A stretch of DNA of 64,000 bases from Sedimentisphaerales bacterium (lineage in GTDB: Bacteria; Planctomycetota; Phycisphaerae; Sedimentisphaerales; SM23-30). Each line of letters starts with the position of its first letter. Position 1 is the stretch's first letter. A program made the position numbers and the translations under genes. The stretch spans positions 244,891 through 308,890 of the forward strand of contig CAXXFK010000006.1 of NCBI GenBank assembly GCA_963663965.2. Direction: 5' to 3'. Of this stretch, positions 1 through 64,000 are shown piece after piece. The notes beneath the pieces were generated by a model. That model did not search any database and was not told the origin of the DNA. It saw only the letters and a list, made by a program, of their open reading frames with translations.

Positions 1-643
1 GAATTATCTGGACAGATAATTCATTGGAAATGTATTTTCGAATAGGTTCTTACTAATGAGATGTGACAAAGTAACAGATCAAAATAGATATTTCAGAGAT
101 ATCGGGATTGAAATAGGTCTTTCAAGAGGACCCAATCAGTTATTTCGAGTAAATGACTGAGAAATAGCTGATTAGAAGAGAGTAGAGACTAAGTTTTTAA
201 TCGGTTGTTTCTGTCCGGTTATTTCGTGGATCGTTACGTATATTAAAGATTATATAGCTGAACTGGATTTTCAGTCAGTCGGGGTGTCTCTGGTGGATCA
301 ACTTTGGAGGTGTAACAATCTATAATGCATATATGTCAGAAATGCTAATCAAGAGAGGCTATTTAAATATTGAACTGATTGGCTCTAAAAAGAATGATGA
401 CCCAACTCAAAGTGTAATTCCACAGAACCACTGGGGCCAACGGATCAAATGAACGTTAGTCGTGTCTGATTAGCCTCTTAGATTAAAATTTGATTTCTAT
501 AAACGATAGGTATGGGCGGCCCAGTATTTGCTCTTTATAAAATCTTAGTTGATAAACCTTTTGGTGGGGAATAAAATAATTTTTTATTGGATTATATTTT
601 TATTATTTCGGTTTTAGTTCTAAATAGCTCATATTGGTGTTAA

Positions 644-2253
644 ATGTCAAAAATCTCAATCTCATAAGGAATCGATTCTAGTCTCTTGGATTGGTCATGC
701 GGACCTCAAGGGAATGGCCGAAAAATGTTCCAATAGCATTCAGAAGGCGATTAGAAATGAGATAAATTTTAAAGATGAATGGCCAGTTTATGGTTCTGGC
801 CCCTTACAGACATGCATTGGTAATATTGAATTTGATAAAATTTGCCTTCTAAGTAACTATCCTAATACTATTAATCGTGCCTGTTTAAAATTACTTGGAA
901 ATAATGTCGAGATACAATCAGTAAACCTGGAAAAGGACAAATTGGTAGATTATCCTGCTATATACGATGTAGCTACTAAATTACTCGAAGAAATTAATTG
1001 CAAATATAAATTCTGCGATTTATCAATTTTATTGAGTCCAGGTACGCCTACCATGACAGCAACATGGGTTTTATTGGGAAAAACAAAATTTCCAGCGAGG
1101 TTCTATCAAACCTATAATGGTGAAGTCTGGGAATCGAATATTCCATTTGATCTGACTTTGGATGTACTTCCTGAGTTAATGCAAGGAAGTGACGCTCTTT
1201 TTCATCATCTTGCTTTACAGAGCCCTCAGGAAGTCCCAGGTTTTGAAGGAATTATCGGAGATAGCAAAGCCATACGACTTGCTGTTGGGAGGGCTATAAA
1301 GGCTGCCATCAGGGATGTTTCGGTATTAATAACAGGAGAAAGCGGCACCGGTAAGGAGATGTTTGCAAAGGCGATTCACGAGGCCAGTTCCCGCCGTTAA
1401 AAAACATTTTGAAGCAATCAATTGTGCGGCGTTACCCACTACATTGCTGGAATCACTGTTATTTGGGTATAAAAAGGGGGCATTTACCGGGGCGGTAAAA
1501 GATCATGTTGGATTATTGAAATCCCTGGATGGTGGAACCTTGTTTCTGGATGAAATTGGCGAAAGCGAGCCCGCTTTTCAGGCCAAGTTACTCAGGGTAT
1601 TACAACCACCGTCAGGCGTAAGCTCGACAATTAGAGAATTTACTCCAGTTGGCGGTACGCATCCCGAACGAAGTGATGTTCGGATTATTGCCGCCACTAA
1701 CAGGGATCTCCTCTTGGAAATTCAGAATGGAACCTTTCGAGATGATCTTTATTACCGTATTGCCCATATTTCGATTCATCTGCCTGCTCTGAGAGAGCGG
1801 AAAATCGATATTGTGCCGATAGCTGAGGCTATGCTCAACGCCATCAACAAGGAGTTTCAAGCCCAGGATTCTTGTTTTAAGCACAAAATATTTTCTTCTA
1901 ACACAAAAATATTTCTAAAAAACCACTCATGGAGGGGCAATGTCCGGGAATTGAACAATGTTATTCTTCAAACTGTCGTCATGTCCAATACCGACACAAT
2001 CCAGCTAGATGAAATCAAGGCAGCGATGGCTGAAATGCCTGGATCTTCCGTTTCGGATGATATTTTAAATAGACCTTTTGATGAAAATTTCAATATAAAT
2101 GAATTGTTGAAAAATCTGCAAGTCCATTATATACAGAGAGCTATGAAAGAGGCTGGTAATAACAAAACAAAGGCAGCTCGAATGCTTGGATTAAATAGCT
2201 ACCAGGCGCTTAATGACCAATTGGATCGTCTTAATATCAAATTAAAGAGGTGA
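644..2253 (+). CDS. Sigma-54-dependent transcriptional activator (NtrC/PspF-type AAA+ and Fis HTH) with RtcR/CARF-like N-terminal domain; split by two apparent single-base frameshifts (~650 and ~1397)
   Basis: The frame upstream of the 714 ATG reads ILVSWIGHADL. Motifs: LSPGTPTM, Walker A GESGTGKE, INCAA, GAFTGA, Walker B LFLDEIGE, WRGNVREL, C-terminal NKTKAARMLGL. ORFs 714..1400 and 1363..2253 join if one T is removed at cgccgttaaaaaacat. Confidence 0.88.
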
Positions 2254-2295
2254 GTTATTTGAAAACCAGATTTTTTTTTTCGGGCTCAATATTTG

Positions 2296-2311
2296 TGGCA
2301 TGGCGATTGCT
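2296..2311 (+). promoter_or_regulatory. Sigma-54 (-24/-12) promoter upstream of hsdR
   Basis: TGGCATGGCGATTGCT matches TGGCAY-N5-TTGCW with exact GG/GC spacing. It lies just downstream of the sigma-54 activator gene and about 80 bp before the hsdR ATG at 2393. Confidence 0.8.
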
Positions 2312-2392
2312 TTATTTTCTAGCATGGAAAAACCATTGCAACAAAATCAATCTGAAACCAGCCAATCTGGGCATCGGGAGGGCGAAGAGATC

Positions 2393-5300
2393 ATGAAATC
2401 GATCAATTTCGAGTTTCTTCGCGCCGATTGGCAACAACTGGCTTCATTGGCCGGGTTCGCGGAATATTACAGTCATCCAGATCCGGTTAGTTCCTTGATC
2501 AAGATGCGGACTTATCTGGAGCAGATTGTCGAGCTGGTTTATGATCGTTTTGGTTTTTCCCGGCCATATAATCCAAGTCTGCATGAACTTTTGAATACTC
2601 CTGAATTTAAGCGGGTTATTCCTACCACCGTGCAGACGATTATGCACGCCATTCGGGTTAATGGCAATCGTGCCGTCCATCGTAACGAAGGTACCACGGA
2701 AAAAGCATTACAGGCTATTAAGGATGGATTTCACCTGGCTCAATGGGTATTTCTGACCTTTACCCAGCAGGATAAATCAGTGTTGCCGGCCTATCGCCAG
2801 CCCACACCCGAAGATTTTGGCCTGACCGCCAAGGCTGAACTCAAACGCCAGAAAAAGAGCCTGCTGCAAAAACTGGAAGCCCAGGAAGCCCAGATGCAGC
2901 AGCTTCTGGACGAACTGACCAGGGCCCGCGAACAAGCCCAGGCCGCTCAATTGTCCGAGCAGGAGATGCGGGCACAGATTCAGGCCGCCCAATATTCATG
3001 CAGCGTGCTGGACTTTTCAGAGGCCCAAACCCGAAAATACCTGATTGATGTCATGTTGGCCGATGCCGGCTGGAATGTGGGGGCCAAAGGCCAGAATACC
3101 ACCGAGGTGGGGCAAGAGGTTGAAATTCCGCACCAATCCACCCCGACAGGCATTGGGTATGCCGACTATGTCCTTTATGAAGATGATGGCCACACCCCGC
3201 TGGCTGTGATTGAAGCCAAGAAAACAGCCAAAGATGTCAACGAAGGCCGCCAGCAGGCCAAGTCTTACGCCGATGGCCTGGAACAGCAAACCGGCCACCG
3301 CCCCATGATATTCTATACCAATGGATTTGACCTATGGCTCTGGGATGACAAACAAGGCTATGTTCCCCGTCAGATCTGGGGATTCTATTCCAAGGATAGT
3401 ATCCGGTTTGTTTTGCGGCAACGGACCGCAGCACAGAATTTGCAAACAGTTAAGCTTGGCAAAGATATCATTGATCGTGATTATCAGTATGAGGCAGTAA
3501 CCCAAGTTTTAGAAAACTTCCAGAACCGCCGGCGCAAGGCATTGATCGTTCAGGCGACCGGAACCGGTAAAACACGGGTGGCCATCGCTCTCAGCGAGGC
3601 GTTGGTTCGGGCCGGCTGGGTCAAGCGGATATTATTCCTGTGCGATCGGCGCGAACTGAGAAAGCAGGCCAAAGACACTTTTACCCGCTTTTTGCCTAAT
3701 GAGCCGGTAGTTTATATTAGTGCCTCGACCAGCCTGCAAACCCATCACAAGGTCTATCTGGCCACCTATCCGGCCATGATGAAGTGCTATACCAATTTCG
3801 ATCCGGGTTTTTTCGACCTGATCATTGCCGATGAATCCCATCGCAGTATTTACAACCGCTACCGGGACCTGTTTTTCTGGTATGACTCCTTGCAAGTGGG
3901 CTTAACTGCCACACCAGTCAGTATGATTCAAAGGAATACTTATGATCTGTTCGAGTGTCCGGCAGATAATCCCACGGCCCATTACGATTTTGAAAAGGCC
4001 GTTACTGACGGGTATCTATGCCCCTTTGAAGTCAAAACCTTCACCACGCCATTTTTACGCGAGGGAATCAAATATTCCCAGATGACTAAAGAACAGCGTG
4101 AGCAGTTGGAAGCCCAGGAAACGGTCCCACAGGATATTGAATTTGAACAGGGTATGGTGGATAAGTATATTTTCAATCGGGACACCAACAAGCTGATCCT
4201 GAAAAATCTGATGGACAACGGCATTCGTATCAAAGACGGCAGCCAGATCGGCAAGACCATTATCTTTGCCCGCAGCCACAATCATGCCATTCTGCTGCAA
4301 AAGCTGTTTGATGAGATGTATCCCCAATATGGCGGCAATTTCTGCCGGGTCATCGACAATTACGATCCCCGCGCCAGCGAACTGATCGACGATTTCAAGG
4401 GCATCGGCCGCAATCATGATCTGACCATCGCCATATCGGTTGACATGCTCGACACCGGCATCGATGTCCCGGAAATAGTCAACCTGGTCTTTGCCAAGCC
4501 GGTCTATTCCTATGTCAAATTCTGGCAGATGATCGGCCGCGGCACCCGGTTATGCGAAAAACCTTTTCGGCCCCGGCCAACATAAACAGGTTTTTCGTAT
4601 TTTTGACCATTGGGGTGTGTTCGAGTTTTTTGACGAGCAATACCAGGCCGCCGATGACTCCCGTACCGCTAAGAGTCTCCAGCAGTTGGTATTCGAAGAT
4701 CGTCTCAAACTGGCCCAGACTGCCCTGGATCTGCAAAAACAGGATGCCTTCGACCTGGCCACCCGCCTGATACTGGAGGATATCAAGAGCCTGGACGAAA
4801 ACCAGTCCATCGATATCCGCGGCAAATGGCGCGATATCAAGCTGCTGCAGAAAGACGGCGTCATCCGGCAATTTGCCCCGGCCACCCGTGCCCTGCTCAA
4901 TAACGATATCGCCCCGCTGATGAAATGGCGCAATATCACCGGCTACCAGGAGGCTTACCTGTTCGACCGGCTGTGCTGTCAGCTCCAGCACGAACTTGTG
5001 ACCGGTGGATCCCAATTTAACGACCTCAAAGACGATCTGCTCAATCAGGTACATGAACTGCCCATCAATTTGAACGCGGTCCGCGCCAAAATCGCCACGA
5101 TCAACCAGGTGAATTCCGGCGCGTTCTGGACCCAGCCGACAGTTGAATCAATCGAGACGGTTCGCGTCGAACTGCGCGGCGTTATGAAGTATCGGCAAAA
5201 TGAAACCGGCTCTGGTCAGCGATTCCAGCCCAAGGTCATCGATATCGCCGAAGAAGATGATTTAATCGAGAGCAAAGACTACCAGCCCAAAATCAAGGGC

Positions 5301-5795
5301 CTGCAGCTGATCGAATACCGTCACCGGGTCCAGGCGGTGTTAGAGGCCCTGATGGAAAGCTCGCCGGCCCTGCAAAAAATCCGGCTCGGCGAGCCTGTTA
5401 GCGAAACCGAACTCAAGGAACTGGCCGCGCTGGTGGTGGCCCAGGAGCCCGACCTCAAACTGGAAGACCTGGCTGACTATTTTCCGCAGGCCGGCTCGAT
5501 CGAAGCAGTCATCCGCGGCATTGTCGGCCTGGACGCCGACCAGGTGGGCCGACGGTTCAGTGAATTCATCAAGACCCATACGCTGAATTCCACCCAGTTG
5601 CGGTTTCTCGACCTGCTCAAAACCTTTATCGCCCGGCATGGCAAAATCGAGGTCAGCGATCTCTACGAAGATCCCTTTACCTCACTCAATCCCGATGGAA
5701 TCGATGGTGTGTTCGATGACAGCCTGGCCGATGAACTGATTATATTGATTCAGGAATACCAATCTGATACTGATGATAATGCGGAGGTTTCGTGA
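2393..5795 (+). CDS. hsdR: Type I restriction enzyme R subunit (N-terminal DUF4145-like domain, EcoEI-type C-terminus); one apparent +1 frameshift at 4557-4561
   Basis: Nuclease motif ADYVL..AVIEAKK; helicase motifs QATGTGKT, DESHRS, GLTATP, DMLDTGIDVP, QMIGRGTR. Removing one A from tgcgaaaaacc gives [27 protein letters not shown] and joins the two ORFs. The start is set at 2393 because the 2300 ATG lies inside the promoter. Confidence 0.93.
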
Positions 5796-6559
5796 TGAGC
5801 AGACCAGATTATAATGAATGGCGATTGAGCGACCATTTTAAAAATGTATTTGAGAATCGCAAAGATGAGAGATTCTATGTCGATGAAAATATCCAAAAAG
5901 CGGCCAAGTTTCAGGCGAAGGCTATAATTGATGGGGCTACTGATTTAGTGGCTGATAATTCTGTTTCACAAGCCTTTCATATCCTTGATTATCTACAAGA
6001 AGATTCAGGGGAAGATGCTAAAAAGAATGAAATCAAGTGGTATGTTTATGAGATTATTGATGAGCTATTGGGGCACGAAGTAGTTGAAATGCAAGTTCGG
6101 GCCGAAAAACGGATTCTTAAGCTGGTTGCTTTGATGGAAAAACAGGGAGTTGATGCAGAAATCAGGCATTTTCTTAATGAAGCAACAAAATGTTATCTTT
6201 ATGGTTTTGATATCCAGTGTATCATTATGTGTCGTTCCGTTTTAGATGCCTACTTTGAACAATTGATACCCGATAATACCTGTCGTGATAATAAGGCATG
6301 TATTGATGATAAAGAAAAATACTATGTATTAGCGGATCGAATTAAAGTGGCAGAGTACATTGGCATGATTAGTCAAGGTCTCGACACTGAGTTTCTCAGA
6401 AAGATAAAAGACGCTGCTAACAAGCAGATTCACCCGAGCCGATGGGATAAGAAATCTAATGGGTGCAGTCGCATTCATGTTACCGAAGAGTTTGTGTGGG
6501 ATATATTGGTAAGAACGGTCTTGGTTATCAAAAACATAAAGGAGCATGCCCATGGCTAA
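5792..6559 (+). CDS. DUF4145/HEPN-like protein
   Basis: Pattern EA..CY..G.....IIMCRSVLD..., LADRI, and KIKDAANKQIH (Rx4-6H-like). Overlaps the hsdR stop. Confidence 0.6.
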   Translation: MMSRPDYNEWRLSDHFKNVFENRKDERFYVDENIQKAAKFQAKAIIDGATDLVADNSVSQAFHILDYLQEDSGEDAKKNEIKWYVYEIIDELLGHEVVEMQVRAEKRILKLVALMEKQGVDAEIRHFLNEATKCYLYGFDIQCIIMCRSVLDAYFEQLIPDNTCRDNKACIDDKEKYYVLADRIKVAEYIGMISQGLDTEFLRKIKDAANKQIHPSRWDKKSNGCSRIHVTEEFVWDILVRTVLVIKNIKEHAHG

Positions 6560-6767
6560 AATTGTACAAGGCGCCACTTTTGTCAGCAAAGGCACTGAAT
6601 ATATATTGGACTATGGCCCCAAAGGTAACTTGCGGCCTTACACTGGAGGGCCGGTAAAGAAGGCCATGAAAACCCGCAATCCCTATATCATTGGCGGGGC
6701 TGTTGTTTTGGCTGTTGTAGTTGGGATCGGAGTCTGGTATTGCAACAAGCGAAAACATAACAATTAA
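6552..6767 (+). CDS. Small protein with a C-terminal transmembrane helix
   Basis: Hydrophobic IIGGAVVLAVVVGIGVWY followed by a basic tail. AAGGAG RBS upstream; located inside the operon. Confidence 0.5.
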   Translation: MAKIVQGATFVSKGTEYILDYGPKGNLRPYTGGPVKKAMKTRNPYIIGGAVVLAVVVGIGVWYCNKRKHNN

Positions 6768-6801
6768 AAAAATTGATAATCTATAAAATGAAAGGTAATT
6801 C

Positions 6802-8358
6802 ATGATAACCGGCGCTTTAAAGGGCAAAATTGACAAACTCTGGGAAGAATTCTGGACCGGGGGCATTACCAATCCGCTGACGGTGATCGAGCAGATATCT
6901 TTTCTCATGTTCGCCCGCAACCTGGACCAGCTCGAGAGCATCAACGAGCGTAAGGCCCGGCGGACCGGCGGCAAGGGTATCAAACGGGTCTTTGACGGGC
7001 CGGATGATAAACGGCGCTGGAAGAACCTGATGCAGATATCCGAGACCGACGCGCTACTTCGTACGGTGCGGGATGAGGTATTTCCCCATTTCAGGGAGAT
7101 CGGCGGCGAGGAGACCACCTTCAGCGAGTATATGGCCGACGCCCAACTGATGATCCAGAAACCGTCACTGCTCTACAAGGCCATGAAAATGGTGGATGAG
7201 CTGCCGCTGGTGCATTCCGATGCCAAGGGCGACCTCTACGAATACCTGCTCAGCAAGCTGACCACCGCCGGCATCAACGGCCAGTTCCGCACGCCCCGGC
7301 ATATCATCGACATGATGGTTGAGCTGCTCGACCCCAAATCCACCCATACCATCGCCGATCCGGCCTGCGGCACGGGCGGTTTTCTGGTACAGGCCTACGA
7401 ATACCTCCGCAAAAAATACACCTCGCCCGAAGGCCGGATTGAAAACCCGGAGGATCCTTCCGGCGAGCCCATCTATTCAGCCGACCTGCTCAGCGCCGAG
7501 GAGCGGGCCCATATCCATAACGATATGTTCTTCGGCTTCGATTTTGATGTGACCATGCTGCGGATCGCCTCGATGAACCTGATCCTGCACGGCCTGGACA
7601 ACCCCAATATCCACTATTGCGATACCCTCTCAGGAAAGATGACCGAGCTGTTTCCCAAGCTGGCGGTCAATAAGTTTGACCTGATCCTGGCCAATCCCCC
7701 CTTTAAAGGTTCGCTCGACGCCGAAGATGTGGCGCCGTCGCTCGCCGGCAAGGTCAAAACCAAAAAAACCGAGCTGCTGTTCCTGGCGCTCATGATCCGC
7801 ATGCTCAAACTGGGCGGCCGCTGCGCGGTGATTGTGCCCGATGGCGTACTGTTCGGCTCTTCCAACGCCCACCGCGATCTGCGCAAGATGCTGGTCGAGA
7901 ACAACCAGCTCGAGGCCGTGATTTCGCTGCCGTCCGGCGTATTCAAACCCTACGCCGGTGTCTCCACGGCCGTACTGGTCTTTGCCAAAGGTGATGAAAA
8001 AGCCGAAGGCCAGACCGAGCGGGTGTTTTTCTTCGATGTGCAGGCGGATGGATTCAGTCTGGATGATAAACGAACCTCGATCGGTGACAATGATCTGCCG
8101 GAGGTGGTTAAACAGTGGAAAAAGTGGAATCATGGCGACAAGAAAGCGCTGAAGCATTTTACCGACCGGACTCAGAAGGCCTTTTTTGTGATCCGTGAGG
8201 AGATTGTTCAGCAAGGATATGACCTGTCCATTGGCCGGTATAAAGAGCATGTCTACGAAGAAGTGCAATACGATCCTCCGAAGGTTATTTTAAAGCGGTT
8301 GAAAAAGTTGGAAGAGGATATTGTTGCCGACCTCAAGGAATTGGAGGCGATGATTTAA
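6802..8358 (+). CDS. hsdM: Type I RM methyltransferase M subunit (N6-adenine)
   Basis: [33 protein letters not shown]. Confidence 0.96.
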
Positions 8359-9404
8359 TGAATCAATTCAATCCCCAATTTACCATAACCAACGCCATGA
8401 CCGACGCCCTGACCCGGATCGAGCGGGCGCGGGGCTTCCTCGAAGCCGCCACGCTTTCAGAAGATTGGATCGCCCGGATGAGCCGGCGGGCGCTGCTGCT
8501 CGAAGCGCATCATACCACGCACATCGAAGGCACACAGTTGACGCTGGAGCAGGCGCAGAAACTCTGGGATGGCGAAACGATCGACACCGTCGATGCGGAC
8601 GACCGGAGGGAATTGCTGAACTATCGCAACGCGTTCAATCTGGTGGCGGAGTATCTCACCGGGGGCGCTCCCATTACCGAGGCTCTGATCCGCGAAATTC
8701 ACCATCGGCTGGTCGAAGGCGTCCGCGGCGGCAAAGGCCAGCCGGGCCGCTATCGCACCATCCAGAATTATGTCGTCAACAGCCAGACCGGCCAGGTGGT
8801 TTACACGCCCCCGGCCCCGGGCGATGTTCCAGGAATGATGCGGCAACTGGTCGAATGGCTGGCCGCCGACAGCGAAATCCACCCGGTTTTGGTTTCGGGG
8901 ATCGCGCAGTTTCAACTGGTTCATATCCACCCGTTTGTCGATGGCAACGGTAGAACCTCGCGGCTGCTTTCGACCCTGTGCCTCTATCGCAGCGGTTTCG
9001 ACTTCAAAAGGCTGTTCACCATCAGCGAATATTATGACCGCAACCGCGGGGAATTTTATCAGGCGTTACAGCAGGTGCGCGAACGGGACATGGACCTGAC
9101 TATCTGGCTGGACTATTTCCTCACCGGCCTGGCCACCCAACTGGAAGAAACCAAACATATCGGAAAAACCGCGATCGAAATAGACATCATCGCCCACGAA
9201 CATAACCTAAACCCACGGCAAAAACAGGCGCTGGAATATCTGATTATCCGTGGCTCCCTGACCATTGCCGTCTATCAGGAACTCTGTCCCGATGCCAATC
9301 GCCGGACACTGCAGAGAGACCTTAAAGCCCTTATTGCCATAGACTTAGTGTCAACCAGCGGCGCGACCAACAACCTGACTTACACCTTGAAAGGCCGGGA
9401 TTAA
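8358..9404 (+). CDS. Fic-family protein with C-terminal DeoR-like HTH
   Basis: Fic motif [12 protein letters not shown], inhibitory-helix-like TTHIEG, C-terminal RRTLQRDL. Coupled to hsdM by TAATG. Confidence 0.92.
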
Positions 9405-9407
9405 TGA

Positions 9408-9463
9408 ACTTGCGACATACTTGCGACATGACTCGCGACAACTTGCGACACAAACTTGCGACA
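9408..9463 (+). repeat. Five copies of ACT(T/C)GCGACA between fic and hsdS
   Basis: Copies start at 9408, 9419, 9431, 9441 and 9454. Confidence 0.9.
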
Positions 9464-9498
9464 TGGCCCACCGGCAGAAACGAACTGGGGGTGAGGAT

Positions 9499-10728
9499 AT
9501 GATGAAAATGTCGTATAATATCAAACTGGGTGATGTATCAAAATTTATTAGAGGAATTACATTTAAACCAGAAGACAAAGTGGCGTTAGGTTCAGATGAT
9601 GCAGTTGTTTGCATGAGAACCAAAAATGTACAAGCTGAACTAGATGAAACAGATTTGATAGCCGTACCTTCAGTATTTGTAAGACGAAAAGAGCAGTATC
9701 TGAAAGATGGTGATATTCTAATCTCGACTGCAAATAGTTGGGAATTAGTAGGCAAATGTTCATGGATTGAAAATTTGAAATTCAAATCCACCGCAGGTGG
9801 ATTTATCTCCATCCTTCGAGGTAACCAAAACAAAATCAACTCTCGCTATTTGTATCACTGGTTGGCTTCTCCTCCAATACAGCATGCTTTGCGACACTGT
9901 GGAAGGCAGACAACTAATATTTCAAATTTGTCTTTCGAACAAGCAAATTCGATTATAATCCCCATCCCTTACGCCGACAACCCGGAAAAGAGCTTAGCCG
10001 AGCAGCGGCGCATCGCCGCGATCCTGGACCAGGCCGACGCCATCCGAAAAAAACGACAACAGGCCATCAACGAACTCAACAACCTCATCCCCGCTATCTT
10101 TGCTAAGTGTTTCGGGAAATATATTGATGATAAGTCATGCTATGTTGATCTGGCAAATGTCTCGGAGATTGTTTCAGGAGTAACAAAAGGTAGGAAATTT
10201 AATGGCAAAAAAACCATTATATTACCCTATTTAAGAGTCGCAAATGTTCAAGATGGGTATCTGGAACTTTCTGAAATAAAAGAGATTGAAGCGTTGCCGG
10301 AAGACTTGGAAAAATACCGTCTAGAATATGGGGATATACTCCTGACGGAAGGTGGCGATTTTGACAAATTAGGGCGTGGCACAATGTGGGAAGGACAAAT
10401 TGAAAATTGCATTCATCAAAACCATGTGTTTCGAGTCAGGGTGAACCATGAAATATTATTACCAGAGTATTTTGATAGTTTTCTACAGACGCAAGCTGCC
10501 AAGTATTATTTTCTACGATGTGCAAAAAAAACATCAAATTTGGCTAGCATCAATATGACTCAACTACGAAAACTGCCGATTCCAATTCCTGATATGAATA
10601 TTCAAAAGAAATATGCAGATTCCTATCACAAGCACAATGAAATGTCAAAATTTTTGGGACGCACTTATCTTGAAACAGATGCACTATTTATGAGTTTGGT
10701 TCAACAAGTATTTAAGGGGAATCTATGA
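9499..10728 (+). CDS. hsdS: Type I RM specificity subunit
   Basis: Two target recognition domains (TRDs) separated by the conserved helix LAEQRRIAAILDQADAIRKKRQQA; IPIPD..IQKKY near the C-terminus. GAGGA RBS before ATG 9499. Confidence 0.93.
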   Translation: MMKMSYNIKLGDVSKFIRGITFKPEDKVALGSDDAVVCMRTKNVQAELDETDLIAVPSVFVRRKEQYLKDGDILISTANSWELVGKCSWIENLKFKSTAGGFISILRGNQNKINSRYLYHWLASPPIQHALRHCGRQTTNISNLSFEQANSIIIPIPYADNPEKSLAEQRRIAAILDQADAIRKKRQQAINELNNLIPAIFAKCFGKYIDDKSCYVDLANVSEIVSGVTKGRKFNGKKTIILPYLRVANVQDGYLELSEIKEIEALPEDLEKYRLEYGDILLTEGGDFDKLGRGTMWEGQIENCIHQNHVFRVRVNHEILLPEYFDSFLQTQAAKYYFLRCAKKTSNLASINMTQLRKLPIPIPDMNIQKKYADSYHKHNEMSKFLGRTYLETDALFMSLVQQVFKGNL

Positions 10729-11348
10729 CAATTGATGGCAAAGAAACATTGTATCTTACATTGGCTTTTGTAGTACCTGGCTTTATTTGGCATTACATTT
10801 TAACCTTATTTCAGCCAAGTAAGACACCCAATAATCAGATGTTATTACTTCGGTTTCTGGCGCTTAGTTGTTTTAATTATGCCATATGGTCATGGCTTGT
10901 GTTCAAGTTGATAAACACCTCCTATGCCAGGGATAATCGGTCAGAGCTTGCATGGTTATGGACCGTAATTATTTTTATTAGTCCTGCTGGTTTAGGGTTA
11001 TTAACAGGCTGTCTAAACCAAATAGGATTTGTAAGAATTGCTTTCAATAAGATGGGATTGATTGCCATGCATTCAATCCCGACTGCATGGGATTATAAGT
11101 TCTTTCATACGCAAACCTGCGTATGGGTACAAATCCACTTGAAAAATGGCAAAATGATTGCCGGGCTATATGGCTCAGAGTCTTTTGCCTCCTCTGATCC
11201 TGAAGAACGCGATCTTTACCTCCAGAAGGCGGTTAGGATTGATAATGATGGAAATTGGGTGAAACTTGATCGAAGTGATGGTGTATTAATAAAAGGTGAT
11301 ATGATTGAATACATTGAGTTTATTAGAGATAAACAAGGAAACTTATGA
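10725..11348 (+). CDS. Membrane protein, DUF6338-like
   Basis: VPGFI N-terminal helix and three hydrophobic segments, then PTAWDY.F, WVQIHLKNGKMIAG.YG..SFAS, RDLYL. Confidence 0.7.
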   Translation: MTIDGKETLYLTLAFVVPGFIWHYILTLFQPSKTPNNQMLLLRFLALSCFNYAIWSWLVFKLINTSYARDNRSELAWLWTVIIFISPAGLGLLTGCLNQIGFVRIAFNKMGLIAMHSIPTAWDYKFFHTQTCVWVQIHLKNGKMIAGLYGSESFASSDPEERDLYLQKAVRIDNDGNWVKLDRSDGVLIKGDMIEYIEFIRDKQGNL

Positions 11349-11509
11349 TGGCAAAAGACCCAAAACAATCGTCAGCGGAAAATAGAGGTTATCAACCAAC
11401 TGGCAGAGAAATTAAGCCTGGAACAACATCCGGGTATCAACCCCCTAAAAAAGAGGGACCTGAAGGCGGGAATCCTCCAAAAAAAGAAGATACGATTGAA
11501 GGAAAATAG
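11345..11509 (+). CDS. 54-aa Pro/Gly-rich peptide with two GYQP motifs (below the ORF-track cutoff)
   Basis: MMAKDPKQSSAENRGYQPTGREIKPGTTSGYQPPKKEGPEGGNPPKKEDTIEGK*. ATGA overlap with the upstream stop; AAGGA RBS. Confidence 0.55.
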   Translation: MMAKDPKQSSAENRGYQPTGREIKPGTTSGYQPPKKEGPEGGNPPKKEDTIEGK

Positions 11510-11612
11510 TTCTCATTCAATAGATAAAAATTGGGAATATTGAACAGGGATCAAGCCAAAATAGTATTCAAAAAGCGTTTTGATAAATAACATAATTAAA
11601 AAGAGGTGACTT

Positions 11613-13082
11613 ATGGAATCGACCATTAAGTGTCCGAATTGTGCGTATCAGATTGAGATAACCGAGGTGATGTCGGCGCAGCTGGCGGAGAAGATGCGGG
11701 CCGAGGTAACCGAGGAGATGGCCCCGCTGCGTAAGAAGTTGGAGCAGGCCCAGGGCGAGCTGGCCCGGCGCGAGGCGAAACTGGCGGATACCGAAAAGGC
11801 GGTGACCGAGCAGGTACAGGCCCGGCTGGCCGAGCAGGAGAAGAAACTGCTGGCCCGTGCCCGGCAGCAGGCGGTGGATGAGCTGACGGTGGATCTCAAA
11901 GACCGGGATGAGCAGATCAAAGAGATGCAGTTGAAACTGTCGGCGGCCAATAATAAGGAGGTGGACCTGCGCAAGCGGGAACGGGAACTGACCGACCAGC
12001 AGGAGCAGATGAAAGCCGAGCGAGAGCAGGTGGAAGAGGCCGGCCGTCGAGCCGCCCAGGCTGAAAGGGACCGGATTACGGCCGAGGCCACGCAGAAGGC
12101 CCGGGAACAACTGGCAGGCGACCTGGCCGCTCAGCGTGAGTCGATGGCCGCTATGGAAGAGCAGCTCAAGGCCGCGCGCCAGGCCGAAAAGGAGCTTTTG
12201 CAGCGCGAGATGAAGCTGAAAGATCGCGAAGAGGCGGTCGGGCTGGAAACCCAGCGCCAGGTCAGCGCCCTGCGGGACCAGCTGGTGGCCGATACCCGCA
12301 AGCAGGCGGCGGAGGAATATGGCCTGAAAGAGGCAGAACATAACAAGCGGCTGGCCGATTTGAAGGCCCAGCTGGACGATGCCCGCCGCAAGGCCGATCA
12401 GGGCTCTCAGCAGATGCAGGGCGAGGTGATGGAACTGGCCTTGCAGCAGCTGCTGACGGAGAGCTTTCCGGCTGATTCGATCGAAGAGGTGCCCAAGGGC
12501 GTCCGGGGCGGCGATGTGGTCCAGCGGGTGCGGACCGGGGGCGGGCTCGATTGCGGTACGATCTTGTGGGAGTCCAAACGGACGAAAAACTGGTCCAGCC
12601 AGTGGCCGGCCAAACTGCGCGAAGACCAACGCAACGCCAAGGCCGAACTGGCTATTCTGGTCAGCGAGGTTCTGCCCGACGGGGTGGAATATTATCAGCA
12701 GCAGGAAGGGATCTGGGTGTGCAGCTGGTCCATGGCCGTTTACCTGGCGGCCGCGCTGCGCAACGGGCTGCTCGAAACCGCCAAGGCCCGCCATGCGCTG
12801 GAAGGCCGGCAGACCAAAATGGAACAGGTGTATAGCTACTTGGCCGGCGCCGAGTTCAAGAACCGGGTGGGGGGCTTTATCGAGCCGATTGTCGGCATGA
12901 AGACCCAGCTCGACCAGGAAAAACGCGCCCTGACCAAACACTGGGCCAGCCGCGAAAAAATGCTCGACCAGGCCATCACCGGTATCGCCGGCATGTACGG
13001 CGATTTCCAGGGCATCATCGGCGGCACCCTGCCCCAGATCGAGGCCATGGAGCTGTTGAGGCTGGATGGGGAAACTGTATAA
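11613..13082 (+). CDS. DUF2130-like protein (CxxC motif, long coiled coil, restriction-endonuclease-like domain)
   Basis: IKCPNC, coiled coil, QGSQQMQGEVME, GGDVVQ..ILWESKRTKNWS. Visibly more GC-rich than its neighbours. Confidence 0.8.
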   Translation: MESTIKCPNCAYQIEITEVMSAQLAEKMRAEVTEEMAPLRKKLEQAQGELARREAKLADTEKAVTEQVQARLAEQEKKLLARARQQAVDELTVDLKDRDEQIKEMQLKLSAANNKEVDLRKRERELTDQQEQMKAEREQVEEAGRRAAQAERDRITAEATQKAREQLAGDLAAQRESMAAMEEQLKAARQAEKELLQREMKLKDREEAVGLETQRQVSALRDQLVADTRKQAAEEYGLKEAEHNKRLADLKAQLDDARRKADQGSQQMQGEVMELALQQLLTESFPADSIEEVPKGVRGGDVVQRVRTGGGLDCGTILWESKRTKNWSSQWPAKLREDQRNAKAELAILVSEVLPDGVEYYQQQEGIWVCSWSMAVYLAAALRNGLLETAKARHALEGRQTKMEQVYSYLAGAEFKNRVGGFIEPIVGMKTQLDQEKRALTKHWASREKMLDQAITGIAGMYGDFQGIIGGTLPQIEAMELLRLDGETV

Positions 13083-13099
13083 AAACAGAAAGGTGAGTT

Positions 13100-14799
13100 A
13101 TGTTAACCAGAATCGAAATCGAAAACTTTAAAGGCATTGGCGACCTGATATCGGTGCCGATCAAACCCATAACACTGCTTTTCGGCGCCAACAGCGCCGC
13201 AAAAGCACGATTATGCATGCGTTGCATTATGTGAGCGAGATACTCGAACGGCAGAATGTCGATGTTGGCAGAACGGCCCGGGGCGGCAACAGCATTGATC
13301 TGGGTGGATTTGCCGAACTGGTTCATAAAAAAGACCTCAATCGGACTATATCCATTCGGTTGGAGTTTGAGTTAGAAGATGAGTCTCTGAAAGATTATTT
13401 GTCAGACGATAAGTATGTCAATACATTTGAGATTCGTTTTGAAGAAGATAGTGCTCCTTTGGGGGATACTGATTATCAGTTTACTCCGGTTCAATCGTTT
13501 TGGGTTGAATTAGAGGTCGGTTTTAGCCATTTTATAAAACAACCGAATGTGACAAGATATTCAACAGGTATTAATGGAAAACGGTTGGCAACATTGCACT
13601 ACAAGCCGGGTAGTTTTTATGCCGATATCGAAAGTATCAATGAAGAACATGAGGTATTCAGGGTAGACAGTGCGCCTTTTGGTAATCCCGGAGGTGGAAT
13701 CTCTGTGAATATTGCCACCAGCGCTTATGCCCGATGCGGATCACAAGCACCTTCGTCAAAATTATCCAATGCCCCGTTGCAGTTCAAAACCAATGCGATT
13801 CATGGCGCATTGCCCCGATTGAATGAAATTCTTGAGTTCCCAGGTTTAGTGCCGGATCCTTCCATGTATGAATCAGGGACGATAATTCCTCGCATGACGA
13901 AAAAAGACCAGGATGAATATGAGGGACAGGATGCCTATGTCGCCGGTAAGGTGTTGATGAGGTTGCTGACTCAATACCTAGTGGCGCCGGCGGAATATGC
14001 CCGGGATTTTCTGAAAGGGATACGATATGTTGGCCCCTTACGAACGGTTCCGCCAGCCAACTATTATAAGCCAAGAGTGATTGAAGAATCTCGCTGGGCT
14101 GATGGTATGGCAGTTTGGGATTTACTTGGGACAGCTGGTAAAGAGGCGTTTTCATATGAGTTAAGTGAGTGGTTGAGCCGCGAGGATCGACTTAATACTG
14201 GTTATGAGATGATTGTTACTTCTGTTCGGGAAATCGATCAAAAAACTCAGGACTGGATGATGCGTACTGAATGGGAACAGGAGGATTCTAGTGTTGAGAA
14301 GGAAGCGATAGTCGATTTAGACCGCATACCAGTCAGGAAAAAGGTTCAGCTTTACGACATGCCTAGAGATACCTATGTTTGTCCCAATGCGGTGGGGATT
14401 GGCATATCGCAGGTGATTCCGGTAATCGGTGCAATTGTGGCTGATGGCGCCTCATTGGTTCAAGTTGAACAGCCGGAATTGCATCTGCACCCAACCCAGC
14501 AGGCCGCACTGGGCGATTTACTGATCGCGGGTGTCAGGCAACATAATAAATTGTTGTTCATTGAAACCCATAGCGAGCATTTGATTCTGAGACTTCTTCG
14601 CCGAATTCGGGAAACTTCTAAGGAAATGGTTCCTGATGCCATGTTAAGTCTGTCTCCTGAGGATGTGGCGGTTTTATATCTTCAATCTAAAAACGGCCAA
14701 ACCAGAATAAGAGTTATCGATGTTGATAATAATGGCGATTTTGTTCAGCCCTGGCCGGATGACTTTTTTGATCAGGATTTTCATGAGAGGTTTGCCTGA
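13100..14799 (+). CDS. ABC/AAA_21-type ATPase with DUF3696-like C-terminus; apparent -1 frameshift in Walker A at ~13199
   Basis: From ATG 13100: MLTRIEIENFKGI..ITLLFGANSA(G)KSTIMHAL. Later GIGISQVIPV, VEQPELHLHP, IETHSEH and WPDDFFD. Confidence 0.85.
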
Positions 14800-15770
14800 T
14801 GTATACTGAAATTGCGTTTACACCACATATATTTGATGAAGATTGCAATACTGACAATGAAAAGTGGTACTTGGGAATATATAATTTGGGCCAAGGATTA
14901 TTACCTAAAACGGCTGCAGAGCCAATCATTTTGTCAGATATTTATGGCGGTAGTTGTTTGAATGAGGCAGTTGCAAATATAAGCAGAATTAAAGACCACC
15001 GAGTTAGAGTCTTAGCGCAATCCTGTGCGCAAAAAATGAGTAAGTTATCTGTTATAAGGCCCTCAGAAAGCGATTGGCCACAAAGTGAGCAGGATTGGTT
15101 AGGCGAATGTGAAAATTCATTTGTTAACTTTCCAATGGGAAGGGTGTTGATTAGTAATTCTCATCACCAACATATTATTACCCAGATGCCAGCATTTTCT
15201 ATTTATGATCCGGCGGATGACCAGAGCGGATTCTGGAATGATATTCAAAGCCAGGGCAGGGTGAATATGAACCTTGATGATCAGGTGAACCTTTTGAGGC
15301 CAATCTGTGTTCATGCAGACTATATTGCTATTAAATCACCACAGATTAGGGGGGGCAGCGACGATGAAACGGTATTTGCGGCCAGAATCATTCAATCTGC
15401 CCTTAATAGGCCAACCAATTATCCAGAAATCAAAGTGATCGAGTTTCATCTGGATGATCAACACAATTCGAATCATGATAACTCTGTAATTAACATAATC
15501 CAACTAGTGCGGCGAATTACTGCTAAATCCAATACAGGTCTGAAAATTAACTTCTATTTCTGGCCCCATTACACGGATCGGGAGCTGGTGGCTGGTCTAT
15601 TAAAAAATGGCATTAAAAGCCCCCGTTGGGGTATCAGTATGAATCACATTGCCAGACCGGCCGACACCAGTGGATCTACGACATGGAATATAATTGCCCA
15701 GAAGAATTTAGATGATATTGCGAATACGAGTGATACCCAGATATTTGATATGAAGGAAGATAATCTTTAA
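14799..15770 (+). CDS. Hypothetical protein coupled to the ATPase
   Basis: 323-aa ORF with TGATG overlap. No confident family. Confidence 0.75.
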   Translation: MYTEIAFTPHIFDEDCNTDNEKWYLGIYNLGQGLLPKTAAEPIILSDIYGGSCLNEAVANISRIKDHRVRVLAQSCAQKMSKLSVIRPSESDWPQSEQDWLGECENSFVNFPMGRVLISNSHHQHIITQMPAFSIYDPADDQSGFWNDIQSQGRVNMNLDDQVNLLRPICVHADYIAIKSPQIRGGSDDETVFAARIIQSALNRPTNYPEIKVIEFHLDDQHNSNHDNSVINIIQLVRRITAKSNTGLKINFYFWPHYTDRELVAGLLKNGIKSPRWGISMNHIARPADTSGSTTWNIIAQKNLDDIANTSDTQIFDMKEDNL

Positions 15771-16563
15771 TCGTCATTTAAGTTTAAGAACAAAATATTT
15801 TATGTGTAAAGAAATACTCTGTTAAATGTTAATATTTATTTGAGGTGAGCACATGGCGACTTATAGTGAGTGGAATAGTTGGTTAACTGATTACTTCTTT
15901 AATTGTAACAAATCAAATAAAGAGGTCTTTCTTGCTGTTTGTCCAGAAGTGATAAATGAGATCGGACAAATTAACAATATTAAATCACCGGATGATGATT
16001 TTATTAATGCTATACGAAATTGTGATTTGCGGAAACCTCTACACAGCAATATGATACAAACTGCTGATGATTTACGCTCAGAACATAAAAATACATCCTA
16101 TTCTGGTGATCCCAAGTATGTCGCCTTTTTATCCTTCTTGGTATATTGCATATCCATATCGCCTAATCTAACTGGTAAGAATCAAATCCCTGATTTAGAA
16201 AAGAAACTTAATGAGTCTGGTTTAAGAGAATTTTATAATGATCGAGTTCCAGGTATATGGGGAGCGCTGGAAAAGTGGACCCGGATTAATCAATTTGAAA
16301 AAGGAAGGTTTAATGCAATACATATTCCGCATTATAAGAACGTTGGCTACGCTTTTAGGCAGGCCTTATTTAGGAAAAGTGATCACAAATTAATTGAGGA
16401 TGCGCTAGCTAAATCGAAAGTGTCAGCAGGTCTCGAATTGGATAAGATTCAAGCACGAAAAATATTAGCCAACCTACCAAGTGGAACCCGGCTAGCACAA
16501 TTATTTCAAAAAAGTACTGATACCGAAATTAAAGAATATTTAATTCAAAGAGTTTTCGATGTA

Positions 16564-17885
16564 TATAATACTCCCCAAAAACTGGACAAAAAAACGGTGA
16601 TTTTTAGATGGAATTGCCGCCTGAACCGATTGAATAATTCGTATTCAGGAGACAGTTTTAATGAAAGGCAAACGGCGAAATCACAGTGCCCAGTTTAAGG
16701 CGAAAGTGGCCCTGGCCGCCCTGAAGGGCGACAAGACGCTGGCGGAGTTGGCCAAGGTTTACCAGGTACACCCGACTCAGGTTACCCAGTGGAAAAAGGA
16801 GCTTTTGAATGCCTTGCCGGAGATCTTTTCTCTGAGGCGCCACCAGGATCAGCGCGAGCAGCAGGCTTTGGTGGATCAGTTATATCAGCAGATCGGCCAA
16901 CTCACGATGGAGTTGGACTGGCTTAAAAAAAAATCCGGGCTTGACACTTGAGCAGAAGCGCCTGGCGATAGAGCCGGGCCATCCCCGGATTCCGATCGAT
17001 CGTCAGTGTGAACTGCTGGGCCTGGCCCGCAGTAGTTACTATTATCGTCCCTGCCGGGACACGGAGTACCATGAGAGTCTGATGCGGCTATTGGATGAAC
17101 AATACCTCAAAACCCCTTGTTACGGGGTTGACAAGATGACGCAGTGGCTGCGTCGTCAAGGCCACATCGTCAATCCGAAGCGCGTGCGCCGTTTGCTCCG
17201 GCTGATGGGCTTAGAAGCGATTTATCCGCGCGTTAAGCGGCATTTGAGCCAACCGGACCCGGCCCACAAGATTTATCCCTACCTGCTTGATGGGGTGGTG
17301 GTTACCCGGCCGAACCAGGTCTGGTCGACCGATATTACCTATATCCGCATGTCTCAGGGCTGGGTGTACTTAACGGCGGTCATGGATTGGTTCAGCCGTT
17401 ATGTGTTAAGCTGGGAAGTTTCGATCACGCTGGAGGCCGATTTTTGCGTATCGGCGTTGGAGCAGGCGCTGGGCCAGGGCACCCCGGAGATCTTCAATAC
17501 GGATCAGGGCAGCCAATTTACATCAGTGGATTTTATCCGGCCCTTGAAAGATGCCGGGATTTTAATCAGCATGGATGGCCGGGGCCGGGTATTTGACAAC
17601 ATATTTGTCGAACGGTTATGGCGTTCGGTCAAGGTGGAGGAGGTCTATCTGCGAGATTACCAGACGGTGGCCGAGGCGGTGTTAGGCCTGGGCCGCTATT
17701 TTGAGTTTTACAATCATGAACGGCTGCACGAGGCCCTGGGATACCTTACCCCGGCCGAGGTGTTCGCCGGGGCTGTCGCCCCTCCAGTCGCCCTCCGGGC
17801 TCCTTCCGGGGCGACAGCCCCCACCGTGGCGATAACTCCATCTAAGAAAGTCAATATTTTTGTCTAGACAATGGGGAGGGGTACA
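16564..17885 (+). mobile_element. IS3-family insertion sequence, copy 1 (1322 bp)
   Basis: Imperfect IRs TATAATACTCCCCAAAAACTGGACAAAAA / TGTACCCCTCCCCATTGTCTAGACAAAAA. 3-bp target duplication GTA at 16561-63 and 17886-88. OrfA and OrfB with an A9 slippery run. Confidence 0.96.
16661..17867 (+). CDS. IS3 transposase OrfA (16661-16951) and OrfB (16941-17867), programmed -1 frameshift
   Basis: HSAQFKAKVAL HTH; WSTDITYI, NTDQGSQF, DNIFVERLWRSVK (DDE). Confidence 0.95.
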
Positions 17886-19918
17886 GTATACAATAAATGG
17901 GATGGGTCTGTCGGCGATAATTCAAGCAAATCGACATATCAACTTACACTTGTTCTGCGAGTTAACGATTTTGATGAAAATGTGATGTTTCGAGCAAAAA
18001 TACGCAATCCTGAAAATATTGGATTAGAAAACTTTGGTACGTTTAATTTTAAAAACAATTATAGCATATCATATTATGATGAGTATTGGTCAGAACAGTT
18101 ATTGGATGGAGAATATGCTTATAATGCGATCGAGCTACTTACGACAAAAATTGAATTAACGAGCGAAGAAAATGGAGTTATAGTCCAGTCTGCAGATTAT
18201 AATACACCAATCATTTTCGATAATGGCGAGCATTATGGTGCAATGGGCTATTGGGTAGAAACTAATAATCCAAAATCAGATGAATTTTTAATTTTATCGA
18301 GAGATGAATTATTGGGAGACGCATTTCAATTGCTTTCTTATGATGGTGTGCCAAAAGACTGGAATCTATTCATAATTAATTATAATAATTATCTGCATGG
18401 CTCAGATGATCCATTAGGCATTAAGGATAAGGTAACGTTTAAAGAAATTAATAAAAAAGTGACAATTGATGGTTTCCATTTTAATGGAAAATATTTTAGG
18501 TTTTTACCCCCAAGAATAAAAGTAGCTCCAGATGTAAGTGAAATATTCTGTAATGATATTAAAATATTCATTGATGAAAAAACAGGAAATTATGATATAT
18601 CAAACCATATAACAGACGATGTTTATGTGATCAATATAAAAGCATTATGTGGTAATGAATTTGAGGAACATAAAATCGAGTTTGTAAAATCTTTATTAAA
18701 TGAAATCACAAATGATCATTCTTTAGATGCATCTGGCCAAGCATCTAAGGTGAGCAACGGTATCTTTGGTGCAAACCTGACAGATAAGGATTATCAACCG
18801 CCTGGTTATCCTAAACCTAAAAATAAAATATTATACAACAAAGCATTTACAGTTGAATCAAAGGTACATATTCCTAAAATTCCCAATACTATACCTACCT
18901 TGAATACCGACATTTTGCAAATAGTTAGACAGAGAAAGGGGAATAGGATTACTGATAGAGAGTTACGATCTTCGATTAAGGAATTAATTTATTATAAATG
19001 CGGTGTAGTCGAACCTGATCCCACCAATTTCATAATTAGTGTGTTAGTAGATCTTGGGAACCTGGAGTATTCCAATAATTATTATTACCTAACTTCAACG
19101 TCTTTTATTCAGAAGATTTCAAAAAGCAATGAAGCTTTTCTAACCGGCTGGCGAGATGAATCACTGTTGCACAATATTATAGATCAATCCCAAAGATGTA
19201 AAGATGTTAGTATAGTATTTGATAATAATTATACGCTTAATAATGATTATGTATTAAAAAACAATTGGATGAATCTATTACCTACTCCGATTAATCTGAT
19301 CGCCAAAGATGAGGATATTTTATATCGATTTCTGAAAGAATTTCAATATTCCAATAATTCTAATTCATGGAGTATTCTAAATTGGTCACATGACAAAAAA
19401 ACAGTATTAAACAATATTCAGGATGGATGGACAATCAGAAATCTAGGTAATACGGCCAAGTATCAGTCCTTTAATTTTAAAACGTTGGGGTGGGAAAATG
19501 GTCGGTCAAAGGAGGACTGTCTCTACGGCCTGTATCGAGAAAAACGCTTTGATGGTGAACATTATTTTCTAGTGAAAGATGAGTATATCAACCGAATCAA
19601 TCTCGATTGGGGTATGAATATTTATTTAAGTGAGCTCAAATATTTCAGTTTATTTTATGATGAATTCAAAAAAGTATTGTTATGCCCATATAAATGCAAA
19701 TTACCACTTCTGGTAAGCCGAGGGCTTGCTCTTTGCAGTGGATTAGTACAAGAACTTCATGGTAATTATTTAGAAACTGGCAATAGCTATTTGGGGCGAT
19801 TTCGAAGTATCCGTGAAATAGGATGGCATAATAAGTGGTTTATTGCCTATCGATCAGTACCGTGGCCAATCGCTCAGAAAGTCGCAGAAATGTCAGGAAG
19901 ACAAATGGATAAGATTTA

Positions 19919-22900
19919 ATGGAGATAGTTATGCAATCGGACCCAATAACAAATGCAGAGAAGATAAAAGAGAGTATCATCAGGTATGTCAATACGACTT
20001 TTAATGTTAGATACAAATCATTTGTCGAGGAACGAGAGCGTTTACTTAAAAAGGAAGGAACTATTGGTAAGATACCATGGTTTGAATTAATTCCTCAATA
20101 TAAAACCAGTAAAAAAATTGATGATATAACGAATGATGATGTCAAAATGGATCCTCAAGTAATTGATCGATTTAAAGAATTCGTAAAATGTGGATTAATT
20201 GGTGATTATCCATTGTACATGCACCAATTAGAAACACTTCAAAAAGCATCTAAGGGGCAAAATGTTATTATCACTGCCGGAACCGGTTCGGGTAAAACGG
20301 AATCATTTCTTTTACCGATTTTCTCTCAACTTATTGAAGAGTCAATAAATTGGCAATCTCCATCTAGAACGGCATTTCATCAATGGTGGCGGAATGATTC
20401 TGGTGAGCGTATTAACCAGAGACATTATGAACATCGCCCGAGTGCAATAAGAGCATTAATCATATATCCCATGAATGCACTCGTTGAAGATCAGATGGCT
20501 CGATTGAGAAAAGCAGTTTGTTCAAATAAAGCCGAGCAGTGGTTCTCTAAACATTTAAATGGAAACAGATTTTATATTGCTAGATATAACAGTAATACTC
20601 CAGTATCAGGATATCCTAATGAAAAAACAAAACAAAAAGAATTAAAAAGACAACTAAGAGATCTAGAGAAAAATTTGGAGCAAGCAAGAATATATGATCA
20701 TACCTATAACAAAGGAGCACAGTATTATTTTCCACAAATTGACAGAGCTGAAATGTGCAGTCGTTGGGACGTTCAAGAGTGCCCACCGGATATTCTAATT
20801 ACGAATTCAAGCATGCTCAGCGTAATGATGATGCGGGAGATAGAAGACGATATATTTGAAAAAACTAAAAAATGGCTTGAGGAATATGATAATGCTATTT
20901 TTAATCTTGTAATCGATGAATTACATCTTTATCGAGGTACGGCAGGAACAGAAGTATCATATTTAATTAGACTATTATTATATCGTTTGGGTTTAACTCC
21001 GGATAGCCCAAAATTGAGAATTTTGGCTTCAAGCGCATCAATTGAACCAGATAGTGATAGCATCAAATATTTGGATGAATTTTTTGGATCAAAATGGAAT
21101 CCAGAAAATATTGTTTCGGGTAGCTATGAAAATCAACGCGTGCTTTTCGCTAAAAAGTTAGATGTATATCAGTTGGCTGGCCTTAGACAAAATGAAATAC
21201 CAAAAGATGCTACACATTGGGATGCTGACTTTTTCCGACAAGCATTATATAGCGGTTTTCAAGGTAAGACTGCTATCAGTGCGTTAGAATTCAGTCGAAA
21301 TATTTTTGGAGAGCATGATGATCACATGCTTATTAATGGTTTGAAAGCTTTCTTAAGATTGCGAATGAAACTAAGAGATTCCAGGATTCCTTCTATCAGA
21401 GTTCACTATCTCTTCAGAAATATTGAGGGTATTTGGGGGACAGCCAAACCCGCAGGTATCGATAAGTGTACGGTGGGAATGATATCCCTAAGAAAAACAC
21501 CCTATATTAAGCAGAATGGTGAATATTTACGAGCTTTTGAATTATTATATTGTGAATATTGTGGCAGTTTGTTTTTCGGTGGAATGCGTTGCGGTAACGA
21601 TCATGAGTTTGATATGTTACCTGATAATTACGATTTAGAAAAAGCACCTTGGAAACCAATTGAAACTTATACTGGTAGCAAGAGTTATGAAGATTATGCT
21701 GTTTTCTGGCCAATGGAGAATGCTGTTAAAAATTTTTCAGTAAAAGGCAAAAAAGTGGAGGGGGGTTGGAGAAAGGCTTTATTAGATCCATATCTAGGGC
21801 GTGTTATGCCAAGTGATGAGGTTGAAGAACGCGAAAGAAGAGAGAAATTGATTAACGGTTATGTCTATGTGGCTAAAAATTCAGATCTTCATAACAAAGC
21901 AATGCCGCAAACATGTCCATTTTGTGGGATTTATAAAGCAAAAGCCAGGCCAATCAGAGCATTCAATGCTGGTTTTAGTCATATGGCGAAAAATTTAATT
22001 CGTGAGTTATTCTATTTGTTAGAAGAAAGAAAGCTAATTGTATTTTCAGATAGTAGAGAGGCCGCAGCTAGTATAGCAAATGGAGTGGAAAGATGGCATT
22101 ATATAGATTTAATGAGAGAGATACTTATCCAAATTGCTGCCGAATCAGAAAGGAATCGACCAGAAAAGATAAAAGTATTAGAGGACGAATTAATTTATTA
22201 TCAGAATGAGATTAATAAAACACAAGTTCCTGAAAGCCAAAAAAAAGAATATCTCAATAAAATTCCTTTGTGGCAGGAAAAAATCGAAAGACTTAAAAAT
22301 GAGAATGTGATGTGGTTTGATGAGGCGGTATTATCGATCGAGAATTCCGATTTAGTTAAGAAGTTTATGGATATAGGAGCAAATCCTGCCGGCAGCGATA
22401 TACAATATCAAAAATTTAATAATGAAAATCAAAAATGGAATATTATCTTAGATAAAATAATAAAAAAATCATTAAAATCTGAACATGATATGAGTGAATT
22501 CAAATATCGCTATATACCAAAGATTAAAGAAGAAATATCAACAACATTATACGGAAGAACGTTTTGGGGATTTGAGCCTTTTGGGATTGGTTATCTTGTA
22601 CCTCACGAACTAAATAGTATTAATCCATACAACATAGCAGAACAAGATTATCGTGAAATTATTTATAGTTGTATTCGAATTTTAGGTATTAACCATTATT
22701 ATGAGACTATTAGTAATGAGTTGTGGTGCAATTTCAATATCGGAGAAGGAAATGAAATCAATAACTATTTGAAATCAGTGGCTCAAAAATATCTAATAAC
22801 CGATAAAGCGGGATTCGAAGATCACATTAAACGACATTTTGTGATTAGCGGATCACGCTTAGGGCTAAAACTGGAGAGGTATGGTCTGAGACTTATTGAT

Positions 22901-25150
22901 GCTTCTTCGCCAGTATGGGAATGCGCAAAATGTCAAGAGATTCATCTTCATAACTCTGCTGGAATATGCACAAGATGTTTCAATGAATTAGAGGAAACTA
23001 CCCATCTAAAAGCTGAAGATATTCGGGAACAGCATTATTATAGCCGTATAGCATTTGAAAATATACCTATTAGGATCCATTGTGAAGAACTTACGGGACA
23101 AACTGATGATCAAGCCAAGCGGCAAAGATTATTTCTTGGTATTGCAATGGATAATGACGAAGAGATTTTATATGACGAGATTGATGTATTAAGTGTTACA
23201 ACGACGATGGAAGTCGGTATAGATGTGGGTACTTTAGAAGCAGTATTATTAGGCAACATGCCGCCTATGAGATACAATTATCAGCAAAGAGTCGGGCGAG
23301 CTGGTCGGCGTGGGCAAGCTTTTCCTATCTCGATGACATTATGTAGGTCTAAAAGTCATGATGCTTATTATTATGAAAACACGAATCAATTAGTATCAGG
23401 GAAAGTTCCTGCACCATTTATTTCGATTGATAGTGTAGAGATTGCCAAGCGCCTGGTAAATAAAGAAGTATTGAGGCGGGCATTCAAAGCTTGTGGAGTT
23501 ACACATAACCATGGTCCTCAATTCCCACCAGATAGTCATGGTGAATTTGGTTATGCTATTAAAAATGGTCAGAAAGATTCAAAATGCTGGGAAGAGACTA
23601 AGGAAGACATTCGGCTATGGATTGTGAAAAATGAGACAATTATAAAAGAAATAATAAGGTCATTAATTGTTTCTACAAATCTAAAAATACAAGATATTTA
23701 TGTTGATATACTAAAATTGCCAGAAACTATCGATATAATTCTAAAAAACGAATATTTCTCAGCAACTGGTTTGGCAAATAGACTTGCTGAGGCAGCAATT
23801 TTACCAATGTACGGTATGCCATCGAGGATTAGATCGTTATTTCATGGGAGAAAAAATAACGAGATACAAACAATTGATCGTGATATTTCAGTTGCAATAT
23901 CTGAGTTTTCACCAGGTGTAGCCAGAACAAAAGACAAAGAAATTCACATTTGTAATGGATTTCTTTCGCCAGTTGGAATTGTTAACGGAAAGTTAAGGCA
24001 TCTTGATGGCAGCCCAGATCCATTTTGTAAAATAATCAATTATTCATATTGCGATCATTGTGGAAACTTTCTTTTAAATCCCGATCATAGCAACTTGAAA
24101 TGCCAAAAATGTGATTCTATATTGGAGGAATGTATTGCCAAATCCCCTAAAGGATTCACAGTTGGTTTTGATTGGAACAAAAATGGTATTTTATATTTTA
24201 AGAAACCCAAAGATGCGAAACCAGATGATTTGATAATCAATTATCAACCTATTTCTATTGTAGGAGTTGAATCTGATGAAAATAATTCATTTAAATTTAA
24301 TACTGGCCTAAGCCTTTTTCACGGTAAACCAGTCTTTAAAATCAATAACAACAATGGAGCCCTCTTTCGTGGTGATATGCTTGATCATGGTAGAATAAAA
24401 GAATGGGGGCTTAAAGAAGAAACATCAGAAGAAGCTTTCTCAATATTCGATAGTAAAGTAACCGATGTTTTAGGAATTATGCCTCAATTTATTGCTGATG
24501 GTCTTTGCTTTGATTGGACAAAAAGCGCAGGAATAAAATCCGCTTTTTATTCACTCGGTTTCATGATTAGAAAGTTAGCCTCAAAAAAATTGGATATTGA
24601 CGAGCGTGAATATGAAATTAGTAGCTTAAATACAACTATTTCAAGTAATGGAAAACGAACGGCCAGATTATTTATTAGTGACTCACTAGTAAACGGTTCA
24701 GGTTTTTCTGAATGGCTTCACGCCAATTACGAGGGTATATTGAGACAAATTACTTGCGTAGAGAAAAGTTCTTTAAGTATTAGTCATCGTGATTGCTTAA
24801 CTTCATGCTATAATTGCTTGTGCAGTTATGACAATATGCCATATCATGCATTACTAGATTGGAGATTATCTATAAGTTTAGCAAAATGTTTGTATGATAA
24901 TAAATATAAATGTGGACTAGATGGCGAATTTGAACATGAACTTGAAATTTATAGGACTCAAATAAATGACCTTATTGTAAAATTTGTTGATAGCTATTCA
25001 AAATTAGAAGCAAAAATGTATGGTAGGTTATCAGGAATGGCTTTCAGAAGTAAAAAATATGATGCAGATGTTATAGTTACTCATCCATTTTGGGATAAAG
25101 AAAATGGTAATGAATGCGGGATACTTAAAGAAGCAATTGAAAAGTGTAAT
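19919..25150 (+). CDS. Large SF2 DEAD/DEAH helicase with DUF1998 (DruE-like); C-terminus clipped by IS3 copy 2, with read-through to 25354
   Basis: AGTGSGKTESF, IYPMNALVEDQ, DELHLYRG, SSAS, FSDSRE, TTTMEVGIDVG, QRVGRAGRR; DUF1998 motif CLTSCYNCL..YDN..YH.LLDWRL. Native sequence ends at ..IEKCN. Confidence 0.88.
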
Positions 25151-26472
25151 TGTACCCCTCCCCATTGTCTAGACAAAAATATTGACTTTCTTAGATGGAG
25201 TTATCGCCACGGTGGGGGCTGTCGCCCCGGAAGGAGCCCGGAGGGCGACTGGAGGGGCGACAGCCCCGGCGAACACCTCGGCCGGGGTAAGGTATCCCAG
25301 GGCCTCGTGCAGCCGTTCATGATTGTAAAACTCAAAATAGCGGCCCAGGCCTAACACCGCCTCGGCCACCGTCTGGTAATCTCGCAGATAGACCTCCTCC
25401 ACCTTGACCGAACGCCATAACCGTTCGACAAATATGTTGTCAAATACCCGGCCCCGGCCATCCATGCTGATTAAAATCCCGGCATCTTTCAAGGGCCGGA
25501 TAAAATCCACTGATGTAAATTGGCTGCCCTGATCCGTATTGAAGATCTCCGGGGTGCCCTGGCCCAGCGCCTGCTCCAACGCCGATACGCAAAAATCGGC
25601 CTCCAGCGTGATCGAAACTTCCCAGCTTAACACATAACGGCTGAACCAATCCATGACCGCCGTTAAGTACACCCAGCCCTGAGACATGCGGATATAGGTA
25701 ATATCGGTCGACCAGACCTGGTTCGGCCGGGTAACCACCACCCCATCAAGCAGGTAGGGATAAATCTTGTGGGCCGGGTCCGGTTGGCTCAAATGCCGCT
25801 TAACGCGCGGATAAATCGCTTCTAAGCCCATCAGCCGGAGCAAACGGCGCACGCGCTTCGGATTGACGATGTGGCCTTGACGACGCAGCCACTGCGTCAT
25901 CTTGTCAACCCCGTAACAAGGGGTTTTGAGGTATTGTTCATCCAATAGCCGCATCAGACTCTCATGGTACTCCGTGTCCCGGCAGGGACGATAATAGTAA
26001 CTACTGCGGGCCAGGCCCAGCAGTTCACACTGACGATCGATCGGAATCCGGGGATGGCCCGGCTCTATCGCCAGGCGCTTCTGCTCAAGTGTCAAGCCCG
26101 GATTTTTTTTTAAGCCAGTCCAACTCCATCGTGAGTTGGCCGATCTGCTGATATAACTGATCCACCAAAGCCTGCTGCTCGCGCTGATCCTGGTGGCGCC
26201 TCAGAGAAAAGATCTCCGGCAAGGCATTCAAAAGCTCCTTTTTCCACTGGGTAACCTGAGTCGGGTGTACCTGGTAAACCTTGGCCAACTCCGCCAGCGT
26301 CTTGTCGCCCTTCAGGGCGGCCAGGGCCACTTTCGCCTTAAACTGGGCACTGTGATTTCGCCGTTTGCCTTTCATTAAAACTGTCTCCTGAATACGAATT
26401 ATTCAATCGGTTCAGGCGGCAATTCCATCTAAAAATCACCGTTTTTTTGTCCAGTTTTTGGGGAGTATTATA
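25151..26472 (-). mobile_element. IS3-family insertion sequence, copy 2 (inverted, no target duplication)
   Basis: Same IRs, length and encoded proteins as copy 1. Flanks AAT and TTT do not match. Confidence 0.96.
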
Positions 26473-26613
26473 TTTTTCCTTATTGCAAGCCTTATTTCTG
26501 AGCCGATAGCTTTTGCCGGTAATCTGGATGATTTCGGCGTGGTGCAGGAAGCGGTCCAGGATAGCGCTGGCGCTGGGGACATCACCCAGCAGGGTAGTGT
26601 CAAGAATTTTTCG

Positions 26614-28549
26614 GTAGCGCCAGGTAACTGGCAAGGAGTAGCGGATGCAAGAGCCGTACAATGAAGGTTTAGCAAACCACATTGGCCCCGAGTCATGTGG
26701 GCATACCGGTAACGGTATGCTTGAAGCGTTGACAGGGGAAGATGCGGGCTGGGTATTGAGCCGCGTAAGTTTGTACATTATAGAACGGAGTGCCGACGCT
26801 GTCGAAAATGTCGGAAGGCAACACCGGATGTCTTATTATCGCGAGAGACATTCCGGACTCCGCGCGGTCGAAGACCCCAGGCACGCATGGACACTTCTTG
26901 CACAGGAACTGGGAGATCCCTTGTTTGGCCTCAGGACACATTATCCTGTGGTCCGCACAGAAAATCCAATTGGAGTACTGCTGTGATGAACGAACAGGGG
27001 AAGTCGGACAGGCCCATAGTACCTAAGAAGTTCTCGAACAAAGAGGCTGGTTGCCATGCCTTGGCGGAGAGGATAGAGGGAAGGGGCCTGACCAAGGGCA
27101 ATTCGTCTCTACTGCACAAGTGCCGGACACCGGGCCGGGAAAGCTTGCCAAACGCATTAGAACGAATACGACAGGCAGCCACCCGGGATAAACAGCTAAA
27201 GTTTACTTCCCTGTGGCATCATGTCTATCATGTCGACCACCTGAGAGAAGAATTCTATCGCATTAAGCGGCAGGCTTCCCCGGGTGTGGACGACCAGACA
27301 TGGCAAGAGTATGAGGCCGGGTTAGAGAACAATCTCAATAGCCTGGCAGAACGACTGAGAAAGGGGGCATATCGGGCAAAACCGGTAAGGCGGGTATTCA
27401 TCCCCAAACCGGATGGACGCCAGCGTCCCATTGGTATTACTACCATTGAGGATAAAATCGTCCAGCGTAGCACGACTACGGTATTGAACGCTATTTATGA
27501 GGCTGACTTCAAAGGCTTCTCCTATGGCTTTCGTCCCGGTCGCAGTGCTCACAACGCCTTAGATGCTCTCTATGTCGGCATACTCAAGCGTAAGATAAAC
27601 TGGGTACTCGACGCTGACATCAGCGGCTTCTTTGATGCCATCGATCACGATTGGCTGATTAGATTCGTCGAGCACCGAATCGGAGACCCGCGAGTAGTAC
27701 GGCATATCAAGAAATGGTTGAATGCTGGAGTCGTGGAAGAAGACAAACTTCTGCAGATCAAGGAAGGCACCCCGCAAGGTGGGAGCATATCGCCATTGCT
27801 GGCGAATATCTACCTTCATTATGTATTTGATCTGTGGGCTGACCAATGGCGAAAGCGTAACGCCAAAGGGCATATGATTATCGTTCGATATGCTGACGAT
27901 ATCGTTGTCGGATTCCAATATCAATCGGATGCCAATAGATTTCATACGGACCTGCAGAATCGATTTGGCAAGTTCAAGTTGAAGCTTCATCCGGCCAAAA
28001 CCCGGCTCATTCAGTTCGGCCGCTATGCGACAGAACGAAGGACTACTCAAGGTAAAGGCAAGCCTGAGACATTCGACTTTCTTGGCTTTACGCACATCTG
28101 TTCCAAGTCAAGTAAAGGTCGGTTTATGTTGCTCCGGTTGCCGATGAGAAAGCGGGTGCAGGCCAAGCTAAAGGAAATCAAGGAACAGCTCAAATACCGG
28201 CGCTATACCTCGATTCCGGAGATGGGCCAGTGGCTTCACTCTGTTATCAGCGGCTGGTACCGATACTACGCCGTTCCTAATACATCTCGCTATCTTGGCA
28301 CCTTTCGCCGTAGGGTCGCCTGGCTTTGGTTCAGAGCGTTAAGAAGACGCAGTCAACGAAGCCGCATGACCTGGAGGCGAATGTACCAACTGATAGCAAG
28401 ATGGCTTCCGCAGCCTAAAATTCTGCATCCGTACCCCCAGGCACGCTTACAAGCTGCTCGTTATGACCCGAGGTAGGAGCCGTATGCGGTAGTTCCGCTC
28501 GTACGGATCTGTGCGGGGGGCTGGGAGTAATCCCAGTCCCTACCGCGAC
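26614..28549 (+). mobile_element. Group II intron (IIB-like, RT without an En domain)
   Basis: 5' end GTAGCG (variant of GTGYG). Domain V GAGCCGTATGCGGTAGTTCCGCTCGTACGGATC from 28477, domain VI, 3' end ..CCGCGAC. EBS1 CGAAAA at 26803-08 pairs with exon TTTTCG. Removing the intron restores the IS256 IR. Confidence 0.93.
26986..28476 (+). CDS. ltrA: Group II intron reverse transcriptase/maturase
   Basis: RRVFIPKPDGRQRPIGI, SYGFRPGRS, GTPQGGSISPLLANIYLH, RYADD, FDFLGF, X domain; no HNH. The start is uncertain (26887 or 26986). Confidence 0.95.
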   Translation: MNEQGKSDRPIVPKKFSNKEAGCHALAERIEGRGLTKGNSSLLHKCRTPGRESLPNALERIRQAATRDKQLKFTSLWHHVYHVDHLREEFYRIKRQASPGVDDQTWQEYEAGLENNLNSLAERLRKGAYRAKPVRRVFIPKPDGRQRPIGITTIEDKIVQRSTTTVLNAIYEADFKGFSYGFRPGRSAHNALDALYVGILKRKINWVLDADISGFFDAIDHDWLIRFVEHRIGDPRVVRHIKKWLNAGVVEEDKLLQIKEGTPQGGSISPLLANIYLHYVFDLWADQWRKRNAKGHMIIVRYADDIVVGFQYQSDANRFHTDLQNRFGKFKLKLHPAKTRLIQFGRYATERRTTQGKGKPETFDFLGFTHICSKSSKGRFMLLRLPMRKRVQAKLKEIKEQLKYRRYTSIPEMGQWLHSVISGWYRYYAVPNTSRYLGTFRRRVAWLWFRALRRRSQRSRMTWRRMYQLIARWLPQPKILHPYPQARLQAARYDPR

Positions 28550-28653
28550 CACATTTTTTATTAGTCTTTCATCTGGTAGAGTCTTTCAATGGAGGAGGGA
28601 GGGACAACTCCCTGCCCTGCCTCCCCGAGGGGAGGCAAAAATTTATCGGACGA

Positions 28654-29910
28654 TCATGCCATGACCACCTCCTCTTTTTCAGCTTTTTTCTCCTTCTCCA
28701 ACTCATACAAATGATCCATATTCAAATAACGCCTCGTACCCCATTGGGTGCCGGCAATATGTCTCAGGCGGGCCGTGGCCAGCATCAGGGCCGAGTGACC
28801 ATCCGGAAAATTGCCCACCACGCGCGTACGACGACGAATCTCACGCATGATCCGCTCCAGTGGATTATTGGTTCGCAACTGCCGCCAGTGCTTGTCGGGA
28901 TATTGATAGTAAGTGAGTGTTTCGAGATAGCTTTCCTGGACCAATTCAGCGGCCTTGCCCAGTTTCATCTCCCGCAATTTGACAATCACTTGCTCGGCCT
29001 TCTGGATCGCCGCCTGGCGGTCTTCCTGGGCATGGATGGCCTTGAGCATGGCCGCTACCTCTCGCACCTTCTTGCGCGGCACATGACTGAACACGTTGCG
29101 ATACCAGTGGACCGTGCAGCGCTGCCAGTCGGCCTCCGGAAAAACCTCGGCCAGCGCGTCCACCAGACCCAGGCATTTGTCGGAAACAAACAGGCGAACG
29201 CCCTGCAGGCCGCGGCGCTTTAAATCGCGTAAGAAACCGCCCCAACCGGCTTTATCCTCTTTGGCGCCCTCGCAGGAACCCAGCACTTCGCGATAGCCCT
29301 CCTGATCGACGGCAATGGCCACCAGAATCGAAACATTCTTGACTTCGCCGCCCCAGCAACGTTTCAAAACGATGCCGTCCAGATAGACATAGGGATACGA
29401 CCCTTCCAGTTTGCGGTTGCGCCATTGGTCGATCTGTTGATAGACTTTCTGATTCAGATTGCTGATGGTGCCCGCACTGACACGGGCGCCCCACAGGCTT
29501 TCGGCGATGTCTTCGATACGCCGGACCGAAACGCCGGCCAGATACATCTCGATCAGGGCCTCTTCTACCGAAGACTCCCGGCGTTTATAGCGCTCGATGA
29601 TGGCGGTTTCAAAGGTCGTTTTTCGCAGCTTGGGCATCTTCAAATTCACTTCGCCGGTCGTCGTATGAAACTTACGCGGATAATAGCCCGCCCGGGTATC
29701 GGTGCGGGCCTGGGTATGTTCATAACGCTGGGCGTTGCAGAGCTGGTCCGCCTCGGCGTCCAGCAGGGCATTGAGCGTGTCTTCCACACTCTGGCGCACC
29801 ATCTGGCCCAACTGATCCTTCATCTGGGATTGGTCGATTTTTAAAATTTGGTTCAAGTTTCTAACGTCACTGGTCGATTCTTCTGTTTGACTCATAGTCA
29901 GTCCTTTCAT
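28654..29910 (-). CDS. IS256-family (mutator-type) transposase
   Basis: EMYLAGVSVRR, YPYVYLDGI, WQRCTVHWYRN, RTNNPLERIMREIRRRTRVVG.FP. Confidence 0.96.
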   Translation of the reverse strand: MKGLTMSQTEESTSDVRNLNQILKIDQSQMKDQLGQMVRQSVEDTLNALLDAEADQLCNAQRYEHTQARTDTRAGYYPRKFHTTTGEVNLKMPKLRKTTFETAIIERYKRRESSVEEALIEMYLAGVSVRRIEDIAESLWGARVSAGTISNLNQKVYQQIDQWRNRKLEGSYPYVYLDGIVLKRCWGGEVKNVSILVAIAVDQEGYREVLGSCEGAKEDKAGWGGFLRDLKRRGLQGVRLFVSDKCLGLVDALAEVFPEADWQRCTVHWYRNVFSHVPRKKVREVAAMLKAIHAQEDRQAAIQKAEQVIVKLREMKLGKAAELVQESYLETLTYYQYPDKHWRQLRTNNPLERIMREIRRRTRVVGNFPDGHSALMLATARLRHIAGTQWGTRRYLNMDHLYELEKEKKAEKEEVVMA

Positions 29911-30803
29911 TTGGTGGTAGGTTTCGGTTTCAAAAACTTCATCGACCAGATGAAGGACTGTTTTTACGGTGTCCTATAATATGTGCGAAAAATATTTTAC
30001 CTTATCCCCAGCAGTTTGCCCCAGTCTTCCAGGGGACGATTGGAAGTCATCACCGTCGAACGCAGTTCATAGCGCCGCATGATCACCTCAAAGAGATATT
30101 CCCCGGATCGTCTGGGCAACTGCTTCATGCCCATATCGTCAATGATCAGCAGGTCCGGTTTCAGGTATTTGGCCAGCGCTTTTTCCAATCCGCCCAGGGC
30201 CTCATCCTGCAGGAAGTCGCGGACCACATCGAATACCGAGCGGTACTTGACCACAAATCCGGTTTTAATGGCCTGATAGCCCAACGCCTGGGCCAGATGA
30301 CTCTTGCCGGTGCCCGGCGGCCCCAAGAACAGCACATCGCGCCGTTCGCGCAGGAACCGGCAGCTGGCCAGATCGTAAATCTGTTTTTGTTTGACGGAGG
30401 GATTGAACTGCCAGTCGAAATCCTCCAGCGTTTTCAGTTCCCGAAAGGCCGCGGTCTTGACCCGCCGCTGGATCTGCCGATCCTGACGCACCAGCAGTTC
30501 ATCTTGCAGGATCAATTCCAGGAAGTCCTGGTGAGATAACCGGTTGCCGGCCGCTTCCTGCAGCCGGATCTCCAGCGAGTCGGCCAGTCCGGACAGGCGC
30601 AGGCGTTTCAGCGCGGTTTGGATCGCATCATTCATACGAAGGTCTCCTTGTGATTGAGATAAAATAAAAGGTGCTTCACGCCGGGCTTTGCCATCCATAC
30701 AGCAAAGAGGCTGAAAAGAGATAGGGGGTGTGGGGGAAAGTGTCCCCCACGATCAAAACAGTTTTTCTTCCTTAAAATTAAAACCATGATATACTCCAAG
30801 AAC

Positions 30804-32339
30804 TTAACCGTGAGCCGCCGGAACCGACGGCAGGCATTGATCGTATTCACTCAATGGGCGGATAATGGGATGTTCTTCGATAAAATCAAATTGCGGCTGT
30901 TCAATCCCTGTTCCGCGTTTTAACAGGTCACGCAAAGTCCGCAGGCGAAACGCTCCATGTGTCAGGGCAATCCGGCAGGCCTGGTTAATCGCCGGGTGGT
31001 CATACTGCTTGCTCAGGGACAACAGGCCCATGAGCGCCCGAACGGCCGTGATCCCGCGGAACTCCAGCAGAGCCTCGGCCCAGGCCAGGGTTTCCGGCCC
31101 GATGTACCGGACTTTGGTCAGTAACCAGGTGGATCCTTTTTCCACCCCCGAGCGTTTGCGTGCGTCGATGTGGCGATCATTGGTCTGGAACTTCCCGGCC
31201 TCCACCTGGGCATGCGTCGCGATCGATTCCATGCGATGGTTGTAGATCCGTACCACCCGGCCGTCCCAGCGGGCCCAGACCGGATGCCCCAGATACTCCG
31301 GTGGCACGGAATAGTAGGCTTTGGCGACTTCCACATGGCCGTCGCGATGCACCCGGCGTTGAGACTCTTGGAATGAAGGGAAATGACCGGACGGTAAGGG
31401 CAGCAAAGCCGGCTTGTCGGCCTGGTCAAAGATCTGGCGTACCTGTTGACGCATCGTGCCGTGAATCCGGGTATCGGCCACCCGCACTTCCCAATCCTGT
31501 AAAAAACGGTTCTGTTCGGCCAGCGAACTAAAGATCCGGCCCTTCAAGGCGTTGTCCTGCACATATTTGATTCCGCTTTCCACCTTGCCTTTGTGACGGG
31601 GTGTGTAAGGCCTGGCCGGCAGAATGACCGTCCGGTAATGGACACAAAACGATTGCAGTTTGGGATTCAGTTCCGGATCGTACCAGTCGGCCCGGGTGAC
31701 CGCTGCCTTCAAATTGTCGATAACCAGGGTTTGAGGCACACCCCCAAAATGCCAGAAGGCGTTCTCCAGACAGCGTAGAAAACTCTCGGTGGTCTGGTGG
31801 AAGACCGACTCACTGTAGGCTTTACGCGAATGACTTAAAACCATGCGGAAGACATAAGTTCTTTTGCGTTTGCCATTGAGCCAGACCGGCGCGCCGGTGC
31901 CAAAATCGACTTGCGCTTCCTGGCCCGGCGGGCATTCCATCCGCCGATAGGGCAAAGGGCGGGTCTGGCCCAGGCGCCGCACAAACCGCTTGACACTGTC
32001 ATAGCTGCCAGTGAATCCCTGCTCGCTTTGCAGATCCTGAAAGATCCGTTGTCCGGACAACCCCTGACCGAGTTTGTCGCAGATAATCTGACGATAGGGT
32101 TCGCACTGGCTCTGGCGGCCTGCCGACCCGGGGGGCGAAATGGTCGATTTTGGCCCACCGCCGATCTCGGACCCGGGGGGCACAATGGCCGATTTTGACT
32201 GTTCACGCACCAATCGGACATAGCGACTGACCGTCTGGCGATGGATCCCCAGTCGGCGAGCCACCTCGCGCTGGGAAAACCCTTGTTCACAAAGAGTTAT
32301 GATCTTATTCGTCTGTACCATGCTGATCTGATTGGCCAT
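30804..32339 (-). CDS. istA: IS21 transposase
   Basis: N-terminal HTH, EAQVDFG, VIDNLKAAV, PRHKGKVE, YYSVP. Confidence 0.95.
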   Translation of the reverse strand: MANQISMVQTNKIITLCEQGFSQREVARRLGIHRQTVSRYVRLVREQSKSAIVPPGSEIGGGPKSTISPPGSAGRQSQCEPYRQIICDKLGQGLSGQRIFQDLQSEQGFTGSYDSVKRFVRRLGQTRPLPYRRMECPPGQEAQVDFGTGAPVWLNGKRKRTYVFRMVLSHSRKAYSESVFHQTTESFLRCLENAFWHFGGVPQTLVIDNLKAAVTRADWYDPELNPKLQSFCVHYRTVILPARPYTPRHKGKVESGIKYVQDNALKGRIFSSLAEQNRFLQDWEVRVADTRIHGTMRQQVRQIFDQADKPALLPLPSGHFPSFQESQRRVHRDGHVEVAKAYYSVPPEYLGHPVWARWDGRVVRIYNHRMESIATHAQVEAGKFQTNDRHIDARKRSGVEKGSTWLLTKVRYIGPETLAWAEALLEFRGITAVRALMGLLSLSKQYDHPAINQACRIALTHGAFRLRTLRDLLKRGTGIEQPQFDFIEEHPIIRPLSEYDQCLPSVPAAHG

Positions 32340-32444
32340 GTCAAGCTCCCGTTTTTAGGTAACTTTAACAGACCAATTAGCCTTTCTTCAACATGGTCGA
32401 TTTTAAACTGCCCCCTCGTGGTCGATTTTAACCGCCCCTTGACA

Positions 32445-33567
32445 TCTCACTGACGCAGAACGGAAAGAGCTGCTTGAAGTTGTTACAAAACTCAAGGGCA
32501 CCTCGCAAAAAGTCAAACGGGCTCAAATCTTGCTTAAGGCGGATGCGGACGGCCCCAACTGGTCCTGCAATCAAATTGCCGACGCTTTTTTGTGTCGTCT
32601 CAGGACCGTAACCAAAGTTCGTAAATCGCTGGTAGAAAGAGGGTTTGACATCACATTGAACGGTAAGCAGCGTGACACGCCGCCTCGCGCCAAGCTGCTG
32701 GATGGCGAGCAGGAGGCAAAGATCATTGCCCTGAGGCTGAGCGATCCGCCGGAAGGTTACAGTAACTGGTCGTTGCGTTTGATCGCCGACAAAGCGGTGG
32801 AATTGGGAATCGTAGAATCCATCAGTCACACCACCGTTGCCACGACGCTTAAAAAAATGAAATAACGAACCGAAAGATACAGTACTGGGTGATACCGCCG
32901 GCGCAAAATAGTGAATTTGTCGCGTGCATGGAAGATGTCCTGAATGTCTATTCCCTGCCGTATGACCCGGATTTTCCGGCGCTCTGCATGGATGAACAGC
33001 CGGTGCAATTGCTCAAGGAAACTCGCACTCCGATGGCCGCGACCTTGCATCATCCTCGTCGAGTGGACTATGAATACGAACGTGCCGGAACCGCCAGCCT
33101 ATTCATGTTCACAGAACCGAAATCCGGCTGGCGTGGGGTGAGTGCTCGTCCACAACGGAAAAAAGCTGACTGGGCCGTTGAAATGGCAGAGTTGCTTGAT
33201 GGCCGCTATGCCCATGCGAAACGAGTGCTTCTGGTGTGCGACAATTTGAATACGCATACCAGGGGAGCTTTTTACGAGGTTTTTCCTCCGGAGCAGGCGC
33301 GCCGGTATGTGGAAAAAATTGAATTTCATTACACGCCCAAGCATGGCAGTTGGCTCAATGTGGCCGAAAATGAACTGAGTGCGATGACCCGGCAATGTCT
33401 GAAGGATCGAAAAATGACCGACATGGATAGGCTGAAAAAAGAGACGAAAGCATGGGCTACCCACTCCAACGAAAAGCAACGAGGCGTTAACTGGCAATTT
33501 AAAGTGGAAGATGCCAGGTGTAAATTGAGATCACTATATCCGAATATTTAATCTTTACAGAACACTA
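32445..33567 (+). mobile_element. IS630-family element, 5'-truncated by IS21; two-frame transposase (32445-32865 and 32889-33551)
   Basis: LTDAERKEL..RAQILLKAD..WSLRLIADKAVELG; A7 slippery run at 32851; CMDEQP, VCDNLNTH, TPKHGSWLNVAENE. Ends ..GAACACTAG. Confidence 0.9.
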
Positions 33568-34589
33568 GACTTCCTGTACCTAATGAACAACTAATTTATA
33601 TTATATTTATTTTATTAATCAAGAAATTAATTCGTAATGCAGAGATAGGATATAACTTATCACGGGAATCCTGAAAAGGGAAATTATTAAAATATAAATA
33701 TATTAGCAGCTTGACCTGTTAGGCGTATGGGGGGTGTATACAGTATACAAAAACGCCATAAATTGCTTGAAAATGTATACATTTGAGCGTAAAATAAAAA
33801 TAGATTAATTGCGCATATGATCGTGTAAGATCATTGATTACAAGTGGATATGTAATTGCTGCTCTGTGCCTGGGAGCGCTTGTGGTCCTGGGGGTCGGGG
33901 GTTCGAGGCCCGGACCGGGCCGACTTTGAAGATGATTTCGGGTTTGGACATATTCCGCTGATTCCTCCTATCGATTGGTTCTACCTATCAGTACGATAGA
34001 CTAAACGATTGTACTATATCAAGCTTGTGCTGATGCTGGAACCTTTACGGCCAAAGCAGGCAGGCGGATAACAGCGCCCGGTAACGCGGCGCTGGATAAG
34101 GACCAGCCGGACTGAGGCCGGGGAGTATGGAATCAGCATCACCGGACACACTCCCATCGCAATGCAAGGGTCAACGGAAACAGACCATGGATCAGTTCGA
34201 TTGATATCAGGAAGAATAAGCTGGTTGCGTAAGCAGGTGTAAGGAGGGCGCGGAGAAACCATTGGGGAGCAGCCTGGCTGATCAAGCCTTGCGGTGGATT
34301 TGGATTGCCGGCCGAAATAGGTGCGTTCCGGGCGGGAAAAGGCCAAATTCAGATAGATCGGTTCTGTAGTCAAAACCATGGAAACCATCAGGGCTTGGCA
34401 GGATGTGAGAGTCAGGAAATATCCGGTTACAGGCAAAATGGATTCATTCGTTTAATCGCAGGAAGGATCTTTCCTTTTAACTAAGACTTCAAAGTATTTA
34501 AAGCTTATGGTTGATACAGGTTGTGTGTAGCTTTATTTTGTGAGTATTGGGATGCCATCGATAGCTATTTATAGGTCCGTGATTTCATC

Positions 34590-35288
34590 TTGGCTGACAT
34601 GGAAATTCAATCCACTTCCGCTTCAGGCCAGCGGAAAAGAAAGAAACAAAGCCGGTATGAACGGTTCGGTGAGGTACTGCGTTATCTGACCCTGGAGGAA
34701 CTGCGGTTGTTTTTTGATGGGATTGATACCTACCGCCACAAGCTAATGTTCCAGGTCATCTATGAGCTGGGCTGCCGGGTGGGGGAGTTTGTCCGGATCC
34801 AACTCAAGCATCTGAGTTTTACCCGCAGTACCGTATTCTTTCCCGCGGCCAATACCAAGACTCGACATGCCCGGACCAGCTATCTGCCCCAGGGATTAAT
34901 GAATGAACTCAAGAGTCAGCTGCGTCAGCAGGGCATGGTGAGCAAACGGTCTGATCAGATACTCAAGCCGGAGGCCTATCTGTTTCATCCCGGCCATCGC
35001 TGGCAACAGCCCTATACTGAAACCCTGATCCGGCAGATCTTTCAGTATTATATTGAGAAAAGCCAGTTGCAGCAGATTTACAGTCAGGACCGACGGGGCC
35101 GAAATCTCAAGATGGTTACTGTACACTCCCTGCGTCACAGTCATATTATGCACTACATATTGGATAAGGGATTACCGCTGCCGTTCGTTCAGCGTCAGGT
35201 AGGGCATCGCAGTCTGAAAACCACCTCGGTCTATCTGGCGCCTTCTTCGGAAAAGATTGCCCGGGCCTATCAGGCTGCCCGGCAGTAA
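34590..35288 (+). CDS. Short tyrosine recombinase (catalytic domain only)
   Basis: GCRVGE, TKT, HSLRHS, VGH, TTSVY: a complete R-K-H-R-H-Y set. Confidence 0.9.
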   Translation: MADMEIQSTSASGQRKRKKQSRYERFGEVLRYLTLEELRLFFDGIDTYRHKLMFQVIYELGCRVGEFVRIQLKHLSFTRSTVFFPAANTKTRHARTSYLPQGLMNELKSQLRQQGMVSKRSDQILKPEAYLFHPGHRWQQPYTETLIRQIFQYYIEKSQLQQIYSQDRRGRNLKMVTVHSLRHSHIMHYILDKGLPLPFVQRQVGHRSLKTTSVYLAPSSEKIARAYQAARQ

Positions 35289-35379
35289 ACCGCTGCCGGC
35301 GATTATGGCGGTTATCCAGTGTCAGCCCGTTAACTCTCACTTTTCCGGATTTTGGCATGGGTTTGCCAGAGGGGCGAAT

Positions 35380-35403
35380 TTCACATTTGCTAACAAATGT
35401 GAA
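35380..35403. promoter_or_regulatory. Perfect 10-bp inverted repeat TTCACATTTG-CTAA-CAAATGTGAA (candidate protein-binding or recombination site)
   Basis: Seen directly. A further CAAATGTGAA half-site is at 35466-75. Function is inferred. Confidence 0.45.
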
Positions 35404-35554
35404 GGAATTGCCCGAAACAGCATCCCAATCAGCTGGCAGATGAGGTTCTATGCACAGACTTTCGTCAAATGTGAAAAAAATGGGAATTGAATCCCATTTT
35501 CAGGTTATATCCCTTGGCGATGATTAGAATTGTACATGATCTTTTTTCTAATTG

Positions 35555-36175
35555 TCATCTCTCAATGTAATAGACATTGGCCCTTTTCTCTTGCCAGCCA
35601 TGGACGCCAATCTTTTCGATTAAGGCAGCTCGGAATCGCCTTCTTCTACCGGTGATCGTTTGCCGATAAGAATCATCGGGAATAATCAGATTAATAACCA
35701 ATTTAACCAGTGTTTTATTATCGTACCACTGTAAACGATCATCGTTTTTCCGATTTATGATTAATTCAGCAATCTCTTCCGCAATTGGTTTCACAAATAA
35801 CGGCGCGGCTCGCTTGTAAGCTTGCCGATAAGTCTCATGATGGACACCCGTACACATCGCATCCAGATCGACATACCAAGTTTGCACTTCCGCACGCGAG
35901 GAACCAAAATTGATGGCGCCGTGCCTTTCGATCTCAAAATAGAGTTCCGGTGGTTCCCAACGCAGATGTGTAATGCGACGCAATTTACTCATGTTCATGG
36001 CATGTAAATCAGTACCGTCAAGATAATCCCAAATAGTAATCAGGAAATCGTGAACTTTGTCATCGTCATCGACACTACCTGCCGGTATTTTGGCTAGATA
36101 GTCTTTCATCGCCTTGATTGATTCGTTTATATCAAAAATGTCCACGACAGGCTCCTTTAATTGGTTTTTTGACAA
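35555..36175 (-). CDS. Hypothetical protein
   Basis: 206-aa ORF with protein-like composition. No family recognised. Confidence 0.6.
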   Translation of the reverse strand: MSKNQLKEPVVDIFDINESIKAMKDYLAKIPAGSVDDDDKVHDFLITIWDYLDGTDLHAMNMSKLRRITHLRWEPPELYFEIERHGAINFGSSRAEVQTWYVDLDAMCTGVHHETYRQAYKRAAPLFVKPIAEEIAELIINRKNDDRLQWYDNKTLVKLVINLIIPDDSYRQTITGRRRRFRAALIEKIGVHGWQEKRANVYYIER

Positions 36176-36196
36176 TCAGTCTATTGTGCCACCGCA

Positions 36197-36436
36197 TCAT
36201 GTGTCGGGGGTAAACAATACCGTACATTGTTCCAGCATCTTTCGACTAAGTTGTTTGGCCTCCGCTGCTATTCTTATCCGTTGAGGATTGGTCAACAGAA
36301 TGCGTTGGTTCTGTTGCTCATGTTGTTCAATCAAGACTTCCACCTGAGTTTTGAGAGACTCAATCGCCTGATAGAGCTCTTTATGGATGCAGTAGGCCAT
36401 ATATGTCGCAAGGGTGATTCATAACCTCTGTTTCAT
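36197..36436 (-). pseudogene. N-terminal remnant of an integrase-core transposase
   Basis: ..LKTQVEVL..RILLTNPQRIRIAAEAKQLSRKMLE..LFTPDT resembles the N-terminus of these transposases. It has an early in-frame TGA and stops abruptly. Confidence 0.5.
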
Positions 36437-36715
36437 CGTCCTCCAAGTCTATCAAATCAGGAAATACTTGCAACCAGGTTCGCCCGAACATTCTTTAAGT
36501 GCCTGTTTTCAAGGAAATTATGGGATATTAATTTTTGCACCCTAAGCCGAGTTGGGTTTATAAGTACAAAATACTTAAGATGAGTTAAGAATGTACTTCA
36601 TTATTAAAAATGGCTGCTGGGATTGCATGTTATTAAAATCAAAAACAGCTATTCTGTCTAAAAACTGTCTAAAATTAATACCAATTTATTGCAATTTAAT
36701 ATTTTAAATTAAGAA

Positions 36716-36748
36716 AAATCCTTACAAATTCTTTATTTGTAAGGATTT
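36716..36748. terminator. Hairpin AAATCCTTACAAAT-TCTTT-ATTTGTAAGGATTT immediately 3' of the tRNA fragment
   Basis: Perfect 14-bp stem with A/T-rich flanks. Confidence 0.55.
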
Positions 36749-36755
36749 AGTTTAA

Positions 36756-36798
36756 TGGGCGATACTGGACTTGAACCAGTGACCCCCAGCTTGTCGAG
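36756..36798 (-). other. 3' half of tRNA-Val(GAC): att site of an integrative element
   Basis: Reverse complement is CTCGACAAGCTGGGGGTCACTGGTTCAAGTCCAGTATCGCCCA (anticodon loop, T-arm, acceptor 3' strand). The 5' half is absent and an integrase starts about 200 bp away. Confidence 0.85.
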
Positions 36799-37006
36799 AT
36801 GTGTATAATGGATTGCATAAATGCTGTAAAAATAATTAATAATAACATAAAGCGATATATTATAGTATGATATGAAAATTAAATAAATCGTGCATATTTG
36901 GCAAAAAGAGAATATAATGCTCTATATGTCATAAAGAGTGTCATAATCTGATTTTTAAGAAGATTCAAATTGGTCAAATTATGACACTTTGTTTGGAGGC
37001 AAAATT

Positions 37007-38236
37007 ATGTCAAATAAGCATGGCTTACCCGGAACAATATGGTTGAATCATGGGCGTTGGTACTGGAAGGTTAAGTTGCCCGGTGATATTCGACGTAAGG
37101 ACATTCCGCTTATCCCTTCGGAAGCTAAATATGCAACGAATGATTATGGGGTAGCCGTTGAAATTGCCCGTGAGATCTATCGCCGGCATACCACGACCCC
37201 GCGGCCGGGTGAGGGGGAAAGTATTGCGGATCTGGTGGGGGCCTATCTGGCTTATGCGCAACAATATTATCGGCAGGGACGTGAGTTGGTAAATATTCAG
37301 GCGGCCCTGACCCATTTGACAGAACGGTATGGGAGGATACCGGCTGAGGATTTTGGACCTAAAGATCTACGATACCTTCAAGAGCAAATGATCGAATTGA
37401 CCTATAGAAATTCGCCTCGGCGTCGTTTCGCCCGGTCAACAATCAATAAATATATTGGAATATATAAACGGGTCTTTAACTGGGCGGTCGCCGAAGGGAG
37501 ACTTCCTCCCAGCGTGGGGTATGGCTTAAACTGTGTAGCCAATTTAAAGAAAAACCGGAGTGATGCTCGCGAAGGCGAGGTGATTCAGCCTGTCACCAAA
37601 GAACAGGTGTGGGCGGTTTTGCCTTATTGCTCATCAGTGGTAGCGGCCATGGTCCAGGTGCATTACTATACCGGCATGAGGCCAACGGAGTTATGTAATA
37701 TGCGATGGGAGGATATTGACAGGACCGATAAGGTATGGGTTTACCGGCCGGCGGAGTTGGAAGGGCGCCAGGCCCATAAAACTGCCCATCTGGGACATGA
37801 GCGAGCTATTGCCATTGGACCAAGGGCGCAAGCAGTAATCAATTCTCTAATCAAAAGAGAAGAGAAGAGTGGATTTGTTTTTTCTCCTCAAGTTGCGGTG
37901 CGGGAAATGCGTCAACGTCGAAGAAAGCAACGAAAAACACCTGAGCAATATGGTAATAGACCCGGTACCAACCGAAAAGCAAAACCGCAAAGTCAACCCG
38001 GGGATCATTATAATCGGTATACTTACGCGAAAGCTATCCGTCGAGCCTGTATAGAAGCAAAGATCAATCCCTGGGCGCCGAATCAATTGCGGCATACCGC
38101 CGCTACACGTATTCGTCGTGAGATGGGATTGGATGCCGCTGGAGCTACATTAGGCCATAGCACGGTCAGTACAACTCAGATCTGTGCGGGAATCTGTCGG
38201 GATAAAGCCATTGCCGTTGCGGAAAAAATGGGGTGA
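37007..38236 (+). CDS. Phage-type tyrosine integrase, probably inactive (catalytic Tyr->Cys)
   Basis: TGMRPTE, HKT, PNQLRH, LGHS..TTQICA (TGT at 38183). GGAGG RBS before ATG 37007. Confidence 0.9.
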   Translation: MSNKHGLPGTIWLNHGRWYWKVKLPGDIRRKDIPLIPSEAKYATNDYGVAVEIAREIYRRHTTTPRPGEGESIADLVGAYLAYAQQYYRQGRELVNIQAALTHLTERYGRIPAEDFGPKDLRYLQEQMIELTYRNSPRRRFARSTINKYIGIYKRVFNWAVAEGRLPPSVGYGLNCVANLKKNRSDAREGEVIQPVTKEQVWAVLPYCSSVVAAMVQVHYYTGMRPTELCNMRWEDIDRTDKVWVYRPAELEGRQAHKTAHLGHERAIAIGPRAQAVINSLIKREEKSGFVFSPQVAVREMRQRRRKQRKTPEQYGNRPGTNRKAKPQSQPGDHYNRYTYAKAIRRACIEAKINPWAPNQLRHTAATRIRREMGLDAAGATLGHSTVSTTQICAGICRDKAIAVAEKMG

Positions 38237-38612
38237 ATGTCGAGACAAATTATATTACGTTCTTAATGATTTATAGTTTATATCCTTAACTGTTTTAATG
38301 CCTAAGGTTATGGTCGCTCGATATTAAATTTTCAATAAGTTCTTATGTTGATTTTATGCTTGTTAGTCAATAAGAAAATATATCTTAATTTTATGCAGGT
38401 AATTTGATGATGACTATTTGAAAATTATTAAAAAAATATTGACGGATTATAAATATACTAATAAATTATTTAGTGCAGTAATTGGTTTTGACGGGAATAC
38501 ATAAATATATGTAAGACAGTTTATCTGCTCAATCCGTTATTGCCGGCTTAAGTACTAGATTTGTCTTAATTATCGCCAATCATGTGATTAATACTGTAGT
38601 AAGGAGTATAGT

Positions 38613-41600
38613 ATGGGTGCTTTAAGTCGAATCGTACGGAAAATTATAAAGGGTAAAGATCAATATAATCTTCAACTTGAACAATATGAATCTCGGGTAT
38701 TACTTAGCGCTTCTCCTCCTATGATTGGTCCACTTGATTTCGAAGGTGTCATGATGATCCCTCTTGAAAATACTTGTCTTTTAACAGACACCACCTCGAA
38801 GCTTAACGAATGTATTGAACCTACGGGGTATGTTCATGATGTTATTAACCCTAAAAATACAAGTGAATCAATTGTAGAGTTTGTGGCTTCTGATGTACAG
38901 ACGCAATCTGTTATGACGATCTTCTTCGATGACTTCTCTGATGGTAACATGGACGGATGGTATCGCGGAGATTGGGATTCCGGATCAGGTAGTGACTACT
39001 GGGGGTTAGTAAATGATGGGTTATATGCACCTCAGCCTTGGTGTGCCGCAGTTTCAGATGGTGGTGCTACTGTATGGTCTGACTACGACAACGATATGCA
39101 GGCATATATGTACCACTATATTGATCTGAGTGGGTATGATGGTTGTTACCTACAGTTCGACTACTATCTTGCATCAGAAGAAACATACGATGAACTGTTA
39201 GTACATGTCTATGCTGACGGGGGATGGTCATCTGCTCTGTGGTCCGACTCTGGATTTCACAATTGGGATGGGAGTTCCTCAACTACAGTAGATCTTAGCT
39301 CTTATGACGGAAAAGAAATCTATATTGAGTTTGAGTTTCGAAGTGATAGCTCTGTAGAAAGAACTGATTGGGAAGGTGACGGTGCTTGGGTCGATAATAT
39401 CAGAGTCAAAGGATCGGCAGTATCCTCCGATCTCACGAAGCAAACCGACCACATAAATAGCACCAGTGCCTTTCCTGGGGATACATTAGAAGTCGATCTA
39501 ACAATAGTGAACAGCGGATCTAATTCAGCTAACTCCTCCTATGTTTACTACTACTGGAAAAAGGGTTCAAAGGAATATTCTGACACTTATAAGGTTGGTC
39601 AGGATTATGTGAAAAGTCTTTCACCCCAAGACACCTCAGATGAGAGCTTTGAGTTTACGGTCCCCGCAGGATCTTTGGCGGGTACTTACTACTTATACTA
39701 TTGGATAGATGCTCGCGAGGAAATTAGTGAGAGTATCGAAACCAATAATAAATGGGCGTGGACTGTTACGGTCAACGAACCGACGAAAATATTATCTGTC
39801 GACTTTGAGCCGGATGATGGTTCCCAGGGTACTGTTGATGAGACAAAAACAGTGACAGTTTCCGTTGGTGCAGAGATTGCACAGCCAGGTGTTCTTCAGG
39901 TATGGATGTACGATGATGATTTTTCGACCCAGGATACGGAGTGGATATATATTGATGCTCCGCAGAGTACAGTACGTACGTTTGAACTGGCCTTGGTCGA
40001 GTCTGAGGTTGGTGCGCGTGACTATTCGACATATATTCAATTTCGGCCAAACGTAACGACCGGGCCGTTCATTTCAACGGAGCTATACGACTCGATCTGG
40101 ACTGGCAGTGATTATACCATCGACTGGAACGGAATTCCCGATCTCACGAGGCAAACGGACCACATAAATAGCACCAGTGCCTTTCCTGGGGATACATTAG
40201 AAGTTGATCTAACAATTGTGAACAGCGGATCTAATTCAGCTAACTCCTCCTATGTTTACTACTACTGGAAAAAGGGTTCAAAGGAATATTCTGACACTTA
40301 TAAGGTTGGTCAGGATTATGTGAAAAGTCTTTCACCCCAAGACACCTCAGATGAGAGCTTTGAGTTTACGGTCCCCGCAGGATCTTTGGCGGGTACTTAC
40401 TACTTATACTATTGGATAGATGCTCGCGAGGAAATTAGTGAGAGTATCGAAACCAATAATAAATGGGCGTGGACTGTTACGGTCAACGAACCGACGAAAA
40501 TATTATCTGTCGACTTTGAGCCGGATGATGGTTCCCAGGGTACTGTTGATGAGACAAAAACAGTGACAGTTTCCGTTGGTGCGGAGATTGCACAGCCAGG
40601 TGTTCTTCAGGTATGGATGTACGATGATGATTTTTCGACCCAGGATACGGAGTGGATATATATTGATGCTCCGCAGAGTACAGTACGTACGTTTGAACTG
40701 GCCCTGGTCGAGTCTGAGGTTGGTGCGCGTGACTATTCGACATATATTCAATTTCGGCCAAACGTAACGACCGGGCCGTTCATTTCAACGGAGCTATACG
40801 ACTCGATTTGGACTGGCAGTGATTATACCATCGACTGGAACGGAATTCCCGATCTCACGAGGCAAATGGACCACATAAATAGCACCAGTGCCTTTCCTGG
40901 GGATACATTAGAAGTTGATCTAACAATTGTGAACAACGGATCTATCTCAGCTAACTCCTCTTATGTCTACTACTACTGGAAAAAGGACTCAAAGGAATAT
41001 TCTGACACTTATAAGGTTGGTCAGGATTATGTTGAAAGTCTTTCACCCCAAGACACCTCAGATGAGAGCTTTGAGTTTACGGTCCCCGCAGGATCTTTGG
41101 CGGGTACTTACTACTTATACTATTGGATAGATGCTCGCGAGGAAATTAGTGAGAGTATCGAAACCAATAATAAATGGGCGTGGACTGTTACGGTCAACGA
41201 ACCGACGAAAATATTATCTGTCGACTTTGAGCCGGATGATGGTTCCCAGGGTACTGTTGATGAGACAAAAACAGTGACAGTTTCCGTTGGTGCAGAGATT
41301 GCACAGCCAGGTGTTCTTCAGGTATGGATGTACGATGATGATTTTTCGACCCAGGATACGGAGTGGATATATATTGATGCTCCGCAGAGTACAGTACGTA
41401 CGTTTGAACTGGCCTTGGTCGAGTCTGAGGTTGGTGCGCGTGACTATTCGACATATATTCAATTTCGGCCAAACGTAACGACCGGGCCGTTCATTTCAAC
41501 GGAGCTATACGACTCGATCTGGACTGGCAGTGATTATACTATAGACTGGGACGGAATTCCTGATCTTGAAGCGACATTGACTATCCTTAGTAACGGCTGC

Positions 41601-44600
41601 TATTGGGGTGACCAGGTTGGGTTCGAAGTAGGAACAGAAAACACAACGGGTGTACCAACGAATCATAATTGGAAAGTATATTTAGTGATGTCGCCAGACT
41701 CAAACGTGACGATTACAGATTATATACTAGATGAATGGCTGATTCCTATAGGTAGTGGCGAATGGGGAATGTCATTATTGGAGGAATTACCAGCTACTCC
41801 ACCGTCAGGATTTTCAAGCGATGGAATTGTGTATTTTGGTTTAATCGCTGATGTAGCGAACAACATAATCGAGCAAAACGAAATAAATAATATAGATATT
41901 GAAACGATACGAATAAGTAAATATAATAATCCTCCCACAATAGATATTTTAGTTGGGCCAGGTGATGGCGATACGATTAATTATGATGATGTAAAATATG
42001 AATGGTCTGGCTATGATTCTGATGGGTATATTAGCGGTTACGAAGTAAAAATGGATGACTCAGGCTGGTCGACTGCAAACAAAACTATGACATTTCCAAA
42101 TCTTTCCGAAGGAAAACATGAATTTTCTGTCAGGGCAATAGACAATGACAATCAATATTCTAACTGGTCACACAATACTTTTAATGTGGATTTAGATGAA
42201 AACCAAGAACCAGGAGACACAATTGCCTATTCATATGACTTGGGTACATTGAAATTGAATGACTCAAAAAATATTACAGAGATGGTTGGGAATGGTTTAC
42301 ATTTGAATAAAGACATAGATATATTCAAAATAAGTTTAGAGGATAATGCCAAAGTAACATTTGACATAGATACAACACCGCCGGTGTCTTCATTAGATTC
42401 ATATTTACGTTTATTCGATAGTTATGGTTCAGAAATTGCATTTAGTGATGATGAGGCATCACCGGGAGAGTCAAACACACTTGATTCATTTTTAGAACGT
42501 TATCTATCCGTTGGCACTTATTATATTGGAGTTTCGGGGTATCCCAATGTTCGTTACTTGCCCTCAAATAATAGCTCCGCAGTTTCTGGAAGCACAGGTA
42601 ATTATACACTGAGCGTTACAGTTTCTAGTCCTGAGGATCAGCCACAGGATATTCGACCTTTAGATGTTATTCAACTATCAGGTGACTTCGAAGAAACGAG
42701 TGATGGGCTACATACCGCTACTGGAACGATTGTCGTGAATGACTTTTTAACTGTTATTGGAACGATCACCTATGATGATGAACTGAATATCCATGGCGAT
42801 GGGGAAGTATGGGTACATAATATCCCTATTATTGGTGATGCCATGTTGATGGATGATGAATTTGATTTTCCCGCCGGCGAGGTTATAACCGATAAACTGA
42901 ACGGAGCACTATCAAGCCTGGCTGTAGCCGGATTGGATCTTAAGCTAGACCGATTCTTGTTAGTTGAAAATGGAGTCCGATTGGAAGGGGCTCTGAAATT
43001 ACCCGATTTAATGGGTGGTACTGAAATCAAATTTGCCAATCCGCATTTCATTGATATTACCACAGAAGGGTTATTTTATGACTTTGTTGTTACCCCCAAT
43101 GACCTAAGTTTTAAATTAAACAAGTTGGAGTTTATTTCCGAGGATGTTGAGTTGGCCGTATCTAATGCTGATGGCCAGGCGGAAGCAACCCTTTCAGGAT
43201 TGTTTACGGTCAACATTTTGGGTACCAATATTTCTGTAGATTTGGATAAGGAGCAGGGGCGCTATTTCCGTTTTTCTCAGAGTGGTGATTGGGATCTGGT
43301 AGGAACAATTATGGTTGATCGGGTGGATTTCTTGAAAAACAAGCTTTATGTTGAAGATCTTATTATTGATCTAGATACGACTGAAATGAATTTTCACGGA
43401 GAAGGATGGATTCATCTCCCCATTGGTAACGGTGTGAATGTTTTCGGAACACTTGAGATTGTACAAGGGTATTTGGATTCTGTCGGTTTGACCGTAAGTG
43501 AATTAGATGTACTAGTATGGTCACCGCCACCAATATATTTGGACACCATAGGTGGTTCTGTCCAAAATATGACTCCAGATGAAATCGATGGCGAACCAAC
43601 CTTGATCACTGTCAATGCGGGTTTTCAGCTAGGGCCGGATATTGGAGACTATAATTTAATCTATCTTGATCTTAACGGATGGGTTGACATGGCTGGCGGC
43701 ATGGGAGGTAGCGCTGGGGTTAAGTTAGGAAATCCTGACGATCCGTTTGCCGGCGGAAATGTGTCCGTGAGTTGGTTTCCCTATAAAGACCTGTTTACCT
43801 TGGATGGCAATATCTTTATTGGGGATAGTGAGGATCCCATCGTCGGTTTAGAGGGATCGCTAGCATCATCCGGTGATGTCATTAGCGGGCAACTTGAGGG
43901 AGGCATTTATACCAAGCATATTCCGGGTTGGGTCAAAGATATTTATAAAGGATGGAACATTATTAATCCATGGTCTCCGCACTTCGGAGATTTTGATTAT
44001 GAAATGCCCGATGAAATAACGGGTCAAGCATATTTCATTGTAAGCGATGATGGCAATGAAAAGAATGATTTTATCATGGTTGGTTCAAAAGATTTGCTAA
44101 CGGTTAAAATTATCTTAGATGGGGACTTTAATGTTTTTGATGACATCAAAGCAGTGAAATTCAAAGAACTGGAAAAACTTATTGATGATGATGTTGCCAA
44201 CGAGGAGAGGGCGACAGCATTATCGGGTCTGGACGATCCTGGGTCCGCTGTTATAGAATCTTATAATCTGCCGGTCAGTCTGGAGGGGGTGGTATTCCAG
44301 TTGGAATGGGAAAATAATAGTGCAGGATTTGAAATCTTCAAGCCAGACGGCACTCGGATTACCATTGACAATGTAGATGATTATTCCAATATAACGGTAG
44401 TAGAAAATAGCGAATCGCATTTAATTACCTTTGTTGTTTATTCGCCGACCGGAGGGGTATGGCAAACGGCAGTTCCCGATACAACCAATATTGGGAACTA
44501 CACGATCCGGGTTCAAAGTCGCACTAACGATCCGGTAATTTCTTTGTTAGAACCTCATAGTGATATATCGACGACCTCGGTGGATATTACCTGGGTGGAT

Positions 44601-47141
44601 GAAGATAACGATTCCGATGCGTTAATATCGCTATACTATGACGATGATCGCTATGGCGCCGACGGGATATTGATAGCTGCCGGCATACCTGAGGATGACG
44701 CTACTGATTATTATAATTGGGATCTAACGAATGTACCGGCCGGTGATTATTATGTCTATGCAGTCATTGAGGATGGCGTAAGTACACCCGGAATCAGTTA
44801 TGCGACCGGCCGGGTATCTGTGATCGATGCTAACGCTCCTGAAAAAGTTACAGGTCTAAATGCTCCAGAAGGAACTCATGATTCCATTCAATTGAGATGG
44901 CAGTCGTCTGGAGCGGAAGATTTAGATCATTACCTGGCTTATTATACCGCCAATGCGGCGGGTGAAAATTATCAACAACAAGTTGTGGCAGATAAGGCCG
45001 CTTCAGTTGTTATAACTGATTTGGTGCCAGGTGAAACTTATCGCATTGCCATAGCAGCTGTAGATACAGAAGGGAATATTGGAATATGTAGTGATCCGAT
45101 TGTTGTTGTGATTGGTGGTGTCACTTCCGTTGCTCCAGAGGCTGATCAGTGGTCGGTATTTGCAGATCCTGGCGTGCTTTATCAAGCTCAAATACCTGGC
45201 GCCCTAGGCGATAGTTATAGTTTAATTAATGGCCCAGATACGAGTATGCTAAATGAATCGGGACTTTTTGAATGGTTTGTACCCTCAGATGCTTTTGGTT
45301 GGCACTCTGTACTTGTTCATGTGACTCATTCAACAGGAAGCACCTCCGTTTATCGATATCATTTATTATCGGATAATCGTGTACCCGAATTTACTGATGT
45401 CATTGCTCAAGTTGAGGCCATAAGTCCCAATGCTGTTCAAATTATATCTCCAGATGGGATGGATAGTACTGGGGTAGTTCACTACCAACTTGAACGTGAT
45501 GGAGAGATTATACCAGAATGGCAGATTATGCCCGTATTCATAGATTTGGGTTTATATCCAAATAAGTATTATGACTATCGATTACGTCTTAAGGATTCAT
45601 CTCCAACCAGCGTGCCTTCGGACTGGTCAGATATTATAACAGTTTGTACATTGGCCGATATTCCTAACAGGCCTTCACTGATGACAATAAATCAGACTAC
45701 ATTAATATTGGAAGAATTACCACAGGATAGCAACCCTGAAGGCACTGAGTATGCGATTTATTGTACTACCACAGGGCAGTACTTGACTACAGATGGTGTT
45801 TTTAGCCAAGAACCGGTATGGATTTCGATTGATTCCTGGTCTGATATTCCTATTGGTGGATTATTACCTGACATGGAATACAAATTTGTTTCAATAGTAC
45901 GCAATCATGAAGGTTTCATAACAGAACCAAGTACGGTAATAAGTGTTCATACTGCTCGAGAAGATGATGCACCTATTGTCAGTACTTATGAAACAGACTC
46001 CTCTCATGGCACAATCTCATTGGAGTTTTCTGAGTCAATTATGATTTCAATAAAAGATATATCGGTATATGACAGTAATGGTACACCTGTTACTCTAGCC
46101 GGTGCCCAGCTATCTCATACACCAGCCAGTTTATTTGCTCAAATCTACTTTAATAATGTTTTAAATGAAGGATCTTATACTTTAGTCCTTAATGGAAACA
46201 ATGTTCAGGATTTGTCTGGCAATCTGTTAAATGGTGGGCAAGATGAGTTTATTGATTTTGAGATTGTTCCCGATACGGCTGCTCCTGAAATACTTTCCTG
46301 GCAATCCGCGAAAATGCACAACACTGGAGAAGCGCTACTGACAATTCCTGATGATGGCAGTTTTTCGGAGCCTCGATTAGTTAACGGTACCTCAGAAGGG
46401 GGAATCAGCACGTTATTAATTACTTTTGATGAAGCAATTGATACGGATAGTTTTCGATCGGATAGTATCGCTGTGGTTGGTAACGATTTGAATGGGAATA
46501 CCGTCGATTTATCTGAGATTCAAATAATGACAAATATGCGTAATGCTAATACCGTTGGTGAGGTTACTTTCAATCCTGCCCTGCCGGACTTCGCTCGTTA
46601 TCTGATTCGTTTGGAAGGAATAACTGATATGGCTGGCAATCCCTTGGAAAGTGACAATGACCGGATTATGACTTCTTTGCTAGGCGATGCGACTGGTGAT
46701 TTGCGTGTTAACAACACCGATGTGGGAGGTGTTAAGAGTTTGCGTGGTATCAATCCCATTGATCTAACTGAAAAATGGCAAGTACGCAGTGATGCCAATC
46801 TGGATGGCAGAATTAACAATACTGATGTAGGAGGTATTAAATCAATGCGAGGACGCGATGCCAGATTTATTTTTGATCCGGTAATACCTGAACCAACACT
46901 CTTGGATGATACGCTGAATGAAGATTCCTACTTTAATACTGCCGATACGGCAAAATCAAGCGTACTCTCAAATAGATTATTAGTTGCCAATTTGAGCTTA
47001 AAGAAACTAACATTGTTGTTCAATTCTATTAAGCCAGTACAAGCCAATAATCTTTTAATTCTCAGCAAGCCAGCTTTGAAGGAAGGATTATTAATGGAAA
47101 ATTATGATCCCATCGAAATATTTCTCAGAAATTATTTGTAA
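38613..47141 (+). CDS. 2842-aa extracellular multidomain protein: LEPR-XLL motif, jelly-roll/MAM-like domain, CARDB repeats, PPC-like, FN3, Ig-like and C-terminal dockerin-like domains
   Basis: LEQYESRVLLSA; G.YYL...ID....I.ES.E.NN (CARDB); LDSYLRLFD..G..IAFSDD (PPC-like); GDATGDLRVNNTDV / SDANLDGRINNTDV. Confidence 0.85.
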   Translation: MGALSRIVRKIIKGKDQYNLQLEQYESRVLLSASPPMIGPLDFEGVMMIPLENTCLLTDTTSKLNECIEPTGYVHDVINPKNTSESIVEFVASDVQTQSVMTIFFDDFSDGNMDGWYRGDWDSGSGSDYWGLVNDGLYAPQPWCAAVSDGGATVWSDYDNDMQAYMYHYIDLSGYDGCYLQFDYYLASEETYDELLVHVYADGGWSSALWSDSGFHNWDGSSSTTVDLSSYDGKEIYIEFEFRSDSSVERTDWEGDGAWVDNIRVKGSAVSSDLTKQTDHINSTSAFPGDTLEVDLTIVNSGSNSANSSYVYYYWKKGSKEYSDTYKVGQDYVKSLSPQDTSDESFEFTVPAGSLAGTYYLYYWIDAREEISESIETNNKWAWTVTVNEPTKILSVDFEPDDGSQGTVDETKTVTVSVGAEIAQPGVLQVWMYDDDFSTQDTEWIYIDAPQSTVRTFELALVESEVGARDYSTYIQFRPNVTTGPFISTELYDSIWTGSDYTIDWNGIPDLTRQTDHINSTSAFPGDTLEVDLTIVNSGSNSANSSYVYYYWKKGSKEYSDTYKVGQDYVKSLSPQDTSDESFEFTVPAGSLAGTYYLYYWIDAREEISESIETNNKWAWTVTVNEPTKILSVDFEPDDGSQGTVDETKTVTVSVGAEIAQPGVLQVWMYDDDFSTQDTEWIYIDAPQSTVRTFELALVESEVGARDYSTYIQFRPNVTTGPFISTELYDSIWTGSDYTIDWNGIPDLTRQMDHINSTSAFPGDTLEVDLTIVNNGSISANSSYVYYYWKKDSKEYSDTYKVGQDYVESLSPQDTSDESFEFTVPAGSLAGTYYLYYWIDAREEISESIETNNKWAWTVTVNEPTKILSVDFEPDDGSQGTVDETKTVTVSVGAEIAQPGVLQVWMYDDDFSTQDTEWIYIDAPQSTVRTFELALVESEVGARDYSTYIQFRPNVTTGPFISTELYDSIWTGSDYTIDWDGIPDLEATLTILSNGCYWGDQVGFEVGTENTTGVPTNHNWKVYLVMSPDSNVTITDYILDEWLIPIGSGEWGMSLLEELPATPPSGFSSDGIVYFGLIADVANNIIEQNEINNIDIETIRISKYNNPPTIDILVGPGDGDTINYDDVKYEWSGYDSDGYISGYEVKMDDSGWSTANKTMTFPNLSEGKHEFSVRAIDNDNQYSNWSHNTFNVDLDENQEPGDTIAYSYDLGTLKLNDSKNITEMVGNGLHLNKDIDIFKISLEDNAKVTFDIDTTPPVSSLDSYLRLFDSYGSEIAFSDDEASPGESNTLDSFLERYLSVGTYYIGVSGYPNVRYLPSNNSSAVSGSTGNYTLSVTVSSPEDQPQDIRPLDVIQLSGDFEETSDGLHTATGTIVVNDFLTVIGTITYDDELNIHGDGEVWVHNIPIIGDAMLMDDEFDFPAGEVITDKLNGALSSLAVAGLDLKLDRFLLVENGVRLEGALKLPDLMGGTEIKFANPHFIDITTEGLFYDFVVTPNDLSFKLNKLEFISEDVELAVSNADGQAEATLSGLFTVNILGTNISVDLDKEQGRYFRFSQSGDWDLVGTIMVDRVDFLKNKLYVEDLIIDLDTTEMNFHGEGWIHLPIGNGVNVFGTLEIVQGYLDSVGLTVSELDVLVWSPPPIYLDTIGGSVQNMTPDEIDGEPTLITVNAGFQLGPDIGDYNLIYLDLNGWVDMAGGMGGSAGVKLGNPDDPFAGGNVSVSWFPYKDLFTLDGNIFIGDSEDPIVGLEGSLASSGDVISGQLEGGIYTKHIPGWVKDIYKGWNIINPWSPHFGDFDYEMPDEITGQAYFIVSDDGNEKNDFIMVGSKDLLTVKIILDGDFNVFDDIKAVKFKELEKLIDDDVANEERATALSGLDDPGSAVIESYNLPVSLEGVVFQLEWENNSAGFEIFKPDGTRITIDNVDDYSNITVVENSESHLITFVVYSPTGGVWQTAVPDTTNIGNYTIRVQSRTNDPVISLLEPHSDISTTSVDITWVDEDNDSDALISLYYDDDRYGADGILIAAGIPEDDATDYYNWDLTNVPAGDYYVYAVIEDGVSTPGISYATGRVSVIDANAPEKVTGLNAPEGTHDSIQLRWQSSGAEDLDHYLAYYTANAAGENYQQQVVADKAASVVITDLVPGETYRIAIAAVDTEGNIGICSDPIVVVIGGVTSVAPEADQWSVFADPGVLYQAQIPGALGDSYSLINGPDTSMLNESGLFEWFVPSDAFGWHSVLVHVTHSTGSTSVYRYHLLSDNRVPEFTDVIAQVEAISPNAVQIISPDGMDSTGVVHYQLERDGEIIPEWQIMPVFIDLGLYPNKYYDYRLRLKDSSPTSVPSDWSDIITVCTLADIPNRPSLMTINQTTLILEELPQDSNPEGTEYAIYCTTTGQYLTTDGVFSQEPVWISIDSWSDIPIGGLLPDMEYKFVSIVRNHEGFITEPSTVISVHTAREDDAPIVSTYETDSSHGTISLEFSESIMISIKDISVYDSNGTPVTLAGAQLSHTPASLFAQIYFNNVLNEGSYTLVLNGNNVQDLSGNLLNGGQDEFIDFEIVPDTAAPEILSWQSAKMHNTGEALLTIPDDGSFSEPRLVNGTSEGGISTLLITFDEAIDTDSFRSDSIAVVGNDLNGNTVDLSEIQIMTNMRNANTVGEVTFNPALPDFARYLIRLEGITDMAGNPLESDNDRIMTSLLGDATGDLRVNNTDVGGVKSLRGINPIDLTEKWQVRSDANLDGRINNTDVGGIKSMRGRDARFIFDPVIPEPTLLDDTLNEDSYFNTADTAKSSVLSNRLLVANLSLKKLTLLFNSIKPVQANNLLILSKPALKEGLLMENYDPIEIFLRNYL
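39427..41560 (+). repeat. Three near-identical in-frame 711-bp tandem repeats (237 aa each)
   Basis: Units start at 39427, 40138 and 40849. The shadow ORFs recur at a 711-bp period. Confidence 0.97.
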
Positions 47142-47194
47142 TGACTAATTCATGAAATTGAAAACAGTATTTACATTGTTAAGGAGAAAAAAAT

Positions 47195-47821
47195 ATGAAA
47201 TCGACATTAAAAGTACTAGCATTGTTGTTGATAATTCAAACCATATTAACCGACATAAGTTCAGGCGCCTATGTTATAACGCCAATGACTGGTGGTAAAA
47301 ATCAGGTACAGGTTCTACCGGGCGAAGAGTTTAAATTGGATATTGTTTTGTCCTCTGATAACATGGATAAGCACGACACATCAATTTTCAGAGTGAAGTT
47401 TTCTGTGCCAGGTTTAATATGTCAGTCCTATCAATGGAGTACTCCATATCTAAACCAGACCGATGATGATGACAGTACACCACTCTGGGACAGCTTACCA
47501 TTGGCTTTGCAGGCAGATACCCTACAGGGATCGGGTTATCCAGAAAATATCGTTGATATCGAGTTATCCAATACGGCTGATGATGATTTTGACAGTGGTT
47601 TACTAGTCAGCATTATCCTGCAAGTACCGGAAACATGGAATCTTGATGATGAATTAATATTCGTGGATGTGGTGCCGGATTCTTTTACGAATGGCTTCAA
47701 TGAGATCACCACAAGTTCTGGTCCATGCTTGACTATTACTATTCCGGAGCCAGTATCGTTCGTATTGATTGGAATGGGTTGGCTCAGTATCTACAATAAT
47801 CGTAAAACACGTATTTTTTAA
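47195..47821 (+). CDS. PEP-CTERM protein with a single cohesin-like domain
   Basis: Signal peptide, beta-rich domain (VQVLPGEEFKLDIVL...FDSGLLVSIILQVP), C-terminal IPEPVSFVLIGMGWLSIYNNRKTR. Confidence 0.78.
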   Translation: MKSTLKVLALLLIIQTILTDISSGAYVITPMTGGKNQVQVLPGEEFKLDIVLSSDNMDKHDTSIFRVKFSVPGLICQSYQWSTPYLNQTDDDDSTPLWDSLPLALQADTLQGSGYPENIVDIELSNTADDDFDSGLLVSIILQVPETWNLDDELIFVDVVPDSFTNGFNEITTSSGPCLTITIPEPVSFVLIGMGWLSIYNNRKTRIF

Positions 47822-47889
47822 TCAACATAAAATCAAGATCAACAGTTCGCTTGATGACCATCACATATTTATTAACCTGGAGATCTGAA

Positions 47890-50800
47890 ATGTGGCCTTT
47901 GAAACTTAAACAGTACTTTGCAATCATAATACATTTATTACTGGTTAGTATTGTGTTGGGTGATTACACCATTTTCGTACAAAACAATGAATCTGATGCA
48001 TTGACGGTCAATCCAGGCGATAGCTTTAATCTGGACATTAGATTAGAAACAGACAATTCAGATATACATGATTCAGCGATTTTTCGTTTAGTTTTTTCCA
48101 AACCTGGATTGGAATATCTGTCCTACTATTGGAGTTCTCCATACCCGAACGAAACCGATGATGATGACAGTACACCTATTATCAGCGATTTGCCGATAGT
48201 CATTAAGGCAGATTCACTTGCTGGTATTGGCTATCCCTCTAATACTGTGGATATTGAGCTGTCCAATTCGGCTGACACAGATTTTAACTCAGGATTACTG
48301 GTAAAACTAACATTAAAAGTTCCGGAAAGCTGGCAGAGTATCTACGAAATGATGGCTGTCAGTATTATACCTGATACCCTGGCTGATGGTTTCCGAGTGA
48401 TAAACTCAGTTTCAGGTTCTCCAATGACTTTAAAAATTTGTCCCAAAAACCTTTCTCCTTTTTTTTATGTTGACGATGATTCACTCAATGATCCTGTCCC
48501 TGGAGATCCCGATCAAAGTGATCCATTTGAAGATGGTACCATGGAGCATCCGTATGACTCAGTTCAAAAGGCGATTAATGCCATCAGTTCAGGTAAATCC
48601 ATAGTTTTGTTGCCGGGTTATTACACCGGAAAAGGTAACCGGGATATCGACTTGCAGGGCAAATCTCTCATTATAAGATCACAAGATCCCAATGATCCAG
48701 AAGCAGTCTTAGAGACCATTATTGACTGCCATGGTACTGAAACAGAGCCTCATCGTGCATTTGTGCTTGAGGGCAATCCGGATACGACCCTTGATGGGTT
48801 AACTTTGAAGAATGGATTTGCCAGTAGCGATGGTGGCAGCATCTACTGTGCTGACAGTCGTTTAACGATTCAAAACTGTTACATATCAAACAATAACGCC
48901 TATGCAAGGGGAGGCGCCATTCACCTTGATTCCAACAGTCAATTAATTATAAGTAAAAGCCAACTATCGGCTAACTGTGCCTATCGCGGTGGAGCGATAT
49001 CCAATTATGACAGTGAACTCAAGCTATTCGATTGTCTGTTAGAGGGAAACAGTACTGCTATAAATGATGATATTGGCACTTCCAATAATGGGGGGGCTAT
49101 CATTAATATTGGTTCCTCAGATGAAGATCAAGCCATAGCCGAGCTTGTAAATTGTGCATTTATCCGGAATTCTTCCATTCAATTTGGTGGAGTAATGACC
49201 AGCTACCGTGCATCTATTGATATAGATCATTGCACATTCCTGGGGAATCAGAGCTTGTATGGAGGTGTGATGGACAACTCCAGGTGTCAGGTATCTCTGG
49301 TAAATTCATTTTTAACGGGCAACAGTGCTCAGATGGGTGGCGCCATCTTCTGCTATGCCAGTGAACTTGATATCAACCATACGGTTTTGACGGGTAATCA
49401 GGCTGATCAGGGTGGCGGCCTTTTTGTGTCAACTGACAGTAGTGTTACAATGGATTTCTGCACCTGTGGTTATAACCGAGCTCGTGAGGGTGCCGGTATC
49501 TACTTCGATCTGTTCTATCCGGCATATCCGGATCCAAGTCAATTAAAAATAAGCAATTCCATCCTTTGGGATGAGGGAACTGAAATTGTTAATAACAATG
49601 TCTCATCCCTGACTATCGACTATAGTGATGTAAAGGGCGAATACTCTGGTATGGGAAACCTGCAACTGGATCCACAGTTTGCCGATTCCGGTCTTTGGCA
49701 GGATGTTAATAACACACCAGATGATCTATCCGATGATAGCTGGCTAGATGGTGATTACCATCTAAAGTCCACGGTCGGCCGTTGGGATCCTATGGAAAAG
49801 GATTGGGTCATTGACGATGAATTAAGTCCCTGCATTGACGCCGGTAATCCCAAACTTTCTCCCGGTAATGAAATTCAACCTAACGGCGGATTAGTAAACA
49901 TAGGAGCCTACGGCGGTACATCACAGGCCAGTCAATCGTTACAGGAAATCCTTTATGTTGATAATGATGCCCCTGATGATCCAGGTCCTGACGATCCAAA
50001 CAGATTTGATCCACTTGAAAATGGCACTCTGGCCCATCCGTTCGATACTATTCAAAAAGCTATCAATTACAATGATGGTGAGCAGTGTATCATTATTTTG
50101 CCAGGGATCTATACCGGGATTGGCAACCGAGATATTGACCTGCAGGGTAAATCTCTTATTATAAGATCACAAGAACCTAATGATCCTGAAGTGGTCTTAG
50201 AGACCATTATTGACTGCCAGGGTACTGAAACAGAGCCTCATCGTGCATTTGTGATTGAGGGCAATCCGGATACAATCCTTAATGGGTTAACTTTAAAGAA
50301 TGGTTTTAGCAGTAATGATGGTGGCAGCATCCGTTGTGCAGACAGCTATTTAACGATACAAAACTGTTACATTTTAAACAATAACGCTTACGCGAGGGGA
50401 GGTGCCATTCACCTTGATTTCAACAGTCAATTAACTATAAGTAAAAGCCAACTATCGGCTAACCGTGCCTATCGTGGTGGGGCGATATCCAATTATGACA
50501 GCGAACTCAAGCTATTCGATTGTCTGTTTGAGGGAAACAATACTGCTATAAACGAGGCGCTTGGTACTTCCAATAATGGGGGGGCCATCATTAGCATCGG
50601 TCCCTCAGATGAAGATAGAGCCATAACCCAGCTAGTTAATTGTGTATTTAATAATAATTCTTCCATACAATTCGGTGGGGTAATGACCAGTTACCGTGCA
50701 TCTATTGATATAGATTATTGCACATTCCAGGGTAATCAAGGCTTGTATGGAGGTGTGATGGACACCTCCAGGTGTCAGGTATCTCTGGTAAATTCATTTT

Positions 50801-51702
50801 TAACAGGTAACCGGGCTCGGATGGGTGGCGCCATTTTCTGCTATGCCAGTGAACTTGATCTTCAGAATACGATTCTGGCGGGTAACTATGCCGATCAGGG
50901 TGGTGGCCTTTTTGTGTCAACTGATAGTAATATTACAATAGATTTCTGTACCTGCGTTTTGAATCGTGGTCAGGAAGGAGGCGGGATTTGCTGTGATCGG
51001 TTCTACCCGGCTTATCCTGATCCCAGTCAGGTAAAGGTAAGCAATTCAATATTTTGGGATGATGGGACTGAAATTGTCAATAATAACGCCTCATTCCTGA
51101 TCATTGAATATAGCGATATTCAGGGTGGATATCCAGGTATGGGTAACATGCAACTGAATCCACAGTTTGCCGATTCCGGTCTTTGGCAGGACGTTAATAA
51201 CACACCGGATGATCTATCCGATGATAGCTGGCTAGATGGTGATTACCATCTGAAGTCCACGGTCGGTCGCTGGGATCCTATGGAAAAGGATTGGGTCATT
51301 AACGATGAATTAAGTCCCTGCATTGACGCCGGTAATCCCAAACTTGCTCCTGGTAATGAAATCCAACCTAACGGCGGATTAGTAAACATAGGAGCTAATG
51401 GTGGGACTGACCAGGCAAGTCTATCCACAGGCATATTACCCGACGACACAGTTGACTTTAATAAAGATGGTCTAATTAATCTGGGAGATTTTATCTTCCT
51501 GTCAGAACAATGGCTGAATCAGGCCACATGTTGTATAATCAACAATTGGTGTTCTGGGCTAGATCTAAATCGTTCAAAAGATATCGATGCTTTAGATCTT
51601 TCTCTGATGGCTGAAGAATGGTTACGTAGTAAATTTGTTTTTATTCCTGGAAGCACCTTTCAGATGGGTGATGTACCAGGTGATGGAATTTCCAATAAGT
51701 AA
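47890..51702 (+). CDS. Secreted protein: cohesin-like domain, two right-handed beta-helix modules, dockerin-like domain and FGE-sulfatase stub
   Basis: N-terminal domain is paralogous to the PEP-CTERM protein. GGAI/N repeats; DYHLKS..GRWDP..SPCIDAG twice; DFNKDGLINLGDF..LSEQWL / DLNRSKDIDALDL..MAEEWL. Confidence 0.85.
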   Translation: MWPLKLKQYFAIIIHLLLVSIVLGDYTIFVQNNESDALTVNPGDSFNLDIRLETDNSDIHDSAIFRLVFSKPGLEYLSYYWSSPYPNETDDDDSTPIISDLPIVIKADSLAGIGYPSNTVDIELSNSADTDFNSGLLVKLTLKVPESWQSIYEMMAVSIIPDTLADGFRVINSVSGSPMTLKICPKNLSPFFYVDDDSLNDPVPGDPDQSDPFEDGTMEHPYDSVQKAINAISSGKSIVLLPGYYTGKGNRDIDLQGKSLIIRSQDPNDPEAVLETIIDCHGTETEPHRAFVLEGNPDTTLDGLTLKNGFASSDGGSIYCADSRLTIQNCYISNNNAYARGGAIHLDSNSQLIISKSQLSANCAYRGGAISNYDSELKLFDCLLEGNSTAINDDIGTSNNGGAIINIGSSDEDQAIAELVNCAFIRNSSIQFGGVMTSYRASIDIDHCTFLGNQSLYGGVMDNSRCQVSLVNSFLTGNSAQMGGAIFCYASELDINHTVLTGNQADQGGGLFVSTDSSVTMDFCTCGYNRAREGAGIYFDLFYPAYPDPSQLKISNSILWDEGTEIVNNNVSSLTIDYSDVKGEYSGMGNLQLDPQFADSGLWQDVNNTPDDLSDDSWLDGDYHLKSTVGRWDPMEKDWVIDDELSPCIDAGNPKLSPGNEIQPNGGLVNIGAYGGTSQASQSLQEILYVDNDAPDDPGPDDPNRFDPLENGTLAHPFDTIQKAINYNDGEQCIIILPGIYTGIGNRDIDLQGKSLIIRSQEPNDPEVVLETIIDCQGTETEPHRAFVIEGNPDTILNGLTLKNGFSSNDGGSIRCADSYLTIQNCYILNNNAYARGGAIHLDFNSQLTISKSQLSANRAYRGGAISNYDSELKLFDCLFEGNNTAINEALGTSNNGGAIISIGPSDEDRAITQLVNCVFNNNSSIQFGGVMTSYRASIDIDYCTFQGNQGLYGGVMDTSRCQVSLVNSFLTGNRARMGGAIFCYASELDLQNTILAGNYADQGGGLFVSTDSNITIDFCTCVLNRGQEGGGICCDRFYPAYPDPSQVKVSNSIFWDDGTEIVNNNASFLIIEYSDIQGGYPGMGNMQLNPQFADSGLWQDVNNTPDDLSDDSWLDGDYHLKSTVGRWDPMEKDWVINDELSPCIDAGNPKLAPGNEIQPNGGLVNIGANGGTDQASLSTGILPDDTVDFNKDGLINLGDFIFLSEQWLNQATCCIINNWCSGLDLNRSKDIDALDLSLMAEEWLRSKFVFIPGSTFQMGDVPGDGISNK
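48466..51420 (+). repeat. Internal duplication of about 1.49 kb (two beta-helix modules)
   Basis: YVDDD/YVDND start at 48466 and 49954. Long near-identical DNA stretches. Confidence 0.9.
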
Positions 51703-51989
51703 CCGGTTCATTAGGTAACGCTTAGTGATTTTTACATGAGTCTAAATATCTAAAAAGCAATAAAATAAGTGTTAGTCACCCGTATTTACCACAGTTGAAT
51801 TAGTTCTCTTAAAAGATTACAATCAACTATATGCTAATTACTCAGTCGTTAAGGAATCTATTTTAAGCAATGTATTTAGGCATTAGTATGCCGCCTATTC
51901 ATTTTTAATACTACGTGTATTTTTCTCTTTTATAATTGTGAACAAAATGACAAGGATTCTTTAAAATTATTTTTTGCGGAGAATCAATA

Positions 51990-54900
51990 ATGAAAAACAT
52001 TCTATTAGTTTCATTTATTATTGGAGAATTGTTTTTTTATTCTTGGGCTCAAGCAGATACAATTTTTATTAATGGATATATCACTCAAAATACAAATTTT
52101 GCAGACCCAGATAATATTTATGTTTTGAATAACGATTTATATATTGCCTCAGGAGCGACTTTGACCCTGGCCTCAGGGGTGGAGTTACAGACGAATCTCC
52201 ATTCGATTTATATTGACGGCCGCCTGGAGAGCATGGGTGGCATCCTGCACCATATTGGTCGACGCGACTATGGTTACGGCTATATTTGCGTTCGTGCCTC
52301 AGGGCAACTGGCAATTACTGGCGGTACGGTACGGGGGGCGGGTACTATTGAGGTTCAGAATGCGGCCCAAGCCGAGTTTTCCGAAGTGGCCTTCGAGTAT
52401 TATGATGGTGGAGCTTCATACCGAGCTGGCAGCCCCAACATTATCTTTACTTCCGATTCAATGGGAATGGTGTCTGAGTGTGCCGGCAGTTGGCAGTTAA
52501 CGGTCAGCAGTTCGCAGGTGACGGTTGCCGACTGTACCATTCCTTATCTGCAACTGAATGACGGAGCCCCAACGGTCACCGGCAACACTTTCAGCGATGC
52601 TTATCCGATTCGGCTGGCCAACCCGGCTTTGGATACCAGCGGAATAACCGGTAACACCTATACCCATACTTCGCCCTGGATTTATCTGCAAGGGGCGACG
52701 ATGGCTGCTTCTAGAATACTGACCGGAATCGATGGCCTTTACTATCAGATGCAAGGGAATCTGACGATTGCCTCGGGAGCGACCCTGACGCTGGCCACGG
52801 GGGTGGAATTACAGACGAATTCCTATTCGCTTTCTGTCGACGGTCATCTGGAGAGTATGGGTGGCATCCTGCACCATATCATGCGACGCGACTATAATGG
52901 CAGTTATATTTGCGTTCGTGCCTCAGGGCAACTGGCAATTACTGGCGGCACGGTACGGGGAGCAGGTACTATTGAGGTTCAGAATGCGGCCCAAGCCGAG
53001 TTTTCCGAAGTGGCCTTCGAGTATTATGATGGTGGAGCTTCATACCGAGCTGGCAGCCCCAACATTATCTTTACTTCCGATTCAATGGGAATGGTGTCTG
53101 AGTGTGCCGGCAGTTGGCAGTTAACGGTCAGCAGTTCGCAGGTGACGGTTGCCGACTGTACCATTCCTTATCTGCAACTGAATGACGGAGCCCCAACGGT
53201 CACCGGCAACACTTTCAGCGATGCTTATCCGATTCGGCTGGCCAACCCGGCTTTGGATACCAGTAACATAACTGGTAACTTTTACCTTGATCCGGCTCCA
53301 ATTATTAATATTAAAGGGGTAATAAGCCAATCAGTGATATTGTCTGGTATCGATGGATTAACACACTATATTTTAAATGGCCACTTAACAATCCCACAAA
53401 ATGTAAAACTGGTGATTTATCCTGGTGTAACAATATCAACCAATGGCTGGCATCTCTATCTAGACGGAATTGCAAATCTATATGGAACTAATTTTATAAT
53501 TCATCGAAATACCCGAGTTTATGTGAGAAATGGTGCGACGATCAATGTATCGGGAGGAACCGCATCCGGTCCAGGTGTGATTGAGGTTCAGGATGGTGGA
53601 TCAGCGTCTTTTGCCACAGTAAAATTTTACAATCGTGAAGGTGACTATTATTGGGGTGGTAAGCCATCACTAGTCTATCAATCTGGAGCAACCGGTTCGT
53701 TACATTGGTGTCAGTTGAGTAATTTGAGTATCCATAGCGATGCACAGGTTGCTGTTACAAACAATGATATATCCAATGGTTATGTAACTTTGTCTGGAAG
53801 TTCTTCGGCAATTATTGCTGTGGGGCAAAACTGGTGGGGGGACAACGAATCCTGATTTAATAGCCAAGCAGATTACGGATCAGTCTGATAATGGTTCTCT
53901 ACCGGCGCTCGATTATACCCCCTTACTCAATGCTCCTCCTTCAACCTTTAATATTATTGCCCAGTGGCCCAGTGACAGGACTGCCGACCATGTTGACTAT
54001 TTCGAGATAGCATTTAATGACGATGTTGACCTGGCCTCCTTTGCCTTTGACAAAGTGGCCCTGACGGGACCATCTGGCCGTTGTTCTGTCAATCATATCG
54101 AGTCACGGGGATATTCAGTTTATAGAATCTATTTGTCAGAACTGTTAGCAGAGGGAACATATAGTTTTGAAATCGCTTCGTCTATTAAAGATACTGACGG
54201 CCGCGCTCTTAATCAGGATGGGGATAGCAACTTTGGCGAGGCGGTTGATGATATTTATCGAGGCCGTTTTGTCATAGATCATACCGGACCGCGAATCGTC
54301 ACATATAGCCCCCAAGGAGATGTCGCCGGAACGGCAAGCTATCTGGATTTATACTTTTCGGAAAAAATGCGTTTGTCTTCCATGCAAAGCAAGTATATCA
54401 ATGTGCTGGGGCCTCAAGGGACGGTGTCCGTAACGGGTATCCAGGATATTGGGAATAATGTCTATCGAGTGTATTTTGAGCCAATGACCACTTATGGCCA
54501 ATATCAAGTTGTCACCAAGGTGCCGGTTTTTGAGGATGTAGCAGGAAATTATCTGGATCAGAACCGTAATCAAGTTCAGGCAGAAGAACCCAACGATATT
54601 TTTACCGCAACATTCAACCTGGTGGAAATCGACTTGCAGATTTCGAATATTGTTGTCGAACCAGAGGAGTTATGGGTAGATGATTTGGTTCAGGTATCCT
54701 GGGATGGTGCCAATCAGAGCGGCGCTCCTTTGATCGGAAGTTGGTCCGATGCGGTATATTTGTCAACCGACGCTGCCTGGGATATCGATGATCCATTGCT
54801 CGTTATGACATCTCATACAGGCGGTCTGGGCCTTGCTGAATCTTATCATGAAGAGGTGGAGGTCTCCATACCCGGATTATTACCGGGATCGTATTATGTG

Positions 54901-57900
54901 ATTGTCCGTGCGGATTTGTTTAATGAAGAAAAAGAGGGGGATGAGGAAGGTAACAATGCCATTGCTTGGGGGCCACTTGCATTAAATGTGCATGAATTAC
55001 AGGCCGATATGGCGCCATCGGCAAATAGTTTGACAGATGATCGTGATGATTATTTTATGGTCGAAGCTCAAGCTGATAGTAATTTACTGATTCTGCTGGA
55101 CCACATAACCGAAGGGTCATCTGCAGATCTCTACGCCAGTTATGAATCCATACCTTCCCCGCAGCAGTATGATTATGCTTCCAAAGATAATATTGGCACT
55201 CAAGTGGGAATTCCCGCCGCGCAATCGGGCCATTATTATGTCCTGGTCCATTCCGTTAGCGCTCAATCACCCGATTATTATGAAATATCCGCATGGCAGC
55301 CTGATATAGTCGTTACCAATATATACCCAACCCATCATAGTGTCAGTAGTCCATGTGTCATGACCATTAACGGTGGGGGATTTGATGAGACCGTCCAAAT
55401 TCAATTTAATGATCCAGAGAACAATGTTCAGCAGCCTGACAGGATTGAAGTTTTGTCATCTGATTCTCTGCTGGCCTACTTGGAGACACCCCTGTGGTCC
55501 CAGAAAAGTTATGATTTGATAGTATCCAAAGCAGTTGCAACAAAATCATCCGGTGATGGTACTATTTATTCTGATAAACCGGTGGCTTATGAATATGTAC
55601 AGAAAGATATTTTTGAAGTCACAGATGGAGTACCTTATCTGGAAACACATGTTGTTATGCCGGCTCAAATGGGTTATCACTGGCCACAAACGGTTTATAT
55701 TGAATATGAAAATACCGGTCAGGCATCCATGCCCTCGCCTTTGTTGAAATTAGATATGACGGATAAGGCCCTGTTAACTCTCGATAAGACCGTTCAGGAA
55801 TCCTGGTGGACAATGGGCAACTGGTGGTATGGAGGGCCGCCTAAGGGGGTTTCGGATTCAGTTCAGTTTTTAACAAAAGGCTCTGGATCAACCCCCTATA
55901 TATTACAACCGGGAGACAAAGGAAGAGTCCCCGTCTATTTTATGGGATGTCAGCAACCGTGGAATTTTTCTGACAGGGTGATCGAAGCTCATCTGAAGGT
56001 ATGCTCAGAATCCAATACTGATTCAGTAGACTGGTCCCAACATAAAGAGGCGATGAGGCCGCAATGGTGGATCGGCAGTGATGCCTGGGATGCTGTCTGG
56101 CAAAATTATATGACCCTGGCAGGTGATACTTGGGGAGAGTATATTCGAATTGTCAATCAAATGAGATTTCCACAAGCTTTAGCTCATATTGCCAGTGGAC
56201 TTCGAATATGGTATACCGGGGAACCGGGACAGGCCACTAACATCGCGGCAGATGTAATTGATGTGACCACTCCGCTGGCCTTGGCATTTCGACAGGCAGA
56301 TGGATTAAATCCTATCTACAACCTGGCTCGGGCAACCGATATGACTGTCCCTGCTCCAGGAATATCTTTATCTTTTTCGCGTATCTATCAGCAACCAATC
56401 AGCCGCCGTTACCAGGTTGGTTCGTTAGGCCGTGGCTGGCGACACAACTGGCAAATGCATTTGGCAACGAATAATGAGGGCGATATTGCTATTTATGATA
56501 TAACTGGAACACCAAGAATCTTTGATAAAGAAGGCAGTATTTTCAAGGCATCCAAAGGTGATCATGGTATTTTGACATATAGCAACGGTATCTATTATGT
56601 CACGGAATTGAATGGAACAATTACAACTTATCTAAGTAATGGCCTGTTCAGCACTATCGAGGACACCAATGGAAACAGGGTCACGGCGACATATAATGGA
56701 ACTGATTTGGCCCGATTGACGCACACAAATGGGCGGCAGATAATATTTACCAACAATGGTGGTCGTATTACCTCTATAACCGATACCCGTGATACTGATC
56801 CTGATGATGATTATACCGTACAATTTATCTATGATACTTCTGGGCAATATTTAATCACTGTTATTGAACCTGGCGGCCAAATAACCAATTATTCGTATGA
56901 GATGAGTGGGACTATCCAGCAGCGGCATGCCCTAACCGGAATTGAGTATCCAGATTTGACTCACCAATATTTTAGTTATTCCGAAAATGGCTGGCTCACA
57001 AGTGTCTCTAAAGATAATCACGCTGAGCCTTTATTATTTACTTATGATAATAAAGGCAGTGTCGCAGTAACAGATGCTCAGGGCCGAAAAACCAACTATA
57101 CCTTTGATTGGACGGGGCAGATTTCTCAAGTCAGGGATGGCAACGGTAATAAATTGAATCTGATCTATGATAACGAGGGGAAAATAGTTGGAGTAGTAGG
57201 GCCAGAGGGCCAGCAATTTGCCTATGCTTATGATAGTAAAGATAATATTACCAGTATGGAAGATGGCTTGAAGAAGACCATAAAAGTAGCTTATGAGGGC
57301 AACCATAATCAACTGAGCAGAATTATAGATCCTAGAAACAATGATATGAAATATCAATATGATAGTCGTGGTAATCTGACTAAAATAATCTACGCGGATA
57401 ATTCATCAGAAGATTATACCTATGACTCCAATGGTAATGTATTATCCTGGACTAATCGTCGCGGCCAGACGGTCTCCTATACTTATAATTCCTCGGGGCA
57501 GGTTACCAGTAAAGACTACGATACAACTCCCGAGCTGGACTTTATCTACACCTATGATACAGCGGGAAATCTGACTTCGGCATCCGACTCTCATGGCATG
57601 ACAATCATGTCCTATGATCCGGTGACCAACTGGCTCATCCGCATTGAATATCCAGGCGGAAAGTCGCTTGACTTCCAGTATGATTCGGTAGGCCGCCGCA
57701 CTCGAAGGACGGACCAGGATGGATATTATGTTGATTATCGATACACACCTCTGGGCAAACTGGAACAGATAAGTGATCCCGATGGGATTACGATTGTCGA
57801 TTATGACTATGATGCAACCGGACAGCTAGTCAAGAAAACCCTTGGCAATAACACCTATACGACTTACAGTTATGATTCGGCTGGAAATCTGATCAGTTTG

Positions 57901-60177
57901 ATCAATTATAAACCCGATGGTTCGATAATCTCCAGTTTTGCCTACTCCTATAATGCTTCTGGTCTGCGAACTTCAGAAACCACACTGGCGGGAACCCGCA
58001 CTTATGAATACGATTCCAATGGGCAACTCGTCAAGGTGACCTATCTAGATGGTAACATTACCGAGTATTTATATGATTCGGTTGGCAATCGTATCAGGGT
58101 TGTAGAAGATGGTATTTCCACCAATTATGTCACGAACAACTTGAATCAATATGAACAAGTTGGCGATACGGTTTATACTTACGATACAGATGGGAATATG
58201 ACCACAAAAACAGAAGATGGAGTTACGACCACTTATGTTTATAATGCTGAAAACCGCCTGATTGAGGTGTCAACGCCTACTGAAATCTGGATTTATACTT
58301 ATGATGCTCTTGGCAATCGAATTGCTACGGATAATAATGGAGTAGTTACGAATTTCCTGATTGATCCGGCAGGATATGGGAATTTAATTGCTGAATACGA
58401 TTCTTCAGGTGATATGGTCGCGAAATATGAGCATGGTTTTGGATTGCTGTCCAAGACCGAGCAATCTGGTGATTCATATTGGTATCACTTCAATGCGATT
58501 GGTTCAACCAGCGAGATAACTACAGAGGATGCCGCCATTTCAAATACTTACAATTATTCTCCTTTTGGGCTAATTCTATCCGAAACTGAAATAGTTTCTA
58601 ATCCATTCAAGTATGTAGGAGAAAGCGGCATAGAACAAACAAATGCTGGACTCTACTACATGAGAAAAAGATTATATGATTCATTGATTGGTAGGTTTAT
58701 ATCCATGGATCCAGTCAAAATAACTGCTGGGGACATAAATTATTATAGATATGTTAGAAACAATCCTATTAAAATGATTGACCCATTAGGTCTAATTGAA
58801 AATGATGATGAAATTGACCCAAGGACAAGAAGAATACTAGAAAGGTTAAATAATCTAACATTAGCTGATTTCCAAAAAGCATGTTGGGAATCATTAGGAG
58901 ATGCTACCGTATTGACTATTTTATTGACAAAAGGGACTCTTGACTTAGTTAGCCCTATTAGGTGGTGGAAAATTGGATCAATGGCTGTATCATTTTTCCT
59001 GGCTGAAGACATTGAAGATGTTGTTGTATCATTAATACCCTTTAATGAATTTTATTACTATTTAAGTTATCTAGGTTTATTTAATATTAATGTGCCCGAC
59101 CCTAACGGATACGATGGAGGCGATGGCAGTGGCAGTATTAGTCATATGGTTGATCCAAACCGTAAACTTGGTCCATCGGGATATGGGAATTCCAGTTATA
59201 TTCCGCGAAATCAGTTAATGGCTTATACGATTGAATTTGAAAACATGGATGATGCGACTGCTCCTGCTCATATTATTCGAGTCATTGATACATTAGATGC
59301 CGGTCTTGACCTGACTACCTTTGAATTGGTCGAACTGGTATTTGCCAATCAGACCATTTCAATTCCGCCAGGATTAAAGGAATACAAAATCAACTATGTT
59401 TTACCAGTTGATAATGAATATGTATCGGCCAGTGAGATTGTTGTCCAGATTAATATCCGATTGGATACTGCTGCCAGGGAACTCACTCTGCAAATGGTAG
59501 GAGTTGATCCTGAGACTGGCTGGCTTCCAGACAACATTCTTCTAGGAGTGCTTTATCCCAATGATGAATCCCATCGGGGTGATGGGCATTTGAGCTATAA
59601 TGTCAAGCTTAAGAACAACCTTTCCAGCGGAACTGTTATTACCAATATGGCTTCCATCTATTTCGATTGGAATGATCCGATTGACACTCCACTGGTTCTC
59701 CATACACTTGATAATGATTTACCGGAAAGTGTGATTGATGGGGTGACTCGGATCAATAAGACTGACATTCAAGTGGATTGGTCTGGATCTGATAACTCTT
59801 CTGGAATCGCAGATTATGATGTTTATGTTTCGATTGATGATAATCCCTTCGAGTTATGGCTTCAGCACGATCCCAACTCAACCGCCGTCTATCATGGTCA
59901 AATTGGCCAGAAATATAGTTTCTATAGCATTGCCTATGACAATGTTGGGAACCGGGAAGATGCTCCTGGGGAACCAGATATCATTGCAGGATTGTCTTTT
60001 TATTCCGATTTAAACTTAGATGGCGTTGTTAATGTGTTGGATTTAAGCTGCCTTATTGAACAGTGGCTCAATCCACCTGCTGTTCCATCGGCGGACATGG
60101 CTCCCGATGATGGCGATGGCTTTGTGGGATTTGATGACTTTGCCATCCTGGCTCGTGAATGGCTGGAGGGACATTAA
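51990..60177 (+). CDS. Giant secreted RHS/YD-repeat protein (beta-helix, Ig-like, CARDB, RHS core, DPN..YTIEFEN domain, dockerin-like); apparent +1 frameshift at ~53836-53841
   Basis: Signal peptide. ORFs 51990..53855 and 53815..60177 join as NWWGTTNPDLI if one G is removed from the G run. GRGWRHNW, YD repeats, core GLYYMRKRLYD..IGRFISMDP..YVRNNPI..IDPLGL; DLNLDGVVNVLDL / DDGDGFVGFDDFAILAREWL. Confidence 0.88.
52143..53350 (+). repeat. Tandem duplication of about 620 bp in the RHS protein N-terminus
   Basis: IASGATLTLA..ELQTN..YICVRASGQLAITGG..PALDTS occurs twice with near-identical DNA. Confidence 0.9.
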
Positions 60178-60741
60178 GAAATTCTGATAGAAAAATTGCT
60201 TGAAATTATGACACCATTGATTGTGTTGTTAAAAGAGCATGTCTTTAACCGTTTATTTCTTTGCGGAAAGATTATTTTTAGTATTAGGAACTTAATGAAA
60301 AATATTTTCAATTCTTAATCGAATCCGATAAGGAAAACCAAACTAACTGATGGAATATCAACTACGGCCAATAGGACTCGATTGTCATTGAATCGATCTT
60401 GATTGGCCTGATTTCCTACCTTTAGCTGTTGTATATATGAGATGCCCAATAACAATACTTTATTTAACAGATTTTTAAGTATTAATTTCTGAAAATACAA
60501 TGGCAAGGAAAACTTGTCGTTATGTAACTCCTGTCTGGGTAATCACTTCTGAATATAAATATCACTCTTGTGATAGTTGTTTATTAGGTTGATATTATTA
60601 TTTAAACGTGTTATTATAAAACTTATTCTATTTTTGGGCGATATTATAGATGCTTTAAATTTGGTATTGTTAGTCATACTTTAGCTTTTGATCATTGTTT
60701 CATTTCGGCTACCCGCAAATTGCAAAACATGAGGAGTTAAT

Positions 60742-63700
60742 ATGAACCGTTTATCATGTCCGGTCATTGTGTTGAGTGTTTTTTTATGCTTATCTTTCGT
60801 GGTTGCCAATTCCTGGGGTAATTCTTTACGATTTGATGGTGTGAATGATACTGCCTATATTCCTGCTACTTCACAGCTTAATTTTGATAATAGTTCTTCA
60901 TATACGGTTGAGTTATGGTTCAAATCGGGTTATTCCGGGTCATTAATTGAAAAGTATAATGACAACCTTGGATATCCCTATTCCATTAGTCTGAATTCAA
61001 CTGGTTCTCTGACTGCTTCCTGCTCAGACGGTGTTCATGTAGATTCTATTAGTGCCGGTTCCAATTTAAACGATAATAGCTGGCACCATGTTGCGTTGGT
61101 GAAAGAGGGCGGCATGAAAATAGAATTATATATTGATGATCATCGGGCGGCTAGTAAAATTGATCTGGAATGCGGGTCATATTCAAATAAGCGTAATGTC
61201 ATCCTCGCCAATAATAATGGTACCAACTTTTTTAATGGTTTAATAGATGAAATCCGTATCTGGAACCGCGCCCTTTCTGAAATTGAAATGATGTGCTTTT
61301 ATCGCAAACCGCGAATCGGTAATGAAGACGGATTAGTGGGATATTACCAATTTAACGAGTCCATTGGAACTGTAGCTGCTGATGCCACATCCTATCACCA
61401 TAATATCAAATTAGGCGATTTTACTGGTTCTGTTGATAAGCGACCTTTTTGGATGGCACAGGATCCAGAATTTCTCAAAGGTGTTTCTGTTATAAGATCC
61501 CAAGCGAACGATGATCCCCAGGTTCCCGGATCCATTATTAGTCTTTATTTATTGTTTAATGGTATTGTGGATCCAGCATCATTTTCATCTGATGATATTC
61601 AATGGTCAGGACCGGGTGGTCCTATCCAGATTAGCTCCATCGAGCCACTGAGCGATTATGAATGGAAAATCGGTTTTAATCCGCAATATATTCCCGGAAC
61701 GTACGATTTGGCCGTGGGTGCAAATATAATTGGTGATGGCCTACTGATGAACCAAGACAATGATAGCAATTTTGGGGAATGGCCAGATGATGTCTTTTCA
61801 GAACAATTTGATATTAGATATACCTATCGGTACAATCAGGATTTTGAAGGTGAAATCGGTTCCGAATGGTCTCATAATCTTATCAGTGTTACTCCTTTGG
61901 GCAATCGGCGGTTTTTAGGCCGATTCTGTAATGACACTATCTCGATTGATTTGGCAAAAATAGAACAAACGATAACTCAAGGGACAATATCGTTTGACCT
62001 ATATCTTATCGATTCATGGGATGGAAATGCTTCAGGACCTGGGCCTGATATATGGCAATGCAAAATGGACGATGAAATAATTTTGCGTACAACTTTTAGT
62101 AATTTGGAAGAGAGCAATTACAATCAAAGCTATCCTGAGGAATATCCTAATGGCAATTATCCTGCTGGCAAAGATGCCATTGCTATTGATAGTTTAGGAT
62201 ATTCATTTTATGGTGATTCCGTTTATCGGCTATCATTTGAATTTAATACTTTATCCCCCCCGATATTTTATTTTTCAAGCTCAGGTCTGCAAGGTTTAGG
62301 GGATGAAAGTTGGGGTATAGATAATGTCTCTGTAGAGATTTACGGTGCTATCGGTCCAGCCATTAAATCTCATTCACCATCAGGAATTACATCCAGAATG
62401 ATCGATGGCATGGATTTTGTTTTCGGCGCCCCGGTCGATCCCGCTACTTTTAGTATAGACGATATAACCATCATTGTACCGGAAAATGCCTCACCTATTA
62501 CCATCGAGAATCTTGTTAACATTGAAGATAATCTCTGGCATATCGATTTTGATCAGACAATCACTGATTTTGGCGATTACACTATTTCTGTCGGTCCCGA
62601 CCTGAAAGATATCTATGGTCGATCGCCCTGGTATCCTACCGAACCAAACAATTTATATCTTGCCAGTTTCACTTATGTAGATAATCTGGAATTTGCAAGC
62701 AATATAACAATTGCTTCTGAAAATGACTTCTATGAAAATGAAGATATTATTGTCAATGGATGTACACTTACTCTGAATGGTCAGCATTCTTTCAGAAACC
62801 TTTCAATTATTAATAATGGTGTCGTTACCCATGATGCGGATTCAATTCTGGAATTAACGGTATCAGGGGACTTGTTAATTGAATCGGGTGGTTCTCTGCA
62901 CGCCAACGGCAAGGGTTACGCGGCTTATACTGGACCGGGAGCACCGGTACTTAGTAGTGGCCGGGCGGCCAGTCATGGCGGTTATGGATATGAGGGAGGT
63001 CCGACCTATGGTTCGATTACCGAGCCGGCGGAACCGGGCAGTGGCGGTTATTATGGTACTGGCGGCGGTGTGATCCGTCTGACGGTGGGGGGCGAAATGA
63101 CCATCAACGGTACTCTGTCGGCCAATGGCGATGGCTGGAGTTCAGGCGGCAGTATCTATCTGAGCGTAGCGCATCTGCTGGGTGGCGGCCTGATCGCCAG
63201 TGATGGCAGTGGTCGTGGGGGTGGCGGCCGGATTGCGGTTTATTATGCTGACAATGAATTTACCGGTACCTTGCGGAGTAATGGGGCGAGTGATGGCGGC
63301 GCCGGGACAGTGTATCTTAAATCGGCCGAGCAAAGTTATGGTGACCTGCTGATCAGCAGTGGTCAGGGGATTACTCCATTACTGGAAGGAACATACCAAT
63401 TTGATCGAATCGAAGTAAGCAATGCCCGCTTAGAGTTATCCGAAACAACGGTTGTTCATGCCGATGAAGTCACTTTCAATGGTTCCGGCTCTAATTATGC
63501 TGCCCAGATAGCCGGTGAACTGCATGCCCGCCTGCTGACGGTGGCTTCCAACTATTATGGCCAGGTTGAAGTGACCGGTTTGGTAGAGGCTCAAGCGGTT
63601 CAGGTACGAGATTCCGGTCTGTTGTCACTGGGTGCCGGCGGCCAGATTCAAACCATCAGTACCCAGCTTTCCTCCTCGGGTAAAGTGACGGTCAACAGCG

Positions 63701-64000
63701 ATGGCTATCTGCAATCTGTGAACCTGTCTTTTGACGGTGGCAACCTGGAGTTAAATGGAACCGGTGATATCGGATTGGATGATCTGGTAATTCCATCGGG
63801 TGTGCTGACCCTGAACCGTCCCCGGATCTTCCAGAACCTAACCATTGGCTCCAGCGGTCAGGTGACCTGTGCGACAGAAACACCCTTGGAATTAACGGTA
63901 TCAGGAGATTTGCTGATCGAGACGGGTGGTTCATTGCACGCCAACGGCAGGGGTTACGCGGCTTATACGGGCCCGGGAGCGCCGGGTTTATGGCACTAGC
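60742..64000 (+). CDS. Secreted LamG + Ig-like + Gly-rich repeat protein, probably continuing beyond the window
   Basis: Signal peptide, SLRFDGVND..WHHVALV..GLIDEIRIWNRALS, NQDNDSNFGE, GGGGRIAV..GGAGTVY. The stop at 63997 falls early in a second repeat unit and disappears if one T is removed from gggtttatggcactagc. Confidence 0.82.

What the first reader, a model, noticed from the sequence alone, without database searches (positions are those of the whole stretch)
26593..30006. Group II intron that targets the terminal inverted repeat of an IS256 element
Seen: the intron (26614-28549) splits the IS256 IR after nucleotide 21. Rejoined, it reads GGTAGTGTCAAGAATTTTTCG|CACAT, matching the opposite IR GATAAGGTAAAATATTTTTCGCACAT. 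The loop of the CCGAC...GTCGG stem carries CGAAAA (26803-08), the exact complement of the exon end TTTTCG. The same TTTTCG|C site is unoccupied in the other IR (~29985-91, minus strand). Established: introns often home into IS coding regions (RmInt1 in ISRm2011-2). Inference: this intron uses the conserved transposase-binding core of the IR as a multicopy target. Splicing cannot repair a DNA-level site, so the intron probably immobilises the IS, or rides with it if 21 bp of IR is enough.
Basis: partly seen in the sequence, partly recalled or inferred. Interest (0 to 1): 0.8.

Follow-up and report, generated by a model that had tools for sequence, protein, structure and literature searches.

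The report
Intron homing into IS256 end repeats
A self-splicing mobile intron in this bacterium copies itself into one conserved spot in the end-repeats of an IS256-type jumping gene, a real and neat case of one mobile element living on another, though the strategy was published for a different intron in 2014.

Summary
Window 26614-28549 is an intact 1936-nt group II intron. It splits the right terminal repeat of an IS256-family element (26593-30006) between bp 21 and 22. An empty copy elsewhere in the genome shows the uninterrupted site.

All 5 genome copies of the intron sit at this position: 3 in one repeat and 2 in the other. All read inward, and all lie on the G-rich, gene-rich (leading) strand.

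EBS1 (26803-26808) and EBS3 (26870) are placed by covariation over 45 related introns.

Related introns in at least 8 other genomes of the same order occupy the same kind of site. So do 14 of 14 metagenome contigs found with an exon-free probe.

Intron copies are identical while their host IS copies differ. The intron therefore spread by retrohoming, not by riding the IS.

The strategy is not new. RmInt2 homes into both repeats of ISRm17, and its authors gave the same lagging-strand argument (PMC4615759). This scan has also noted other introns at IS256 and IS66 tips on other DNA.

This intron lacks the class D motif, so it is an independent lineage. Whether the split end still transposes is untested.

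The parts
26585..26592 (.). Left copy of the 8-bp target-site duplication CCCAGCAG of the IS256-family element
   Evidence: The same 8-mer is found at 30007-30014.
26593..26613 (+). Outer 21 bp of the right terminal repeat (R-TIR, 'IR-A'). This is the intron's 5' exon. It holds IBS1 (TTTTCG, 26608-13) and, on the other strand, an outward-facing TTGACA at bp 6-11.
   Evidence: It is contiguous with 28550 onward in the empty copy on C13. The hexamer position is the same as in ISCth4 (PMC7780238 passages).
26614..28549 (+). Group II intron, 1936 nt, IIB-like. It starts GTAGCG and ends CTACCGCGAC.
   Evidence: Rfam RF02005 at 182.7 bits and RF00029 at 38 bits. Exact boundaries come from the empty site. 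There are 5 copies at 99.9-100% identity.
26766..26786 (+). Loop that holds EBS2 in this intron class. The best candidate is UGUACA at 26772-77. It pairs only in part with either repeat (TGT in the R-TIR, GTA in the L-TIR).
   Evidence: Exon -9..-13 covary with intron nt 157-161 at 50-68% Watson-Crick. The alignment was inspected. This assignment is tentative.
26803..26808 (+). EBS1, CGAAAA. It pairs with the last 6 nt of the 5' exon.
   Evidence: Exon -1..-5 pair with intron nt 190-194 at 93/93/89/80/80% Watson-Crick, MI 1.1-1.6, over 45 introns. Compensatory variants are seen in L002 and in G069.
26870..26870 (+). EBS3, a G. It pairs with the first nt of the 3' exon (C at 28550).
   Evidence: Exon +1 pairs with intron nt 257 at 93% Watson-Crick, MI 1.43.
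26986..28476 (+). Intron-encoded reverse transcriptase/maturase, 496 aa from the MNEQGK start. The open frame begins at 26887. YADD is present and there is no endonuclease domain.
   Evidence: TIGR04416 scores 376 bits against a cut-off of 300. Pfam finds RVT_1 only. YADD and the C-terminus were checked.
28475..28549 (+). Domains V and VI of the intron
   Evidence: RF00029 alignment, E 2.6e-5, ending at the 3' splice site.
28550..28560 (+). Inner part (bp 22-32) of the split R-TIR. This is the start of the 3' exon (CACAT...).
28654..29910 (-). IS256-family transposase gene, 418 aa, intact
   Evidence: NF033543 scores 366.6 bits against a cut-off of 150. Pfam Transposase_mut scores 376 bits.
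29975..30006 (-). Left terminal repeat (L-TIR, 'IR-B'), unoccupied. The empty target TTTTCG|C lies at 29985-91. An inward TAAAAT sits at bp 8-13.
   Evidence: This same repeat is occupied in the copies on C2 and C21.
30007..30014 (.). Right copy of the 8-bp target-site duplication CCCAGCAG
30007..30698 (-). N-terminal part of an IS21 istB gene that the IS256 element interrupts. Its C-terminal part continues at 26471-26592.
   Evidence: Pfam IstB_IS21 scores 206.7 bits. The reading frame continues across the duplication.

Best explanation
This is a lineage of endonuclease-less, IIB-like group II introns whose natural homing site is the conserved subterminal core (bp 15-26) of the terminal repeats of one IS256 subfamily.

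How the site is recognised. The intron RNA base-pairs EBS1 (CGAAAA) with bp 16-21 and EBS3 (G) with bp 22. EBS2 and/or the protein contribute further, weaker contacts to bp 1-14.

How it inserts. The protein has no endonuclease. The intron therefore reverse-splices into the strand that is the template for lagging-strand synthesis at a replication fork, as shown experimentally for RmInt1 and RmInt2. The target is an inverted repeat, so every IS offers one site on that strand whichever way it lies.

How it spread. The intron spread within the genome by repeated retrohoming into IS copies that were already there, not by transposing with them.

What is inferred and not shown. The insertion puts 1.9 kb between the tip plus half of the transposase-binding site and the rest of the repeat. 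This probably cripples that end of the IS.
For: Site.
- 5 of 5 intron copies in G000 lie 21 nt inside an IS repeat and read inward: 3 in the R-TIR (C6, C25, C28) and 2 in the L-TIR (C2, C21).
- The sixth IS, on C13, is empty.
- 4 of the 5 occupied ISs and the empty one have intact 8-bp duplications.

RNA recognition. EBS1 and EBS3 were mapped by covariation over 45 introns. Compensatory cases:
- L002 pairs exon ATGCG with loop CGCAU.
- G069 pairs exon GUUUCG with loop CGAAAC.
- More distant relatives pair CACACG with CGUGUG and CCUACG with CGUAGG.

Lineage.
- Introns with 76-88% identical 5' ends sit on IR-like 21-mers in G132, G069, G162, G034, G029, G095, G325 and G303.
- An IS256 transposase was found beside them in G069 (2 copies) and G162.
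- 14 of 14 metagenome contigs hit by an exon-free 26-nt probe carry such a 5' exon: 6 of R-TIR type and 8 of L-TIR type.
- The 5 IR-homing proteins form one group with SH-aLRT 100 in a quick tree of 42.

Strand.
- All 5 introns are sense on the G-rich strand. Local skew is +0.07 to +0.2, or -0.14 where the intron is on the minus strand.
- That strand also carries 66-84% of long ORFs.
- Sites on that strand are occupied 5 of 6 times; sites on the other strand 0 of 6 times (Fisher two-sided p = 0.015).

Homing rather than riding.
- G000 intron copies differ at 0-2 of 1936 positions, while their IS copies differ at 3-10 of 1478. The three R-TIR-occupied ISs carry three different outer-repeat haplotypes.
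- In G069 the 3 introns differ at 0 of 1936 positions, while the 2 IS bodies differ at 8 of 1413.

No endonuclease. Pfam finds RVT_1 only.

The subterminal site at bp 15-26 is the N-terminal-domain binding site in ISCth4 (PMC7780238 passages).
Against: - The strand test has n = 5 related events. It rests on GC skew and ORF orientation as proxies for replication direction. Anchoring by dnaA was ambiguous, because there are two dnaA genes and only one sits in a consistent skew context.
- One favourable site is empty: the R-TIR of the C13 copy.
- The G132 fragment lies in a negative-skew flank, and one G069 copy sits at a skew switch.
- One of 12 short metagenome flanks is clearly negative.
- EBS2 pairs poorly with both repeats, so what gives specificity beyond the 7-nt core is not explained.
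- A perfect 12-nt core outside any IS (C15:280392) is empty.
- The copy on C28 has no target duplication.
- One G069 copy (L127) has a 5' exon that is not recognisably an IS tip.
- For most metagenome contigs, 'IS tip' rests only on likeness of the 21-mer. A transposase match was found only in L139/L143.
- No splicing, mobility or transposition was measured.
Confidence: 0.85

Rival explanations
1. The intron is a passenger. The IS with the intron in one repeat still transposes as a 3.4-kb unit, and the several copies arose mainly that way.
For: Every composite examined except the one on C28 has its own 8-bp duplication. This is what transposition of the composite would also leave behind. For ISCth4, a junction whose L-TIR is cut to 14 bp still integrates in vitro, and the recipient end makes few contacts (PMC7780238 passages). 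A 21-bp outer stub might therefore suffice.
Against: Intron copies are identical while their IS hosts have diverged. In G000 the introns differ at 0 of 1936 positions against 3-6 of 1478 among the three R-TIR copies. In G069 the figures are 0 of 1936 against 8 of 1413. The three R-TIR-occupied ISs have three different outer-repeat haplotypes, and these also occur in unoccupied repeats. Both repeats are used, which needs at least two separate insertions.
Confidence: 0.1
2. The placement is a coincidence or an ectopic one-off. The intron's real homing site is elsewhere and it fell into an IS by chance.
For: The 7-nt IBS1+IBS3 core is short and common, with 1608 occurrences in the genome.
Against: 5 of 5 copies lie at the same base step in two repeats. 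The same holds in other genomes and in 14 of 14 metagenome contigs. EBS1 changes together with the repeat sequence.
Confidence: 0.01
3. Cause and effect are reversed. The IS256 element inserts next to the intron, so that the intron only appears to lie in its repeat.
For: None was found.
Against: The outer 21 bp of the repeat lie upstream of the intron, and the target duplication flanks the whole composite. An intron-free IS carries the uninterrupted repeat.
Confidence: 0.01

Closest known systems
[quoted passage not shown] 2014, PMC4615759; passages and section 6 read; also PMC5894124 passages)
   Same: It is an endonuclease-less IIB intron. All its copies lie in IS inverted repeats and both repeats are used. 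It has an experimentally shown bias for the lagging-strand template. It tolerates EBS2/IBS2 mismatches, and its copies are identical. The authors already state that IR targeting doubles the number of targets and ensures that one is on the lagging strand.
   Different: RmInt2 is class D, whereas the class D C-terminal motif LX3AX3PXLF[V/A]HW is absent here. The IS host is different: here it is an IS256-family element, cut inside the subterminal transposase-binding core at bp 21|22. I did not establish the family of ISRm17 or where RmInt2 sits within its repeat. The present lineage is spread over several families of one bacterial order and in metagenomes; RmInt2 was reported in one strain.
RmInt1 in ISRm2011-2 (PMC1802570 and PMC4238363: search listings and abstracts only; described in PMC4615759 and PMC5894124 passages)
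   Same: It is an endonuclease-less intron that uses a multicopy IS as its homing site and is primed at replication forks. Its insertion is said to block the spread of the IS.
   Different: It therefore offers only one target orientation per IS.
ISCth4 / IS256 (copy-out/paste-in IS256 family; Kosek et al. 2020, PMC7780238, passages read)
   Same: The transposase family is the same (NF033543). The repeats are about 31 bp with a variable first 14 bp and a conserved bp 15-26. The duplications are 8 bp. A -35-like hexamer lies at bp 6-11 of the R-TIR and a -10-like hexamer at bp 8-13 of the L-TIR; here these are TTGACA and TAAAAT.
   Different: The subterminal core here reads TTTTTCGCACAT rather than the TGTAAA motif. 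No intron is reported in ISCth4.
Other intron/IS-tip pairs noted earlier in this scan on other DNA (e1-6652524 and e1-6652662: IS256 tips, 7 nt from the end; e1-7195194: IS66 tips)
   Same: These are group II introns that base-pair with transposon end repeats.
   Different: They have different insertion positions (7 nt or 1 nt from the tip, against 21 nt here). They share no detectable words with this protein: my look-up by sequence did not return them. I did not test those notes.

Membership tests
Mobile group II intron | Domain I-IV ribozyme structure | tested here: met
   RF02005 scores 182.7 bits against a gathering score of 49, covering the full model 1-225.
Mobile group II intron | Domain V/VI at the 3' end | tested here: met
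   RF00029 scores 38.0 bits, E 2.6e-5. This is 2 bits under its gathering score of 40. The match ends exactly at the 3' boundary that the empty site fixes independently.
Mobile group II intron | Intron-encoded reverse transcriptase/maturase | tested here: met
   TIGR04416 scores 376 bits against a cut-off of 300. YADD is present.
Mobile group II intron | EBS1-IBS1 and EBS3-IBS3 pairing with the flanking exons | tested here: met
   Covariation over 45 introns: exon -1..-5 with intron nt 190-194, and exon +1 with nt 257.
Mobile group II intron | Splicing and retrohoming activity | not testable with these tools
   The only evidence is indirect: 5 near-identical copies and an empty site.
Bacterial class D introns (RmInt1/RmInt2) | IEP without an endonuclease domain | tested here: met
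   Pfam finds RVT_1 only. The protein ends about 50 aa after the maturase motif.
Bacterial class D introns (RmInt1/RmInt2) | C-terminal class D motif LX3AX3PXLF[V/A]HW (as given in PMC4615759 section 6) | tested here: not met
   A regular-expression search of the IEP finds no match, even to the relaxed L...A...P. The C-terminus reads ...LPQPKILHPYPQARL....
Bacterial class D introns (RmInt1/RmInt2) | Placement with reference class D proteins in a tree | not tested
   No named reference sequences were at hand. The class of this intron is left unassigned.
IS256 family insertion sequence | IS256/Mutator-type DDE transposase | tested here: met
   NF033543 scores 366.6 bits against a cut-off of 150. 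PF00872 scores 376 bits.
IS256 family insertion sequence | Imperfect terminal inverted repeats and 8-bp target duplications | tested here: met
   24 of 32 positions match, including a perfect bp 15-26. Duplications are present at 5 of 6 copies.
IS256 family insertion sequence | Circle intermediate with a junction promoter | not testable with these tools
   TTGACA at R-TIR bp 6-11 and TAAAAT at L-TIR bp 8-13 are placed as in ISCth4. No circle was observed.
IR-homing intron strategy (as in RmInt2) | All copies lie in IS repeats and both repeats are used | tested here: met
   5 of 5 copies: 3 in the R-TIR and 2 in the L-TIR.
IR-homing intron strategy (as in RmInt2) | Insertion biased to the lagging-strand template | tested here: met
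   5 of 5 by GC skew and by ORF-strand proxy. There is no direct replication data.

The most novel reading that the evidence does not exclude
The intron lineage and this IS256 subfamily form a long-standing parasite-on-parasite pair. The intron's guide sequences track the transposase-binding core of the repeat, because that core is the one part of the IS that cannot drift.

The insertion spares bp 1-21, which hold the tip and both junction-promoter hexamers. An intron-bearing IS could therefore remain a weak but usable transposition substrate, as truncated recipient ends are for ISCth4 in vitro. The intron would then both throttle the IS within a genome and occasionally be carried by it to new replicons and hosts.
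Probability: 0.2. Interest if true: 0.6.

Novelty: new member of a known kind. Interest (0 to 1): 0.4.

Why it matters
The finding gives a second, independent intron lineage that has settled on transposon end-repeats as its homing site. It lacks the class D motif. It supports the published idea that an inverted target guarantees one site on the lagging-strand template, using natural data from several genomes.

The cut falls inside the subterminal transposase-binding site of a structurally characterised IS family. This makes it a convenient natural system for two questions:

- how much of an IS256 end is needed for transposition;
- whether introns act as brakes on IS expansion.

For genome annotation, a 21-bp IS256 tip followed by GA[AT]GCGCCAG marks a split IS end, not an IS boundary.

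Tried and rejected
- **Literature on prior art.** Three full-text searches found no paper on an intron in IS256 repeats: 'group II intron' + IS256 + 'inverted repeat' (17 papers); with 'terminal inverted repeat' and retrohoming (77 papers at 3 of 4 terms); with 'inverted repeat of' (2 papers). The RmInt2 paper was among the rows listed. I recognised its relevance only through this scan's earlier notes and then read it.
- **RNA evidence.** No RNA holder is listed for the stretch. I did not lay reads.
- **Anchoring the replication direction with dnaA.** There are two dnaA genes. One lies 30 kb from a minus-to-plus skew switch and the other in a flat or negative region. This was not decisive, so I used an ORF-strand proxy instead.
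- **Assigning the intron to a named class.** A protein search of plasmids gave only generic 'ltrA' annotations at 55% identity or less. No reference set was at hand.
- **EBS2.** The covariation signal is weak (50-68%) and its register is uncertain. I do not rely on it.
- **Promoter scan.** A weak + strand site at 26447-26474 upstream of the intron matches 9 of 12 consensus positions. I do not treat this as evidence of transcription.
- **Careful tree.** It did not finish in time, so only the quick tree is reported.
- **Not used.** Structure prediction, complex prediction and protein-database searches were not needed.
Full report
**What is there.**

The window carries a pile of nested mobile elements.
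- An IS21 element has istA at 30804-32339 and istB at 30007-30698, both on the minus strand (Pfam).
- Its istB is interrupted by an IS256-family element at 26593-30006, and the rest of istB resumes at 26592 going down.
- The IS256 element has an intact transposase at 28654-29910 on the minus strand. NF033543 scores 366.6 bits against a cut-off of 150, and Pfam Transposase_mut scores 376 bits.
- It is flanked by the 8-bp duplication CCCAGCAG.
- Inside its right-hand repeat lies a group II intron on the plus strand.

The intron is supported as follows.
- Rfam RF02005 scores 182.7 bits at 26650-26877.
- RF00029 (domains V/VI) scores 38.0 bits at 28475-28549, just under its gathering score of 40.
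- The open frame is a group II reverse transcriptase/maturase. TIGR04416 scores 376 bits against a cut-off of 300 and YADD is present.
- No endonuclease domain is present; Pfam finds RVT_1 only.

**Exact boundaries.**

The whole genome (42 contigs, 7.24 Mb) holds 5 copies of the intron at 99.9-100% identity and 6 copies of the IS. The IS on contig C13 is empty and reads GGTAGTGTCAAGAATTTTTCG|CACATTTTTT without a break.
- The intron is therefore exactly 26614-28549, which is 1936 nt.

The two repeats of the IS match at 8/14 positions in bp 1-14, at 12/12 in bp 15-26 (TTTTTCGCACAT) and at 4/6 in bp 27-32. The intron cuts the perfect core.

**All copies are in the repeats, and both repeats are used.**

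- Three copies (C6, which is the window; C25; C28) are in the repeat downstream of the transposase gene (R-TIR).
- Two copies (C2, C21) are in the repeat upstream of it (L-TIR).
- Each is 21 nt from the tip and reads inward.
- No IS has both ends occupied.
- Target duplications are intact for C6, C25, C2, C21 and the empty C13 copy, but not for C28.
- The 7-nt IBS1+IBS3 core TTTTCGC occurs 1608 times in the genome, so the placement is not chance.
- One perfect 12-nt core outside any IS, at C15:280392, is empty. Recognition therefore reaches beyond the core.

**RNA-DNA recognition.**

I collected 45 non-identical related introns: 40 from a protein-based scan of reference genomes and 5 of the close lineage. 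I set their 5' ends with the help of the GCG anchor and aligned domain I.
- Exon positions -1 to -5 pair with intron nt 190-194 in 93, 93, 89, 80 and 80% of sequences, with mutual information 1.1-1.6. In each case this is the top-scoring column.
- These nucleotides correspond to window 26803-26807, so CGAAAA at 26803-08 is EBS1.
- Exon +1 pairs with intron nt 257 in 93% of sequences (MI 1.43). This places EBS3 at the G of 26870, opposite the C of 28550.
- A caveat applies to EBS1: the 5' boundary of the distant introns was chosen with the help of EBS1 pairing, so the EBS1 figures are partly circular. The EBS3 result is not, because the 3' boundary came from the domain VI alignment.
- Independent support for EBS1 comes from close relatives whose boundaries are fixed by sequence identity. 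L002 has exon ...ATGCG and loop CGCAU, which is two compensatory changes. The G069 intron has loop CGAAAC and sits on ...GTTTCG.
- EBS2 maps to the loop at 26766-86 with a weaker signal (50-68%). The candidate UGUACA (26772-77) pairs with only 3 contiguous bases of either repeat, although it would pair fully with the TGTACA-bearing repeat of L139.

**A lineage, not a single case.**

A search of 401 genomes of the same order with intron nt 1-300 gave matches in 27 at E <= 1e-10. Many of these are more distant introns with other targets.

Those with the GA[AT]GCGCCAG start and 76-88% identity sit on 21-mers of two types:
- GGTAGTGTCAAG...TTTCG (R-TIR type);
- GATAACGTATAAT...TTTCG (L-TIR type).

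They occur in G132, G069, G162, G034 (3 loci), G029, G095, G325 and G303.

Longer stretches were fetched for eight loci, with these results.
- An IS256 transposase at 67-70% identity follows the intron in 3 of the 8 loci: G069 twice, and G162. The target duplications in G069 are ATTTTAAT and TTTACTCC.
- It does not follow in the other 5. These are fragments, contig ends or the odd copy L127.

An exon-free 26-nt probe from intron nt 4-29 hit 14 metagenome contigs.
- All 14 have such a 5' exon: 6 of R-TIR type and 8 of L-TIR type.
- L139 and L143 are the same sequence.
- A transposase match was seen only in those two.

In a quick maximum-likelihood tree of 42 intron proteins, the 5 IR-homing ones form one group (SH-aLRT 100) among relatives with other targets. 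The careful search did not finish.

**Strand.**

The genome has strong GC skew, with contig means near +/-0.1. All 5 introns are sense on the G-rich strand.

| Contig | Skew | Intron strand |
|---|---|---|
| C6 | +0.07 | plus |
| C25 | local +0.19 to +0.23, just past a minus-to-plus switch | plus |
| C28 | +0.10 | plus |
| C2 | +0.12 | plus |
| C21 | -0.14 | minus |

- The same strand carries 66-84% of long-ORF residues around each copy.
- Taking the G-rich, gene-rich strand as the leading strand (established general rule), the intron lies in the template for lagging-strand synthesis.
- Which repeat is occupied follows from the orientation of the IS. Sites on that strand are occupied 5 of 6 times and sites on the other strand 0 of 6 times (Fisher two-sided p = 0.015). 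The events are related, so this is only indicative.

Elsewhere the picture is mostly consistent but not clean.
- G162 is positive (+0.14).
- In G069 one copy is clearly positive, one is weakly positive and one sits at a skew switch.
- The G132 fragment is negative.
- Short metagenome flanks are positive in 10 of 12 (L139 and L143 are the same sequence), near zero in 1 and negative in 1.

**Homing or hitch-hiking.**

In G000 the three R-TIR copies have introns with 0 differences in 1936 nt, while their IS sequences differ at 3-6 of 1478 positions. Their outer 21-mers carry three different haplotypes, and these also occur in unoccupied repeats.

In the complete genome G069, three introns differ at 0 of 1936 positions, while the two IS bodies differ at 8 of 1413.

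If IS and intron had travelled together they should have diverged together. The intron therefore entered IS copies that had already diverged. The assemblies keep IS variants apart, so the identity of the introns is unlikely to be an assembly artefact.

**Consequence for the IS (inferred).**

For ISCth4, a crystallised IS256-family member, the passages I read say the following.
- The repeats are bipartite. A terminal site is bound by the catalytic domain, and a subterminal site is bound by the N-terminal DNA-binding domain.
- Promoter hexamers lie at bp 6-11 (R-TIR, -35) and bp 8-13 (L-TIR, -10).

The same layout is seen here: TTGACA on the outward strand at bp 6-11 of the R-TIR and TAAAAT at bp 8-13 of the L-TIR. 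The intron thus cuts through the subterminal binding site and leaves the tip and both hexamers on the outer stub. That should weaken or abolish use of that end.

The same paper reports that a junction with one repeat cut to 14 bp still integrates in vitro. A residual ability of the composite to move is therefore not excluded. In L-TIR copies the intron lies in the sense direction between the -10 hexamer and the transposase gene, so transposase expression from that side would need splicing.

**Comparison with what is known.**

The strategy is published. RmInt2 of S. meliloti GR4 has all seven copies in the left and right repeats of ISRm17 and homes with a lagging-strand bias. Its authors state that IR targeting doubles the number of sites and ensures that one is on the lagging strand (PMC4615759, passages and section 6; PMC5894124 passages).

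I was led to that paper by earlier notes of this scan, which also record introns at IS256 tips (7 nt from the end) and at IS66 tips on other DNA.

RmInt2 is class D. The class D C-terminal motif quoted in that paper is absent from this protein. This is therefore a separate lineage that has reached the same solution on a different IS family and at a different place in the repeat. I could not assign the intron to a named class.

**Verdict.**

It is a well-documented new member of a known kind. Interest is moderate.

Noticed in passing
window 25152-26470 and 16566-17884: A 1319-bp IS3-family element (orfA/orfB at 25169-26375, minus strand) has 7 copies at 99.8-100% identity in the genome. One copy lies inside the IS256 copy on C21, and one abuts the split istB in this window.
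   Followed up: partly
window 26471-26592 and 30007-32339: An IS21 element (istA, istB) is interrupted in istB by the IS256 element and is cut at its other side by the IS3 element. This is three layers of nesting, with the intron as the innermost.
   Followed up: partly
G000:C2:53420-53527 and 56144-56189: This is an older, 78-84% identical fragment of a related intron. It also follows an L-TIR-like 21-mer (…GGTAAAATATTTTTCG) and is itself interrupted by about 2.6 kb. It lies 3 kb upstream of the active copy on C2.
   Followed up: partly
G000:C28:182289-185702: This is the only IS copy without a target duplication (CAGCAAAA on one side, CGAATATC on the other). That suggests a rearrangement between IS copies.
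   Followed up: no
G000:C15:280392 (minus strand): A perfect 12-nt core TTTTTCGCACAT lies outside any IS and is unoccupied. The core alone does not seem to suffice as a target.
   Followed up: no
G000:C6:105041 (minus) and C40:67804 (plus): Two sites read GGTAAACTTTCGCACATTTTGTAA. They look like ends of another IS256-like element that shares the core. Both are unoccupied.
   Followed up: no
L127 (G069:C1:2301952 onward): An identical intron copy has a 3' exon made of 180 bp of the IS, but its 5' exon (…GATTTTTGTAATGAACGTTTTG) is not a recognisable tip of that IS. This may be recombination between intron copies or an ectopic site. EBS1 can still pair, with one G-U.
   Followed up: partly
L025, L071, L078 (named genome contigs records): More distant relatives of the intron occur as head-to-tail tandem pairs, where the 3' exon of one is the 5' end of the next. 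RmInt2 was reported to do this in assays (PMC4615759 passage).
   Followed up: no
L106, L107, L110-L114, L117, L121: A sister group of introns in another family of the same order sits after a recurring ...GGGGAC(A/G)NC(A/T)TG motif. This suggests another repeated target.
   Followed up: no
G000:C22:55553-56824 and C17:22520-23809: The assembly holds two full-length dnaA genes. The stated contamination is 5.4%. This could mean a second replicon or a mixed bin.
   Followed up: no
window 19919-25354: An 1811-aa open frame with helicase-like motifs runs into the IS3 element at its 3' end. Its last residues may be IS-derived.
   Followed up: no

Follow-up and report, generated by a model that had tools for sequence, protein, structure and literature searches.

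A Pfam-invisible predicted cohesin beside an Ig-dockerin giant: a candidate surface tether on a likely mobile island of a Sedimentisphaerales bacterium

Analysis of a 64,000-nt stretch of the genome of a Sedimentisphaerales bacterium (SM23-30; assembly GCA_963663965.2, contig CAXXFK010000006.1, positions 244,891-308,890 of the forward strand; hereafter the window) revealed a domain of ~160 aa, here termed X, which is predicted to be a cohesin and is encoded beside a giant protein (ORF A) whose C-terminal end comprises an Ig domain and a symmetric dockerin (type A). Overall, these features are best explained by a tether in the style of ScaE and the X-module-dockerins, a variant of the known non-cellulosomal cohesin-dockerin systems, and we consider this reading probable. 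The initial annotation, which had proposed a cellulosome-like surface assembly in which an anchor and an adaptor display non-CAZyme cargo, is partly supported as a whole.

Organization of the island

The five open reading frames of the locus (ORFs A-E) were all recovered at their stated positions in the window, and the following features were assigned:

36754..36801, minus strand: copy of the 3' half of tRNA-Val(GAC), likely the attachment site bounding the island (47/48 identity to the tRNA-Val(GAC) gene on contig C17)
36989..38236, plus strand: tyrosine integrase (PF00589, E 2e-21)
38613..47141, plus strand: ORF A, 2842-aa giant with fn3/Ig modules, three CARDB-containing repeats and the type-A dockerin
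39426..41558, plus strand: three tandem 237-aa CARDB-containing repeats of ORF A, 97.5-99% identical
46272..46679, plus strand: Ig-like (Big_5/CopC-like) module, kept directly before the type-A dockerin
46683..46868, plus strand: type-A dockerin (aa 2691-2752 of ORF A), two near-identical symmetric Ca-loop/helix repeats
47195..47821, plus strand: ORF B, signal peptide, domain X and degenerate PEP-CTERM tail
47267-47743, plus strand: domain X of ORF B, cohesin-fold model
47744-47818, plus strand: degenerate PEP-CTERM-like tail of ORF B
47851..51702 (likely start 47890), plus strand: ORF C, X, beta-helix-like mosaic and type-B dockerin
47959-48438, plus strand: second X domain, in ORF C after the signal peptide
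48466-51441, plus strand: two PMP/DUF1565 beta-helix-like blocks of ORF C, mutually 80% identical
51445-51627, plus strand: type-B dockerin of ORF C (aa 1199-1259)
51631-51699, plus strand: start of an FGE-sulfatase-like domain in ORF C, broken by stops
51990..53855, plus strand: ORF D, signal peptide and repeat region, reading as the 5' part of an RHS gene
53815..60177, plus strand: ORF E, RHS/YD shell protein with type-B dockerin
60001-60165, plus strand: type-B dockerin of ORF E (aa 2063-2117)

The integrase and the tRNA-Val copy mark an island, as had been proposed for the cohesin/type-A pair, and this island is likely mobile and tRNA-Val-targeting. A promoter and terminator scan gave a result at chance level.

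ORFs D and E overlap at a run of six G (53836-53841) and the signal peptide lies in ORF D, so the two are read as one frameshifted gene; ORF E has no start region of its own. The G run is bridged by no read contig (read contigs from one sample, depth 2-3), and the break at this homopolymer may therefore be an assembly error. ORF E is composed of an Ig/CARDB-like part, an RHS/YD shell (TIGR03696 above cut-off), a variable segment of ~110 aa following DPxG at aa 1656, DUF7619, fn3 and the type-B dockerin that had been annotated for the RHS protein. In line with the expectation of adhesin- or toxin-like cargo in place of CAZymes, the domain search detected no CAZyme domain in ORFs A-F. Toxin cargo was considered and is not supported: no toxin-immunity arrangement was found, the C-terminus is DUF7619-fn3-dockerin and the next ORF of at least 100 aa encodes a LamG giant. 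No link between the RHS protein and X was found; it likely stands outside the X system and bears a generic host tag.

Domain X and the two dockerin types

Domain X is present in one copy each in ORFs B and C, and the annotated paralogy of the two N-terminal domains was confirmed (49% identity over 172 aa, E 5e-57). X is unseen by Pfam: neither ORF matched the cohesin family PF00963, which matched 4 of 148 X homologues (1 above cut-off), and the X profile found nothing below E 0.15 among PDB sequences. Structural comparison of the AlphaFold model (pLDDT 97) using VIA returned cohesins as the best 17 matches (Z 13.8-10.9, rmsd 2.3-2.9 over 121-133 aa), with 7-16% identity between X and the solved cohesins, while pilins ranked behind them at Z 10.8 and below. 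The VIA matches included the Clostridium perfringens and Archaeoglobus cohesins (PDB 2vo8 and 2xdh). Among the matches listed by Foldseek, the comparison that had been suggested for the proposed cohesin fold, ranks 1-23 were likewise cohesin-bearing chains, and X is accordingly a cohesin by prediction. Its family counts 288 representatives at 50% clustering, with PEP-CTERM/cohesin clusters as its Atlas neighbours.

ORF B (208 aa) had been described as a signal peptide, one domain and a PEP-CTERM tail. The first two elements hold, with a hydrophobic N-terminus whose 12-residue Kyte-Doolittle mean of 2.86 qualifies as a signal peptide, whereas the tail is degenerate. PEP-CTERM substrates are marked by a PEP motif, a transmembrane helix and a basic cluster (PMC1569441); in ORF B, the PEP and the basic end are present, the hydrophobic stretch is short, and no Pfam or NCBIfam PEP-CTERM model matches. 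The closest full-length homologue of ORF B (P0002, 47% identity) carries PF07589, and the genome holds two exosortase genes (PF09721, above cut-off) and ~50 PEP-tailed ORFs identified by regular expression. ORF B is likely a surface anchor. Across X homologues the C-terminal tail varies, being PEP-CTERM-like, a dockerin, a Cys/TM end or a verrucomicrobial-type end. On the X tree (FastTree), ORFs B and C are sisters with a support of only 80, and the dockerin tails, found in 8 rows, are unclustered and need 7 changes.

In ORF A, neither a Sec signal nor a catalytic domain was detected, and its leader, which we take to be LEPRxLL-like, matched no Pfam or NCBIfam model. Its 237-aa repeats are, as read from their sequences, a recent duplication. 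The duplicated Ca-loop motif annotated at the end of ORF A was verified: the Ca-loop residues are present, and a type-A profile built from 8 sequences matches the type I dockerins of C. thermocellum in the PDB (E 2e-9 to 8e-8), the ORF A dockerin itself scoring under the PF00404 cut-off (E 0.002). The dockerin part of the Ig-dockerin model displays three helices; Foldseek and VIA results for this model are dominated by the Ig part, so that the dockerin assignment relies on the sequence profile. The symmetry of the two repeats suggests, by analogy, dual binding. Type A has a single copy in the whole genome. Recognition positions 10-15 read as an NTDVGG-like motif in at least one of the two repeats in 18 of 21 type-A rows, and in none of the 257 host type-B matches; the motif is missing from 3 of the 21 rows, all at X-linked loci, and from 20 of 42 scored giant dockerins.

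The Ig-like module (pLDDT 97; VIA Z 9.0 versus SbsC and 8.3 versus CopC) would by analogy be the counterpart of the X-module. It is conserved jointly with the type-A dockerin, an association absent from the initial annotation.

ORF C combines one predicted cohesin and one dockerin of another type in a single chain, and is a 1270-aa mosaic with a beta-helix-like passenger of ~990 aa and a decayed end. The type-B dockerin assigned to its C-terminus is present, but the original end ran on into the FGE-sulfatase-like domain, an order found in 5 host proteins. ORF C is likely a local X duplicate fused to a host-type beta-helix/type-B-dockerin gene. The type-B dockerins of ORFs C and E fall just under the PF00404 cut-off (E 4e-4) and score E 1e-14 and 1e-12 with our own HMM, which identified the tag in 257 host proteins. 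No matching cohesin was found for these proteins in the genome, and the host type-B network into which ORF C was thought to plug is therefore hypothetical; PF00963 gave 0 matches in the whole genome, in searches with little sensitivity for divergent cohesins. A single further cohesin-like gene was found, C28, which follows a giant bearing a separate dockerin pair of its own. C28 is likewise low in GC3 and has no profile match with X, so that the two are taken as separate families. Dockerin-like tails are very common among planctomycete secreted proteins and recognisable cohesins are rare.

Linkage of X and type A in relatives

Over all searches, 19 distinct X loci were recovered besides the present one; in 15 of them X has a type-A gene no more than two genes away, one is unlinked and three are uninformative. 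Querying 300 genomes of the class with ORF A gave 7 matches, the 4 best of which have X directly downstream, and querying 400 class genomes with X gave 8 with X, 7 of them with a type-A gene directly upstream. The one clearly unlinked X locus belongs to a genome that holds two type-A giants elsewhere; in one genome (G207) X is present and no type-A gene was detected; and two genomes with the Ig module and a different dockerin have no X. The giants that X adjoins, on their upstream or their downstream side, have unrelated bodies; they occur in Phycisphaerae and in one Verrucomicrobiota genome, and the part common to them is the Ig-dockerin end. Among the related giants scanned, GH113 occurs in 1 of 14 and lamin-tail/P-domain modules in some. 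In one protein (P0150), Ig, type-A dockerin, X and a further dockerin are naturally fused.

The linked genomes are kin (7 genomes, 2 families), and the co-occurrence of X and type A across genomes (Fisher p 9e-13) is overstated by this kinship and by partly circular profiles and was given no weight. A mirror-tree comparison of 16 paired loci gave r 0.30 for dockerin and X (p 0.014), equal to the r 0.30 for Ig and X; it is not counted as co-evolution, since co-inheritance suffices. The X family is patchy, as a single-protein search of 60 relatives and a phylum-wide sample of 400 genomes both returned 0, although misses are possible in the class and phylum searches because only 7-9 candidates were scored per genome. 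A word-index homology search gave one other near-length relative of ORF B and no longer forms, a contig profile scan with a three-sequence alignment found nothing, and the wider homologue set came from a HMMER library search.

Complex prediction for X and type A scored 0.55 (runs 0.80, 0.55 and 0.55), against 0.00 for the best of three controls, with contacts agreeing by at least 98% and partner pLDDT of at least 92. The mark used is reached by 116 of 157 solved pairs and by 2 of 215 mismatched pairs; scores of 0.60 or less are held by only 18 of the 157 solved complexes plus both passing mismatches, which makes the X/type-A pass a weak one. The score may also reflect memory of solved cohesin-dockerin structures. 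Linkage, fusion and this weak prediction agree with the dedicated X/type-A pair that had been proposed.

The conservation anticipated for the three-gene order was not observed, as an X-PEP gene and an X-dockerin gene did not occur together in the flanking DNA retrieved for any of the 15 linked loci; such tandem versions were seen at the present locus only. X with a dockerin of another type is present in 5 of the 15 linked loci and in 9 of the 150 homologues listed, a list of which two entries are the window's own; several of these cases are minimal X-dockerin proteins.

A putative surface tether and its alternatives

We propose that ORF B acts as a single-cohesin surface anchor. Its PEP-CTERM-like tail, presumably after exosortase processing, would hold X at the envelope, where X would catch the Ig-dockerin end of ORF A in a Ca-dependent manner, thereby displaying a giant without a detected anchor, possibly as an adhesin. 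ORF C, via its X copy, may offer a second docking site for ORF A. ORF A and X would form a self-contained cassette on the likely tRNA-Val-targeting island; in relatives, the socket X would be fitted with the host's own C-terminal tail and different giants would plug in.

A two-tier arrangement, in which X binds type A while ORF C, alongside the RHS protein, serves as a type-switching adaptor to a host scaffold, would account for the recurrent pairing of X with other-type dockerins, for the scattering of dockerin tails over the X tree and for the match between the ORF C dockerin and the host type. It nevertheless appears rather unlikely: no type-B receptor or PF00963 match was found in the genome, C28 is tied to a giant with a distinct dockerin pair, the three-gene order does not recur, and the decayed mosaic of ORF C carries a passenger seen in no other homologue among the matches listed. 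Less likely again is a reading in which X, although folded like a cohesin, serves adhesion or ligand binding, has no affinity for the dockerin and is co-inherited with the giant only through a shared mobile cassette, the dockerins being stand-alone calcium-binding or sorting modules. The fold also matches pilin and adhesin domains at Z ~10, the complex score is weak, partner-specific covariation is lacking, and the 257 type-B proteins without a detected cohesin indicate that dockerins can persist here without one; this reading must however explain why giants with unrelated bodies share the Ig-dockerin end beside X in both phyla, why P0150 exists, why one repeat or the other retains the motif and why X and type A co-occur unlinked in one genome.

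The least probable of the alternatives is ongoing decay of the island, with the system no longer working in this genome, whatever its role in relatives. The broken FGE-like end of ORF C, the D/E frameshift, the degenerate PEP tail and leader, and the further split genes of the window (a sigma-54 activator and HsdR) are in line with decay. On the other hand, ORFs A and B and the X/beta-helix/dockerin part of ORF C are long intact frames, ribosome-binding-site-like sequences precede ORFs A and B, ORF A has undergone recent internal duplication, and the D/E break may itself stem from the assembly.

The favoured tether resembles the Ruminococcus flavefaciens system, where ScaE joins a single cohesin to a sorting signal at its C-terminus, as ORF B is predicted to do, and where the CttA and ScaB X-module-dockerin dyads, like ORF A, end large partners in an Ig-like module and a dockerin (PMC5301203); the XMod-Doc:Coh complex of R. 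champanellensis provides a comparison case (PMC7456326). In contrast to the LPXTG/sortase signal and type III modules of ScaE, a PEP-like tail is found here in a diderm and the dockerin is nearest to type I; moreover, the present system has no scaffoldin or CAZyme set, sits on a likely mobile island and is known from sequence and models. A cellulosome was rejected, there being no multi-cohesin scaffoldin (X is single in two ORFs) and no glycoside hydrolase in ORFs A-F. Monovalent adaptor scaffoldins such as R. flavefaciens ScaC pair a cohesin with an other-type dockerin (PMC11557425), as do ORF C and the minimal forms in relatives. The earlier view of ORF C as a ScaC-like adaptor is nonetheless not supported, in view of its large passenger, its broken tail and a dockerin for which no cohesin was found.

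Within the same class, the hypothetical 'planctosome' of Nemodlikiaceae (Phycisphaerae) is an assembly of cohesins and dockerins without cellulolytic function, for which an anchor and an adaptor were proposed; its anchor is a 2210-aa lamin-tail/P-domain protein and its cargo are peptidases (Andrei et al. 2019, PMC6461901). That paper, whose main text leaves PEP-CTERM unmentioned, loosely anticipates the present idea; here, by contrast, the anchor is a 208-aa, PEP-tailed, Pfam-invisible predicted cohesin, and ORFs A-F contain no lamin-tail/P-domain. Modules outside cellulose degradation, including in diderm bacteria, are also reported for Limihaloglobus sulfuriphilus (PMC11557425), Ca. Stygibacter (PMC8542988), C. 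perfringens and Archaeoglobus; their cohesins are detectable by Pfam or InterPro, and the excerpted accounts describe no PEP-CTERM-anchored cohesin or dedicated dockerin subtype.

More tentatively, X and the Ig/type-A end might constitute a plug-and-socket cassette that moves horizontally among PVC bacteria independently of the host, its socket re-equipped with the surface tag of each host, and the abundant type-B dockerin would then be a surface-sorting tag interchangeable with PEP-CTERM. If so, the locus would capture a tail swap and offer a direct handle on the type-B receptor. The PEP-CTERM/type-B tail swap opens the role of type-B dockerins to direct testing, and the locus supplies a Pfam-invisible predicted cohesin family whose partner dockerin is defined genetically, of a size that allows in vitro work. 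Should binding prove true, protein engineering may gain a new orthogonal cohesin-dockerin pair, one PEP-CTERM family would be given a concrete function, and the system would show how a double-membraned bacterium retains anchorless giant proteins.

Gene content of the probable island

ORFs A–E lie at the positions that the initial annotation had assigned to them:

ORF A, 38613-47141: 2842-aa giant ending in a type-A dockerin
ORF B, 47195-47821: domain X (a ~160-aa predicted cohesin-fold domain) and a PEP-CTERM-like tail
ORF C, 47851-51702: domain X, beta-helix-like blocks and a type-B dockerin
ORF D, 51990-53855: reads as part of an RHS gene
ORF E, 53815-60177: reads as part of the same RHS gene, with a type-B dockerin

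The C-terminal end of A, described earlier as a duplicated Ca-loop dockerin-like motif, indeed consists of two near-identical repeats (nt 46683-46868) and occurs once in the genome. Neither a catalytic domain nor a Sec signal was detected in A, whose leader we take to be LEPRxLL-like; its likely role is that of an adhesin or surface-coat protein. The N-terminus of C is a paralogue of the B domain, as proposed (49% identity across a 172-aa overlap). C carries the type-B dockerin in which it was said to end, but its reading frame runs on into the first residues of a domain that, from its motif, is presumably FGE-sulfatase-like and is interrupted by stops, with which one read contig from the same sample agrees. 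Because the frame enters this broken domain, and the dockerin-then-FGE order recurs in five host proteins, C is likely a mosaic in which a duplicated X is joined to a gene of host type. A six-G run splits what reads as a single gene into D and E; since no read contig bridges this run, the split may be an error or a real frameshift. E comprises an RHS core and, at its C-terminus, DUF7619-fn3-dockerin, and no immunity-like gene follows; the ~110 aa between its RHS DPxG site and DUF7619 (58780-59150) are moderately hydrophobic and unannotated. ORF F (60742-64000), with a signal peptide, LamG, and Ig-like and glycine-rich repeats, continues past the contig end.

The A–E region is likely an integrative island: a copy of the tRNA-Val(GAC) 3' half (36754-36801, 47/48 identical) lies ahead of an integrase, regional GC is ~0.42 versus 0.486 for the genome, GC3 of A, B, C and E falls within about the lowest 5%, and a search for X in 60 relatives came back empty. 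The far end of the island lies beyond the contig. A second copy of the tRNA half on the same contig (C6:100557-100608) precedes a 446-aa ORF, possibly an integrase; behind the intact tRNA-Val(GAC) on contig C17 (27713-40000) lie IS elements and fragments of type I restriction-modification genes. Upstream, a defence-island-like block (714-25354) holds a sigma-54 activator that has a weak CARF match and is broken into two ORFs, type I restriction-modification genes (HsdR being split), Fic, AAA_15/DUF3696, and, within a low-GC stretch, an 1811-aa DEAD-box helicase with an MZB domain. Positions 26887-35288 encode another integrase, a reverse transcriptase (group II intron-like, we assume) and transposases of the IS256, IS21 and DDE_3 types, all at higher GC.

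Domain X and the two dockerin types

The earlier suggestion that the shared domain is a cohesin is favoured by both structure searches with a predicted model (AlphaFold, 99 sequences, pLDDT 97): cohesins took the first 17 places in the VIA search of 48,161 chains (Z 13.8-10.9, 7-16% identity), ahead of pilins (Z 10.8 and below), and Foldseek agreed. Pfam did not detect X on B and C, and PF00963 matched X in 4/148 homologues, above cut-off in one. A profile built from three sequences retrieved 288 family representatives. Among 150 listed homologues, two of them from the window itself, tails sorted by regex and corrected by hand were PEP-CTERM-like in 99, what we take to be verrucomicrobial-type in 29, dockerin in 9, dockerin plus PEP in 5, Cys/TM in 2, other in 2 and partial in 4; one X locus is titled Verrucomicrobiota. 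On the X tree (144 domain rows, partial matches excluded), B and C are sisters (support 80), and dockerin-only tails are scattered, with 7 changes for 8 rows. In one X subfamily (L031:12577-13185, L032:9248-9859, L044:10031-10642) a Cys-rich stretch of ~45 aa is inserted into the cohesin fold, and the tail is a dockerin in every case. A cluster in L030:4810-12455 and L057 brings together two X proteins, a type-A protein, host-type dockerins and another type of cohesin-like module, the nearest to a small scaffold network among the loci seen.

The type-A profile matches C. thermocellum type I dockerins (E 2e-9). The second dockerin type claimed for C and E was borne out at defined positions: in type B, positions 20-21 are W-L (96% and 76% in the first loop detected) and position 10 is mostly L, and type A has R7, N/A10, T11 and G14. 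An HMM grown from the C and E motifs found 264 domains in 257 genome ORFs, a count that may include a few other subtypes; 195 lie ≤60 aa from the C-terminus. The NTDVGG-like motif occurred in 0/257 type-B matches. Of 21 type-A rows, 13 keep it in repeat 1 alone, 4 in repeat 2 alone, one in both and three in neither, a retention that is partly circular, since likeness to A was how these rows were identified. Retention in either repeat does fit binding in reversed and dual modes, as described in PMC5301203 and PMC7456326. Other motifs, often symmetric, were found in 20/42 scored dockerins of giants (P0150 included). The Ig module, which directly precedes the dockerin in A, also precedes such dockerins in P0152, P0155, P0157, P0158, P0160, P0164-P0166, P0168, P0169, P0174, P0180, P0185 and P0187, which suggests further specificity classes.

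Linkage of X to the type-A dockerin

With the A C-terminus as the only query, 7/300 genomes of the same class matched: the four best matches have X directly downstream, one is cut by a contig edge, and two are weak, with another dockerin and no X in their flanks. Queried with X, 8/400 genomes of the class matched, seven with a type-A gene directly upstream. A further 17 X loci, 11 of them new once near-identical sets and one duplicate were merged, brought the total to 19 distinct loci. A type-A gene lies within two genes on either side in 15; three are on short or cut contigs, and the single unlinked locus belongs to a genome holding two type-A giants elsewhere. No type-A gene was detected in X-bearing G207. 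P0150 is a single-chain Ig-dockA-X-dockerin fusion.

A profile of the Ig-dockerin end matched 19/400 genomes, nine strongly; seven of these had themselves contributed to the profile, and the other two have a different dockerin and no X. The same holds for three genomes tested from the weaker, multi-copy group. In one Phycisphaerae family, a related Ig-dockerin dyad whose dockerin differs forms a multi-copy tail (L074, L075 and L076 from G221, G148 and G071; 5/5 genomes), where X was found neither in two genomes tested individually nor in the class search; a further hidden cohesin may therefore exist there. The bodies of 43 other, related giants varied, and 14 scanned contained peptidases (M36, C25, C11, S8), CotH, FG-GAP, CARDB and one GH113.

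The complex predicted from X, the Ig-dockerin end and two Ca scored 0.55 (runs 0.80, 0.55 and 0.55; best control 0.00), which lends weak support to binding; contacts agreed by ≥98%, with partner pLDDT ≥92. The benchmark mark was reached by 116/157 solved and 2/215 mismatched pairs, but at ≤0.60 just 18 of the solved pairs passed, as did both mismatches, and similar complexes have already been solved. The prediction adds a little, since linkage had already made the pairing likely.

Probable surface display and relation to known systems

B probably displays X on the surface, with A held by its Ig-dockerin end and C as a second socket. B would be exported by Sec and processed by exosortase, A would leave the cell and be held in either orientation, and C would carry the host tag. 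Although the PEP-CTERM-like tail of B is degenerate, two exosortases are encoded in the genome. That the island has decayed seems improbable. A mirror-tree test of the partners gave nothing beyond co-inheritance, and co-inheritance of an X and a dockerin that do not bind is a rather unlikely account of the linkage.

The full two-tier adaptor model, compatible with anchoring by B, is doubtful. The proposed three-gene order was not conserved: an X-PEP gene together with an X-dockerin gene occurred in none of the 15 linked loci within the DNA fetched, where X tails were PEP-like (8), dockerin (5), Cys/TM (1) or verrucomicrobial-type (1). Nor did the claimed link into the host type-B network find its receptor: within the genome PF00963 had no match, X occurs in B and C only, and the searches, which are weak on divergent cohesins, turned up no receptor for the 257 type-B proteins. 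The adaptor step stays hypothetical. The genome has a second, unrelated pair (L061:668-10066, G000:C28:135167-144565): a Big_5/CARDB/TSP_C giant of 2930 aa, whose dockerins are two of a third type and one of type B, precedes a cohesin-like PEP-CTERM protein of 194 aa that by profile is unrelated to X; GC3 of the two is very low (0.31, 0.34).

Anchoring by B with A held at its Ig-dockerin end would work as in R. flavefaciens, where ScaE pairs with the X-dockerin dyads of CttA and ScaB; unlike these, the window system lacks a sortase tail and its dockerin is type I-like, so it is not a member. Nor is it a cellulosome. Cohesin-dockerin modules were placed in Phycisphaerae before, by PMC6461901 (the planctosome hypothesis) and PMC11557425 (L. 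sulfuriphilus). A full-text search, with subscription journals mostly outside its coverage, found no publication combining cohesin or dockerin with PEP-CTERM. The observation itself is real, and the predicted cohesin/dockerin pair of the window is a variant of known cohesin-dockerin systems that is itself new.
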